Shown in pieces: positions 1-64,000 of a stretch of DNA of 64,000 nt. The stretch is taken from contig NC_057749.1 in the NCBI RefSeq assembly GCF_004010195.1, forward strand, positions 7,877,901-7,941,900, read 5' to 3'. Below the pieces are notes generated by a model. That model did no database searches and was not told the DNA's origin. It saw nothing but the letters and a program-made list of their open reading frames with translations. Position numbers and translations under genes: made by a program. Each line of letters begins with the position of its first letter. Positions within the stretch are counted from its first letter, which is position 1. Source of the stretch: Chiloscyllium plagiosum (taxonomy: Eukaryota).

Positions 1-55
1 GGCATGGACGAGTTGGACTGAAGGGTCTGTTTCTATGCTGTACATCTCTGTGACT
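1..55 (+). mobile_element. CR1 (HER1-like) LINE extreme 3' end
   Basis: ggcatggacgagttggactgaagggtctgtttctatgctgtacatctctgtgact matches the tail of the CR1 copy ending at ~42175. Confidence 0.85.
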
Positions 56-56
56 G

Positions 57-127
57 TATATTAAGAAAAGGTTAGGGTCGAGACTATCTCCTAAATATTT
101 TGAGGGGGTTTGGTCTGTTCCATAACA
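57..127. mobile_element. LTR terminal fragment, same family as 39107-39707
   Basis: Ends ...gtttggtctgttccataaca; resembles the reverse complement of 39107-39175 (tgttatggaccagaccaaac...). Confidence 0.6.
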
Positions 128-821
128 CACTGCACCTCAAAAGCCCTTCAAACCATCTATTATTTTAATACTCCAGCTTCTGTTCCAGCACACTTGCCAT
201 CATTGAATGTTACTCCGCGATGGCGGGCAATGCTTGGGAAATTAGTCCAAAAGGAAAAAAGTATTTTGCATTAAAAATATTGCTTGGCATATTTAGGAAT
301 GACATCCTGGTGTAGTCTGAGTAACAGATGCTGAGATTGGTTTGAACACAACACTCCCAGCATCTTAATTCCATATGAATAACTTAATTTTAAATAACTG
401 AAAATTATTTTTATCATTCCATACAGAACTGTTGACTGGATTAAGTGATGCATGGTGCTCAAGCTTCTAAACAAACATAAAAATATGTTAAAAGGTTTCA
501 GAAGGTGCCTGTTCATGTCTCTGCGCCAAAGCAGGGTTAATTAATCTTTGCAGCTTAATCAGCACAATAGAGGGACACTTGTTAGTTAGATCTTCCGCAC
601 AGATGTTTAAGCAGTGCAAGTCTCTGGTGCAACATAAATAAGCACAAATAAAGGTTGAAATTTGTGATATTTTACTCTGGTTTGGCCAAATGTAGGCAAA
701 TGGCAACACGACAAGGTTCCTGTCAGCTCTCAAGGTGAACTGATGACAGGGTTAGAGACTCACACAGGTAGGAGCTGCATTTGTGTCATTGGCAATCTGC
801 TTCATCCTCTTCCATAGAATC

Positions 822-1190
822 CCTGCAGTGAGGAAACAGGCCAGTCGGCCCAATGGGTCCTCACTGACCCTCGGAAGAGCTTCCTGTCTCCCCTTCCCCC
901 ATGCCCCATGACTCACCCTCCAAACCTGTCCCTGTGACCTGACATTTCCCATGGCTAACTACACATCCTTGGATACTATGAGTAGTTTAGCCTGGCCAAT
1001 CTACTTAATGCACATCTTTGGAGTTAGAGAGAGCTTGGATTCTGTTATTCTCCAGCATTCTTTGTTTTTTGTCTTTTTTTTCGATGACATTAGCTACAGT
1101 GTAGAAACAAGCCATTCGGCCCAACAAGTCCACACCAACCCTCTGAAGTGTAACCCACCCAGACATATTTCCCTCTGACTAATACACCTA
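822..1190 (-). mobile_element. Two decayed HE1-type SINE 3' fragments
   Basis: cagtgaggaaacaggcc..., tttagcctggccaatctacttaatgcacatctttgga and cagtgtagaaacaagccattcggcccaacaagtccacacc align to full copies such as 54524-54841. Confidence 0.75.
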
Positions 1191-1195
1191 TTTTT

Positions 1196-1535
1196 GTTTC
1201 ATTCATTCACGGGATGAGGGTGTCGCTGCCTAGGCCAGCATTAATTGCCCATCTCCGAGGGCAGTTAAGAGTCAACCACATTGCTGTGGGTCTGGATTCG
1301 CAGATTGTCCAGACCAGGTAAGGATAGCAGTTTCCTTCCCCAAAGGGCATTAGTGACCCAGATGGGATGTCCCCCCAATAATCGACAATAGATTCAGGGT
1401 CGTCATCAGGTGCTCAATTCCAATTTTCTATCAAATTCAAATTCCACCATCTGCCAGGGCAGCATTCCAACCGGGATCCCCAGAACATTACCTGGATTAA
1501 TAGTCCAATGATAATACCACTTGACCATTGCCTCG
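1196..1535 (-). mobile_element. tRNA-derived SINE sharing its 3' tail with the RTE-X-like LINE
   Basis: Minus strand starts with tRNA-like gaggcaatggtcaagtggtattatcattggactattaatccagg and ends in the gggcaattaatgctggcctaggcagcgacaccctcatcccgtgaatgaat tail also seen at 13660, 20180 and 49345. Confidence 0.6.
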
Positions 1536-2814
1536 TGATGAAAGCAATCTTGAACACTTCAGGCTGTCATCTCGATAGAAGCCTTTCACTAATGGTGGGA
1601 AGGTTGGGATGCCACTGCTTCCATTGCCTCTTACTTTTTTTTTCAACACTCAGCAAGTAAACGCAGGATTGAAAAGAAATAATAATTTGAATTTATATAG
1701 TACTTTTCCCAACCTCTGCATTTCCAAAAGGGCTTTAAAGTTAATGAAGACTTTGACAATGTTGTGCTTACTATAATGTTGTATGTCTGGCCACCAATTT
1801 AATCACGTTTAAAAAAGTCACAAATAGCAATGATTAGATAAATCTGTCTTTCAGGTTTTGTTTCAAAGTAAATTCTAGCTGGGAGCTTTTCTATTTTTCA
1901 TTCAGTGATTAGACTCTGCTATATCCAGCTGACATAACAAGTAGTCACTGGAAGAAATTCCAATTCTGTCTCATATCGTCATCATTTCCAGGGGCTGGAG
2001 AGCTCTTAGCAGTTCAGACTAACGGTGTTTAAAGTTATTTGAATGCTATTCAAATTCTTCCTTGCTGTTTTTACAGTTGCTGACACACTTGCAGCTCTAA
2101 ATATCCTCATTATTTCCACTGCACACGTCTGACACCATCCCTCATTTGTGTTTTATTATCTACCCCACCCAAGGTGAAAGCAGAGGTGATGCACATAATT
2201 GAGTAGTATACAAATGCATTTCTCAAAAAGCCAAATTATTGAGAGAAAGTCATTGATGATGATTTGCTTTTAGATATACAAAAAGGATTCTACAACACTC
2301 CTTGTGTCTTAGGGCTTTGGGCCGAGATTTCTTTTAGTTGGCAGATACAAAGTTCTTATCTACTTTTGTACAATACAAGCTAGAATTTAGAATGAAAGGA
2401 ACAGATAGTGGTGCCCAGCTCCTCTGAAGGGATTTAATTTATGCACAGTTTATTAAAATGTATTCATTTTGTGGGATGTGGGGATCATTGGCTGGGCCAG
2501 CATTTATTGCCCATCCCTAGTTACTCTTGAGAAGGTGATGGTGAGCTGCCTTCTTGAACCACTGGAGTCCACTTTGCAGGCAATCCTGTTGTTCCTTTAA
2601 AATGCCATTAGCTTTGCTAGTCTTTTCAGCTTTATTAGTTTTTTTTGTTATTTGTTATACACGTTGGAGCTGTATCTTGCTGGAGTGAGTGAGATGACAA
2701 TGAATGAGTTCCAGCTTTTTCTTACTCAGTAAATGACCAAGACTGGTTTCTTTCATACTTTGGGGTGGATATTCCAAGTAAAATCCTGATGTTTCTCGTT
2801 ATTCCAGGAAAAAA

Positions 2815-3300
2815 ATGGCCCTTCGGCCTATTGTGTCCAAGCCAGTCAGAAACAACCACCTCACTATTCTAATCCCGTTTACCAACAGCTGGCCCATTCC
2901 CTTGTATGTCTTGATATCGCATCTGAACATCTAAATATTTCTTCAATGTTCAGAGTGTTTTTGTCTCTGCCACCCTTATAGGCAGTGAGTTCCAGATTCT
3001 CACCACTATCTGGGTGAAAAAGCTTTTCCTCACATCCCTTATAACTTTCTGCTCCTTACTCTACCTCCCATCATGGAGAAAAGTTTCTTTCTGTCTACCC
3101 TTTCTATGCCTCTCATGATTTTCTGCAACTCAGTCGTGTCCCCTCTCAAACCCCTCATGCTCTAAGGAAAATAACCTCAGTTTGTCCAATCTTGCTTCAT
3201 AACTGATACTTTCCAGACCAGGCAACATCCTGGTAAATCTCCTCTGAACCCTCTTCAGTGCTATCACATCCCTCAAACAACGCAAATTCCAAAACTGCAC
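2815..3300 (-). mobile_element. Old CR1 LINE 3' fragment
   Basis: ccaggcaacatcctggtaaatctcctctgaacc and gagttccagattctcaccact are the reverse complement of the CR1 ORF2 C-terminus (VQRRFTRMLPG, VVRIWNSL). Confidence 0.75.
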
Positions 3301-3729
3301 ATTTCACCAATCCGCACTGCGCTTGTTGACCTACAATGGCTTCCATTCCAACAGGGCACAAGACTGTGCTAAGCAAAAGAGACAGTTTATTTCAGAGAAC
3401 GAAGTTTGATGTAGGAAACACAGGAATGGCCCTGCAGGGTGAGAGGCATGGTCAATGCAAGGTCAAGTTCGGTGTTGTATAAAGTTCAGACCAGTGCAAT
3501 GGTCCTGAATATGAAAGCTGCAAACTCGCAAATGGTGCAGCAGCAAAACGTTGCCAGCTTCTTGAAAGCCTTACTGACTGTTCCTGAACCCATGTTTTCT
3601 CCCTTTCTGTCAAGTATTAAAGATACTTCAGATTCTGAGATAGACATGGCGGATGTCGCTGCATTCACAGCTTTGCCACCAGAAGACGAAAATCAATTTT
3701 TTATGAGACTCTCCGGACACAAGTGGCTA

Positions 3730-6700
3730 GTTACCGAGCACTACTCGCTGCCTGTATCAGAGTTACAGAGCATTACACACCGCCTGTATCAGAGTTACAG
3801 AGTATAACATGCCGCCTGTATCAGAGTTACAATGCATTACATACCGCCTGTAACAGGGTTACAGAGCATTACATGCTGAGTGTATCAGAGTTACAATGCA
3901 TTATGCACCACCTGTATCAGAATTACAGAGTATTACATGCCACCATTATCAGAGTTCCAATGCGTTACTCGCCGCCTGTATCAGAGTTACAGTGCATTAC
4001 ACGCTACCTGTATCAGAGTTACAGAGCATTACTCACTGCCTGTATCAGAGTTACAATGCATTACTCACCACCTGTATCAGAGCTACAATGCATTACGCAC
4101 CGCCTGTATCAGAGTTACAATGCATTACATGCCCCCTGTATCAGAGTTACAGAGCATTACACGAAACTCTGATACACCTGGTGTGTAATGCTCTATAACT
4201 CTGATACAGGTGGCATGTAATGCACTGTAACTCTGATACAGGCAGCAAGTAATGCATTATAACTCTGGTACAGGCAGCATGTAATGCACTGTTACGCTTA
4301 TACAGGCAGAGTGTAATGCACTGGAACTCTGACAGGGGTGGTGTGTAATGCACTGTAATTCTGATACAGGTAGTTGTAATACTCTGTAACTCTCATACAG
4401 GCAGTGTGTCATGCTGGGTAACTCTGATATAGTCGTCATGTAATGCACTGTAATTCTGATACAGGCAGCGTGTAATGCTGTGTAACTCTGATACAGGTGG
4501 CATGTAATACGCTGTAACTCTGATACAGGCGGCATGTAATGCATTGTAACTTGGATACAGGCGGCATGTAATGCAGTATAACTCTGATACTGGTGGCATG
4601 TAATGCTCTGTAACTCTGATACAGGCAGCGAGTAATGCTCTGTAAATTTGATACAGGCAGCGTGTCATGCTGTGTAACTCTTTTACAGTCAGTGTGTAAT
4701 GCTCTGTAACTCTGATATGNNNNNNNNNNNNNNNNNNNNNNNNNNNNNNNNNNNNNNNNNNNNNNNNNNNNNNNNNNNNNNNNNNNNNNNNNNNNNNNNN
4801 NNNNNNNNNNNNNNNNNNNNNNNNNNNNNNNNNNNNNNNNNNNNNNNNNNNNNNNNNNNNNNNNNNNNNNNNNNNNNNNNNNNNNNNNNNNNNNNNNNNN
4901 NNNNNNNNNNNNNNNNNNNNNNNNNNNNNNNNNNNNNNNNNNNNNNNNNNNNNNNNNNNNNNNNNNNNNNNNNNNNNNNNNNNNNNNNNNNNNNNNNNNN
5001 NNNNNNNNNNNNNNNNNNNNNNNNNNNNNNNNNNNNNNNNNNNNNNNNNNNNNNNNNNNNNNNNNNNNNNNNNNNNNNNNNNNNNNNNNNNNNNNNNNNN
5101 NNNNNNNNNNNNNNNNNNNNNNNNNNNNNNNNNNNNNNNNNNNNNNNNNNNNNNNNNNNNNNNNNNNNNNNNNNNNNNNNNNNNNNNNNNNNNNNNNNNN
5201 NNNNNNNNNNNNNNNNNNNCATTACACCCTGCCGTATCAGAGTTACAGTGCGTTACACACTGCCTGTATCAGAGTTACAGAGCATTATAGGCCACCTGTA
5301 TCAGNNNNNNNNNNNNNNNGCCTGTATCAGTTTTGCAGAGCAGTACATACTGCCTGTATCAGAGTTACAGTGCATTACATGCTGCCTGTATCAGAGTTAT
5401 AGAGCATTACACACCACGTGTATCAGAGTTACAATGCATTACATGCCACCTGTATCAGAGCTACAGAGCATTACACGCTGCCTATATCAGAGTTACAATG
5501 CAAAAACGCCGCCTGTATCAGAGTTACTGTGCATTACACTCTGCCTGTATAAGAGTTACAGTGCATTACATGCCACCTTTATCAGCGTTACAAAGCATTA
5601 CACACTGCCTGTATCAGTTTTGCAGAGCAGTACATACTGCCTGTATCAGAGTTACAGTGCATTACACACCGCCTGTATCAGAGTTACTGAGCATTACAGG
5701 CCGCCCATATAAGACTTACAGTGCATTACATGCTGTCTGTATCAGAGTTATGGAGCATTACACATCACCTGTATCAGAGTTACAATGCATTACATGCCTC
5801 CTTTATCAGAGTTACAGAGCATTACACGCTGCCTATGTCAGAGTTACAGTGCAATAAACACCGCCTGTATCAGAGTTACAGAGCATTACTCGCCACCAGT
5901 ATCAGAGTTACAATGCTTTACTCGCCGCATGTATCAGAGTTACAATGCATTACATGCCGCCTGTATCAGAGTTACAAAGCATTACACACCGCCTGTATCA
6001 GAGTTACAGAGCATTACATGTTGCCTGTATGAGAGTTACAGCACATTACACACCACCTGTATCTGAGTTACAATGCATTACATGCTGCCTGTATCTGAGT
6101 TACAGTGCATTACACGCCACCCATATCAGAGTTACAGAGCAATACATGCCACCTGTATCAGAGTTACAGAGCATTACATGTTGCCTGTATGAGAGTTACA
6201 GCACATTACACGCCACCTGTATCAGAGTTACAATGCATTACACGCTGCCTGTATCTGAGTTACAGTGCATTACACTCTGCCCGTATCAGAGTTACAGAGC
6301 AGTACATGCCACCTGTATCAGAGTTACAGAGCATTACATGTTGCCTGTATGAGAGTTACAGCACATTACACGCCGCCTGTTTCAGAGTTGCAGTGCATTA
6401 CATGCCGCCTGTATCAGATTTACAGAGCCTTACTTACTGCCTCTATCAGAGTTACAGTATATTACACGCTGCCTGTATCAGAGTTACAATGCATTACATG
6501 CCGCCCGTATCAGAGTTACAGAGTAGTACACGCCACCTGTATCAGAGTTACAGAGCATTACATGTTGCCTGTATCAGAGTTACAGTGCATTACATGCCAC
6601 CTGTATCAGAGTTACAGAGCCTTCCTCACTTCCTATATCAGAGTTACAGTGTATTACTCACTGCCTGTATCAGAGTTACAATGCATTACATGCCGCCCGT

Positions 6701-7983
6701 ATCAGAGTTACAGAGCAGTACACGCCACCTGTATCAGAGTTACAGAGCATTACATGTTGCCTGTATGAGAGTTACAGCACATTACAGGCCGCCTGTATCA
6801 GATTTACAATGCATTACACACTGCCTGTATCAGAGTTACAGTGCATTACACGCTGCATGTATCAGAGTTACAGACTATTACACACCACCTGTATCAGATT
6901 TATAGTGCATTACACACTGCCTGTATCAGAGTTACAGTGCATTACACGCCACCTGTATCAGTTACAGAGCCTTACACGCTACCTATGTCAGAGTTAAAGA
7001 GCATTACACGCTGCCTGTATCAGAGTTACAGAGCATTATTCGCTGCTTGTATCAGAGTTACAGTGTATTACACGCTGCCTGTATCAGAGTTACAGAGCAT
7101 TACTCGCTGCTTGTATCAGAGTTACAATGCATTACACGCCACCTGTACCAGAGTTACAGAGCCTTACTTACTGCCTGTATCAGAGTTACAGTGTATTACA
7201 CGCTGCCTGTATCAGAGTTACAATCCATTACATGCCGCCCGTATCAGAGTTACAGAGCAGTACATGCCACCTGTATCAGAGTTACAGAGCATTACATGTT
7301 GCCTGTATGAGAGTTACAGCACATTACACACTGCATGTATCAGAGTTACAGACCATTACACGCCACCTGTATCCGAGTTACAGTGTATTACATGCTGCCT
7401 GTATCAGAGTTACAGTGCATTACTCATCGCCTGTATCAGAGTTACAGCGCATTACTCGCCACCTGTATCAGAGTTACAGAGCATTACACGCCACCTGTAT
7501 CAGAGTTACAGTGCATTACACACCGCCTGTATCAGAGTTACAGCACATTACACGCCGCCTGTATCACAGTTACAGAGCCTTACTCACTGCCTATATCATA
7601 GTTACAGTGTATTACTCACTGCCTGTATCAGAGTTACAATGCATTACATGCCGCCGGTATCAGAGTTACAGAGCAGTACACGTCACCTGTATCAGAGTTA
7701 CAGAGCATTACATGTTGCCTGTATGAGAGTTACAGCACATTACACACTGCATGTATCAGAGTTACAAGACCATTACACGCCACCTGTATCAGAGTTACAG
7801 TGTATTACATGCTGCCTGTATCAGAGTTACAGTGCATTACTCACCGCCTGTATCAGAGTTACAGCGCATTACTCGCCACCTGTATGAGAGTTACAGTGCA
7901 ATACACGCCACCTGTAGCAGAGTTACAGAGCATTACACACCACCTGTATCAGAGTTATAATGTATTACACACTGCCTGTGTCA
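3730..7983. repeat. 32-bp tandem satellite (consensus ~gcctgtatcagagttacagagcattacacacc)
   Basis: cctgtatcag recurs at 3751, 3783 and onward (period 32). Forward at 3730-4163, reverse at ~4165-4719, forward again at 5220-7983. Confidence 0.97.
4720..5219. other. Assembly gap (500 N); a 15-N gap also lies at 5305-5319
   Basis: Run of N. Confidence 1.
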
Positions 7984-8694
7984 GCGTTGGAGGAACCTGA
8001 CCCAGTGCCAAAACACCCCAGGAGGCTTTGTGAGGGAAATTGAACGTTTAATTCTCGTAACGATGTTTTACATTTAGAAGACAATCTAATTCTCTGTTCT
8101 AATGCAGTGTGTGGAGAAAGTTGCTTAAAAATCTTGTCGTTTAGCACTTTATCACTTTTAACATCTAACCTACCGTTCCCCATTACATTATGTGCCTATT
8201 TAGTTTCATCAATGTTACCATGTATGTCTCTCACATGATCGTGTTACTATCTGAACTCAAACCAGTTATTCAGGATAGTTACTGCATGACCTTAATTTCA
8301 CCCAGGGTAAGTCCTCAAGCTTTTTGTCTCAAATGAAATGTGCGATAGTTTCGTTTAATTATCGATATCGGTATAGTTTTTCTCTTTCTCACTTATTTAA
8401 CCATTGAAATGTAATTTGTTCTGCAATCATTGTGGGTGTAATGTATGCTCAGTAAATGTCCAGCTTGTCCAAGGCTGCTTATTGTACACAGTCTTGCCTC
8501 TAGAAAAGCAAGGTGTGGTTTTGAACTCATTATCAGAAAGGTAATTGTGTTGGAGCAGATGGCAGCAGAGTTGATACTCAAGATCATTCCTTTTCTTTTT
8601 TTTCCATTCTTTCATGCCTCCTCTATTTCCTTCTCCTCTTCTGTCTTCTCTGATTCATGGGTTCAAACACCTAGCCCTGGCTGAACAGCAGCAA

Positions 8695-10450
8695 CCTGGA
8701 GTGCAGAGAGTGGGGATCTTTGACCTGGAACTGGGACACTGGTGACCATTGGTTTGAAGCACAGACACCAGCGACCATTGGCCCGGAGCGGGGATAGTGA
8801 GGACCATCAGCCCAGAGCGGGAATAGTGGACACCATCGGCCCGGAGTGGGAATAGTGGACACCATCGGCCCGGAGCGGGGATAGTGGGGACCATCAGGGT
8901 GTAGCGGGGATAGTGGGGACCAACGGCCCGGAGCGGGGATAGTGGGGACCATCGGCCCGGAGCAGGGATAGTGGGGACCATCGGGGTGTAGCGGGGATAG
9001 TGGGGACCATCAGCCCGGAGCGGGGATAGTGGGGACCATCNNNNNNNNNNNNNNNNNNNNNNNNNNNNNNNNNNNNNNNNNNNNNNNNNNNNNNNNNNNN
9101 NNNNNNNNNNNNNNNNNNNNNNNNNNNNNNNNNNNNNNNNNNNNNNNNNNNNNNNNNNNNNNNNNNNNNNNNNNNNNNNNNNNNNNNNNNNNNNNNNNNN
9201 NNNNNNNNNNNNNNNNNNNNNNNNNNNNNNNNNNNNNNNNNNNNNNNNNNNNNNNNNNNNNNNNNNNNNNNNNNNNNNNNNNNNNNNNNNNNNNNNNNNN
9301 NNNNNNNNNNNNNNNNNNNNNNNNNNNNNNNNNNNNNNNNNNNNNNNNNNNNNNNNNNNNNNNNNNNNNNNNNNNNNNNNNNNNNNNNNNNNNNNNNNNN
9401 NNNNNNNNNNNNNNNNNNNNNNNNNNNNNNNNNNNNNNNNNNNNNNNNNNNNNNNNNNNNNNNNNNNNNNNNNNNNNNNNNNNNNNNNNNNNNNNNNNNN
9501 NNNNNNNNNNNNNNNNNNNNNNNNNNNNNNNNNNNNNNNNNNNNNNNNNNNNNNNNNNNNNNNNNNNNNNNNNNNNNNNNNNNNNNNNNNNNNNNNNNNN
9601 NNNNNNNNNNNNNNNNNNNNNNNNNNNNNNNNNNNNNNNNNNNNNNNNNNNNNNNNNNNNNNNNNNNNNNNNNNNNNNNNNNNNNNNNNNNNNNNNNNNN
9701 NNNNNNNNNNNNNNNNNNNNNNNNNNNNNNNNNNNNNNNNNNNNNNNNNNNNNNNNNNNNNNNNNNNNNNNNNNNNNNNNNNNNNNNNNNNNNNNNNNNN
9801 NNNNNNNNNNNNNNNNNNNNNNNNNNNNNNNNNNNNNNNNNNNNNNNNNNNNNNNNNNNNNNNNNNNNNNNNNNNNNNNNNNNNNNNNNNNGGAGCGGGG
9901 TTAGTGGGGACCATCAGCCTGGAGCGGGGTTAGTGGGGACCATCAGCCTGGAGCGGGGTTAGTGGGGACCATCAGCCTGGAGCGGGGTTAGTGGGGACCA
10001 TCAGCCTGGAGCGGGGTTAGTGGGGACCATCAGCCTGGAGCGGGGTTAGTGGGGACCATCAGCCCGGAGCGGGGTTAGTGGGGACCATCAGCCCGGAGCG
10101 GGGTTAGTGGGGACCATCAGCCTGGAGCGGGGTTAGTGGGGAGCATCAGCCCGGAGCGGGGTTAGTGGGGACCATCAGCCCGGAGCGGGGATAGTGGGGA
10201 CCATCAGCCCGGAGCGGGGATAGTGGGGACCATCAGCCTGGAGCGGGGATAGTGGGGACCATCAGCCTGGAGCGGGGATAGTGGGGACCATCAGCCCGGA
10301 GCGGGGTTAGTGGGGACCATCAGCCCGGAGCGGGGATAGTGGGGACCATCAGCCTGGAGCGGGGATAGAGGGGACCATCAGCCTGGAGCGGGGTTAGTGG
10401 GGAGCATCGGGCTGGAGTGTGGATAGCAGGCACCATCGCGCCCGGAGTGG
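8695..10450 (+). repeat. 29-bp G-rich minisatellite (ggagcggggWtagtggggaccatcagccY)
   Basis: Units start at 9892, 9921 and onward (period 29); degenerate units at both edges. Confidence 0.96.
9041..9891. other. Assembly gap (851 N) inside the minisatellite
   Basis: Run of N. Confidence 1.
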
Positions 10451-11924
10451 AGCATGATGTCAGACCACGTAGCGATCCCCTGCCCCAGTCTGCTGCGGAC
10501 AGCATTTGGAGAGAGACTGTGATGTTTATCTCTGTAACTTTGTTTTTTTTTTTTTCTGGCATATGGTTACACTGGGTCTAGCTGTCATGTGACTCTTTTC
10601 TTCTTCATTTCTCTGTTCTGTAACTAAAGTATGTACCTCGGCACTCTGTACCGACAATGCCACCATGTCTTGGTAACACTGTTACGCTATAACTAATCTG
10701 TAACTGAAGAAGCTGTCCCGAAGTATTCTGTACCTAAGATGGTGCTCTAAGTGGCGACTTAACAACCTTTCCATGTACTCATTTGATTACATGTGACAAT
10801 AAAGCAAATTCTAATTCTAATTCAATCTAGAATTTCAGTGGATGAACGCTATTATGTTGCAGTGTGACTCTTAGAATGGGGATATGAAACTGAGGGTCCC
10901 TGCTGCTGGTTTTAACAGAAGTTGAATATCTAGCTGTAGCTGTTCAGTATCTTGACCAATATTATTCCTTCAACCTCAAGCACCAAACCAAATTACCTGG
11001 ACCATTAATATCATCGTAGAATCCTCATGTGTCATAGGTCTCCTGGATTTACCAAGTATAGTTTGGGATTATGTTCGATATGGACTGGTTGGACCAAAGG
11101 GTGTGTTTCAGTGTTGTATGGCTCTGTGACTCTCTGCCATTTGCAGCACTGAATGCAGCTCCGGGTCTGTGAAAAGTTTGAAAACTTGCCTTTTCCTTCA
11201 CCACACCAAATCGACCTGCGTCACCTCCTACCCTGCCTGGGAATTAATGAGACTCAACACACATTAAATCAGCACCTTTTTATTAGTACAACGGGTTTAA
11301 GATAGCATGCAGCACCGACTGGGCTGCGAAATGAGCGTTTTAGCCACTACTTGTCTTCACCTGCAGATTAATCTTTAATGGGCTTGTTAAACAAAAACAA
11401 GTCAGCTACTTCCTCATGCATTGCTGGTACATCCATTAATAATTTAAGAAGACTGGGTATAACTGCAAGTTACGATTACCCTATGTTAACAAAAATCTCT
11501 GGAAGGAACAAGCCCAACCTGCACGTCTATTTTATTACTTATGAAATTTGACTTATTTATTGCATATAATTAACCCTGTGGGGGTTAATGCAGAACTTCC
11601 CTAGCAAAGCAGAAGCTCTTTATTCGGAGAATACTCAGTGGCATTCTGTAATTCTGAATTAGATTATTTCATCAAATATCGGAGTTAAAGAAAAATTCTC
11701 ATATCTAGTATGGGACAACAGGTATACTCACAATTCTGAAACTATAAACGATGTGTCAAGTGACGTGGTTGGAATATTTGCAGGTATTCTGTTCATTCAT
11801 TGTTGATGGTCAATTTTGTGTTTTTTCCAATGCTTTGATCTTGTGTCTCTGGGAAAAAAAATAGTTTACATGAGCATGCAAGGGGGTGAGGGGGTGAGTT
11901 TAATCCAGATAAATTTATTAGGGC

Positions 11925-12645
11925 AAATCAGGGTAGGACATATACAATTGTTGATAAGGTCCTGAGGAGTGTTGTTGAACAAAGAGACCTTGGAGTCCAG
12001 GTTCATAGTTCCTTGAAAGTGGAGTCGCAGGTAGATAGGATAGTGAAGAATGCGTTTGATAGGCTTGATTTTATTGATCAGTACATTCAATATGGGTGTT
12101 AGGAGGTCATGCTGCGGCTGTACAGGACATCAGTTAGGCCACTTTTGGAATATTGTGTTCAATTCTGGTCTCCCTGTTACAGGAAAGATGTTGTGAAACT
12201 TGAAAAGGTTCAGAAAAGATTTACAAGGATGTTATCAGGGTTGGAGTGTTTGAGCTATGGGAGAGATTGAATAGGCTGGGGCTTTTTGCCTGGACTGTCA
12301 GAGGCTGAGCATTGACCTTATAGAGGTTTATAAAATCATGAGGGGTGTGGATAAGGTGAATAGTCAGGTCTTTATGCCAGGGTAGGTGAGTCCAAAACTA
12401 GAGGTTTAAGGTCAGAGGGGAAAGATTTAAAAGAGACCTAAAGGGCAACCTTTTCACACAGAGGGTGGTACGTGTATGGAATGAACTGCCAGAGGAAGTG
12501 GTGGAGGCTGGTACAATTACAACATTTAAAAGGCATCTGGATGGGTATATGAATGGGAAGGATTTGGAGGGATATGGGTCAAGTGCTGGCGAATGGGACA
12601 AGATTAATTTAGCATATCTGGTTGGCATGGACAAGTTGGACTGAA
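11925..12645 (+). mobile_element. CR1 (HER1-like) LINE, 5'-truncated
   Basis: Collinear with 41400-42140 (EQRDLGVQVH..., VVRVWNELPEEVVEAG). Confidence 0.93.
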
Positions 12646-13659
12646 ACTGTAAATGTCTTTGATGCTTTCCTCCGTAAGTCATGAGTTTTGTTCGCAAACC
12701 TAGCAGCTATTGCTTATTCCTAAATTCCCTGAGAAGGTGGCAGTCAGGTGCCTTTTTTGAATGGCTTGCTAGCCCATTTTGAGTTTGGAATCCCATAAAG
12801 GCTAGACCGTGTAAAGATGTGAGATATGCTTGCTAAAAGGCTGATAGTAAACCAGACAGGTTTTTACTACAGCCCTGGAGTTTCACAGTCACCATTACTG
12901 ATACTGGGTTCTCATTATTTGATTAACTAAATTTAACTTGGTGGTACAGAACTTGAATATTCCTGAAAGAAGTGGCGTGTTGACAATTTTTTTTTGCCTC
13001 ACCCTCATCAGGATAAATGCAAGAATGCCAGGTTTCCAACAGTGATAACAACTTGCACCACAGGAGATGCAGATGCTGATTGGTTGACAAGTCAACTCTA
13101 ATTGGCTGTGGCGATGCAGCCTGCCTGCACTTACGCCAATCAAGGTCCCCTCAAGTGGCCAATGAACATCCATATCACAGCCGGATTCTGGTAGGCTGCA
13201 ATTTTAAGGCCAACGAGACGTTGTGAAGGGCAGAGGGAGGGGTTGGGTGAGATGGTCTGCTGCTTACAAAGTGTGCCAGCTGGCAAAGGAAAACCCTCCA
13301 CTCAAGTGCAGTCCCCAGCGGTGACTATCGCTCCTGAGGTTACTGAATTGCTGGCCAATCGTATTGGTATTGCGCGAACTGTTCAATGGCTCACAGTATG
13401 GATTTTTCCATCACACAGCACCCACTGAGTGCTGCCTGTAGAAACATGTCTAAATTTCTAAAAAGAAAAGTGTGAACTCAATAATTGGCTTTTGTAAAAT
13501 GTAAGTAACCACTCTGGGAAGGTGGAGACATTCTCTTTAGAGGAGATTTGATGGAGATGCATAGGATGATGAGGGGCTTAGATATGGCAGCCAAAGGTGG
13601 GCTGTTCCCATTAGATGATGGTACAAAGACTAGAAAAGATGCAGATGTATTTTTTTAAA

Positions 13660-14170
13660 TATTCATTTATGGGATATGGGTGTTGTTGGCTAGATCAGTA
13701 TTTATTGTCCATCCCTAATTACTCTTGAATTTCCGTCTTGAACCGCTGGAGCCCATGTGAAATAAGAAGAATCACAATATCATGAGAAAGAGCATTCCAC
13801 TGCTTGAGAGAGTAGCAGTGTGGAACAGTGATATGTTAGGAGTGGTTTAGAAGGGAATTTCCATCAGGTGGTGTTCTCATGTATCTTGTCCTAGATGTTA
13901 GAGGTTGTGGGTTTGGAGGGTGTCATCTAAGGCACCTTGGTGAATTTCTGCAATGTAACTTATAGATGGTACTCATATTACTGCTACTGAGCATTGGTAG
14001 TAGAGGGACTTGATGGTGAAGGTATTAGGTAAGTTGCTTCCTGAGTGTTGTTGGAGTTGCACTCACCCAAGCAAGTGGGGAGTATTCCATTGCATTCCGG
14101 ATTTGTGCCTTGTGGCTGGTGGGACAGGCTTTGGGGAGTCAGGAGGTGAATCACTTGCTACATTATTTCC
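13660..14170 (-). mobile_element. 3' fragment of RTE-X-like non-LTR retrotransposon
   Basis: Same tail as 49345-49800 (atattcatt.atgggat.tggg...tttattg.ccatccc); clade assignment tentative. Confidence 0.6.
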
Positions 14171-14699
14171 AGTTTTGGAAATGCAGAGGACTAGTGAGCA
14201 GGAATGTTTTTGCTCAATGAATGGTAATAAGCTGGAACTCATGTCTAAGAGCGTGGCAAACTGGAGATGAGTTACAATGTCTCAAGGAAAATGGATGGGC
14301 ATCTGAAGGAAAGAAAATTGCAGGAAATGGGACTGACTGCAATGTTCTGTGAAGAGCCAGTGTGGAAGTAATGGACAGAATGGCCTCCTCCCATGCTGCA
14401 ATGATTCTAATTCTATTTGACATCGAATTTTAATTCACATTACTCTGTCCTTCTAAAGTTATACAAAAGAGATATAATAAGATTTATTCCAATTTGCCAA
14501 AGGCTGGATTCCCTTCCATCACATCAGTGTTTAATATCAGTTTGAGTAATTTAAATTTATTCCTTTAGCAATTAGTATATGATAATATGTCAATTAGACA
14601 ATGGGTTAAATGTAGACAGCATGTTCTTAAGAGTCTGCAGATTGCAATTTTAGCCATGATGCTAACACCTGAACACTGTTTAAAACCTTACATTTCATT

Positions 14700-14890
14700 T
14701 AAATAGATTCAGGAACAGTTTCTTCCCCGCTGTTAACGGACCTCTCAAATGTTCATGTTGATCTCTCTCTCTGCACCTTCTCTGCAGCTGTAATACATTC
14801 TTTTCTGCTACCTTGGTGCACTCTGTGTAGAGCACACAAAACAACAGTTGTCACTGCATCTTGGTACATGTGACAACAATAAATCAATAA
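14700..14890 (+). mobile_element. Rex1/Babar LINE 3' end
   Basis: agattcaggaacagtttcttccccgctgtt (RFRNSFFPAV) plus tacatgtgacaacaataaatcaataaatc tail; matches 29435-29715. Confidence 0.75.
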
Positions 14891-15330
14891 ATCTTTTAAA
14901 GTAGATTTTAATGATGCTAAAACATTTTCGCTGGCAATCTTTACAAGCCTTTCTGCATATGCAATGTACAAAATACGTGAACAATAGGCTACACTGATTT
15001 ATTCCAGTAAAATACAGGATCTAAAATAAACTGCACTATGATTTTGAAGAATACAGGTTTTTAATAATGACAAGCTGTGGTACTCATTGCAACTTCCCTA
15101 AACAAATGTTTGCATGTGCTTTCCAGTTTTGGTCTTCATTTTTTACCTGCTCCACCATCGGTGGTTTTGTGAATGCCAAGCCCAGGAATTCCTTCTCTCT
15201 TTCACTGTCTCTCACACTTCCACCTACACACACACATACACACACACACACAAACACAAACACACTCCCTTCCCTTAAGATATTCTTTAAAACCCATCTC
15301 TTTGGCCAAAAACTTTCAGTGCGAAGTCAT

Positions 15331-15462
15331 TGATTCCTGATGAAAAGCTTTTGCCCAAAACGTCGATTTTACTGCTCCTCGGATACTGCCTGAACTGCTG
15401 TGCTTTTCCAGCGCCTCTAATCCAGAATCTGGTTTCCAGCATCTGCAGTCATTGTTTTTACC
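15331..15462 (+). mobile_element. Short PLE pseudo-LTR copy (family A) with decayed HHR
   Basis: attcctgatgaaaagcttttgcccaaaacgtcgatt...ccagcatctgcagtcattgtttttacc; close to 33805-33935. Confidence 0.75.
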
Positions 15463-16651
15463 CATTTAGCATCCTTGGCAGTGATGCTCCTGACTTGAAA
15501 TCAAGGCCTCAACATAAAGTGCTATCAATTGACACATAGGCACCCATTTTTAAGACTTGAAAGATTGGAAGTTCAAAGGAGTATTATTGTGGCTGCAGCC
15601 TTTAGCAGTTTTGAACTTGTCCTCAAAATTTACAGCCAACTTTTTATTGAGTTTCTAAAGCCCATATGGCTAGCATTAATTTTTAATCAATGTCTCATCT
15701 ACAGCAAGCCATTGAATAGAATCAAGGCATTAGAAACTATCTTCTAATCACATGGACATAATTCTCCCTTTTCAACCATTCTTAACAAAAAGCATGTATT
15801 CATGTTAGTAGTTATCTGAGAACATCTCTAAACTGTTTTATTGCCAGGATTGTTAGTGTTTGGCTAACCAAACGATGCCTGAGAAACAATTAGGAGACAG
15901 CTGAGTTTTAAGGTGATGTATAAACATGGATTAAATGTCAAGAGTTTAAAATCTGCCACTTCCATTCACCAATATCCTCATGGGAATTATACAGGAGCCT
16001 GCTAGTGCAGTCTTAATTTCAATTTTACAAGCAGCAGTGATGGACAGCCCTCAGGGGAATCATTTCCTTAAAAAAATTTCCTTGTTACCTTCCTGCCCTG
16101 ATGCTTCATTACTCTGATGAACTAAAAGGCAATAAACCAAAAGTCTTAACTTCATAGAGGCGTGGGATTAGGAAATTATTCGGGCAGAAGCAAAGAACTT
16201 TTAACAAAACTCGGCATCAAGTCTGAGATCAAATCCAGAAGACGTTCTGCAGAAGAGTTATATCAGATTCAAAATGTTAAATCTGTTTCTCTCTCCACAG
16301 ATACTGCCAGAACTGAAGAGTTTATCCAGCATTGTCTTTGTTCGTTTCAGACTTCCAGCATCCACAGTATTTTTCTTCATCAAATCCAGGTACAGATCCA
16401 TCTGTCCCTCATTTATGCTGGATCATAAATTATATTACTTTCTGACCACACTCTGGGTGGAATCTCCAAAATCTGTGGTTAGAATCTGGAATGCACTCAC
16501 TGAGATTGTAATGAAGGCAAATTCAGTCAATGCTTTCAGAAGGAAATTGCGTACATTTCTGATGAGTAAGGATGTGAAGGTTCATGGGGAAAGGGCAGAG
16601 AAACGCAACTGGTTGAATTCTTCTAGCTCAGGGGCCAACATGCATTCACTG

Positions 16652-16797
16652 GCTGGCACGGTGGCTCAGTGTTTAGCACTGTTGCCTCACAGCATCAGGT
16701 TTGACTCCCCCCCTCGGGCAACTATCTGTGTTGAGTTTGTACCTTCTCCCAATGTCTGCTTGGGTTTCCGAGGTGCTCCGCTTTCCTCCCACAATGC
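16652..16797 (+). mobile_element. HE1-type SINE 5' part
   Basis: tRNA-like head ggcacggtggctcagtgtttagcactgttgcctcacagc followed by V-domain; interrupted by the CR1 copy, SINE 3' part resumes at ~17305-17480. Confidence 0.8.
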
Positions 16798-17290
16798 AGA
16801 AAGGGTTCAGAAATGATTTGTAAGGATGTTGCCAGAGTTGGAGGGTTTTTGCTACAGGGCGAGACCGAATAGGCTGAGGCTATTTTTCCTGGAGTGTTGG
16901 AGGCTGAAGAGTGACGTTGTAGAGGTATATAAAATCATGAGGGGCATGGATTAGGTAAATAGACAAGGTGTTTTTTCCCCCTGGGATGGGGGAGTCCAGA
17001 ACTAGAGCGCATAGGTTTAGGGTGAGAGAGGAAAAATTTAAAAGGGATTTAAGGTGCACCTTTTTCACGCAGAGGGTAGTGCATGTATGGAACGAGCTGC
17101 CAGAGAAAGAGGTGGAGGCTGGTACAATTACAATTTTTAAAAGACATCTGGATGAGTATAGGAATAGGAAGGGTTTAGAGGGATATGGGCCAAGTGCTGG
17201 CAAATGAGACTAGATTAATTTAGGATATCTGGTTGGCATGGATGAGTTAAACTGAAGAGTCTGTTTCTGTGCTGTACACCTCTATGACTC
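16795..17290 (+). mobile_element. CR1 LINE 3' fragment
   Basis: Translates as ESRTRAHRFRVREEKFKRDLRCTFFTQRVVHVWNELPE, followed by CR1 3' tail. Confidence 0.92.
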
Positions 17291-17737
17291 AGTGAGTCTA
17301 TGTGTAAGTTAAGTGGTTTGACCATAGTGTCCAGGGATGTCCAGATTAGGCAGATTAGCCGTTGTAAATGCGGGGTCACGGTAATCGGATGGAGTCCTGG
17401 GTCTGACTGGAATGCTCTTCAGAGGGTGGTGTGGACCTGATAAGCTGAATGGCGTCTTTCCACACTGCAGGGGTTCTATAATTATATGACTGACCACCTC
17501 CTATGTTGTAGCCATTCTGTGCTTCTACAGTGGCAGTGTTGGCTGATGGGAAGTGGACAGACGTTGGCCATAGTCAATACAAGGTGCACTATCACGGTAT
17601 GAGATTATACGTATTCAGAAGCCACTGAAAGCGAACATGAAGGTGCAGCAAGCAATTAGATAGACATTATTGTGAGAGAATTCGAGTACTGGAGTAAGAG
17701 GGTCTCTCTGAAATTGTATAACGTCTCACTGTGACTA

Positions 17738-18476
17738 GGAGAAAGTGAGGACTGCAGATGCTGGAGAACCAGAGTTGAAAACTGTGGTGCTGGAAAAACA
17801 CAGCAGGCCAGGCAGCATCCGAGGAGCAGGAGAATCGACGTTTCAGGCATAAGCCCTTCTTCAGGAATGAGGCTGGTGTACCAAACGTACTGAGATAAAA
17901 GGTAGGGGTAAGGGAATTTGGGGGAGGGACACTGGCAATACGATAGGTGGAAGGAGGTGAGGGTGAGGGTGAGGGTGATAGGCTGGAAAGGGGGTGAGAG
18001 CAGAGAGGTTGGGAAGAAGATTGCAGGTCAAGAGGGCAGTGCTGAATCTGAGGGTTGGGACTGAGATAAGGTGGGGGGAGGGGAAATGAGGAAGCTGGAG
18101 AATGTAGAACGGGATTTCTCCAGCTTCATTTTTCCTCCTCCCACCTTATCTCAGTCCCAACCCTCAGTCAGCACCGCCCTCTTGACCTGCAATCTTCTTC
18201 CCGACCTCTCCGCCCCCACCCCTCTCCGGCCTATCACCCTCACCCTCACCCTCACCTTCTTCCATCTATCGTATACCTAGCGCCCCTCCCCCAAATTCCC
18301 TCACCCCTACCTTTTATCTCAGTACGCTTGGCACACTAGCCTCATTCCTGAAGAAGGGCTTATTCCTAGCGCACCTCCCCCCTACCTTTTATCTCAGCCC
18401 GCTTGGCACACCAGCCTCATTCCTGAAGAAGGCTTATGCCCAAAACATCAATTCTCCTGCTCCTCGGATGCTGCCT
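17738..18476. mobile_element. ~740-bp fold-back PLE-derived insertion (family A) with HHR motifs
   Basis: 15-bp TSD gtctcactgtgacta at 17723-17737 and 18477-18491; arms invert about ~18108. Confidence 0.85.
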
Positions 18477-19410
18477 GTCTCACTGTGACTACCCCTGGAG
18501 TAAAGCTGACAGTTTTGTTCTCATTAGCAAACTTGTCTCAGAGGGAGTGCAATGAAGGTTCACCAGAATGGTTCCTGAGATGGTGGGTTGTCTTTTGAAG
18601 AGACATGGAGGAGAATGTGCCAACATTCTCTCAAGCAGAGCATCCAATATTGGGGATCAGGACACAAGTGGAGCCTAGACTTGAAATTTTGCAGTCGCGG
18701 AGGAGGCCATTTGGCCCATCATGTTACAGTGGCTTGCAAAGAAAAATATGACTTAGTCACAAACCCCTGCTTTTTCCTCATACCCTTAACACATTGTCTC
18801 TATTCAAATACTCGTCCAATGTCTCTTGAATGCTTCAGTTGGACCTGTCTCCATCACACATCCAGGTAGTACACTCCAGACCCCAACAACTCATTGTGTG
18901 TAATCATAATTCACAAATCATTTGCTAATCACTTCAAATATGTGCCTTCTCATTCTCAATCATTTATGCTTCAGAATAGTTTCTCCCTATCCATCATGAC
19001 TTTAAAAGCTTCTATCATATCTCCTCATAACCTTCCTCTCTGAAAGGAGAACAGTCCCAACCTCTCCAATCTATCCTCATAGCTGAGGTTTCTCAATATT
19101 GGGACTACTTCAGTAAATCTCTTTTGCACTATCCAGCAGCACTTGCTCAGCAATAACCTGCTCACTAATGGTTAGTTTGGGTTCTGCTAGGGTTACTCAG
19201 CTCCTGACTTCATTATATCCATCAGTCCAAACATCGACAAAAGAACTGAGTTCCAGAGGTGAGAGTGACTGTCCTTGACGTCCAAATACATTTAACCGAA
19301 TGTGGAATCAAGGAGCCCAAATAAAACTGGAAAGACAAGAGGTGTACTTGTTGAAGGTCAGTTATCACAGCTCCAGTCACCTCTGCAGATTATCTCGAGA
19401 TAGTATCCTT

Positions 19411-19730
19411 ATAGGGCAAGCGAAACAAAGAACAGTCAGGGAATTCCTAGAAGCATGGCACTCATCCACAAACTCCATCAACAAACACATAGACCTGGAC
19501 CCAATATACCGGCCACTACAGCGGACAGCTGAAACTGACAACCGGAAGCGGCAGGGACAGGCCACTATAAATGCCGGAGGAAACACCACAGAAGCACTTC
19601 ACAGGAGGCTCCCAAGCACTGAGGATGTCACCTAGGCAGGGGACGAAACGTTTGCAACAAAAACTTCCAGCTCGGCGAACAGAACCACAGCAACGAGCAC
19701 CCGAGCTACAAATCTTCTCACAAACTTTGA
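19411..19730 (+). mobile_element. Penelope-like element 3' end (GIY-YIG C-terminus plus HHR)
   Basis: IGQAKQRTVREFLEAWHSSTNSINKHIDLDPIYRPL; 11-bp TSD atagtatcctt at 19400-19410 and 19731-19741; homologous to 43730-44050. Confidence 0.88.
19616..19655 (+). ncRNA. Minimal type-I hammerhead ribozyme motif
   Basis: gca CTGAGGA t gtcacc-taggca-ggggac GAAAC GT T tgc: helix I gca/tgc, helix II 5 of 6 bp, palindromic ACGT helix III, GUU site. Confidence 0.75.
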
Positions 19731-21174
19731 ATAGTATCCTTGAGCTAACCATCTTTAGCTGCTTCATCACTGACCTTCCCTCCATCATAAGGTCAGTGGT
19801 GGTGATGATTGCACGATGTTCAGCACCAATTGCGATACCTCAGATGCCAAAGCAATCAGTATCCAAATGCAGCAAGACAAGGCTTGACTGGCAATTTGCA
19901 AGTAGTGTTCGCGCCACACAAGTACCAGGCAATGACCATCTCCAGCAAGAGACAATCTAACCGTCGCATCTTGACATTCATTACTATTACTGAATCTTCC
20001 ACTATCAACATCACAGGGGGTACCATTGAACAGAAACTTAACTTGCTGAGTCATAACGATATTGACGCTAGCAGAACAGGACAGAGATGAGTGACTCAGC
20101 TCCTGACTCCTCATACCCTGATCAAAACCAAATGTTTGAATATTAACTGCCCTCTGAAATGTTCCACGCAGTTCAAGGGGCAATTAAGAGTGGGCAACAA
20201 ATGCTGGCCCAACCAGAGACGCCCAACTCCCAAAAAAGAATGAAAAGCAAGTAAATCACAATTGAACTGAAAATTTCAGGCAAACTTTGTTTTCAGAGCC
20301 CAAGTCTATGCAGAGATGTCCTGTGGTACTGTTAATATTTGACTAATTTTTTTTATTATGCATCTGTTCCTTTTATTTTATATCCCCTGCTTTTAATAGT
20401 TCATAAGCATGAAAATAGAATCTGTTTATAGTTTGCTTAGTAAGGAAAGAAAACAATCAAAATCCTTCCTGTTACACTTGGCATTGGTCTGAGAATCGCT
20501 TCATGAGTCAAGTCATTACCATCTTCTCATCAATCCCACATCACACCAGGCACGTGTTAAAAACCCCTTCTGATGACTGATGATGACAAGCCAAAATGGT
20601 CAAAACTTTGGCAAACAAGAAGCCAATTGAAAGGACAGGGTTGTTCATTCTCTAACTCTCCGAAGGAAGAAGTCAATGGGGTGAAGCCAGACTTGGGCAT
20701 ATACACAGAAAGGACATTGCAAATCCACAGCCTACTCTGATTGAAGCCAGCTGCAAACTATGCATGTTTCATAATGACTGCTAAATCACAATTTTGTTCT
20801 ACAACACAAGACTCAATTCTCTCCTTTCTTCAGAGTAATGTGATGATGGTAACATACTGTTACTGCTGACTGTTGATTTGTGTTTATATTCATTCATGGC
20901 CTTGCCCCTCATGCTATCTGTAACCCCTGCCAACCCTACAAACTTTGGAGATCCTTCGGCTCTGGTTTCATCTGTAATCCTGATCTTATTCACTTCAGCC
21001 TAACAATGCTAAACGTCTCCAACTCCTAACTCCCCCCTCTCTCTTCTTTAAGATGATCCTTAAAGCTGTCCTGGCCTGTCCTAGAATCTCTTCATGTGGC
21101 TTTGTACAAAATGTTGGCTGAATGCTTCTTGGGATGTTTCAAATGCAATATAAATGTAAGATGAGGTAGAAAAT

Positions 21175-21501
21175 TAGATTAGATTACATTACATTACATT
21201 ACATTACAGTGTGGAAACAGGCCCTTCGGCCCAACAAGTCCACACCGACCCACAGAAGCGCAACCCACCCATACCCCTACATTTACCCCTTACCTAACAC
21301 TACGGGCAATTTAGCATGGCCAATTCACCTAACCTGCACATCTTTGGACTGTGGGAGGAAACTGGAGCACCCAGTGTAAACCCACGCAGACACCGGGAGA
21401 ACATGCAAACTCCACACAGTCAGTCGCCTGAGGTGGGAATTGAACCCGGGTCTCTGGTGCTGAGAGGCAGCAGTGCTAACCACTGTGCCACTGTGCCGCC
21501 C
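21175..21501 (-). mobile_element. Full-length HE1-type (V-)SINE
   Basis: tRNA-derived head with A/B boxes, V-domain, CR1-derived 3' end, (gtaat)n/(ctaat)n tail. Confidence 0.93.
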
Positions 21502-22548
21502 ATCAAATGTTAAGAACCATGAGATGCATTGCAAATCAAGCCAAAGACTGTTCAATTGCAAACTGCAACAGCAAAGAATGACTTTCTTATCAGTTGGATG
21601 CATTAATCCAAATTTTTCCAATATCAGTGGTGTGAACAAGCAAAGGTTAATGTCCAAGAACTAAACTGGAACATTCTTAAAAGATTTGGTAGAGAAACTT
21701 AAAATCAAAAATGGAAAAGAAGCACAATGATTTTGGCAAATTTGCTCTAGGGTAGAATTATTTTGCTTCATTTGTCAATACTTTTTTTTCTCTCTCTCTC
21801 TCTCTCTCCAATACAAAAATTTTGAATGAAGAGATGGAAAGGAGCACCATCTGATGAAATTGGTTGACGTGCAGCTAAAGTGCGGGGTAACAGAAACAAA
21901 TTCCTTAATTATTCTGCTGAGGGACAAGCAGAGATACAGGCTGGCATTAATCCCAGAAACCTCAGGGCAACAGAGCCGTGAGCTTATGCGATACTGACTA
22001 AGCATCCATCTGATTGATGTTTGCACACACCCTCTTAAAATGCCTTGCTTCCCTGATATTGTCTTTTGCATTAAATACGTCTCTGGAACTCATCAGCCAG
22101 ATGGGCGCTAGGACAAGAGTAGAATCTGCTGGGGAATCAAACTCCACAGCTGTATTGAAATCACGCTTCAGCAAGCCAACATAATGGCAAACAGAATAAA
22201 AGTTAAATACCCCACTCAGCCTGCAATCAGACGAGGCAGAACAATTGGGATATCTATTCCAATTTCAACTGGCTGGAGAATTGGCATCAATGATGCCAAC
22301 ACGGTGAATGAACAAAGACTGTTGCGTCCTTCCATCTAAATGATGCTCTTGCACACATCAGGAATGTGTTCCATAACAACGCTGTTGTTTCGCCTCAGTA
22401 AATCCCACTCTGCCGGATTTGAAAGCTTCCTCAAATTTGAGGTATTGCATTCTCCTTTAGCTCATCTTCTGGCCGACTGTGTCCAACCTCTGGGATGATC
22501 TGCATTTACCCCTTCATCTAGGCGTTTTAAGAAAAGAGAATTCAGAAT

Positions 22549-22844
22549 TTAGATTAGATTACTTACAGTGTGGAAACAGGCCCTTCGGCCCAACAAGTCC
22601 ACACCGACCCACAACCCACCCATACCCCTACATTTACCCCTTACCTAACACTACGGGCAATTTAGCATGGCCAATTCACCTGACCTGCACATCTTTTTGG
22701 ACTGTGGAGGAAACCGGAGCAAACCCACGCAGACATGGGGAGAACGTGCAAACTCCACACAGTCAGTCACCTGAGGCGGGAATTGAACCCGGGTCTCTGG
22801 CGCTGTGAGGCAGCAGTGCTAACCACTGTGCCACCGTGCCGCCC
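22549..22844 (-). mobile_element. Full-length HE1-type SINE
   Basis: Collinear with 21175-21501. Confidence 0.93.
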
Positions 22845-23159
22845 ACATGATGTTTGAGGAAATCAGCAAAATGGTCCAGAGTGGCATTTACAGTCGGAAT
22901 TGTCTATCTTTCTCTGCAATCTCACAAGCACTTGAGGAACATTCCAATGTAGGACATTGCCAACAATTGTAGAGCTGACTGTCCAAAACCATGCTTTGCA
23001 TGCAGTAGAGATAAAAGAAATCTACTCATTGTACCTTCTATGTTCAAATAATTGCTCACAGACCTTGTTTTGCCTGCAGACCAGACTGTCTAACTTGCAA
23101 ATTTCCAATGACCACCTTCCTAACTGTGCCCATGTTCCTTAATTTCACCAGTGCAGAAA

Positions 23160-23472
23160 TAAGGTAAATAGTCAAGGTCTTTTCCCCTGGGAGGGGAGTT
23201 GAAAACCAGAGCGCATAGGTCAAGGTGAGAGGGGAAAGATTTCAAAGGGACCTGAGGGGCAGTCTTTTTGCGCAGAAGGTGGTCCGTATATGGAATGAGC
23301 TGTCAGAAGAAGTAGTAGAGGCAGGTACAATTACAACATTTAAAAGACATTTGGACAGGTACATGGATATAAAAGTTTTGAGGGATATGAGCCAAATGCA
23401 GACAAATGGGACTAGTTCAGTTTGGGAAATCTGGTCGGCATGGATGAGTTGGGCTGAAGGGCCTATTTCTGT
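23160..23472 (+). mobile_element. CR1 LINE 3' fragment
   Basis: RGERFQRDLRGSLFAQKVVRIWNELSEEVVEAG. Confidence 0.9.
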
Positions 23473-26269
23473 GCAATGGGCAATAAATGACAACCACATC
23501 CTGTGAATGAATCAAAAAAGATTCTCCTGTGCATGGCTCTTTCCTTGATCTGAGACTTTGAGTGTCATCACCTCCTTGTTGGCCCAGACGAATTTCAGAA
23601 TTGTTAACCTCTGACAGGACAATGGCCCTCAGGTGAAGGATTGCTGACACGAGTGTCAAGGACCCCAGGTGAGGGCCCAGCCATGGCTTGTTACATGCCT
23701 GACTGGCACAGGATATGGTAGGGTCCTCCCTCAAAGACATGGCATGGGTCTCAAACTACTTCTTCAACCAGTGGCCAAGATCTCCTTTACTACCACAAGA
23801 TTCCAGCTCTTAAATGCTCCTTCTGAATTCCAACCCTTTGGGACAGAACTTTCCAAATTTCAATTGCACTCTTGTGCCAAACATATTTGCTAGTTTTCTT
23901 CATGAGTGGCCTTTCTCATTTTTTAAGTTCATGCTCCCAAATTTTGATTTTCACAGTGAAAGAAATGGGTGACAAGCTAAAAATGTTGGAGGAGCTCAAT
24001 GAGTCGTGGCAGTATCGACAGAGAGATGCTACTAAAGACAGAGAGAGAGAGAGAGAGAGATTGTCTGCCCACAAATCTGCCAGACCTGCTGAGTTTCTCC
24101 TAATATTTTCTGCCTTTAAGATTTCCAGCATCCCTGCTATTTTGCTGTTATCAGAATAGATTTTCTGTATTACACCAAGTTAAATATTTTATATGTCTTG
24201 ATCAGCTCGCCCTTCAGTCTCCTGTACTTGAGAATATAAAGCTAATCTATGCAACCTCTCCCAACCTTTGCAGCCTCTCCTCATAATTCAACCCTTTAAG
24301 CTCCTCTTCTGATTGTGTAATCAAGTGCGGTGTCTCTGCAATTTGGAAGCAACATAAAACTGACATAAAAAGACTTGTAATAGCACAAAAGTGCTTCATT
24401 AAAATATGTTGAAATAATTAGAAGATCAAAAATGCAGCAAAAATAAGGCTGTGGTAGAATAAATGTGGGTTTTTTTGAGATATCAAACATGTTTTTGCAA
24501 CCTTGGCTGACAGTCAACAGGATCTCATTAGAAGCTCAAAAGGCTGGAAAGCATTAGTGGGGAAAACAAATTTAGTGCAAAGACTTAAATTTTCATGGTA
24601 TTTAGCCACTCTTGATAGGTGAGGTATTGGAATACATACAACTCCAGAGGACCCTCAACGTGTTACTTATCTGTTAATATCTGTCATCATTAATGTCTGC
24701 ACTCATTGTAACAACATTCACAATACAGATGCTCCATAACAAGGTACTTATTGCTTAAACACAAGATGGGATGCATGTCCCTTTCCCATTATACATTATT
24801 TTCAAGTTGCTCTCTTCTCGCATTTTAAAACACTCCTCTTGTTTCAAAGCATGTCAGATAGCATTTGCATGTTTTTGAATATGCACTTGACTGATTAGGC
24901 AGAGAATTAAGTAATGCAAAATAAAAAGATTTAGGAGTGGTGTGTTCTAAATAATTTATTTTTAAGGTGTGTTTGTTATAACTCATATGCAAGGGCAGTA
25001 TCAGAGACCGCAAGCTGGGTGGATGGACAGGGCTACTGATCATATTACCAGTTGACTTTTGATAAGAATACAATGGCTATGTAGTTACTTTAACTGATGT
25101 CTGACTGAATTCAAATACTTTAAAAGCTATGGTGAGAATTGAACTACTGTTCTCTAAGTAACAAGCCTACTGACATTATCATTGCACTGTAATATCCTAC
25201 AGTCTATTGCTTGCTACAAGGTGTTGTGTCCTTGTAAAGTATGTATCTCATCTTACATGGGCAACATTACCAAAGATCATCAAATTTTATTGTTGTGTTT
25301 GTAAAATAAATGTTTCTATTATTTCAGGTTTCAATCTCAAATTAGCAAACAAGTAACAAATCTTGAAATTTCTATCTGGTATTTCTTTCAAAAAAGGTAA
25401 TGAGAATGTGCTAAGTAGCATTTGAACAAAGTACATGAGCGTTACAGTTAATAAGTGAGCAAAGAAGATTCTGCATTCCTACTGAAAAGGCAAGAGCTAA
25501 TTTTCTTTGAGTTTCATTTAAAAACTCATTTGGCTGACTATCAGGCATTTATTCGCTAATTGTCTTCCATCCTGTATTAGACGAATATCAATGCATGACT
25601 GATTCTACAGTTATGCTGGGTTCCCTTTATCTTTATAAGACATTGTTCGGTTCAGGGACTTGAAATTATGAAGCGATTCACTGCTGTGCAATCAGACACA
25701 GATTGGGATTTCCACGTTAACAATTGAATCTCCAGCTTTTTCTCCCCCAAGTTTATTCTCCATTCTATCTGCCACAATCAACAATAACAGTGAACTCTTG
25801 GGAAACGTATGCCAGAAAGATTCATGGGGGAAAGCAGTGTGACAGTTCTTGGCTAAGGAAGATATTGTGCGCTCCTGAGAGAAAGAATTGGACTTGTATA
25901 TGGTCAGATCTTTGAATATCATCTCAGTACAATTCACCTACAATGAATTACAAATCAGCCATGATCTGATTGAATGGCAGGATAGGCTTGATGGGATGAA
26001 TGGCCTCCTTCTGCTCTTTTAAAGGACAGTACCTTCGGTTATGTACAAAAATGAAGGCACTGATTGGGTAAATGTGAGCCTCTCTTTTGGTGCCCATACT
26101 TGAGGGAAGAATGTCACCATGGCAGTGTCAACTCTACCTGGAATCATTAAAACCCACTTGAGTGCACAATGTTGGATTTAAATCTCAAGGGAGCAGTAAC
26201 ACTAAGTCAATATTGACTGTAATATGTAATATGTCCAGGTCTTATGGTTACCTCATGAGGAAATCATAA

Positions 26270-26605
26270 AATAGAATAGAACAGTGTGGAAGCAGGCATT
26301 TAGCCCATTAAGTCCACACTGACCCTCTGAGGAACAGCCCACCCAGACACATCCCCTTACCCTATCCCTCATTTCCCATGGTTTAGCCACATGGCCTGCA
26401 CACAATGTGCAATTTAGCATGGCCAATCCACCTAACATGCACATCTTTGGACTGTGGGAGGAAACGAGAGCACCCAGAGGAAACCCATGCAGACATGAAG
26501 AAAACACACCAATTCCACACAGACAGTTGCCCGAGGGTGGAATTGAACCCAGGTCCCTGGTGCTGTGAGACAGCAATGCCAGCCACTGAGCCACAGTGTT
26601 GCCCA
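26270..26605 (-). mobile_element. HE1-type SINE (older subfamily)
   Basis: gcaatttagcatggccaatccacctaacatgcacatctttggactgtgggagg...; tRNA head at the right end. Confidence 0.9.
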
Positions 26606-27099
26606 CAGTTTGGACATCGGCGCATATCCTTTGGACTTTAGCAGATTAAAATGTGTCCTTATTGAAACATATACAAACCTGAGAGGACACAATATTGAAA
26701 CATATACAAACTTGAGAGGACACAATAAAATGGATGGAGGAAGGATGTTTGCTCTTGTAGGAGAGACTAGAATGATGGGACACTGTTCAAATATAAGGAG
26801 CCATGCATTTAAGACAGAGATGAGGAAAATGCTTTTTCTCTCAAGACAGTCATGTGTCTGTAGGACTCTCTTCACCAGAGATCAGTGGAGAGAAATTAAT
26901 TGAAAATTTTTGTAGCAAGTTCAATAGATTGTTGACTGACCAGGTACTTAAAAGGTATCGGGCATGTGGTATTTGTGGGAGAAGGAGTTTTTAAAACAAT
27001 TGTTCATAGGATTTGGGTTGAGCTGGCTTGTCCATCATTTTTTTGGCCATCCCCAGTTGCAATGCACAAGATGGTGGTGAGCTTGATCTTCTTGATCTG

Positions 27100-27305
27100 A
27101 GTCGAAAAGTGTGGTGCTAGAAAAGCACAACCAGTCAGGCAGCATCCAAGGAGCAGGAGAGTCGATGTTTTGAGCATAAGCCCTTCATCAGGAATGTCAA
27201 AACATTGACTGTCCTGTTCCTCGGATGCTGCCTGACCAGCTGTGCTTTTCCAGCACCACACTTCTTGACTCTGATCTCCAGCATCTGCAGCCCTCACTTT
27301 CTCCC
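27100..27305. mobile_element. Fold-back PLE pseudo-LTR insertion (family A)
   Basis: Inverted arms about ~27195; TSD tcttctt(g/t)atctg at 27087-27099 and 27306-27318. Confidence 0.8.
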
Positions 27306-27369
27306 TCTTCTTTATCTGCTACAGGTCTTCAGGATTTTGACTCAGCAACAGTGAAGGAAAGACGATATT

Positions 27370-27770
27370 GTTCAAGGGTTTGGGCTGTAGGGAAAGGCTG
27401 AATAGGCTGGGGATATTTTCCCTGGAGAAACAGAGGCTGAGGGGTGACCTTATAGAAGTTTATACAATCATGAGGGACATCGGTAGGGTAAATAGACAAG
27501 GTCTTATCCCTAGAGGGCATAGGTTTAGGGTGAGAGGGGATAGGGACCTAAAGGGCAATGTTTTCATGCAAAGGGTGGTGCGTGTATGGAATGAGTTGCC
27601 AGAGGAAGTGGTGGAGGCTGGTACAATTAAAACATTTAAAAGTCATCTGGATGGGTATCTGAATAAGAAGTATTTAGAGGGATTATGGTCAAATGCTGGC
27701 AAATGGGACTAGATTAATATGGCTGAGTTGGACCGAAGTGTCTGTTTGTGTGCTGTACATCTCTGTGATT
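27370..27770 (+). mobile_element. CR1 LINE 3' fragment
   Basis: RERLNRLGIFSLEKQRLRGDLIEVY...VWNELPEEVVEAG. Confidence 0.9.
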
Positions 27771-28209
27771 TTATGTGAGAATTAAAGGTGATCTTGCAAA
27801 TTGTGATTATTCTCATGCATCTGCTGCTCTTTCCTGCTAGCTGCTAGAGAACGGGGGGTTTGGAAGGTGCTGTCAAAAAATGCTTCATTTCTCTTTCTTT
27901 TATTGAGTCTAAGACCTATTTGGTTCAAAGCAGTTGTGGAACAGTCACTAGAAGAGTCTCTTGTCTTAACAAGATGTAATTTATTACATAATAGCAATTA
28001 GATACAAGTTTAGGTATAAGTACATTGTTATTATGACTATGAGGAAAGCTGTGAAAATGGGTTTGCACTCCATGAATCAGAAAATTCTCCTCTTTATCCC
28101 TACCCAAGCCAGTAAGGCATCATCAGGCTTGGAGGAGTTTAAGAGTTTCCAACAATAACCCTTTCAGAACCATTACCTTATACAACAAAGGTAAAGTAGA
28201 GTTGAGGCC

Positions 28210-28776
28210 TGTAGTGATTGGAACTAGAGCCAAGTGGATCTCATTCACTATGAGATCCTTCATTGGTTGTTAACCTGGGCTGACAGATATAAGCAGGAGA
28301 TTCCCTTTGTGAAGGGAACTGCTTGTCACTGGCCACTCGGGTGTTTCCTTTCTTCCTGATGGTGGAAATTTGAATAATGATTCGTACACCTTGTGTCTCT
28401 CACACCTGCACACACACAACATGGGTGTGGGGGGGAAATATAAGCACTACCGCGGTTAGGCGATAGTGTGGGGGTAAAAAAAGGAAAAAAAAATCAAAAC
28501 AAAACAAAAGCAGGAGATCCCCTTTGTGAAGGGCACTGCTTGTCATTGGCCACTCGGGTGTTTCTTTGCTTCCTGCTGGAAACTGAATAAAGATTTGTGC
28601 ACCTTGTGTCTTTCACTGTGTCTTACACCTGCAGAAAATAAGATAAGCAGCAAATTGAGAAGGTCTCCTCAGTCTAGGAACTGGTTTGGAGCTGGCTGGT
28701 CATATCCCTGGCACTGTGCACATGTAAATAAAAGGTGACTTGGAGATGGGATACCGGCCTCTGTGCAGTTATTTCA
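28210..28776 (+). mobile_element. Solo-LTR-like insertion carrying a nested direct-repeat element
   Basis: TG...CA ends; 5-bp TSD aggcc at 28205-28209 and 28777-28781; aataaa near the 3' end. Confidence 0.65.
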
Positions 28777-29434
28777 AGGCCACAAGCAGATCAGCTTACC
28801 AATTGTAGCAGAAGGCTGGAGGGATGGAATGGCCTATTCCTGATCCGAATTCACATGTAAGTCGTCCAGTCTGTCATGAGCCCTCAAATGGTTGACACGG
28901 AGGTATGAGTCCTGTTAGCAAACCTCAGCTTGAACCTTACTTTATTTTCCCGAACTCATTTTAATTTGCCGTTCATTTCTGTTGATTTTGCAGGGTTTGT
29001 TTTTCTTTCCTCAAGCTTATTGCAACCTTCTTTTGAAATTATCCTGATCTTGACTTTTGTTGCTTAAGCGATACTCATACACAGCAGATCATGACAAATC
29101 CCATGTGTAAGGCAATTTGCTGCCTGAATGCTGTTCCACAGTTTGTGCAGAAACAGCAGCATGCTGTAAGAATGACCGGTATTTGAGATTTCACGAATAA
29201 TGTATTACTTATTACAAGACAGATTATTCCTTCAAGAGTACAAAGAGCTTCATGGAATTATTACTGGGCTAGTTACCTGGAGATCTGGACTAATGATCCA
29301 GAATAGTTCAGATCCCACAAAATAACTAGTGGAATTTAAATTCAATTAATATGGAACAAGGTGTTAGTTTCAGTACTGATGATCATGAAACTGCTAGATG
29401 GTCATTAAAATAAAAATTTTATTCACTGAAGTGT

Positions 29435-29715
29435 TTCCAACCTCTTCCATCAGGCAGAAGATACAAAAGCTTAAATACATGTACCAACAGATTCAAGAAC
29501 AGCTTCTTCCCCCCTGTTATCAGACTTCTGAATTGATCGCTCAAATTTTAAATTTAAATGTTAATCTCGCTCTCTGTGCACCTTTTCTGTAGTTGTAACA
29601 TTGTATTCCTCGCTCTGTTCTATTACCCTAATGCACATTGTGTGTTATGATTTGTCTGTACTGCATGCAAAACAAAACTTTTCATTGTAAATGTGACAAT
29701 AATAGATCAAAATCA
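29435..29715 (+). mobile_element. Rex1/Babar LINE 3' end
   Basis: Translates QPLPSGRRYKSLNTCTNRFKNSFFPPVIRLLN*, the typical Rex1 C-terminus, followed by 3'UTR ending tgtgacaataatagatcaaaatca. Confidence 0.85.
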
Positions 29716-30472
29716 TGAATGAAAATCTGCCCTTTTAATCCTGCCTAGCCTACATGTGACTGTAGATCCACAGAAGTATCTTCAATTGCCCTCTAAATGC
29801 CCCTTCAAGCCATTCAGGTAAAAACATTTTGGGATGGACAGTGAGTGCTAGCCTTGCCAATGGTACTCTGATCCCAGGATTAAAAGTTAAGAAGCTATGC
29901 ACAGTTTGTGGTGATAGATGAAAGCGAGGGAGACAGGACATCTCCCTGTCTCTCTTCTGTATCATGTATTAAGACAATGCATAAAAATATTAACTCTACG
30001 CTTGATAGAGTTACAAAAGATTAAAACAGAAGGTGGCAGTGACTTGATTATTATTTAACTGGGCTGTCCTGTGCTCATTTCTAAAGTTGATGCCACTGTT
30101 GCAATGAAACTGAGAGTTCTGAGGAAGGGTAATCAGACTCAAAAGGTTAACTCTAAATTATCTCCACAGATGCTGCCAGACCTGCTGAGCTTTTCCAGCA
30201 ATTTCTGTGTTTTGTGTCTGATTTCCAACATCCAACCTTTCGCTTGCGGTTAAATTGACGGCTTAAGCTTGTAGCAAACTTTGTACAGCCAAAAACGTAA
30301 ACTACTCAGCATGTCTGGTAACATCTGTGGAGAGAGAAACGGAGTTAACGCTTCGAGTCCAGTGACAGAACTTTGTCAGGACTGAAAGCAACTGGGAAAA
30401 GGTGGTACTTCTGCTGATGACGGAGGGCGAGACTGTTGGGGTGGTGGTGGAAGGAGTGAAACGGACAGATGG

Positions 30473-30810
30473 TGTCACAACGCTGTTCTTTTTCTCAAGG
30501 ATACTATGCCCTTGATTTTTTCAGAGGGGTTGTAAACCAGCTCCCGGCTCCAAGGTGGCTAGTTTGATACAGAGATGAGAAAGGATTTTGAGAGTCTTTT
30601 TTTTATCTGTAAATAGATGAGATTTCAGGCCAAGGTGGGTTCTGTAGATATTCTTTGTTCTGTTCTTTGTGTTTTATTCCATAATTTTGTGAATACATTT
30701 TTGTCTGTTTTAAAACCTGGTAGTCAACCCAGTACTGAAACAAATTGCAAAGTTATGGTCTGGGCTGCCTGCCTAAGAATGTTTTGAGTGGTCTGGACTC
30801 GTCCATAACA
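30473..30810. mobile_element. Short (probably internally deleted) solo LTR
   Basis: tgtcacaac...gtccataaca; 4-bp TSD atgg at 30469-30472 and 30811-30814. Confidence 0.75.
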
Positions 30811-30863
30811 ATGGAGACTGACCCAGAGAGAAGGAGAAGGAAAACAAGGGAAGCAGACAAAGG

Positions 30864-31122
30864 GATTAGATTACTTACAGTGTGGAAACAGGCCCTTCGG
30901 CCCAACAAGTCCACACCGCCCCGCCGTAGCGCAACCCACCCACACCCCTACATTTACCCCTTACATAACACTACGGGCAACTTAGCATGGCCAATTCACC
31001 TGACCTGCACATCTTTGGACTGTGGGGGGAAACCGGAGCACCCGGAGGAAACCCACGCAGACACGGGGAGAACGTGCAAACTCCACACAGTCAGTCGCCT
31101 GAGGCGGGAATTGAACCCGGGT
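30864..31122 (-). mobile_element. HE1-type SINE, 5'-truncated
   Basis: Near-identical to 22549-22790. Confidence 0.92.
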
Positions 31123-31662
31123 TGATGCAAACTACACAGAACAGCACCTGGGGGTGTTGGTGTGGGTAACGATTATGGATGGAGGTATTCATACGATGAA
31201 ATTATTAAACTCAATGATGAGTCCTGAGGGCTATATAATTCAAAGGCAGTTAATGAAGTAGTGTTTCTCCAGCTTACATTGAGTTTCATTGCAGAAGTCC
31301 TGAGACACAAATGTTAATATGGGAACACAATGGTGTGTGGAAGTAGCAGGCAACTGAAAGCTCAGGGTCATTTTTACATATAAAATAGAGGTGTTTAGTG
31401 AAGTGACGACTCAGTCTGTGTTTTGTCTCCCCATTGTAGAGGAGACCGCATTGTGAGCAGTGAATACAGTAGACTAGATTGAGTGAAGTGCAGGTGTACC
31501 AATGCTTCACCTGGAAGATGTGTTTGGGACCTTGGATAGTGGGGAGGAGACCTTTCTTGGCGTCAAATGGACATGGTATAACCAGGGTTGTCATTGCTTT
31601 CAATGTAGCTCCTGTGTAATATATTATTGGTGTATCTCAACACTAACAAGGCATGGTATAAT

Positions 31663-31915
31663 GGACAAAGTGAGGACTGCAGATGCTGGAGATCAGAGTC
31701 GAGAGTGTAACACTGGAAAAGCACAGCAGGTCAGGCAGCATCCGAGGAGCAGGAGAGTCAATGTTTTGGGAATGAGCATTTCATCAGGAATTGGGCATAA
31801 ACCCTTCACTCCTGATGAAGGGCTTATGCCCGAAATGTTGACTCTCCTGCTTTTCGGTTGCTGTCCGACATGCTGTGCTTTTCCAGCGCCGTGCTTTTCC
31901 AGCTCCACACTTTTC
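31663..31915. mobile_element. Fold-back PLE pseudo-LTR insertion (family A)
   Basis: Inverted arms around 31790-31810; + strand ctgatgaagggcttatgcccgaaatgttgact at 31812. Confidence 0.8.
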
Positions 31916-31997
31916 AACATATCGGAAGTTACTGTCTTGCAAGTTTTTAACTTGAAATCCTAATTGCTAGAACTAAAGTAGGAAATATGATCATGTA

Positions 31998-32124
31998 GGT
32001 AAAAACAATGACTGCAGATGCTGAAAACCAGATATTGGGATTAGTGGTGCCGGAAGAGCACAGCAGTTCAGGCAGCATCCGAGGAGCAGTAAAATCGACG
32101 TTTCAGGTAAAAGCCCTTCATCAG
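31998..32124 (-). mobile_element. Single PLE pseudo-LTR copy (family A)
   Basis: TSD gatcatgta at 31989-31997 and 32125-32133; HHR motif at ~32093-32126. Confidence 0.82.
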
Positions 32125-32796
32125 GATCATGTAACTCTCTCCTTTGATTAGAATCAGTTCTGCCAGTTTGGGGTGATCTATTAGCCTACTTCAGCTTTGT
32201 ACTGTTCTAATATATTTCTGTGAAATATCTATAAACTTAAGCTTAGTTGCCCTTCTTTGTTTCAAATGAGATCCTCCCTTTCCCATCACTTTCCAAGAGA
32301 GTAATTGTGGTTAATACCTAATTCCATTATGCCCTCTTGAGAGTGCTGTTCTCCTGCACCAGAATTTTTAAAGGATGAGTGCCAAGGATGTGCTCAATTC
32401 GATGCATTTGTTTATATAACCCTCTACTGGAGGAAACAAAAACAAGGCTCTCGTTTCAATTCCAAGGCTAGGGGACGTAAGGGAGCCCTTAAGGCTCATT
32501 GTGTGATAGAACAATGCAAGTGGTCTTTGAATTTTGTCTTCTATCTGTTAATTAGGCCTCAATTGAAATGAACAAGGAGGTTCAAAGGGACAAGAGTCTG
32601 AATTCAAGACACATCAGCGTTCCTTCAATAAGGTATAAAAGAGAGGGAAAAGAAAATCAAGAATTAACAATTAGATTTGTACAGCTCGGAAACTGACCCT
32701 TTTCATCCAACTTGTCCATGCTGACCAGATATCCTAAATTAATCTAAATCTGTTTGCCAGCATTTGGCCCAAATCCGTCCAAACCCTCCTTATTCA

Positions 32797-33000
32797 TAGC
32801 AGGTCAGGCAGCATCCAAGGAGCAGCGAAATCGACGTTTTGGGCAAAAGCCCTTCATCAGGAATAAAAATATTCCTGAAGAAAGGCTTATGCCTGAAACG
32901 TCGATTCTCCTGTTCCTTGGATGCTGCCTGACCTGCTGCGCTTTTCCAGCAACACATTTTCAGCTCTGATCTCCAGCATCTGCAGTCCTCACTTTCTCCT
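32797..33000. mobile_element. Fold-back PLE pseudo-LTR insertion at the end of a minus-strand CR1 tail (32675-32797)
   Basis: ...cccttcatcaggaat aaaaat attcctgaagaaaggc...; inverted arms. Confidence 0.82.
32871..32906 (+). ncRNA. Minimal hammerhead ribozyme motif
   Basis: attc CTGAAGA a aggc-ttat-gcct GAAAC GT C gatt; intact core, GUC site, weak helix I. Confidence 0.7.
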
Positions 33001-33762
33001 CCTTATTCATATATTGTCGGAAAAACTCAGCCCAATGGAGCAAAGACCACAAACGAGGGTCATGGTGGAAATTGACAGGCGGTTTATTAAACACAGCGAT
33101 ATCGCGGAAGAGAAATTGACCAGGCTGACACAGAACTGATTCTCTGCACAGATGGCCCGAATGCTCTTCCCAGAACAGAAGGTGCATGCAGACTTTATAG
33201 GGGTACAACACAAAGGTGATAATTATCAAGCAGTTCCAGGACAATGGTGAAAATTGTAAAGTGATTAAAACAAAAATAAACTGAAGTTAATCAAGCATCC
33301 GGCAGTAGCAATTCATTTGTAATTGGCGCAGGAAATTCCAGCCATCTCCGTGGGTGGGTAAGAATGACTTCTAGAGGATTCTTCATTGTATTTCCCATTC
33401 GCGTGAATATGTATCAATCTCCCTTCTCCAGGCATTCAGGTGTGTCCATTGTGTTCCTCCTGCAAGCGAAGTCTTCTGGGGTCTCTCGGTCTGCCTCTTT
33501 GTTTATGCGGTATTGGTTTCAATGGGAAATGAGCCTATCCTTAGCATACTGGGACTGCAGTGCTAAACGGGGCTGGAAGCTTTACTGTGAAGGTTGTTTG
33601 TGAAGTATATTCTCTGGTCTGGGAATAGTTTGGCCGTGGTAACTAAAGTAGGAAATATGATCATGTAGGTAAAAACAATGACTGCAGATACTGGAAACCA
33701 GATTTTGGGATTAGTGGTGCTGGAAGAGCACAGCAGTTCAGGCAGCATCCAAGGAGCAGTGA

Positions 33763-33798
33763 AATCGACGTTTCGGGCAAAAGCCCTTCATCAGGAAT
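33763..33798 (-). ncRNA. Minimal hammerhead ribozyme motif
   Basis: Reverse complement reads attc CTGATGA a gggc-tttt-gccc GAAAC GT C gatt. Confidence 0.72.
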
Positions 33799-33804
33799 AT
33801 TTTT

Positions 33805-33840
33805 ATTCCTGATGAAGGGCTTTTGCCCGAAACGTCGATT
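33805..33840 (+). ncRNA. Minimal hammerhead ribozyme motif
   Basis: attc CTGATGA a gggc-tttt-gccc GAAAC GT C gatt; predicted cleavage 3' of C33836. Confidence 0.72.
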
Positions 33841-33974
33841 TCGCTGCTCCTTGGATGCTGCCTGAACTGCTGTGCTCTTCCAGCACCACTAATCCAGAAT
33901 CTGGTTTCTAGCCTCTGCAATCATTTTTTTTACCCCTACCTAATAGCTTGGCCATGTCTGGTTTGTTTGTTTGT

Positions 33975-34215
33975 TGAGAATGTGTTGCTGGAAAAGCATA
34001 GCAGGTCAGGCAGCATCCGAAGAGCAGGAAAATAGACGTTTCAGGCTAGAGGCCTTCATTAGGAATGAGGCTGGGCTGCCCAACTTCATTCCTGATGAAA
34101 GACTCCGGCCTGAAACATCGATCTTCCTGCTCCTTGGATGCTGCCTGACCTGCTGTGCATTTCCAGCACCACATTCTTAACTCTGGTCTCCAGCATCTGC
34201 AGACCTCACTGTCTC
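33975..34215. mobile_element. Fold-back PLE pseudo-LTR insertion (family A)
   Basis: Inverted arms around ~34078; decayed HHRs on both strands; flanked by tggtttgtt on both sides. Confidence 0.8.
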
Positions 34216-34374
34216 CTGGTTTGTTTGTTAGCCTGTTTGGGCAAGACTGGGGCATTGTGGTTGTGTTCTGTATGTGATGGCAGGATTGATTTCTGTGTTT
34301 TGCAGTCCAGCGTCTGTGCTTTTTTTTAATGCAGCCATACTGTGGGTGGACAGGGTAGCAGATCTTTTTCCTAC

Positions 34375-34835
34375 ATACACCCACCCAGATGCCTTTTAAA
34401 TGTTGTAATTGTACCAGCCTCCACCACGTCCTCTGGCAGCTCATTCCATACACGACCACCCGCTGAGTGAAAATGTTGCCCCTTCGGTCCCTTTGAAATC
34501 TTTTTCCTCTCACTTTAAACCTATGCCCTCTAGTTTTGGACTCTCCTATGTTGGGATATTGTTCCCCCTATCCATGCCCCTCATGATTTTATAAACCTCG
34601 ACAAGGTCACCCCTTGGCCCCTTGACGCTCCAGGGAACATAGCCCCAGCCTATTCAGTCTCTCCCTATAACTTAAACCCTCCAACCCTGAAAACATCCTT
34701 GTAAATATTTTCTGAACCCTTTCAGGTTTAACAACATCTTTCCTATAGCAGGGAGACCAGAACTGAATGCAGTATTCCAAAAGTGGTCTAACCAATGTCT
34801 GCAACGTTACCTCCCAACTCCTTTACTCAATGTAA
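34375..34835 (-). mobile_element. CR1 LINE 3' fragment
   Basis: TLVRPLLEYCIQFWSPCYRKDVVKPERVQKIFTRM. Confidence 0.9.
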
Positions 34836-35039
34836 TTAGGCAAATACAAGATCTAAGCAGTTGGAGATTGCATGAGAAGGGTATATTTGTGTTGGGAGAA
34901 CTTGAGGCATTAGAAAGCAAGAGGAATTGTTTATTTTTATAACCTGTCTGAAACCCCGGTACCTTAACTTTAGCTGGGATATGTAAGTCCTATGCAATAG
35001 CATCCAATCAACAATGTAAGAACCCATCTATCACATTCA

Positions 35040-35175
35040 AAAACACAAACAGAAATTGCTGGTAAATCACAGCATCTGTGGAGCGAGAAAGCAGAGTTAA
35101 CGTTTTGGCTCCAGTGACCCTTCATCAGAACCGATGCTGAATTTCTGTTTGTGTTTCTGATTTCCTGCTTCCACA
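35040..35175 (-). mobile_element. PLE pseudo-LTR copy (family B) with HHR motif
   Basis: Reverse complement gtt CTGATGA a gggtc-actg-gagcc aAAAC GT T aactc; same family at 16243, 23980, 30112, 35945, 44400, 50785 and 62190. Confidence 0.7.
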
Positions 35176-35322
35176 GTTCTTTGAGCATTTTCTTTTCATC
35201 TGTCATGTTGCTGTTTGTGGGAACATGCAAGTGGCTGTGTTTCCGACATTACAGTAACAATTACATGTTGGCTGGAAAGGGCTCGAAACAACCTGCAGAT
35301 GGTTAAAGGGCTATTGAAAATG

Positions 35323-35517
35323 TACGATTTGGAGATGGACTGGGGTGTACAAAGTTAAAAATCACGCAACACCAGGCTGTAGTCCAACAGGTTTAATTGG
35401 AAGCACTAGCTTTTGGAGTGTTGCTCCCGAACCACCTGATGAAGGAGCAGCGCTCCGAAAACTGGTGCTTCCAATTAAACCAGTTGGACGATAACCTGGT
35501 GTTGCGTGATTTTTAAC
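35323..35517. mobile_element. Palindromic HHR-bearing insertion (family D) in a Deu-type SINE tail
   Basis: Arms 35354-35427 and 35444-35517 are near-perfect inverted repeats; TSD att(g/a)aaaatg at 35313-35322 and 35518-35527. Confidence 0.8.
35432..35467 (+). ncRNA. Minimal hammerhead ribozyme motif, AGCU helix-III type (slightly mutated)
   Basis: cac CTGATGA a ggagc-agc-gctcc GAAA act g gtg; the opposite arm preserves aaagctagtg, implying consensus GAAAG CU A gug. Confidence 0.62.
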
Positions 35518-36469
35518 ATTAAAAATGCAAGTTTCTTTTAGTTTCCTTTTTTTTGGATTTATGTAAGATTGCGGGTTCAAGTATTTCTTTTTCAGTAAAT
35601 ATTATAAATTGAGGTTTTAAAACATGGTACATTGTTGGAAGTGATACCCTTCAGCTGACATCTTGGTATGAGATTATGCTTGAGGGTGCTGATGTTTAAA
35701 TAGGTGTTAAAATGCCCAAGGTGTTATCTCAAATTAGGGAGAGCTCTCCATCTCTGAGTTAACAATCTGTCACCCTACATTGTCTAAGACAGATTAATTG
35801 GCCATTTATCCAATTGCTGTTTGCGGGTCTTGATTCTGTACTGCTCATTAACAATTTGTCCACCTGTTTAAGATCTGTCGCAGTTATGTGGGAAGAAAAC
35901 AGAGTTAGCTGTTCTAGTCTGGTGACCTCTCTTCCAAATGCTAAGTTGAAACGTGAACTCTGTTTCTCTCCCTCCACAGATGCTGCCAGACTTGCTGATT
36001 TTCTCCAGTAACCTCTGTTTTTGTGTATTTCCAATCTCCAGCATCTACAGTCCTTTGTATAATTTTAAGGAAATAAATGGTTGCCTGCCAGGTTCCCACA
36101 TTCTCGAAATGTTGACTCCCCTGCTTCTCAGATGCTATCTGACCAGCTGTGCTTTTCCAGCACCTCACTTTTAGACACTGATCTCCCGCAACTGCAGTCT
36201 TCGCTCTTTCCTCGTTTCCCACAAGTTCCTAATGCTGGGCACAAGGACATGGCTGTATTCACACTGTTATAACAGCAAGATCCTGTACCAAAGTAATGGT
36301 TCTACCAAATGTAGCTGGAGAAATGGAACACAGCATAACAAGTTTAATGAGCTGGGGGAAGAATGCATCAGTCGAATATTTTGTCCATATGGAATATACA
36401 TTTGCAAAGCAAGTATGGAGAAAGACAAAATGGTTTTTTTGTCAAGGTCCATCCCAAGCAGTTCCATGA

Positions 36470-36890
36470 CATAGAACTCTGTGCTCTGCGGTCTGCTCCC
36501 CTGCACACAGACACATAGATAGACACCAGCTGCACTTAGACGACCTTCAACTCTGGGAAAAACGCTCTTTGCTCTGCCAGGAATTGTTCATCTTCCAGAG
36601 CAAGGAGTTGACCTCGACAGAGTGTTGCAGGCTGGCATAATCCAAAGTCCAGGACTACACGTCAAGGGATGCTCTAAAGTTTGGGGCAGCTGCTGCCAAG
36701 GCGCAGTGAAGAAAGACCACTGTCTGAGGTCTTTCAGCCAAAGTTAAATGGGGGTCCATTCAGTTATCGGACCCTGTCCACACCTCTAATAGATGTAGAT
36801 ATAGTCTTGCACAAGTGAGAGATGTCTTGGATTTGTTTCTTGGATAGAGTCAATCTCTATTGTTCAGTGCTTTGAGCACACTGGGCCACA
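36470..36890 (+). mobile_element. Tx1-clade LINE ORF2 C-terminus and 3'UTR
   Basis: Translates approx. SVLCGLLPCTQT...TFNSGKNALCSARNCSSSRA / KELTSTECCRLA*SKVQDYTSRDALKFGAAAAKAQ*RKTTV*. Confidence 0.65.
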
Positions 36891-36929
36891 CAATAAGATT
36901 ACTGTCAAACTGATTGTTGTCTCAACTCC

Positions 36930-39060
36930 ACAGTCTTATCTGCACTGACCACCCTCCTCCCCATATCTCTTGCCTTCCTTACCTATCAAAAATCTAACTC
37001 CACCTTGAATCAATTCAATGTCCCAACATCCACTTTTTTCTGAGCAAGTGAATTCCACTGACAAACAATCCCCTGATGCAAAACATTCGCCTCACCTCAG
37101 TCTTAAAAGGACGACTCTTACCTTCAAATTATGCCTCCAAGTGGAAAGTCTCTCTCAAAGAAAAGATACTTTTCCAATATCCACCCTGTCATGCCCCCTC
37201 ATGATCTCTTATGTTTCAATAAAATTGTGTCTCATGCTTATAAATTCCAATAGATACAGGCCCAACCCATTCAATGTTTCCTCTTTCATAAGGTGAAGTG
37301 AGTACTGCAGATGCTGGAGATTAGAGTCAAGGGTGTGGTGCTGGAAAGGCTTTTACCTGAAATGTCGATTTTCCTGCTCCTTGGATGCTGCCTGACCTGC
37401 CATGCTTTTACAGCACCACACTCTCGACTCCTTTCTTCATTAGTAAGTCCTTTATCCCCTGAAGGAATCAAGTGAACCTTCATTCAATTGCTTATCACGC
37501 AATTATACTTTCTCTCAATAATGAGTTCCAGACTGTACACTATACTCCAGATGTGGTGTCACCCAAGACCCTGTCCATCTTTTCTTGATCAATTTTCTTG
37601 CAATAAATCCAACATTTCCATTTTCCTTCCTAATTCTTTGCTGTATTTGCTAACTTTTTGTCTTTCATATACCCAGGATACCTTGGTCTATTTAAATAGT
37701 ATACTGATTTTCTAATCTTCCAGTTAAAGTGGACAAATCCACAGTTTACTCCATTATACTTCACCTGCCTAATAGTTGCCCATTTATCTAATCTATTTGT
37801 CCCCTTTTATAGACTCTGACTTGCAATTTATTTCCTACCAAAATTGGTGTCATTGGCAATTTAGCAATGATACATTCAATCCCTTCACCCAGTTCATTGA
37901 TAATGAATGTAAATAGTTGAAGGCACAACTACGGCACTCCACTCTTGCCAAACTAGAAAAGATCAATTTCTATCTAGTCTCTGCTTCCTGCAGTTAAAAA
38001 GTCCTTTCTCTATGCAAATATGCTGTACCTAAACCTATTTTATAGAGTAACTTTTGATGTGGCACCTCACCAAAAGTTTTTTTTAGAAATCCAAGTACAT
38101 CACATCTGTAGTATTGGGGATAGTGAGGACTGCAGATCCTGGAGAGTCAGAATAGATAACGTGTGGCGCTGGAAACGCACAGCAGGTCAGGTGGCATCTG
38201 GGGAACAGGAGAGTCGACATTTCAGGCATAATCGTTCATGCAGTTCTGATGAAGGGTCCTGGCTGAAACATTGAATCTCCTGCCCTCAGATGCTTCCTGA
38301 CCTGCTGTGCTTTTTCCAGCACCACACTCTGTCTACTCTCACGTTTGTAGGTTCCCCTATAACCACCTTGTTTGTTACTTCCTCAAAGAACTTTAATAAA
38401 TTATTTAAACACACTGTTCCTATCTCAAACTCGTGCTGTCTCTGCCTAATTCCATTATTTTTGAATCAGTTTGTCCTGTTCTTAACATAAGTCCAATCTC
38501 CGATTTATCACTGCTATTTGCAGGTTTGCACAGTGTTCCTTTCAATTTTATATTATCCTTAACTTATTTATTTAGCCAAGATGATGCATCCTTCTCAAAG
38601 AGTGTTTCCTTTTGATTGGGATCAAATCTTTCCTGTGAGTTATTTAACATGTCCTTAACTGTCCGCTACTTCATCTCTGATGTCCTACCTTTTAGCTGAT
38701 TTTCCCAGTTCCCTTTAGCCAACTCTGCTTTCATTTCTCCATAACAATCTTAATTTAGATTTAAAATTCTAGTTTTAGACCCACACTTTTCACATTCAAA
38801 ATGAACATGAAATTCTAACATGCTATGGTCGCTGTCACCTACAAAGTGATTGATTGATCCTGTCTCATTGTACATTACGAAGTCTGGAAGACTACTCTCT
38901 GGTTGTGGTCAGAACGTACTGCTCTGACAATTTGTCCTGGATACATACAACAAATTCATTTTCCAGGTTGCCCTTGCTCATTTATGTACAAATTAAAGTC
39001 ACCCGTGACTACTGAAGTACATTTTATATATGCTCCAATTCTTTCTTCCTGTGTACTTTG
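36930..39060 (-). mobile_element. Old, highly decayed CR1 LINE containing PLE fold-backs at ~37292-37430 and ~38115-38340
   Basis: ccaaaattggtgtcattggcaa (FANDTNFG, RT motif), atgcccctcatgatctct, ctatactccagatgtggt. Confidence 0.65.
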
Positions 39061-39106
39061 CTCAAATGTAACAATTATTTGGAAGGTAAAAACTACTTCT
39101 ATAAGT

Positions 39107-39707
39107 TGTTATGGACCAGACCAAACTCGCTTCAAATATATCAAGGAAATAGCCTAGACTCTAATTTTTATCTTATTTAAAGGCAAGTGTAGGGTGCTAT
39201 GTTCCAGATTTAATTCAATTGATTACACTACCCAGCTATAGGTACTTTATTCTGACCCTATAGTTAAAATGCAAACAAAAGAAAGAATGTACAACTTTAA
39301 CATTATCAGAAAACTTAACAGAATAGTAGTTTATTTAACTACTAAACAGCAACTGTTCCAATATAATAACATCCAAAACCACACTCTTGGCAAAAGCAAA
39401 GTGAATAAAACAAATGGTCTCACATGTGATTCTGGCAGAGACAGACAGCTGAAGCTTTTTAGCTGTAACAAGAGATACAGCTTCCACAGCCAACTTCCAA
39501 CCCTAGCAACTGCTGAAAGCTAAACTAATATGTTGGTTCTTGGGAGCCTGACTCCACCCATTCAGGCTGCTTCTATTATTCCAACTTAAAAAGTCCCCAA
39601 GCTGTTTACTTTATTTGCTTGGAACAGACCACTCACACCTTTGTTTCAGCCTGTCTTCAAAGATAAAAAGGACAAAATGCAACTCTTAAAGCCATAGTAT
39701 CATCACA
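39107..39707. mobile_element. Solo LTR (601 bp, Gypsy-like 4-bp TSD)
   Basis: tgttatgg...catcaca with imperfect terminal IR; TSD aagt at 39103-39106 and 39708-39711. Confidence 0.8.
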
Positions 39708-40494
39708 AAGTGACCTTGCACTTTTCTGTTTCTGATCTCTACCAAAACTGATGCTACAGCTTGCTATCTTGAGCTAAAAACAAGTTAAGGCTCAAAATGT
39801 TGCCAGATGCCTTCTTCTCGTAGACATAGTGTAAGGTTAGCTGCAAGATATACCTGCAAAATAACTCAGTACTTGTTTCAGGGTTATTTTTAATGATACT
39901 TATTACCCTAAGGGCAGGTATTGTTATTAAAAATCCTTCAATAAATAGGCAGCTTAAAAATATGAAAAGAAGCACACCACTATCTTTTAAAAAATACCTT
40001 TGTCTTCAGGGAGATTTTGCAATTATTTGAGCACTTAAGATGTTTTCAAATTGCTTTGTGTTCCCAGCGATAACTGTTATTATACCTTGACTTATTGAAT
40101 GGCTGGTTGCCAGAATTGTGCAGACAGTTCTGTGATTCTTTTTTTCTTGGCTCATGGGTCGAACATCTCATATCAAGCTCCCCCTTATCACACCCCAACC
40201 ACAAAACAATAAAAGAATTTCCATCAGGGATCCCCCACCTTTCAGTTTCTCAATCCTACACTTTTTTTTTTCCCCAGCATTGATAGAAGAGACATGGGAA
40301 AACCAGGAAAAAGAAATTACCTTGTTTGACAGCATTGCAATTTCACATTGTCTCCAAACCGCTCCCATTCCAGTTAGGGTGGGATGGGAGGACATCCCAA
40401 CTCAATTTATATAAAGGACAAAAGATTCAATAGGTTGAGGTGGAGATTATTTTATTTGAAAAGTCAGCTTCCATTGTAAAGTATTCTTTAAAAT

Positions 40495-42510
40495 AGAGTC
40501 ATAGAGTTGTACAGACTGGAAACAGGCGTTTCGGTCCAACTCATGCAAAATGTCCATATTACAGAGGAGGCAGTGGTGGATGTCTTGAAATGGATGAAGG
40601 TGGATAAATCCCCAAGACCTGATCAGGTGTACCCTAGAATTCTGTGGGAAGCTAGAGAAGTGATTGCTGGGCCTCTTGCTGAGATATTTGTATCATCGAT
40701 AGTCACAGGTGAGATGCCGGAAGACTGGAGGTCGGCTAATGAGGTGCCACTGTTTAAGAAGGGTGGTTACGACAAGTCAGGAAACTATAGGCCAGTGAGC
40801 CTGATGTCAGTAGTGGGCAAGTTGTTGGAGAGAATCCTAACGGACAGGATGTACATGTATTTGGAAAGGCAAGGACTGATTAGGGATAGTCAACATGGCT
40901 TTGTGCTTGGGAAATCATGTCTCACAAACTTGATTGAGTTTTTTGAAGAAGTAACAAAGAGGATTGATGAGGGCAGAGCAGTAGATGTGATCTATATGGA
41001 CTTCAGTAAGGCATTCGACAAGGCTCCCCATGGGAGACTGGTTAGCAAGGTTAGATCTCACGGAATACATGGAGAACTAGCCATTTGGATACAGAACTAG
41101 CTCAAAGATAGAAGAGAGAGGGTGGTAGTAGAGGGTTGTTTTTCAGACTGGAGGCCTGTGACCAGTGGAGTGCCGCAAGGATCGGTGCTGGGTCCTTTAC
41201 TTTTTGTCATTTACGTAAGTGATTTGGATGGGAGCATAAGAGGTACAGTTAGTAAGTTTGCAGATGACACCAAAATTGGAGGTGTAGTGGACAGCGAAGA
41301 AGGTTACCTCAGATTACAACAGGATCTTGACCAGATGGGCCAATGGGCCGAGAAGTGGCAGATAGCATTTAATTCAAATAAATGCGAGGTGTTGCATTTT
41401 GGGAAAGCAAATCTTAACAGGACTAATACACTTAATGGTAAGATCCTAGGGAGTGTTGCTGAACAAAGAGACCTTGGAGTGCAGGTTCATAGCTCCTTGA
41501 AAGTGGAGTCGCAGGTAGATAGGATAGTGAAGAAGGCGTTTGGTATGCTTTCCTTTATTGGTCAGAGTATTGAGTACAGGAGTTGGGAGGTCATGTTGCG
41601 GCTGTACAGAACATTAGTTAGGCCACTGTTGGAATATTGCATGTAATTCTGGTCTCCTTCCTATCGGAAAGATGTTGTGAAATTTGAAAGGGTTCAGAAA
41701 AGATTTACAAGGATCTTACCAGGGTTGGAGGATTTGAGCTATAGGGAGAGGCTGAACAGGCTAGGGCTGTTTTCCCTGCACCGTTGGAGGTTGAGGGGTG
41801 ACTTTATAGAGGTTTACCAAATCATGAGGGGCATGGATAGGATAATTAGACAAAGTCTTTTTCCCAGGATTGGGGAGTCCAGAACTAGAGGGCATAGGTT
41901 TAGGGTGAGAGGGGAAAGATAGAAAAGAGATCTAAGGGACAACGTTTTCACACAGCAGGTGGTACATGTATGGAATGAGTTGCCAGAGGAAGTGGTGGAG
42001 GCTGGTACAATTGCAACATTTAAAAGGCATTTGGATGGGAATATGAATAGGAAGGGTTTGGACGGATGTGGGCTGGGTGATGGCAGATGGGACTAGATTG
42101 GGTTGGGATATCTGGTCGGCATGGACAGGTTGGACCGAATGGTCTGTTTTCAGGCTGTACATCTCTATGACTCTATCCATGCTGACCAGATAACTTAAAG
42201 TAATCTAGTCCCATTTTCCAGCATTTTGCCCTTATCCCTCTAAAGATTTCCTATTCATAAACCCATCCAGATGCCTTTTAAATATTGTATGTCTCCCAGC
42301 CTCAACCACTTCTTCTGGGCTCATTCCATACACACACCACCCTCTGCATGAAAAAGTTGCCTTTTAGGTCCCTTTTAAATCATTCTCATTGCACCTTAAA
42401 CCTAAACTAAATTTTGGACTCACCCACCTCAGGGAAAAGACCTTGGCTATTTGCCCTATCCATACCCCTCAAAATTTTATAAACCACTGTAAGGTCACCC
42501 CTCAGCCTCC
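40495..42510 (-). mobile_element. CR1 3' fragment split by the plus-strand CR1 insertion
   Basis: 40495-40545 (agagtcatagag...ggtccaactc) continues at ~42176 (tccatgctgaccagat...). Confidence 0.8.
40545..42175 (+). pseudogene. CR1 (HER1-like) LINE ORF2 reverse-transcriptase region, 5'-truncated, with in-frame stops
   Basis: One frame carries YRPVSL, QHGF, DFSKAFD, GVPQGSVLGP and KFADD; stops at 41098, 41644 and 41920; CR1 3' tail follows. Confidence 0.96.
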
Positions 42511-43414
42511 AACAAGATAGAATTGTTCATCTTAATTTCTATTGGAATTACAATTGTAATAAATGGAATGCTGCAAAGTTTTTGATTCTAAAGCCTTCTG
42601 ATCAAAGGCTGCAATCAGGTTAGTTGAACTATCTAAAGCCTGGGTTTATTTTGAAATAATTAAACTTTGTCAATTCATCAATTAAATGTATCTCACATGG
42701 GAACATTTGTGTCAAAAGGGATTTTGTCCACCAGTTTCTTCCAGTGATCCCTCCAAGAAAAGCATTTTTTACTGATGAGACACATCCTCATCTGGAGGCT
42801 TTCCAGTAATCAAAGGTACATCAATGGCCTGGAGGGTTCATGCTTTGTTCCATACTCTTCGCCGCTTCATTGTTTTCTTATTCATTCTTATTGAATTATC
42901 CCAGCTCATTGCCTGACTTCATAATATTGAGATGTTCAGATGTCTCTGAATGTTACTGTCAGTCATTATACCTCCAGGCTATGCTTGCATTTGCCTTTGA
43001 CTCCATAGCTGCGTTGTTGATATGTGGTGGATGTAATATACAAGAGGCATGGGCAACATTTTGCATTTTGGGTTGAATGGGAGTCTTGACCGTCTTTTCC
43101 CTTTCCTCAGCCACACCAGATCAGTGACAGTCACTGGGCAGTGATCTACAATCAACTAGTGAGCAGAGAGCACACTCAAGATCCAATTAAGGATGGTGAG
43201 TGGGCTCTCTAGGTTGGAGTACCAATAGGTCATTTTATTAAGGTTTGGACTCACATGCAGGACAGTCAGACCAGGTCAGGACATTTCCTTCAAGAAGGAC
43301 TTTAGTGAATAAGAGTTATTTTTGTAAAGGACAGTTGCCATTACGTGACTAGCTTTCTATCTCACATTTATTACCTGAATTTAGATTACTAGTCCAGTGA
43401 CATTATCACTGTGC

Positions 43415-44050
43415 CAAAGACATACCAGAAATTATTTCCAAACTACTCAGACCTGTTGGCATCATGTTAGCCCACAAACTGATCAACATACTTAAACAGC
43501 GACTAATGAACCTAAAGGATTCATTAGATATTACCAGCAAAACTAACGTCATTTACAAAATACCATACAAGAACTGTAAAAATCATCAATACGTCCATCA
43601 AACAAGCAGGAAACTTGCCACCAGGATACATGAACACCAATTAGCCACCAAAAGACAGAACCCATTATTATTAGTTTCCATACATACAGACAAAGAGGAA
43701 CGCCACTTTGACTGGGGCAACACACACATCCTAGGACAGGTGAAATAAAGAAACTCATAAGAATTCTTAGAGGCATGGCATTCTAACCAGAACTACATTA
43801 ATAAATACGCTGACTGAGATCCCATCTACCTTCCCTTGAAAAAAAACTGGAAATGACATCACTCACCTTAAGGAACCAAGACCTATGATACAGAGGTGGG
43901 ACATACCACCAGGGCTTCACCGGAGACTCTCACTGATGATGTAACCTAGGCATGGTGACGAAACATCTGAAAACAAGCCTTCCAGCTCAGCAAGCTAACT
44001 TACATACTTATCATCAACCTGAGCTACAAGTCTTCTCAAAAATTGCTAAC
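43415..44050 (+). mobile_element. Penelope-like element 3' part: GIY-YIG endonuclease remnant plus HHR
   Basis: NVIYKIPYKNCKNHQYVHQTSRKLATRIHEHQLA...HFDWGNTHILG...EFLEAWHSN. Confidence 0.9.
43930..43970 (+). ncRNA. Minimal hammerhead ribozyme motif
   Basis: tca CTGATGA t gtaacc-taggcat-ggtgac GAAAC aT C tga; one probable CpG-decay change in helix III. Confidence 0.68.
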
Positions 44051-45462
44051 TATGCCTGTATCTGACCTGTAGGTAATAGACACTAGAACATGGAGACCTA
44101 CATTGGAAGAGTGGAGGGTACAAAAGGAGACAGACAGAGGAGACCACAGAGGTATAGGAAGTGTGAGATGGGTGGGAAGGTCCTGCATGGAATTAAACTT
44201 GCATTTGTAGTCGTAGTCATGCATTTTCAGCTGAACAACCTGGTGTAAAGCAAGTGTAGAGAAATGGCATGTCCTCGGGCAAATAGAAATACCCCCAATG
44301 GATTTCTTAGTAGTTTGCATTTGGAGATTCTTAAGCATTGTGTCTGGATTCCTTATTCTCAGCAAACCCCAGATAAAACAGCTGTAAACTAAGGGATCAA
44401 AAACAGAAATTGCTACCTCGGCTCAGCAGACCTGGCAGTATCTGTGGAGAGAAATCAAAATTAATAGACAAAGGGTTACTCGACCTGAAACGTTATCTCT
44501 GACTTCTCTCCAGAGATGCTGCCAGACCTGCTGAGCCAATCCAGAAATTTCTGTTTCTTGTTTCTGATTTAAAGCAGTTCTTTCAGTTTGTTTTAAGTAA
44601 GCTAAAGGATGTTTGATATCACTTTAAGAGCGATGCTTTGTGAAGAATATGACATGCGAATGAGCTAAGGGCTAGGATGTTATCACATGATTGGAAGCCA
44701 CAGTCACACCCTCAGACTGAGGATGTGTATATGGTTTGCTCCATGCTCCTGGATTAGTTTTAGATGTGAAGGACTTATATACACTTATATAACCTTAGGT
44801 TGCCTCAAATTGCTTTACATCTGTGTATTATTGAAGTGTAGTCTTTGCTGTAATGCAAGTGAAGAGTTAAAGTCTGTTACAGACTAATGTGCGACAGAAG
44901 ATGCTGGAGAAGCTCAGCAGGTTTGGCAGCAACAGTGGAGCGCAAAACATGGTTAATGTTTGAATCCAGTGTGATGCTTCTTTAGAATGCTATTACTTTA
45001 ATTATATTTATACTTATTAATAGAAGGAACATTCTGCTGTTGGGCAGAACTTCAGGTTTTTATAGGAATGCTTCCTTTGTTGCCAGTTTCAGTAACTTGG
45101 CCTTCTGTTGGCCTGCAAATAAAACTTTCAGAGCAGCTGGAGAGGACAGGAGAGGAAAAACAATGCTTCTTGCCTGATGGTGTGTCTTCATCACAGCCTA
45201 TTTTCTTTCCAAAGACAATGAAGTGATTGCTTTCTCTGAACTTGAACACACACTGTTTAAACTAAGTGGCTTCCTGTATCCACCAAAATGATTGTGAGTG
45301 GTATTTCACACCAGAAATCAAAGCACTTGTAAACGATTTCAAAACTGCAAAGGTTTCTTACTGAAACCTCTCCCAATCAGTGATGGCATGTTTTAGTTAT
45401 TCTTCTTTTGACTGTTGTCAAAGCAATAAGCAAAACAGATAGATATTCTATTGAAAGCTTTA

Positions 45463-45775
45463 GGGCGGCAAGGTGGCTCAGTGGTTAGCACTGCTGCCTC
45501 ACAGCACCAGGGACTCAGATTCGATTCCAGCCTCAGGTGACTGTGTGGAGTTTGCACATTCTCCCCGTGTCTGCGTGGGTTTCCTCCGGGTGCACCGGTT
45601 TCCTCCCACAATCCAAAGGTGTGCAGGTCTGGTGAATTGGTCATGCTAAATTACCCATAGTGTTAGATGCATTGGTCAAAGGAAAATGGGTCTTGGTGGG
45701 TTACTCTTCGGAGGGTCGGTGTGGACTTGATGGGCCGACAGGCCTGTTTCCACACTGTAGGGAAACCTAATATAC
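45463..45775 (+). mobile_element. Full-length HE1-type SINE
   Basis: gggcggcaaggtggctcagtggttagcactgctgcctcacagc...ggcctgtttccacactgtaggg. Confidence 0.93.
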
Positions 45776-46263
45776 TCAAAAAAGCTAATCATGTGGAAAG
45801 GGGAGTTTGGTTCACCAGATCTATCTCTGTGCTAGACCCAACCTTCTCCAACTTCAATTCTCTTTGCTTTCCTTTCTTCCTTTTTTTCATAAATTCAATC
45901 TCATTCTCTCTTAAGTGATTTTAAAATCACTGCCTCAGTTGCATTTGTGGGAGGGTGTCTCATTTTCAAATAAACAACATCATATCGGTCTATGTCTAGG
46001 TCACTGGGAATGATGTAGGTGATGATGCTACTCTGACACCAGCAGAGTAAAGAGAAACATGTAATCGAAACTCGGAGAGGAGCTTAAGGAGAGACACTGT
46101 AACAGAGAGCTTTATTCTGTACAATGTCTACCTTTGTGCAAAAAGAAGTTTACCATAAAGCAGAATGAGAGTGCCTTATTCTAGGTTTGGGAGGAGTTAG
46201 AGATGGAAGGGACTCAGAGCAGTATCAGCACAGTAAAAGAGTGTAGACTCTAACAGTGCAATT

Positions 46264-47285
46264 TGTCACGACTTAAGAGTGTGCTACTAATGAGACCCCA
46301 CTGTTCCACAAGCTGTTACAAAATGCATAAAATCCCAAATAAACCTCCAAATGGCCAATTTGCCTGGCTGACTGCTATTCAGGACAAATTCACACCTGGT
46401 TTCATCATTGAAAATAACTCTATTTACTGTAATGCACATAAATTTAACAAATGGCAGAGAAAAGTAAGCATCAGTAAACCACTACCTTGCAACGTAAACC
46501 TGAAAATACCCCTTAAAATACCCCAAGTATACAAGGCTCATTCAGAATTAAGTTAGACAAAATACAAAACGTTTGACATAGATATTATGGATGGACAGAA
46601 AGAAGACAAAATTCCGAAGATCAGAAATCTACATATCAAGCGTGAGTGACATCATTTCTTTAAGTTCCTTTTCATTGTTGAAATGTTGACACATTATTTT
46701 GTGTAAAGTGATAGTTGTTCTCAGTCCATTGTTGATTGATTGGACCTAGGTCTTCCATTATTTGAATTCATGCTTTTACACTCTGTTACTTTTTCAACCT
46801 TTTCATTCACACAGAGGAAGAATACAGACAGATGTTTTCAGTTCATAGGCTCTGAATATCTTTATCTGCCTTTGCACTTACAGATTTTGTTGTGCTGATG
46901 GTTGTTACAGACAGAGAGCTCAAGATTAGAATAGTGCTGGAAAAACACAGGAGGTCAGGCAGCATCCGAGGAGCTGGAAAATCAACCTAACCTCTCTGCA
47001 GTCAGCTATGACTCATCTGAGGGCCACACTCTCTCAGAACTGCATCTCAAATGGACAGAGGGCTGTCATTAAGCAGAATTTATTTAACTCGAAAACGTTT
47101 GGTGCCATTATGTCCCAAAGTGTCCCCCATCACTATTTCAAAGAGCAACATTACCTTGCACAGCTAAAAATGTGCATTACTTGATTTTTCAAAGTTGCAA
47201 AACTCTCCTGATATTCCTACTTCACAACAGTCCAAATACCACTTTTATTTTTAGTTCAAAAAGGGAAATTTTATGGTCCCTCACA
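46264..47285. mobile_element. Possible old solo LTR with a PLE fragment at ~46915-46985
   Basis: tgtcacgac...ccctcaca; flanks aatt/aagt (one mismatch). Confidence 0.35.
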
Positions 47286-47844
47286 AAGTATCATAGCCTG
47301 GAGCACCAAGTAAGTGTAGATTCACGCAGGGAAAAGCCTGTGGGAGAAGCATAATCCACAGACATAGCTGCAGAAGTCAAAAGCATGATTAACACAGACT
47401 TCTCTCAAAGCTTCTCTCCCTGCATTAACAACAATGGTTTCATTCATTTAATGCTTTCACTGTAACAAAGCATACCCATAAGCTTAAAAATATTTGTGAC
47501 ATATTTTGACTTAAAGTCAATTTGGAAACTTGACCAAAACCTTGATCAATAGTCTTTCAAGGGCCTTTTATCAGAGGTGAAAGAGGTTTAAGGGACAGAG
47601 AAGTTTAGAAATTGAATTCCAGATTTGGGATCTATGCAGCTAATGGCAGCACTAGCAGTGATGGTTCAATTGCAGACTCATCAACAAGGCAACAACCCAA
47701 CTCATCTATGTCAACCATGTTTCCTAAACTGAACTAGTCCCATATCCCTCTAAACATTTCCTATCCATGTACCTGTCCAAATGTTTTTTAAATGTTGAAT
47801 TTGTACCCCACCATTATCACTTCCTCTGCTTCACCCTCTGTATC

Positions 47845-48175
47845 ATAGATTCCCTACACTGCGGACACAGGCCATTCTGCCCAACAGGCCCACTGACCCT
47901 CTGAAGAGTATCCCACACAGATCAATTTCCCTACCCTATTATTCCACATTTCCCCTGACTAACACATCTAGCCTGCACACTATGGGCAATTTAGCATGGC
48001 CAATTCACCTAACCTGCACACCTTTGGACTGTGAGAGGAAACTGGAGCACCCAGAAGAAACCCACGCAGACTCAGGGAGAAAGTACAAGCTCCACCCAGT
48101 CAGACATCCGAGGCAGGAATTGAACCCGAGTCCCTGGCGCTGTGAGGTAACAGTGCTAACCACTGGGCCACCCTG
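47845..48175 (-). mobile_element. HE1-type SINE inserted in a minus-strand CR1 tail (47690-48345)
   Basis: SINE body matches other copies; CR1 sequence continues on both sides. Confidence 0.88.
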
Positions 48176-49344
48176 CTCAGTATGAAAAGGTTGCTCCTCA
48201 GGTTCCTTTTCAATCTTTCCCCTCTGGCTTTAAACCCATTCACTCTACTTTTGGACTCCCCTACTTTTACATATGATTTTACCCTCATGATTTTACATAT
48301 CTATATAAGGTCACCCCTCAGCCTCCTTCGCTCCAGAGAAAAACGTCTCAGACTGTTATTTAAAATCATGATGGAATATGTGCGACCAGAATTGGAGGAA
48401 TGTAGCAATCTTAAAATCTTGTAGGGCTCTTAGGATTACACACTTAGGGAGGGGATGGCAACATGGAGGATTTAAAATTGAAGATTCACTGAACAGAGAA
48501 CCAGTGAAAGTCAGCCAGCACAGGAGTGTTCAAAGTGTTCATAAGATTGAGAGCGTGTCAATATCAACTAAATTAAATTAAATTATTCCACTTTCCCTAT
48601 CATTCTTCAAGTTATAATACAAAGTGAGCAAAGATCGTGAATTTTGCTTTTCCAGAAAGATTTTATGTCTTTTTTTATTATCGTGTTTCATAACTCACAT
48701 CTTTGAGAATCACACCAGTCTCCAGTTTAATTACAATTTTTTGGCAATTTTGCACTATTTTAATGGGATAAAGGAGAAAGGGAGAAAATTATGCAGATAT
48801 GTGCACTCGTTAAAACAATAACAAATAAATAATTAACAAAGCCACGAGAGTTAGCAGCTCTGATTCTCAAAATATTGGCACATCGCAACTTTTATGATAA
48901 AGTTGCAAGAAGACTTTGCCCCATATCACATCTCCCAAAAATGTCTCACAAGTATTAAAAAGTAAAACTGGCCAGTCTGTGCACTGCAAAGCTCCAGAGA
49001 ATACGTGACGAGATGGAGGAGAAATTTATGTTGCGTTTTAGATTCAGGAAGGAATATTGTCCAGGAATTGATGGCTGTTTCTGAAACTCTACAAGGCAGT
49101 TATATATGACTACATGAAGCACAGGAACACCTAGGTGGGTCATTTGTTGAACACAAACTCCTCAGTAACATTCTTAACTGAAACAAGAGAATATGTGTCA
49201 TTTAATTTGTTATTTCTGTCTGTATGACATGAAGGTTAGTCCAACTTTTGGGCATAACTTAATGATGAAAACAGCTGAAATAAAAACTTGAAGTGTTCTT
49301 TGACTCTTCCCTCAAGATCATGAATGTCTTTATTCTACTTTTCT

Positions 49345-49800
49345 AATATTCATTCATGGGATGTGGGTATCTCTGGCTGGATAAATACTTATTGCCCATC
49401 CCGAGTTTCATTTTGAGAAGGTGGAGGTGAGCTGCCTTCTTGAACCATTGCAGTCCATGTGCTGTAGATCGATCCACATTGCCATTAGGGAGGGAGTTCC
49501 AAACATTTGGTGTAGTGACTCTGAATGTATGGTGATACATTTCCGAGTCAGGATAGTGAGTGGTTTGGAGAGGAATTTAGTGACAGCAGTGTTTGTGTGT
49601 ATCTGCTGCCCTCACCCTTCTAGAATGAAGTGTCTGCAGGCTTGGAAGGTGCTGTCTAAGGATCTTTTGTGAATCCCTGCAGGACATCTTGTAGATGGTA
49701 CACTGTGCTGCTAATGAGTTCGTTGGTGAAGGGAATTGATACTTATGGATGTGGTGCCAATCAAACCAGCTGCTTTGTCCTGGGTGGTTTCAAGCTTCTT
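49345..49800 (-). mobile_element. RTE-X-like LINE 3' end
   Basis: Minus strand translates PNVWNSLPNGNVDRSTAHGLQWFKKAAHLHLLK; also at 2460, 27005 and 53690. Confidence 0.65.
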
Positions 49801-50163
49801 GATGTTGAGTGTTCTGTGTTATGGGTCCTGAGGTGATTGAAGAGTCTAACACTGGTGGTGTTTGCAGAGGCAGGTGCATGGGATAATCGGCTTCCTGCTC
49901 TCTCCTTTCACTGTTTGCATTTGGCCTTTACTCAGACCTGATGGAGATGGTTAGCACTTTTGTGAAGCCCTCTTCTCCACTTTGGAAGGAAAGTTGCCAG
50001 GGTTCGTAGAGGGAAATCCTCCGTGAAACTCCCTGAAATTGACAGCGAACCAAAATATGGGAATATTCAGTCTAAGGCTGCACTAGTGCACTGCAATCAT
50101 GGAGCCAATATAACACAGAAGAAGATTCCTGGCTTCCATGCTGGCTATCTGCAGAACATTAAA

Positions 50164-50620
50164 GTGGCATGGTTGCTCAGTGGTTAGCTCTGCTCACAAC
50201 GTTAGGGAACCAGGTTCAATTCCAGCCTTGGGTGACTGTCTGTGTGAAGTTTGCACATTCTCCTCAAATATGAATGGATTACTGCCAGGTGCTCCAGTTT
50301 CCTCCCACAGTCCAAGGGTGTGCAAGTTAGGTGGATTAGGAGAAAGTGAGGACTGCAGATGCTGGAGACCAGAGTTGAAAAATGTGGTGCTGGAAAAACA
50401 CAGCAGGTCAGGCAGCATCTGAGGAGCAGGAGAATCGACGTTTCGGGCATAAGCCCTTCTTCAGGAAGTTAGGTGGATTGGCCATCGGGCACCTGCAGGC
50501 TCGGTGGATTAGCCATAGTAAATATCAGGCTACTGAGATAGGGTGGGGCCTGTGGGATGCTGTTTGTAGGATTGGTGCAGGACCTGATGGGCAGAATGGC
50601 CTCTTTCTGCTCTGTAGGAA
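50164..50620 (+). mobile_element. HE1-type SINE interrupted by a PLE pseudo-LTR
   Basis: tRNA head and V-domain at 50164-50337; remainder after 50466. Confidence 0.85.
50338..50465 (-). mobile_element. Single PLE pseudo-LTR copy (family A) with intact HHR core
   Basis: TSD aagttaggtggatt at 50324-50337 and 50466-50479; minus strand ttc CTGAAGA a gggc-ttat-gccc GAAAC GT C gatt. Confidence 0.85.
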
Positions 50621-52124
50621 TTCAACCTCAATCAGTCCCATTGCCCCACTCTAGCCCTGTAACCCGGCAACTGTATTTCCTTCAACTGCCCAATTGATTT
50701 CCTTTTGAAATCCCTGAATATCTCTTCAACAACCACCCTCATGATCAGGGAATTCCAATCATAACCATTCTGAGTTGCCAGATTCAAAATGTTAGCTCTG
50801 CTTTCTTCTGACCGATGCTATCAGGCCTGCTGAGTTTCTCCAGCAATTTCTGTTCCAATTCATTTCTCACTGTGTAAGGCTCTTGCCTAGAATCTTAGAT
50901 CGTTGTCTCCTAGTCCTTGTACCAGCAGCAAAATGAAAACAGCTTTCCTTTGTCCACCTTAACTAAACCTCAGTCAAATCTCCCCTCATTTGCTGTTTCT
51001 CCAAGGAAGACAATCCTAGCTTCTCCAACCTAATTTTGTGCAAAAATCCCTCATTGCTGGAATGAGTCTCATCAGTTTCCTCTCCATCCCCTCAAGGAAT
51101 CTTATACCCTTCCTAAACTGGGCCAAAACCACACCCAATTGCCCAAACACACAACACAAAGATTATTGTGAATACGTTGACACATAGATTTCAACATCTG
51201 AGGAGCACTAATCACTTTCTGAACTTTATCCTACAGCATGTTAAGTTACAAACTAAAAGGGAATTTTGTGAGGGCATGTAAAGTGCTATAGAAATGCAAG
51301 TGTTTTTATGCTGCCCGAAGGTGTGTCAGTGCAAGAAATTAAGAACAAAGAAAGCATTCCCTTTTGTTTTGTCTATTCCTCAACCATCAGTGAAACAGGC
51401 TTTGTGATTCCTCATTGCACCGCTATTTGTGAATTGTCATTTGAAAATTTGTTGTTCTCCATGCCATGCCAATTCTGAGACCACCTCGAGTGTTTTATTT
51501 CCATTTATGGGGCTCTGGTTCACTGACTCACATAAAAAATAGCGGGACAAATAGGGCAACGCCAGACAGTGTACTCAAGATGCTTGAGAGAGGGAATTGA
51601 ATGCACTACCATTAAGTCAGGGACAACAATGCTAGCAACTGAGCTAACAGATAAACCCCCAACATAGATTTAGCCCATTAGAAGATAACAGCATAAAAAA
51701 AGGAGCAGGAATAGGCCATTAAACCCCATGAGCCAATCAAGATTGATCTGATTACGGTTACAACTCTATTTTCATGCCTTTTCCCTGCAATTCCTGACTG
51801 CTGAGTCTTTGGAATTCCATTCCTCAAAAGGCAATGGATGTAGAATCTTTAAATACTGTATATTTAAGACAGAAGTGCATGGATTCTTCATGAAAAATTA
51901 TCGGGGATATGCAGGAATGAAGATTTGAGGGTAAATCGTGAGCAACCATGATGTTATTGAATAGGGCAGCAGGCTCAAAGGGCCGACTGGCCTCCTCTTG
52001 TTTCTTGCTTGAACAAATTCAATGACCCAGCCACCACAGAGTCATAGAGCTGTACAGCACAGAAACAGACCCTTCAGTCCAACTCGTCCATGCCAACCAG
52101 ATATCCTACATTATTCTAGCCCCA

Positions 52125-52230
52125 AGAGAGAAAATGCTGGAAAATCTCAGCAGGTCTGGCAGCATCTGTAAGGAGAGAAAAGAGCTGATGTTTCGAGTCT
52201 AACTGACCCTTTGTCAAAGCTTTTATCCAG
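52125..52230 (-). mobile_element. PLE pseudo-LTR copy (family C) inserted in a CR1 tail (52038-52475)
   Basis: 16-bp TSD cattattctagcccca at 52109-52124 and 52231-52246. Confidence 0.82.
52183..52221 (-). ncRNA. Variant hammerhead motif with U3-A8 core
   Basis: agct TTGACAA a gggtc-agtta-gactc GAAAC aT C agct. Confidence 0.58.
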
Positions 52231-54523
52231 CATTATTCTAGCCCCATTTGCCAGCACTGGGCCCATATCCTTCTAAGCTCTTCCTATTCATATACCCATC
52301 CAGATGCCTTTTGAATGCTGTAATTGTGCCAGCTTCCACCACTTCTTCTGGCCGCCCATTCCATACATGCACTACCCTCTTTGTGACAAAGCTGTCCTGA
52401 GATCCCTTTCGAATCTTTCCCCTCTCAGCTTAAACCTGTGCCCTCTAGTTTTGGACTCCCCCACCCCAGGGAAAAGATCTCATCATCGAGGGACAGAATT
52501 CCAAAGACTACTGACCCCTTGAGAGAAGAAATTCCTCCTCATCTCCATCTTCCCTGTGTGCAGCTTTATTTTGAAATTGTGTTCCCTAGTTCGAAATCTC
52601 CCAGGATAGCATGAAAGCATTCACTCAGCACCCATCGCTGTCAAATCCTTTCTGGCTATGGTATTTCAACAAGATCAACTCTCATTCTTCTAATCCTCAT
52701 AAGATAGCAACTTCATCCCAGTAATCAGTCTAATAAATCTTCTCTGAACTGCCTATAAAGCAAATATGGTTCTCCTCAATGGCCATAGGGCTAAGCAATC
52801 TAACACTGTGGATTCAGATTCTAAGATCTCAGGAAGATATGGGTTTAAAGTCTTGCAACTACCACTGTGTTAGGGATGGCTCTTTTGCTGCAGTAGCAAT
52901 GTCCCTGCCCCTGAACCAGGAGAACCACTTGCTCCAGAGGTGTTTAATAACATCCCTGAACAGTTTGATTCGGAAAGTACCAATCTGGCCTCAAGTAAGG
53001 CAGCCTGTACTAATACCGTACAAGCACTGGTTAAAATGGATATCGGGTCACCTCTAAAGATAGAGCAGATCAAGCTACACCTTTTAAAGTCTTGAATCGA
53101 AACGTTCCAGCAACTTGGCATCGCCAAAACATTCTGAAGCATACAATTATTGAACATCACACTATAAACTAACAGTCAAACTATATACTTCACCATAAAA
53201 GCGGAAGGTATTTTGAAATATACTGCCAATTAATTACATAAATTGAATGCAAGTATAATTTGAAAAGGATGGCTCCACTAATCCCTAAACAAATAAACAA
53301 AACACATTGCAGTGTTTGCATATCTTGCAGTTTAAAGCCTTGGTGTTTGTGATTTATTAATCTTACTGTGTGACTTTGTCAACAGTAAGAGAGCATCAAG
53401 AGGTTTCTTCATAATTAAGCAGGTTTTAATCATCCCAGTAGTTACATTTTGTGTCAGAACTTGGCACTGTGACACAATTGTAAGTGTTTATTTCTTACCT
53501 CAAAATGATTGCTTGACTTGAAAATTGATATTCAAGGCAACTTGTCATCCAAACTGGCCATCTCAAAGCTTCAGTTTAACCCCTCACCAAACTTCCCCCC
53601 CCAATTAATCAATATGGTCCACCATCTATCCCCTCCAATCCCCAAATGTGCCCAAATCAAGCAATCTCATGCTTTTTGTTTTGTTATTCTTTAGTGGGAT
53701 GCAAGCATTATTGACAAGGCCAATGCCCGCTGCCCATCTCTAACTGACCTTGAAAAGCTGATGGTGAGCCCACTTCTTGAACCATTTGTGTGGTGTTGAT
53801 ACAACCACTGAGCTGTTTGGGAGGGAGTTCCAGGATTTTAACCCAGCAACACTGAAGGAATGGTGATATGTTTCCAAGTCGAGATGATGTGTGACTTGGA
53901 GGGAACTTGCACAGGTAAGTGTTTCCATGTATCTACTGCCTTTGTCCTTCTACCTATTAGATGTGACAGATACTTCATTTTGCAATTGTACTTTAGATCT
54001 ATAATCTCTCACGATAGAGCAAAGGCATTCCCTCAGCACCAATCCTTCAACTCTCCTCAGGCTGTTAAATCTGTCAATAAAATTGACGCTCATTCTTCTA
54101 AGCCCTAGTAGGTCCAACCCACACAAACTTTCCTCCTAAAAAAAAACACTTGCATCTGCAGGTTTGGAAGATTCTGTTCAACAAACTTTGTTGAGGTACA
54201 GCAGGACCTCCTGCAGATGGTACATACTGCTGCCACTGTGCATCAGTGGTTGAGGGTGGTAGATGGGGTATGAATCAAGCTAGTTGCTTTGTTCTCAATA
54301 GTGTTGAACTCCTTGAGTGTTGTCATATTTGCATCCTTCCAAGCAAATGCCGGAGGTTACTTGGCCCCTCGAGCCTGTTCTGCCATTCAATAAGGTTATG
54401 GTTGATTTTGATTACTCTTCATTTCCACTTACCCTTGATAACCTGTCAAATGCCCTTGTTTATCACAATCTATCTACCACCTAAACACATATACAGTTGG
54501 TTTTATATCACACGATAGTTTTT

Positions 54524-54841
54524 GATTAGATTAGATTCCCTACAGTGTGGAAACAGGCCCTCCGGCCCAACAAGTCCACATCGACCCTCCGAAGAGTAAC
54601 CCACCCAGACCCATTTCCCTCTGACTAATGCACCTAATACTACGGGCAATTTAGCATGGCCAATTCACCTGACCTGCACATCTTTGGACTGTGGGAGGAA
54701 ACCGGAGCACCCGGAGGAAACCCACGCAGACATGGGGAGAACGTGAAAACTCCACACAGACAGTCACCCAAGACAGGAATCGTACCTGGGACCCTGGTGC
54801 TGTGAGGCAGCAGTGCTAACCACTGAGCCACTGTGCCACCC
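54524..54841 (-). mobile_element. Full-length HE1-type SINE
   Basis: (attag)n tail, V-domain, tRNA head. Confidence 0.93.
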
Positions 54842-55019
54842 AGTTCTTGTACATCTCACATTATACGAAAATCCAGCAATAGCAGCGCCACTTAAACTAA
54901 TGGGGCTGGAATTGGTGTTGTAGAGAGTACAGGTAAAGAATTTTGTGTTCTACAAGCAATGGTCTAAATTCTTCATTAAAATCAATTTGTGTTGGAGAAG
55001 CTCCTCTTACAGCAGAAGC

Positions 55020-55262
55020 GACTGTACCAACAGGTTCAAACACAGCTTCTACCCCGCTGTTATTAGAATTCTGAATGGACCTCTCAAATTTCGAATGTAA
55101 TGTTGATCTTGCTTTTTTGTGCACCTTCTTTGCAGCTGTAACTTTGTATGCCTTTCTCTGTTCCATGATCTTTGTACGGTATGATCTGCCTGGACTGCAT
55201 GCCAAACAGAACCCTCCATTGTATCGAGGTACATGTGACAGCAATACATCAAATCAAATAAA
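55020..55262 (+). mobile_element. Rex1/Babar LINE 3' end (a shorter copy lies at ~56410-56535)
   Basis: tgtaccaacaggttcaaacacagcttctaccccgctgttattagaattctgaat (TNRFKHSFYPAVIRILN) plus aaatcaaat tail. Confidence 0.8.
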
Positions 55263-55657
55263 AACTCCACCTTAGAAATATTGAAAGACTTTGTTTCCAT
55301 TGATTTTTGAGGAGGAGAGGTCCAAATATACATGACTCACTTTGTGATAAATAGAATCCTTAACTTTGTCTAAAATGGGTGATCCTTTATTTTGAACCAT
55401 CACCCCAGGTTCTAAATTCTCTAGATTCCACATTCCACAAGACTTTTCCACAATCATCCTACCAAGACTCCTCAGGATTTTGTATGTTTCATGCAGATTG
55501 CCTCTTATTTCTTCAGACTCTAGTGGATATAAGCCTGTCCCACCTTCCCTTTCCTAGTTGAAGAACTAACTCAATAAAAATTGACAATTTAAATTAAATC
55601 ATATTTGCCCCTTCAACCTTCCTTACAGAAATATTTGCATGATTTCAGAGGCATCGA

Positions 55658-56104
55658 ACTACTCCTTACTTTTTGTTCTATAATATTCATGTCATAAAAA
55701 CCTTTCTCTCAGCAGGTGAACAATATTTCTAACACTCTCCCTTTGACTCTTGCTCAATTCATGCAGTCCATAGTCTTAAGAGTATACGTACATAACATCG
55801 CACAATTTCTTTAAAAGCATATTAAGCTGCTCCCTCTTATGAATTTCACCATACATGAAGATAGAAGGCGAAAGTGAGGACTGCACTACTCCTTACTTTT
55901 TGTTCTATAATATTCATGTCATAAAAACCTTTCTCTCAGCAGGTGAACAATATTTCTAACACTCTCCCTTTGACTCTTGCTCAATTCATGCAGTCTTAAG
56001 AGTATACATACAGAACATCGCACAATTTCTTTAAAAGCATATTAAGCTGCTCCCTCTTATGAATTTCACTATACATGAAGATAGAAGGCGAAAGAGAGGA
56101 CTGC
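55658..56104 (+). repeat. Tandem duplication, 227 bp + 220 bp
   Basis: actactccttactttttg... starts at 55658 and 55885; the second copy lacks 7 bp. Confidence 0.95.
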
Positions 56105-56216
56105 AGATGCTGGAGATTAGAGTCAAGATTAGAGTGGTGCTGGAAAAGCACAGCAGGTCAGGCAGCATCTGAGGAGCAGGAAAATCGACGTTTCAGGCAG
56201 GAGCTCTTCATCAGGA
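56090..56216 (-). mobile_element. Single PLE pseudo-LTR copy (family A)
   Basis: TSD aagat(a/g)gaaggc at 56078-56089 and 56217-56228; HHR motif at ~56183-56217. Confidence 0.82.
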
Positions 56217-56559
56217 AAGATGGAAGGCTGACAGTCACCTGTTACAGACTTTGCCAGGTTGACGTCTTGGTCAGCATGGCCAATGTTCAGCCATGGTGAT
56301 AAATGGAACTCACTGAATAGAGGCAGGACCTTCTGCAGTTACTGCCTCAGAACGACTGCCTGATCACCCTCCAGCAGTCCTTTACAAGACCTTAGAAACA
56401 TAATTCACCCACATCGTATTCCTTGCTCTGTTCTATCATTCTTTGATCTTTGTATGGTATGATCTACCTGTATTGCACACAAAACAAAACTTCTCACTGT
56501 ACTTAGGTACATGCAACCATAATAAATCAAATCAAAATTTGTTCTCCTGCAGGCAATCA

Positions 56560-56900
56560 GAGCCAGTCAGCTAAGCAACTCCTTTATAGCCTCAGGGTCA
56601 GAGAGTTGTGGGCTTGGGTCCCAGGTCAGAGCACAAATCTAGGTCAAAACTTAGTGCCATGTTACTTAGTTCAGAGGAAGTGCTGCACCTCTATAGCAAC
56701 TGCCTTTACAATGACACTGTCTTCCCTCAATTATGACAGCAGACGATCTGCTCATTACTTCATTGCTGTTTGCGGCAGATTGCTGTGCAGAACTTGACTG
56801 TCACATTTCCTACGAGCACGCAGGAAGATGAGTGCAAAAGCACTTGGTTGGCTTTTAGAGCCTTGAGCTTCTGAAAGGTGCTATACAAATCCAAGTCTTT
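56560..56900 (+). mobile_element. Ancient Deu-domain SINE remnant (SacSINE1/AmnSINE-like)
   Basis: gaggaagtgctgcac..., cattgctgtttgcggcagattgctgtgc..., tgaaaggtgctatacaaatccaagtc; related pieces at ~1680, 35205, 44800 and 51270. Confidence 0.55.
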
Positions 56901-57314
56901 TAAATCTCTAATTGACGTTTATTTTCTAAAGTCTTGCAGATTGCCAGGTTGTTGCAAGTTGTTGCAAAACCTCTTTGCTCGCTGCTAAAAAGTAGTTTGC
57001 TTTTCGTTCCCTTCAGGGGTGAAACTGCAATCCATCAGTGCCAACATGGGCTGGTATTTGTAATCTCCCTCTCACAGGGACACAGATAGATGCACCAATC
57101 TCTCTCCCCTCGAGTATCTGAAACCAACCTCAAAGACTGCTCCATGTGAAAGACATAGTTCTGTTTTTTTGCTTTGAGATTTGGTAGCTATTACATTATA
57201 ATGCACTGAGCTACCATTTTAACCATACTCCGAGGATCCACTATTTTGAGGGTAAGTTATGAACTTATTTCAGGACTTGAGTACATTATACTGCCATTGG
57301 ACAAAAAAACAGAT

Positions 57315-59740
57315 GGCAGTACAGCACAAGAACAGACCCTTCGGCCCACCAAGCCTGCGCCGACACATGACACTTTTTAAAAGTAAAATCCTTTTGCCTC
57401 TACACAGTCCATATCCCTCTATTTGAATATCTGTTAAGATTCCTCTGAAACATTGCTACTGCTCCTCTGGCAGCCCATTCCAGGCACTTAGCACCCTCTA
57501 TGTAAAATACATGCCTCTCACATCTCCTTTAAACTTACCCCTTTTACGTTAAATCTGTGGGCTCAAATAACTGGGAAAAAGACTCCAATGACTCAGTCTC
57601 TCATAATATGGTAAATTTCTGTTAGGTTGCTTTTCTATAACATTCAAGTGAAAACAAATCAAGTTTGTCCAATCTCTCCTCAACCAGGCAACATCCTGGT
57701 AATCCATTCCTATATCCTTTCCATAGCCCAATACAATATTCCAGATGTGGCTTTACTAAACACTATCTGCCATTTCTCCTCCCAAGTCTCCAGTCTATCT
57801 ATCTCCTGCTGTATCCTCTGGCAATCCTTCTCATTATCCGCAGCTCCCCTAGTCTTTCAGTCATTCACAACTTACTGATTAGGCTAACTACATGGTCCTT
57901 CAAATCATTTATATATATTACAAGCAAAAATCTAATCTAATCTAATCTAATCCCAGCACTAATTCCTGCAGAACACCACTGGTCACAGATCTCCAGTCTG
58001 AAATCCACGCCCCCCTCCACTGCTACTCTGTCTTCTATAACTAAACTAATTCTGTATCCATCATACTAGCTCACTGCAGATCCTATGTGACTTCACCTTT
58101 ATATCAGGGACCTTGTCTAAGGCCTTGCCAAAGTCCCCATAGGCAACATCCACTGCCCTCATTGTCCCTTCCTCAAAAAGCTCAATCAAGGTTGTGAGAA
58201 ATGGGCTTCCCTTCACAACACCCTGCTGCCTATCACTAATAAGTCCATATTTTTTCCAAATGTGAGTCAATTCTACCCCTAAGAATTTTCTCCAATATTT
58301 CCCTACCACTGATGTAAAGCTCACGGGCCTGTCATTTCCTGGATCATTCCTGAAGAAGGGCTTATGCCCGAAACATCGATTCTCCTGTTCCTTGGATGGC
58401 TGCCTGACCTGCTGCGCTTTTCCAGCAACACATTTTCATTTCCTGGATTATCCCTTCTGAAAGAAAGTAACAACATTGGCTACTCTTCAACCCCCTGGAA
58501 CTTCTCCTGTGACTAAAGAGGATACAACGATTTCATACAAGGCCCCAGCAATTTCCTCACCTGCCTCCCTCAGCATTCTGGGATAGACCCCATCCGGTCT
58601 GGGGACTTGTCTACCTTAATGCTTTCCAAAACAGCCACCACCACCTCCCTTTTTATATTGACTCGCCCCAGATGATCAACATGCCCGCCCCAAGATTCAC
58701 GATCCACCATGTCCTTCTCCTTTGCGAATATCGATACAAAGGATTTGTTAAGGACCTTGCCCACTTCCTCTGGCTTCACGCATAAATTCCCTCCTTTGTC
58801 CTTGAGTGGACTTAACCTTTCCCTAACTACCCTCTTGTTCCTTATATATGTATAAAATGCCTTGGGATTTTCCTCAATCTTGTTTACCAAAGATATTTCC
58901 TTAGCCCTCCTAAGTCGTTGTTTGAATTCTTCCCTGTTACCTTTATATTTTTTGAGGACTCTGTCTGTCTTCAGTTTCCTAAACCTTGTATTTGCCTCCC
59001 TTTTCTTCTTGATGAAGCTCTTAATATTTCTTGTCATCTAAGGTTCCTGAAACTTGCAAACTCTATCCTTCATTTTCACGAGAACATGCCAGTCCTGAAT
59101 TCGACTGGCCTTTAAAAGATTCCCACATGCCAGATGTGGATTTACCCTCAATAGCTGTCCTCAATTTACATTTCTGCCTGTATTATGGTTGTTAGGTTTC
59201 TTCCAATTTAATATTTTCACCCGAAGGCCACATTTAAGTAATCTAAAACTTACAGAATTATGGTCACTATTCCCAAAATGCTCCCCCACTGAAACTTTGA
59301 TCACCTGGCTGGGCTCATTCCCCAATACCAGGTCTAGTAAGGCCCCTTCCCTAATTAGACTATCTCCATACTGTTTCTAAAAACTCTGACCTGGGCACGC
59401 TTAACAAATCCTTTTGCCCCCATCCAAGCCCTTGACACTAACCCAGTTAGTACAGGGGAAGTTAAAATCATCAAATCACAACAACCCAGTTCTTTTTACA
59501 TTTTCCATAATCTGTACACATATCTGTTCCTTTATCATGAACTCACTAAATGTGCTATCTACCACATTCACAGCCTCATGGATGCTCCATAGTGAGTCCA
59601 TCCACTGCTCCCGGTGCTCCATCTGGTAAATCAGACGATGCAGCTGAACACACTTTCTGCATTTGGAGTCACCACAGAGACCACAAGTGACTCTGATTTC
59701 CCTGTATTCCACAGGGCTGAGTTCTCCTGCCATTGTGAAC
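57315..59740 (-). mobile_element. Older CR1 LINE with internal deletions (ORF1 zinc-finger/coiled-coil remnant, endonuclease, linker, RT, 3' end)
   Basis: CGLCGDSKCRKCVQL...MDSLWSIHE; KIEENPKAFYTYIRNKR...IKVDKSP; DRQQG...DFGKALDKVP. Confidence 0.88.
58345..58435 (+). mobile_element. Short PLE pseudo-LTR copy (family A) with HHR motif
   Basis: TSD tcatttcctggat at 58332-58344 and 58436-58448; attcctgaagaagggcttatgcccgaaacatcgatt. Confidence 0.82.
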
Positions 59741-61177
59741 ACTACCGACTAAATCAACCTAATCAAAGACAGACTATATTCCAGAAATTGATTACGCACT
59801 CTTACCCACTCCTTAACAAACTCAGGTCTCTCACTCCCACTCTCTGTTGCCAACAAACTACAATGACAATAACTAACCACATTATCTCTCTCCAGGCACT
59901 ACTCACTGAGTCAGTAAACCTGGTTCTTGACCAACCAAGTCTCAGTCACGTTGTGAGTTGTGATATCACCTCTGGAAGTCTGCCCCTAGATTCACTCCCA
60001 AGTTCACTCTGACTGACATTGCTCCTTAGGTATATATCCTCCTGTTTCCCCCCATGTTCACTCTGACTGACCCTGCTCCTCAGATATACACCCTACTGCC
60101 ACTATTCACCCCAGAATTATATATCATGTCATAGTTCTTTACAGTGTAGAACTTCAGCTATCAATTATTCAATTCTAGTACACCTGATTGGATGTATGAA
60201 AACAGTAATTTACCCAGGGCCATGCTGTGTGGTGAGGTAGCAGGGCCAGTGTGGCCCCCAAAAAAACATTTTTAAATCAACCTGTTCAGAGCTGCTATCA
60301 TGCACCACTGGAGCAGGTGGGACTTGAACATTGGTCTCCCAGCCCCAGGGTAGAGTCCTTATCACCCTGGCCCAAAGCTTCACTTTAGAGATGCTTTCAG
60401 CATGACATGGAGATGCGAGACATCAGCTGTTCCATCTGGGAGTCGCCATCTGGTGAAAGAGGGAAAATGGCAACACCTCCCGTACACTGGCATGTACTAC
60501 AATGATGACCAACAATGACAACACCTTGGCTATCGGGTCCCGATATCCAGCACAACAATCTGCAACCTCTCTTACCATCTTTGTGTGCAGTGTTCATGCC
60601 ACAACCTGTCATAGAAATTTAGAAAATAGGAACAGAAGTAGGCCGTTCAGACCCTTCAAGTCTGCTTAATGTCATCATGAATAATCATCCAACTCAGTTC
60701 CCTATTGGATGTTCTCCCCCAAACCCTTAGATCCCCTTTGCCCTAAGATCTATGTCTATAGAAAATATTCAATATTCAGTGGCTTCAACCACTTTCTGTG
60801 ACAGAGAATTCTATAGGCTCACCACTGCCTGGGTGAAGACATTTCTCCTCACCTCAGTCCTAAATTGCCTAACCCATACTGTTTGATTGTGACCTCTGAT
60901 CATTGGAAACATTCTTCATGTGTTTACCCTGTCTCATCCTGTTAAACGTTTTTAGGTTTCTGAGATCTCCCCTCTACCCAGCCACCTCATTCTTCTAACT
61001 CCTTTGAAAATAGTCCCAACTGATCCAGTGTGATCATATGTCACTCCTGCTATCTCAGGAATCAGTCTTGTTATACTGTCTCCATAGCTAATACCTCTGA
61101 AGAATTGACTTGCACAGTCAACAGTAAAGACTCCCTACCTAAATATATGGTTTGCCATGTACTCATCAACTGTTATC

Positions 61178-61495
61178 ATTGAATCCCTACACTGTGAAAG
61201 TAGGCCATTCAGCCCATCAAGTCCACACCAACCCTCTAAAGAGCATTCTACCCAGACCCACCTCCCTACCCTATCCCTGTAACCCTGCATGTCCCGTGGC
61301 CAATCCACCCATCCTGCACACAATGGGCAATTTAGCACGGCCAATTCACCTAACCTGTACAACTTTGGGCTGTGGGATGAAACCCACACAGATACGGGGA
61401 GATTGTGCAAACCCCACACAGACAGTCACCCGAGAGTGGTATCAAACCAAGATCCCTGGCACTGTGAGGCAGTACCACTAACCACTGAGCCACTG
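61178..61495 (-). mobile_element. HE1-type SINE (older); an internally deleted + strand copy lies at 61803-61885
   Basis: gggcaatttagcacggccaattcacctaacctg...; tRNA head at the right end. Confidence 0.85.
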
Positions 61496-63660
61496 CTCAG
61501 GATGGCAGGATGCCATGATACTGTTATGGTACAATGTGATGCAGCTTGACAACATATTTACATTTGAGAATTTGTGTTCGAAGTTAGACGAAAAATTCAT
61601 TTTAGCTTTCAGTTCTGTGAGGGTCTGACTTGTGTTCTTTTTAAAGGTCAGAAAGTATATTTTAACATTCAGTTTAAAACAGCATCTATGATAAGTCATG
61701 TGGTTTCAATTAAATAATTAGCAGCTCACCCAGGGAGATAATGGTTTGTGTGCTTGCATGCTTGGGTTTTAGAGAGATAGAGAACAATCCTCTGTTGTTA
61801 GTGGGTGGCACATTGGCACAGTGGTTAGCACTGCTGCCTCACAGCGCCAGAGACCCGGGTTCAAGTAATCTAATCTAATCTAATCTTTCAGTTTTCAGTC
61901 TGAGCTGGGGAGAATTTCTGAAAGGCTTGGAAAGCAGGGAAAAGGTCCAGAAGCAGACGTCTGTGGAGATGTCAGATAGGGGGGCACTTTACAAGGCTGT
62001 TGAAGGTATGGGTTTAGGAAACCATGTTAAGGAGTAATAGTGAGCTGAATTAGTATTTATTTCAAAAGTCTTGAGGGGAGACATTAATCAAAGAAAAATA
62101 GTATCAAAAGAATGCACAGAAAATTACTGAAAGAAACTGGTTATAGCCATGCCAACTAAGCAAGGAACTTTCAAATAAAAGCAAAACACTGCAAATGCTG
62201 GAAATTTGAAGCAAATAGAAATTGTGGAGCAATTGAGCAATTAAGGCAGCAAATGACCCTGCTGAGTTTTTCCAGCATTTTCTGTGTTTAAAACAAACAA
62301 CTTCAATATGGAGGTGAGGCAACCCTTCATTGACGTTTGAATGTTTGTAAAGATATCTTTCAGATAAAAAGGACAAATTCTGGACTCTTTCTTTCTGATG
62401 TTTGGAATGAGATCCTTCCAATAGTTTTTATATCTTGAGGTATACTTTGTGCTTTTCGTTTGTGCAGTACACTTTTATGTTCTTTTGCTAAAAGTACATT
62501 GGCAGCCTCTTGTGAACATGTCTTGCCACCTTTCACTCTGGGATTTGACTTGGCCAGTGTTATCTTCACATAAGATCACAACAACAAGATGAACTAAATC
62601 TGCCTGAAATTGCTATACATTACCCTGCAATACTTCAATTCTTGCATCAGACAAGCTAAGAATGCTTTTCCAAGTTGAGTTGGAGGGGAGACCAATCTTG
62701 AATTGGGGTCAGGAAGACTTTCTTTACAGAAAAAGAGGCCATTCCAAGTTGGAGTAATGGAGTTGCAAGCATCAGATTCATTCAGTTTGTGGAATTAATT
62801 AGCTCCTTTCAGCTTTCTTCCTGGATGTTTGGATTCTGAAGGTTAAATAGTTTTCTCATTTGTATGCATTCCCTGGTCTAACAAACAGCAAAAAAGGAAG
62901 CTATCACCTTTTATTCCCTTTGACATGTTTGAGTGCCATGGTTAAATATGAACAAATATTCAAATCTCTGGCCTGTGCTGCTTGAATCTTTCTGTATGGT
63001 CCAATGTATATCAGACTCAAAATCAACTTGACACATCATATTTTTCCCTTTTCTTATTTAGTAAAGAGTGTTGCGATCTTCTACTTTTCACCAATATTTC
63101 AATCATATAACAAAGACTGATAAACAGTAATGCCAATTGTTTTATGTGAAGATAGATGTAATATTAATTGAAGGTATCTAGGCATGGCTGACTTCTTTGA
63201 GTGCTGCTCTGTTCTGGGGCAGAGTCATGGGAGTATTCATATCTTACCTCAAAGTGTGTTATAGCAGTTTAAGGTATGCTTCATAAAGATGCATGACAAG
63301 AAACAATTCTACCTGCTGGAAATACCTGCCAGATGTATGGTCGTGGACAAGATCAAGTTTATCAGCCACACAAGGACCCACAGAATCCACAACCAATGAC
63401 AGAATTTCCAAGGTGGACAATCATTGATTGACAATGACATAAGGTACATGCACGTCAAATTGCAACATTAGGCATGAAATTGGCCATGTGCAGTGACAAT
63501 ATTGGACTTGTTTTGGCACCCATAATATATCACTATTTCACTGAAATCAAAAGACATGACTCTGGGCCAGAATGTGTAACAAGCATTCTGTACGAGACAG
63601 CATTCATATCCATATCTAATTTCACCCCAATACAGATCTACATTGTGTCCTATTACAGGT

Positions 63661-63900
63661 AAGAGAAAGTGAGGACTGCAGATGCTGGAGATCAGAGTCA
63701 AAACATGTGGTTCTGGAAAACCACATCTGGTTAGGCAGCATCTGAGGACCAGGAGAGTCAATGTCTCGAACATAAGCTCTTCATCAGGGATGAAGAAGCT
63801 CTTCATTCCTGATGAAGAGCTTATGCTTGAAAAGTTGACTCTCCTGCTCCTCATTGCTGCCTAAATGGATGCTCTTTAAAGTGCCACACTTTTTGACTCC
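63661..63900. mobile_element. Fold-back PLE pseudo-LTR insertion (family A)
   Basis: ...gctcttcatcagggatgaag aagct cttcattcctgatgaagagc...; inverted arms with decayed HHRs. Confidence 0.8.
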
Positions 63901-64000
63901 TTTACATGCAGAAGAGAAAAGGCCAATGAAGTGACAGGAAACATCGACAATAAAGCAATATTAGATAATGAGAGACAATCTGACAATCTGCAAAGGAGAT

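Follow-up and report, generated by a model that had tools for sequence, protein, structure and literature searches.

The window analysed here, 64,000 nucleotides of the Chiloscyllium plagiosum genome, contains 30 recognisable remnants of a hammerhead ribozyme motif (Table 1). These comprise the matches to a covariance model trained on A- and B-type seeds (23 at E≤0.001 in the window), four weaker relatives, and the D and E motifs. Both catalytic boxes are intact in 15 of the 30, and a box is broken in the other 15, commonly by G12>A at a CpG. An earlier note on this DNA had counted about 20 motifs, a fair figure given these numbers, and all 13 of the sites it listed carry the motif at, or a few bases from, the place where it put them. 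Its five families resolve instead into three sequence-unrelated lineages: A/B/C, which have a common tail, D, and E. Local-alignment z scores between lineages run from -0.4 to 1.9, with one pair at 4.2.

Lineages A-D are non-coding units of 90-135 nt in which the hammerhead occupies the 5′ edge and is followed by a tail of ~60-100 nt; D is present as a single copy with a truncated partner. The two E copies are 3′ ends of Penelope-like elements (PLEs). The A family is very abundant, in line with the earlier note: a single 130-nt A copy was matched by 93,737 pieces of contigs from one DNA run.

Table 1. Hammerhead-bearing insertions and related copies in the window (HH, hammerhead; TSD, target-site duplication; CM, covariance model)
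Feature	Position	Strand	Remarks
A-type unit	15330..15450	+	HH 15330-15372, G12>A; 8-bp TSD AGTCATTG
Old B-type unit	16241..16364	+	both boxes decayed; CM E=0.15
Two inverted long A copies, head to head, one insertion	17738..18478	.	13-bp TSD CTCACTGTGACTA
Left arm of 17738..18478	HH 17829-17871	-	intact; full tail; ~235 nt non-coding upstream
Right arm of 17738..18478	HH 18416-18457	+	decayed; partial duplicate 18341-18368; tail 3′-truncated
E1, 5′-truncated PLE 3′ end	19279..19726	+	C-terminal frame 19279-19635; HH 19616-19655; box 1 19619-19625; extra U 19626; GAAA 19645-19648; predicted cut between 19652 and 19653
A-type inverted pair	27087..27304	.	- arm HH 27156-27198 (G12>A); + arm 5′-truncated inside motif
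B-type unit	30112..30235	+	HH 30112-30156; helix I 6 bp; G12>A
Decayed B-type unit	30305..30386	-	CM E=3.9
A3 inverted pair	31663..31911	.	HH 31752-31794 (-, decayed), 31805-31847 (+, boxes intact)
A2 unit	32010..32132	-	HH 32089-32131, boxes intact
A inverted pair	32795..33000	.	HH 32825-32867 (-, G12>A), 32868-32910 (+, intact, A-U closing pair)
Young A2 inverted pair	33668..33934	.	arms 92.5% alike; HH 33759-33801 (-), 33802-33844 (+), both fully canonical
A inverted pair	33973..34217	.	HH 34027-34069 (-, box 1 mutated), 34085-34127 (+, boxes intact, helix II weakened)
B-type unit	35037..35135	-	HH 35091-35135, G12>A
D hairpin, 170 nt	35351..35520	.	arms 82% alike; right arm (+) HH 35429-35473
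A-type pair	37296..37436	.	both arms 5′-truncated, within or beyond HH
A-type inverted pair	38116..38339	.	+ arm HH 38239-38280 (boxes intact, helix II weak); - arm truncated
E2, 5′-truncated PLE 3′ end	43401..44042	+	GIY-YIG-type frame remnant; HH 43930-43970; box 1 43933-43939; extra U 43940; predicted cut between 43967 and 43968
B-type inverted pair	44399..44570	.	each arm truncated in or before box 1
Intact A1 unit within tRNA-derived SINE	50338..50467	-	HH 50429-50471; predicted cut between 50437 and 50436; 12-bp TSD GTTAGGTGGATT
C-type unit within LINE 3′ end	52127..52220	-	box 1 decayed; 22-bp TSD, 2 mismatches
A unit	56086..56221	-	boxes intact; 10-bp TSD, 1 mismatch
A1 unit	58342..58438	+	boxes intact; ACGU>ACAU; tail 3′-truncated; TSD ~12 bp
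A3 inverted pair	63660..63902	.	HH 63752-63794 (-, GAAA>GAGA), 63802-63844 (+, boxes intact)

Frequency and hallmarks of the motif

The hammerhead motif is confirmed, at a frequency far exceeding chance. With a loose descriptor (CTGANGA, 0-1 nt, a stem of ≥3 bp, GAAA) 11 distinct sites were found, compared with a mean of 0.97 (maximum 4) in 200 dinucleotide shuffles. When palindromic NN, U and H were added, the resulting strict descriptor found 7 sites against 0.055 expected (maximum 1) in dinucleotide shuffles of the window. No site in the whole window matched an Rfam hammerhead model at the gathering score, and the 47 Rfam matches at E≤10 in 15000-64000 were all to hairpin-type miRNA, snoRNA or other models.

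The motifs agree feature by feature, as the earlier note had supposed, with the minimal hammerheads of metazoan PLEs as these are characterised in PMC4209133. Four published hallmarks were all found in the window: A9 is followed by one extra nucleotide, G10.1 pairs with C11.1, a palindromic CG/GC stands where helix III would be, and the helices covary. The first of these, an unpaired nucleotide between A9 and 10.1, is treated as diagnostic by Cervera & De la Pena (PMC4209133), and exactly one nucleotide separates A9 from helix II in 15/15 motifs with intact boxes, this nucleotide being U for E and A for the remaining lineages. Further traits given in PMC4209133 are shared with the motifs here: the CUGANGA and GAAA boxes are arranged in a type I layout, helix III is absent with a palindrome at 15.2-16.2, helix I is short (2 bp in D. 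virilis), each genome has many covarying families, most copies are single, dispersed and read as truncated PLEs, and opposite-strand pairs lie 100-700 bp apart. Two differences are that helix II of the shark A family has only 4 bp, versus the 6-8 bp typical of PLE hammerheads in that account, and that most shark units begin within ~9 nt of box 1, unlike those described there.

Individual families fit their earlier descriptions to varying degrees. In B the motif is present, but the proposed gggtc..gaccc stem is literal in neither copy, both having G12>A and an imperfect helix II. The C motif is likewise recognisable, with its box 1 decayed to TTGACAA. D retains both boxes, a 5-bp helix II, and a helix I of 3+3 bp flanking a C.C mismatch; the palindrome and NUH triplet ascribed to it are absent, since positions 15.2/16.2/16.1/17 read AC-U-G. 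Its left arm, an inverted copy truncated inside the motif, reads GC-U-A. Both E motifs were found as described except for one helix II mismatch in E2.

Conservation and covariation

Across the lineages the boxes are constant and helix II varies in compensatory fashion, with stems of GGGC/GCCC (A), GGGUC-type (B/C), GGAGC/GCUCC (D) and GUCACC/GGGGAC (E), and with 2, 3 and 4 pair types at helix II positions 10.2 to 10.4. Among A/B/C copies helix II is 86.7% paired and has a covariation score of 0.240, compared with 0.180 in shuffles (0/500 reach 0.240) and ≤0.113 in slid controls. For helix II this agrees with the proposal that the core is conserved while the helices differ yet stay paired. The excess core conservation that the earlier note had named as a check was also observed: in A-type copies, identity is 0.992 in non-CpG core columns versus 0.863 in other non-CpG columns (one-sided Mann-Whitney p=1.3e-5). 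Helix I is weaker, 55.8% paired overall in the A/B/C alignment test, and in A it consists, as had been noted, of 2 bp, a mismatch and 1 bp. Among the 44 matches to the A+B-trained covariance model at E≤10 only A/B/C copies were found, and D and E were absent; the link between lineages therefore comes from the descriptor and from position, not from profile score.

Lineage E and its PLE reading frames

Each E hammerhead is in sense orientation and sits exactly where one PLE reading frame (RT then GIY-YIG) ends and the next starts. The upstream frame has 85-87% identity over 78 residues to Chiloscyllium proteins, and one of these, P0011 (precomputed Pfam RVT_1), shares its last residue, which places the stop TAG (19633-19635 in E1) in hammerhead loop 2. 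The next-unit frame of E1 starts at 19571, and its second in-frame AUG (19625-19627) is formed by A9-U-G10.1, 25 nt before the predicted cut. Running through the hammerhead, this frame matches residues 1-52 of an RVT_1 protein of 656 aa at 92% identity. The E2 remnant is open from 43401 to 43748 and then accumulates stops; it is 67% identical to shark RT+GIY-YIG proteins, aligning to a weak GIY-YIG stretch of these RT-bearing proteins. Similarity between E1 and E2 stops near 19724. The best protein matches come from Chiloscyllium, Stegostoma and Hemiscyllium, in keeping with the shark origin that had been deduced from the letters.

Lineage E derives from an autonomous element, which the earlier note, in calling the system non-autonomous, did not mention. 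That term does fit A, given the ~235-300 nt of non-coding sequence upstream in one long copy. The proposed PLE origin has a physical link to a reading frame in 2/30 motifs, both E; for A-D the argument is architectural and goes part of the way. No PLE reading frame adjoins any A-D copy in the window, no autonomous partner for A-D was found there, and the one long RT that the window does contain (40492-41646) shows no relationship to the PLE protein (E=4.2).

Insertion architecture of lineages A-D

Target-site duplications of 8-22 bp flank 6/6 insertions examined, as expected of the retroposed dispersal that had been proposed, and at least 10 head-to-head pairs are joined by their hammerhead ends. 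These inverted partners and duplications of A-D are PLE-style insertion. The wider link of A-D to PLEs, built on a hammerhead 90-130 nt from the 3′ end, inverted 5′-truncated partners and variable target-site duplications, is only partly supported. In the long pair at 17738..18478, ~300 nt of non-coding sequence, including the partial duplicate, precedes the right-arm hammerhead. The ORF in this insertion has no Pfam match, and the 235-300 nt of upstream sequence indicate that the parent A element was longer than the usual 130-nt unit.

Could A-D be SINE-like units moved by another retrotransposon, such as the abundant LINE of the window, with a captured or convergent hammerhead? The missing PLE frame beside A-D copies, the ~235-300 nt of non-coding sequence upstream in the long A copy, and the presence of a LINE RT and many LINE 3′ ends would suit this explanation, and LINEs too make variable target-site duplications. 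Against it, A-D tails are dissimilar to the 3′ end of the window's LINE, and the units lack any poly(A) or microsatellite tail. Pairs that meet head to head at their 5′ ends within one target duplication are a PLE signature in the description of PMC8557442 and are atypical for a LINE. The ~90-135 nt from hammerhead start to 3′ end in A-D is also on the scale of PLE-linked E (~110 nt). We regard movement by a LINE as very unlikely.

The pattern of truncation bears on which strand is sense. Most copies with a tail end but no hammerhead stand alone, and most of those with a hammerhead but no tail end are the second arm of a pair, a pattern consistent with RNA sense on the strand that carries the hammerhead. 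Were the opposite strand sense, GGGC-loop-GCCC would serve as the 3′ stem-loop in a LINE/SINE tail of the stringent type, and the hammerhead would be coincidental. Read on the opposite strand, many copies do end in ...TCAGGAA(TGAGG), superficially like a LINE tail, and Rfam does not see the hammerhead. However, solitary truncated copies have lost the hammerhead end, and this counts as 5′ truncation only with the hammerhead strand as sense. In E the motifs share their strand with the PLE coding frame, and three unrelated lineages agree in 11 core nucleotides as well as in the extra nucleotide and the palindrome, at a strict expectation of 0.055 per window. We consider the opposite-strand reading scarcely credible.

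Reads at the predicted cut

In raw polyA single-cell RNA reads (run X9), which are a poor test of cleavage, we found no molecule ends and no depth dip at the predicted cut of the A1 copy at 50338..50467. The copy drew 2,471 reads in both directions, 2,466 of them partial, with depths over three bins of 632/590, 567/542 and 477/389. A second RNA run from the same sample (X10) had 0 reads on this copy. No two complete same-strand units occur in tandem in the window, and a head-to-tail joint was present in only 7 contigs of one DNA run.

The cut site without read ends or dip would be expected if these were PLE-type elements whose hammerhead-like core serves a purpose other than self-cleavage, such as binding protein or folding RNA, and is a ribozyme fossil and not a working ribozyme; for E, the core might be kept because two overlapping reading frames cross it. 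The near absence of helix I in A and the coding of the E hammerhead in two frames point the same way, as does published work. Dimers have low activity in vitro (PMC4209133), and the function has been called "still unclear", with hammerheads that "may simply parasitize PLEs" (PMC8557442). For PAc, an Anolis carolinensis PLE of the Poseidon clade (Frangieh et al. 2024, PMC11167929), catalytic mutants are reported to leave insertion unchanged, the RNA to stay uncleaved without protein and, as for the shark element, no RNA-seq reads to begin or end at the cut. On the other side, polyA single-cell reads are ill suited to detecting cleavage, and the non-coding A-D units keep the catalytic nucleotides, G10.1-C11.1 and the NUH triplet (D excepted for the triplet) under no coding constraint. 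PAc truncated at its 5′ end to +20, with box 1 lost, still inserts, so that a pure RT-binding role of the boxes is not supported. On balance a fossil core seems to us unlikely.

Discussion

We put at roughly 85% the probability that the motifs are 3′-terminal modules of PLEs and of short non-coding elements that copy PLE architecture. The module is a minimal type-I hammerhead, with no real helix III, a palindromic CG/GC and one extra nucleotide after A9, followed by a tail. The interpretation in the earlier note is upheld in part.

PAc offers the closest comparison for E, although PAc has been studied biochemically and shark E is known from its sequence. According to PMC11167929, its hammerhead too lies at the ORF/pLTR junction, with an AUG where stem II begins and the cut ~25-26 nt later, and its insertions likewise end ~100 nt into the ORF start region. 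The shark element differs in that the stop codon of the preceding frame is inside hammerhead loop 2 and that the NCBI gene model uses an in-frame AUG 18 codons upstream; the two E frames therefore overlap across the ribozyme. Reverse transcription of PAc starts internally and requires the first 172 nt of the ORF, and each of the two target strands is cut and extended, consistent with the shark inverted pairs (PMC11167929). By analogy with PAc, the tail may be where the element's reverse transcriptase binds and begins copying at the nicked target. Inverted pairs would arise when the two strands of the target are both cut and extended, or when the cDNA snaps back, and heavy 5′ truncation would mean that most remains consist of a hammerhead plus tail. 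Cleavage by the hammerhead is probably no more than weak and would take place in an intermolecular or tandem dimer via the ACGU/AGCU palindrome and/or with the element's protein; it would then trim multimeric transcripts. Published work describes PLE hammerhead cleavage as weak and, in vitro, not required for insertion (PMC4209133, PMC11167929); dimer cleavage is also credited to Lunse, Weinberg & Breaker (cited in PMC6765202).

Other short elements share some of these traits. Animal non-LTR retrozymes (Cervera & De la Pena 2020, PMC7229834; Li, Clavereau & Pollet 2026 preprint, 10.64898/2026.07.22.740005) are likewise short non-coding units with a type I hammerhead and dispersed monomer "solo" copies; they are argued to stem from PLE pLTRs and are reported in one chondrichthyan genome. 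Retrozymes are, however, defined by tandem repeats that yield circular RNA, and the shark window has no complete same-strand tandem. The SINE-like Sm-alpha and Sj-alpha of Schistosoma and newt satellite 2 (PMC6765202, PMC6155905) are also dispersed or repeated short non-coding elements with a type I hammerhead whose weak helix III calls for a dimer. The hammerheads described there are canonical, make loop-loop contacts and have a true though short helix III; unlike the shark units, Sm-alpha carries a pol III promoter and satellite 2 is arranged in tandem.

PLE minimal hammerheads are recorded from fishes, coelacanth, Xenopus and reptiles (PMC4209133), and our literature search found no paper linking a hammerhead ribozyme with shark taxa. 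Most copies in the window have decayed, chiefly at CpG, and nearly all are dead relics. The motifs described here are a known class of PLE hammerhead, now in a carpet-shark genome.

Hammerhead motifs in the window and their decay

Both strands of the window were searched with a loose descriptor of the minimal hammerhead (CTGANGA followed by 0-1 nt, a looped stem of ≥3 bp and GAAA) and with a strict one that added a self-complementary dinucleotide, U and a non-G residue. The loose descriptor recovered 11 distinct sites, against a mean of 0.97 (maximum 4) in 200 dinucleotide-preserving shuffles of the window; the strict descriptor recovered 7, against a mean of 0.055 (maximum 1) in 200 such shuffles. 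All 13 sites listed in the earlier note carry a hammerhead motif. A profile of the commonest family, A, marked 35 stretches, and our own covariance model, trained on 11 hammerhead segments of families A and B, gave 23 matches at E ≤ 0.001. These 23 matches, with four weaker relatives, the D motif and the two E copies (E1 and E2), make up 30 recognisable remnants.

In 15 of the 30 remnants both boxes are intact and stand in type I order around the helix II hairpin, which has a contiguous stem of at least 3 bp in 11 of the 15. Eight of the 15 broken-box remnants read AAAA for GAAA, a G12>A change at the C11.1-G12 CpG, and the ACGU palindrome is frequently seen as ACAU or AUGU. These changes are ordinary CpG decay of dead copies. 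Judged from their sequences, the B, C and D copies in the window are probably not competent.

Rfam (release 15) gave no match over the whole window at gathering score, and none of 47 matches at E ≤ 10 in 15000-64000 belongs to a hammerhead family. Three sites could have been read as miRNA or snoRNA genes on the strength of sub-threshold Rfam matches. These sites are long inverted retroelement pairs, at which plant and animal miRNA precursor models score no higher than 107.7 bits (gathering score 168), and we rejected that reading.

Positions in the window of the features discussed in the text
Feature	Position	Strand	Remark
E1	19279-19726	+
E1 reading-frame remnant	19279-19632	+
E1 stop codon	19633-19635	+	TAG
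E2	43401-44042	+
E2 reading-frame remnant	43401-43748	+
E hammerheads in overlapping frames	19571-19655, 43930-43970	+
Intact A1 copy	50338-50467	-	predicted cut between 50437 and 50436
Head-to-head A pair	17738-18478		within a single 13-bp duplication
Partial duplication	18341/18416		75 nt
Cluster of A-type units	31400-34500		ten of about twenty units within 2.7 kb
Long inverted retroelement pairs	17999-18214, 27115-27255, 33762-34056
LINE reverse transcriptase	40492-41646	+	degraded; continues to ~42200
LINE C-terminal coding end and 3′ UTR	e.g. 12442, 17057, 23274, 27572, 34368, 41937, 42201		recurs at least 7 times
tRNA-derived SINE	50170-50337		family of ~170 nt
Other SINE copies	e.g. 54662, 48002, 45467, 21322, 22673, 30993, 26425, 61343		at least 8 places
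Tandem satellite, two blocks	3633-4284, ~5203-8300		32-bp period, >80 copies in register, ~80% identity

Three lineages with one catalytic core

Local alignments with shuffle controls joined families A, B and C through a common tail (z 13-31). Comparisons of D and E with A/B/C and with each other gave z values of -0.4 to 1.9, apart from one between subfamily A2 and D that reached 4.2 in the box region only. The five families proposed earlier are thus three independent lineages, A/B/C, D and E, the first with several subfamilies. In the window the covariance model trained on A and B recovered neither D nor E and offers no means of joining the lineages.

Constant across the lineages are the eleven core nucleotides, a single extra nucleotide after A9 and the palindrome. 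The extra nucleotide, unpaired between A9 and position 10.1, is present in 15 of 15 intact motifs, as A in lineages A-D and as U in E; with the strict descriptor, 7 sites contain it versus 2 without, the latter being other ways of reading sites already among the 7. The 10.1-11.1 pair is G-C in D, E1 and E2, and in 23 A/B/C rows it is GC in 11, GU in 6, AU in 3, another combination in 2 and a gap in 1; the departures from G10.1-C11.1 are C>T-type decay. Positions 15.2-16.2, U16.1 and H17 read CG-U-C or CG-U-U in A, B and E1, with CA or TG at 15.2-16.2 where the CpG has decayed; the full D copy reads AC-U-G and its partner GC-U-A. Helix III is absent.

The stems differ. Helix II is GGGC/GCCC in A, GGGUC-type in B and C, GGAGC/GCUCC in D and GUCACC/GGGGAC in E, and helix I measures 2(+1), 4-6, 3+3 or 3 bp. 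Positions 10.2-10.4 of helix II show 2, 3 and 4 pair types between lineages, D and E being represented by only 1-2 copies each. A single helix II mismatch is present in E1 and another, at a different position, in E2, both positions being paired in the other copy; position 3 of helix I differs between E1 and E2 in a compensatory manner (G-C versus U-A). In A/B/C, pairing amounts to 86.7% in helix II and to only 55.8% in helix I. Both partners have changed in 6 of 10 pairs, and a covariation score of 0.240 was reached by none of 500 shuffles (mean 0.180) and by no slid control (≤0.113), which is supportive but no proof, because the copies share descent. The excess of core over flank conservation, by which the earlier note proposed to judge the motif, is found in A-type copies, where identity is 0.992 in non-CpG core columns, compared with 0.863 in the remaining non-CpG columns (p=1.3e-5) and 0.901 in the best-preserved stretch of the tail (p=1.4e-4).

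Every sequence feature published for minimal hammerheads of Penelope-like elements (PLEs) is found in the window, and a location within a PLE is found for E only. Cervera & De la Pena (PMC4209133) describe four features that go beyond their own descriptor, namely covariation-rich consensus families, one unpaired nucleotide between A9 and 10.1, a conserved G10.1-C11.1 pair and a palindromic 15.2-16.2. Helix I is short there (2 bp in D. virilis), copies are mostly single and dispersed, opposite-strand pairs lie 100-700 bp apart, the hosts include fishes, coelacanth, Xenopus and reptiles, and activity is low even as dimers. Our literature search found no paper pairing a hammerhead ribozyme with shark taxa; a 2026 preprint (10.64898/2026.07.22.740005) reports tandem retrozymes in one chondrichthyan. 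The motif is the known PLE minimal hammerhead, as the earlier interpretation had it essentially right in kind, and its occurrence in a carpet shark is undescribed in the searchable literature.

Lineage E lies at the junction of a Penelope-like element

E1 and E2 are both located at the end of a reading-frame remnant, on the sense strand. The E2 frame is 67% identical to zebra-shark proteins in which RVT_1 is followed by a GIY-YIG match at 15-18 bits, below the 22.6-bit cut-off, and this weak GIY-YIG stretch aligns to ...VIYKIP...RKLATRIHEH... in the window. The order of domains in these homologues fits an EN+ PLE, with GIY-YIG sub-threshold, and the window holds only a C-terminal remnant, without a Pfam match of its own. 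In E1, the last 78 residues are 85-87% identical to bamboo-shark proteins. One of these proteins, P0011, with a precomputed RVT_1 assignment, ends at exactly the last residue of the E1 frame, which places the E1 stop codon in loop 2 of the hammerhead. A second E1 frame runs through the hammerhead and shares 92% identity with the first 52 residues of a 656-aa RVT_1 protein. Within this frame an in-frame AUG is formed by A9, the extra U and G10.1, and the predicted cut falls 25 nt after this AUG.

The E-type hammerhead is read in two overlapping frames: the preceding one ends ...LPSTEDVT-stop, with its TAG in loop 2, and the next, MPEET...ALRMSPRQGTKRL..., crosses the boxes and stems. Placement of the start codon in the hammerhead has been published for PAc, the Poseidon-clade PLE of Anolis carolinensis, and E is alike in this respect; for the overlap with the stop of the previous frame, we found no description in those parts of the PLE hammerhead literature consulted. 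Given the frame evidence and the PAc precedent, lineage E represents a tandem-type PLE junction, its "tail" being roughly the initial 100 nt of the next frame. The earlier idea of a non-autonomous system stands only in part: it fails for E, which descends from an autonomous element and lies across two reading frames.

Six NCBI bamboo- or epaulette-shark host gene models (P0006, P0007, P0009, P0013, P0017 and P0018) contain stretches 62-83% identical to the PLE fragment. They include isoforms of MAP3K7, CUEDC2, NUDT6, NT5DC1, EYA3-like and WBP2-like, and the stretches are probably retroelement pieces annotated as exons.

Among 12 ORFs of the window, only the two pieces of the LINE reverse transcriptase match Pfam, as RVT_1. 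This is the only long reverse transcriptase present, and it does not resemble P0008, the shark PLE protein (E=4.2); we regard it as a LINE, presumably CR1-like from its motifs, and as no part of the PLE finding. Neither it nor P0008 gave an informative result in searches of PDB sequences. N runs lie near the satellite blocks, with 1,366 N in the window.

Short units inserted singly and in inverted pairs

In a self-comparison of the window, the A motif occupies the first 40 nt of a ~130-nt unit; the B, C and D units measure 90-125 nt. Target-site duplications of 8-22 bp occur at all 6 insertions whose flanks were examined, which indicates that the units were inserted singly by a staggered-cut, reverse-transcription type of mechanism. 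The units lack poly(A). One of the examined insertions, that of the intact A1 copy, sits in a tRNA-derived SINE and another in a LINE 3′ end. For the 28 non-E remnants, resemblance to PLEs is architectural only (duplicated target sites, the inverted 5′ partners and the spacing from the 3′ end).

At least 10 units form head-to-head inverted pairs joined at the hammerhead end. In the pair listed in the table, non-coding sequence upstream of the hammerhead extends for ~235 nt in one arm and ~300 nt in the other, including the partial duplication, so the parent of family A exceeded the usual stump in length. Among truncated copies, the solitary ones retain the tail and have lost the hammerhead end, and those with a hammerhead but no tail end mostly form the second arm of a pair. 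Both patterns make the hammerhead strand the sense strand of the RNA and put its 3′ end at the tail. On this polarity and the coding strand of E, we rejected a reading of the units as antisense LINE tails.

Most A copies in genome and transcriptome extend ~5 nt (CCTCA on the hammerhead strand) past the 5′ end of the intact A1 copy and then diverge. Unit 5′ ends thus pile up 8-9 nt upstream of box 1, despite the longer parent. At one read joint a truncated copy starts exactly at 50436, on the predicted cut; it is one among many different truncation points, and we gave it no weight.

Non-LTR retrozymes are defined by at least two successive tandem units, each of which has a complete hammerhead; among the 23 covariance-model matches, same-strand pairs at unit spacing were absent. 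The nearest case in the window is the partial duplication, and head-to-tail joints occur elsewhere in the genome, in 7 contigs of a DNA run (X5). The cluster of A-type units consists of separate insertions; as a higher-order tandem array it was rejected, since only element-level similarity was found, and it would fit PLEs inserting into or beside earlier copies.

Transcripts and copy number

We matched the intact A1 copy, at ≥90% likeness, to ~13 million records of raw polyA single-cell RNA with the same species label (X9). Among 2,471 matching reads, 2,466 match only partly, in both directions and with almost none on the flanks, so the A family is embedded in many transcripts. There is no position in the A1 copy where X9 molecules begin or end, and depth is smooth across the predicted cut; for a library of this type, the absence of such ends is weak evidence against cleavage, and for PAc likewise no cleavage ends are reported. 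A second RNA run of the same sample (X10) gave no read matching the A1 copy. In X5, 93,737 pieces match it, a crude sign of very high copy number.

Discussion

The A-D units and the PAc and E elements are alike in layout and scale, but the A-D units lack a reading frame. For PAc, PMC11167929 reports that reverse transcription starts internally, that the ORF cannot do without its first 172 nt, and that both target strands are cut and extended. By analogy, we infer that the A-D units may use the same machinery as PLEs.

Non-autonomous elements tend to retain only cis requirements. We consider, with a probability of about one in four, that families A, B and C, and perhaps D, are a SINE-like parasite of shark PLEs that is hyper-abundant and retains just two modules, a hammerhead and a tail that would serve for reverse-transcriptase entry. 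If this tentative reading is true, the intact catalytic core in three unrelated lineages would indicate that PLE-type retrotransposition depends on the hammerhead in vivo, in contrast with its dispensability in vitro. The 5′ ends within ~9 nt of box 1 would then mark processing, or a reverse-transcriptase stop tied to the folded ribozyme.

Recognising the units would improve annotation, since Rfam overlooks them and predicted isoforms of shark host genes probably incorporate them. Cleavage by PLE hammerheads is weak, and in vitro it is dispensable. For the role of the hammerhead in PLEs, shark genomes provide a natural experiment of unusual size, with many diverged families, including short non-coding ones free of coding constraint, that all keep the catalytic core; of interest is that the core is kept even in such putative parasites and that their 5′ ends cluster at the ribozyme edge. 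A genome-wide census could show which nucleotides are kept by source elements, which autonomous element drives each parasite, and whether unit ends relate to the ribozyme.
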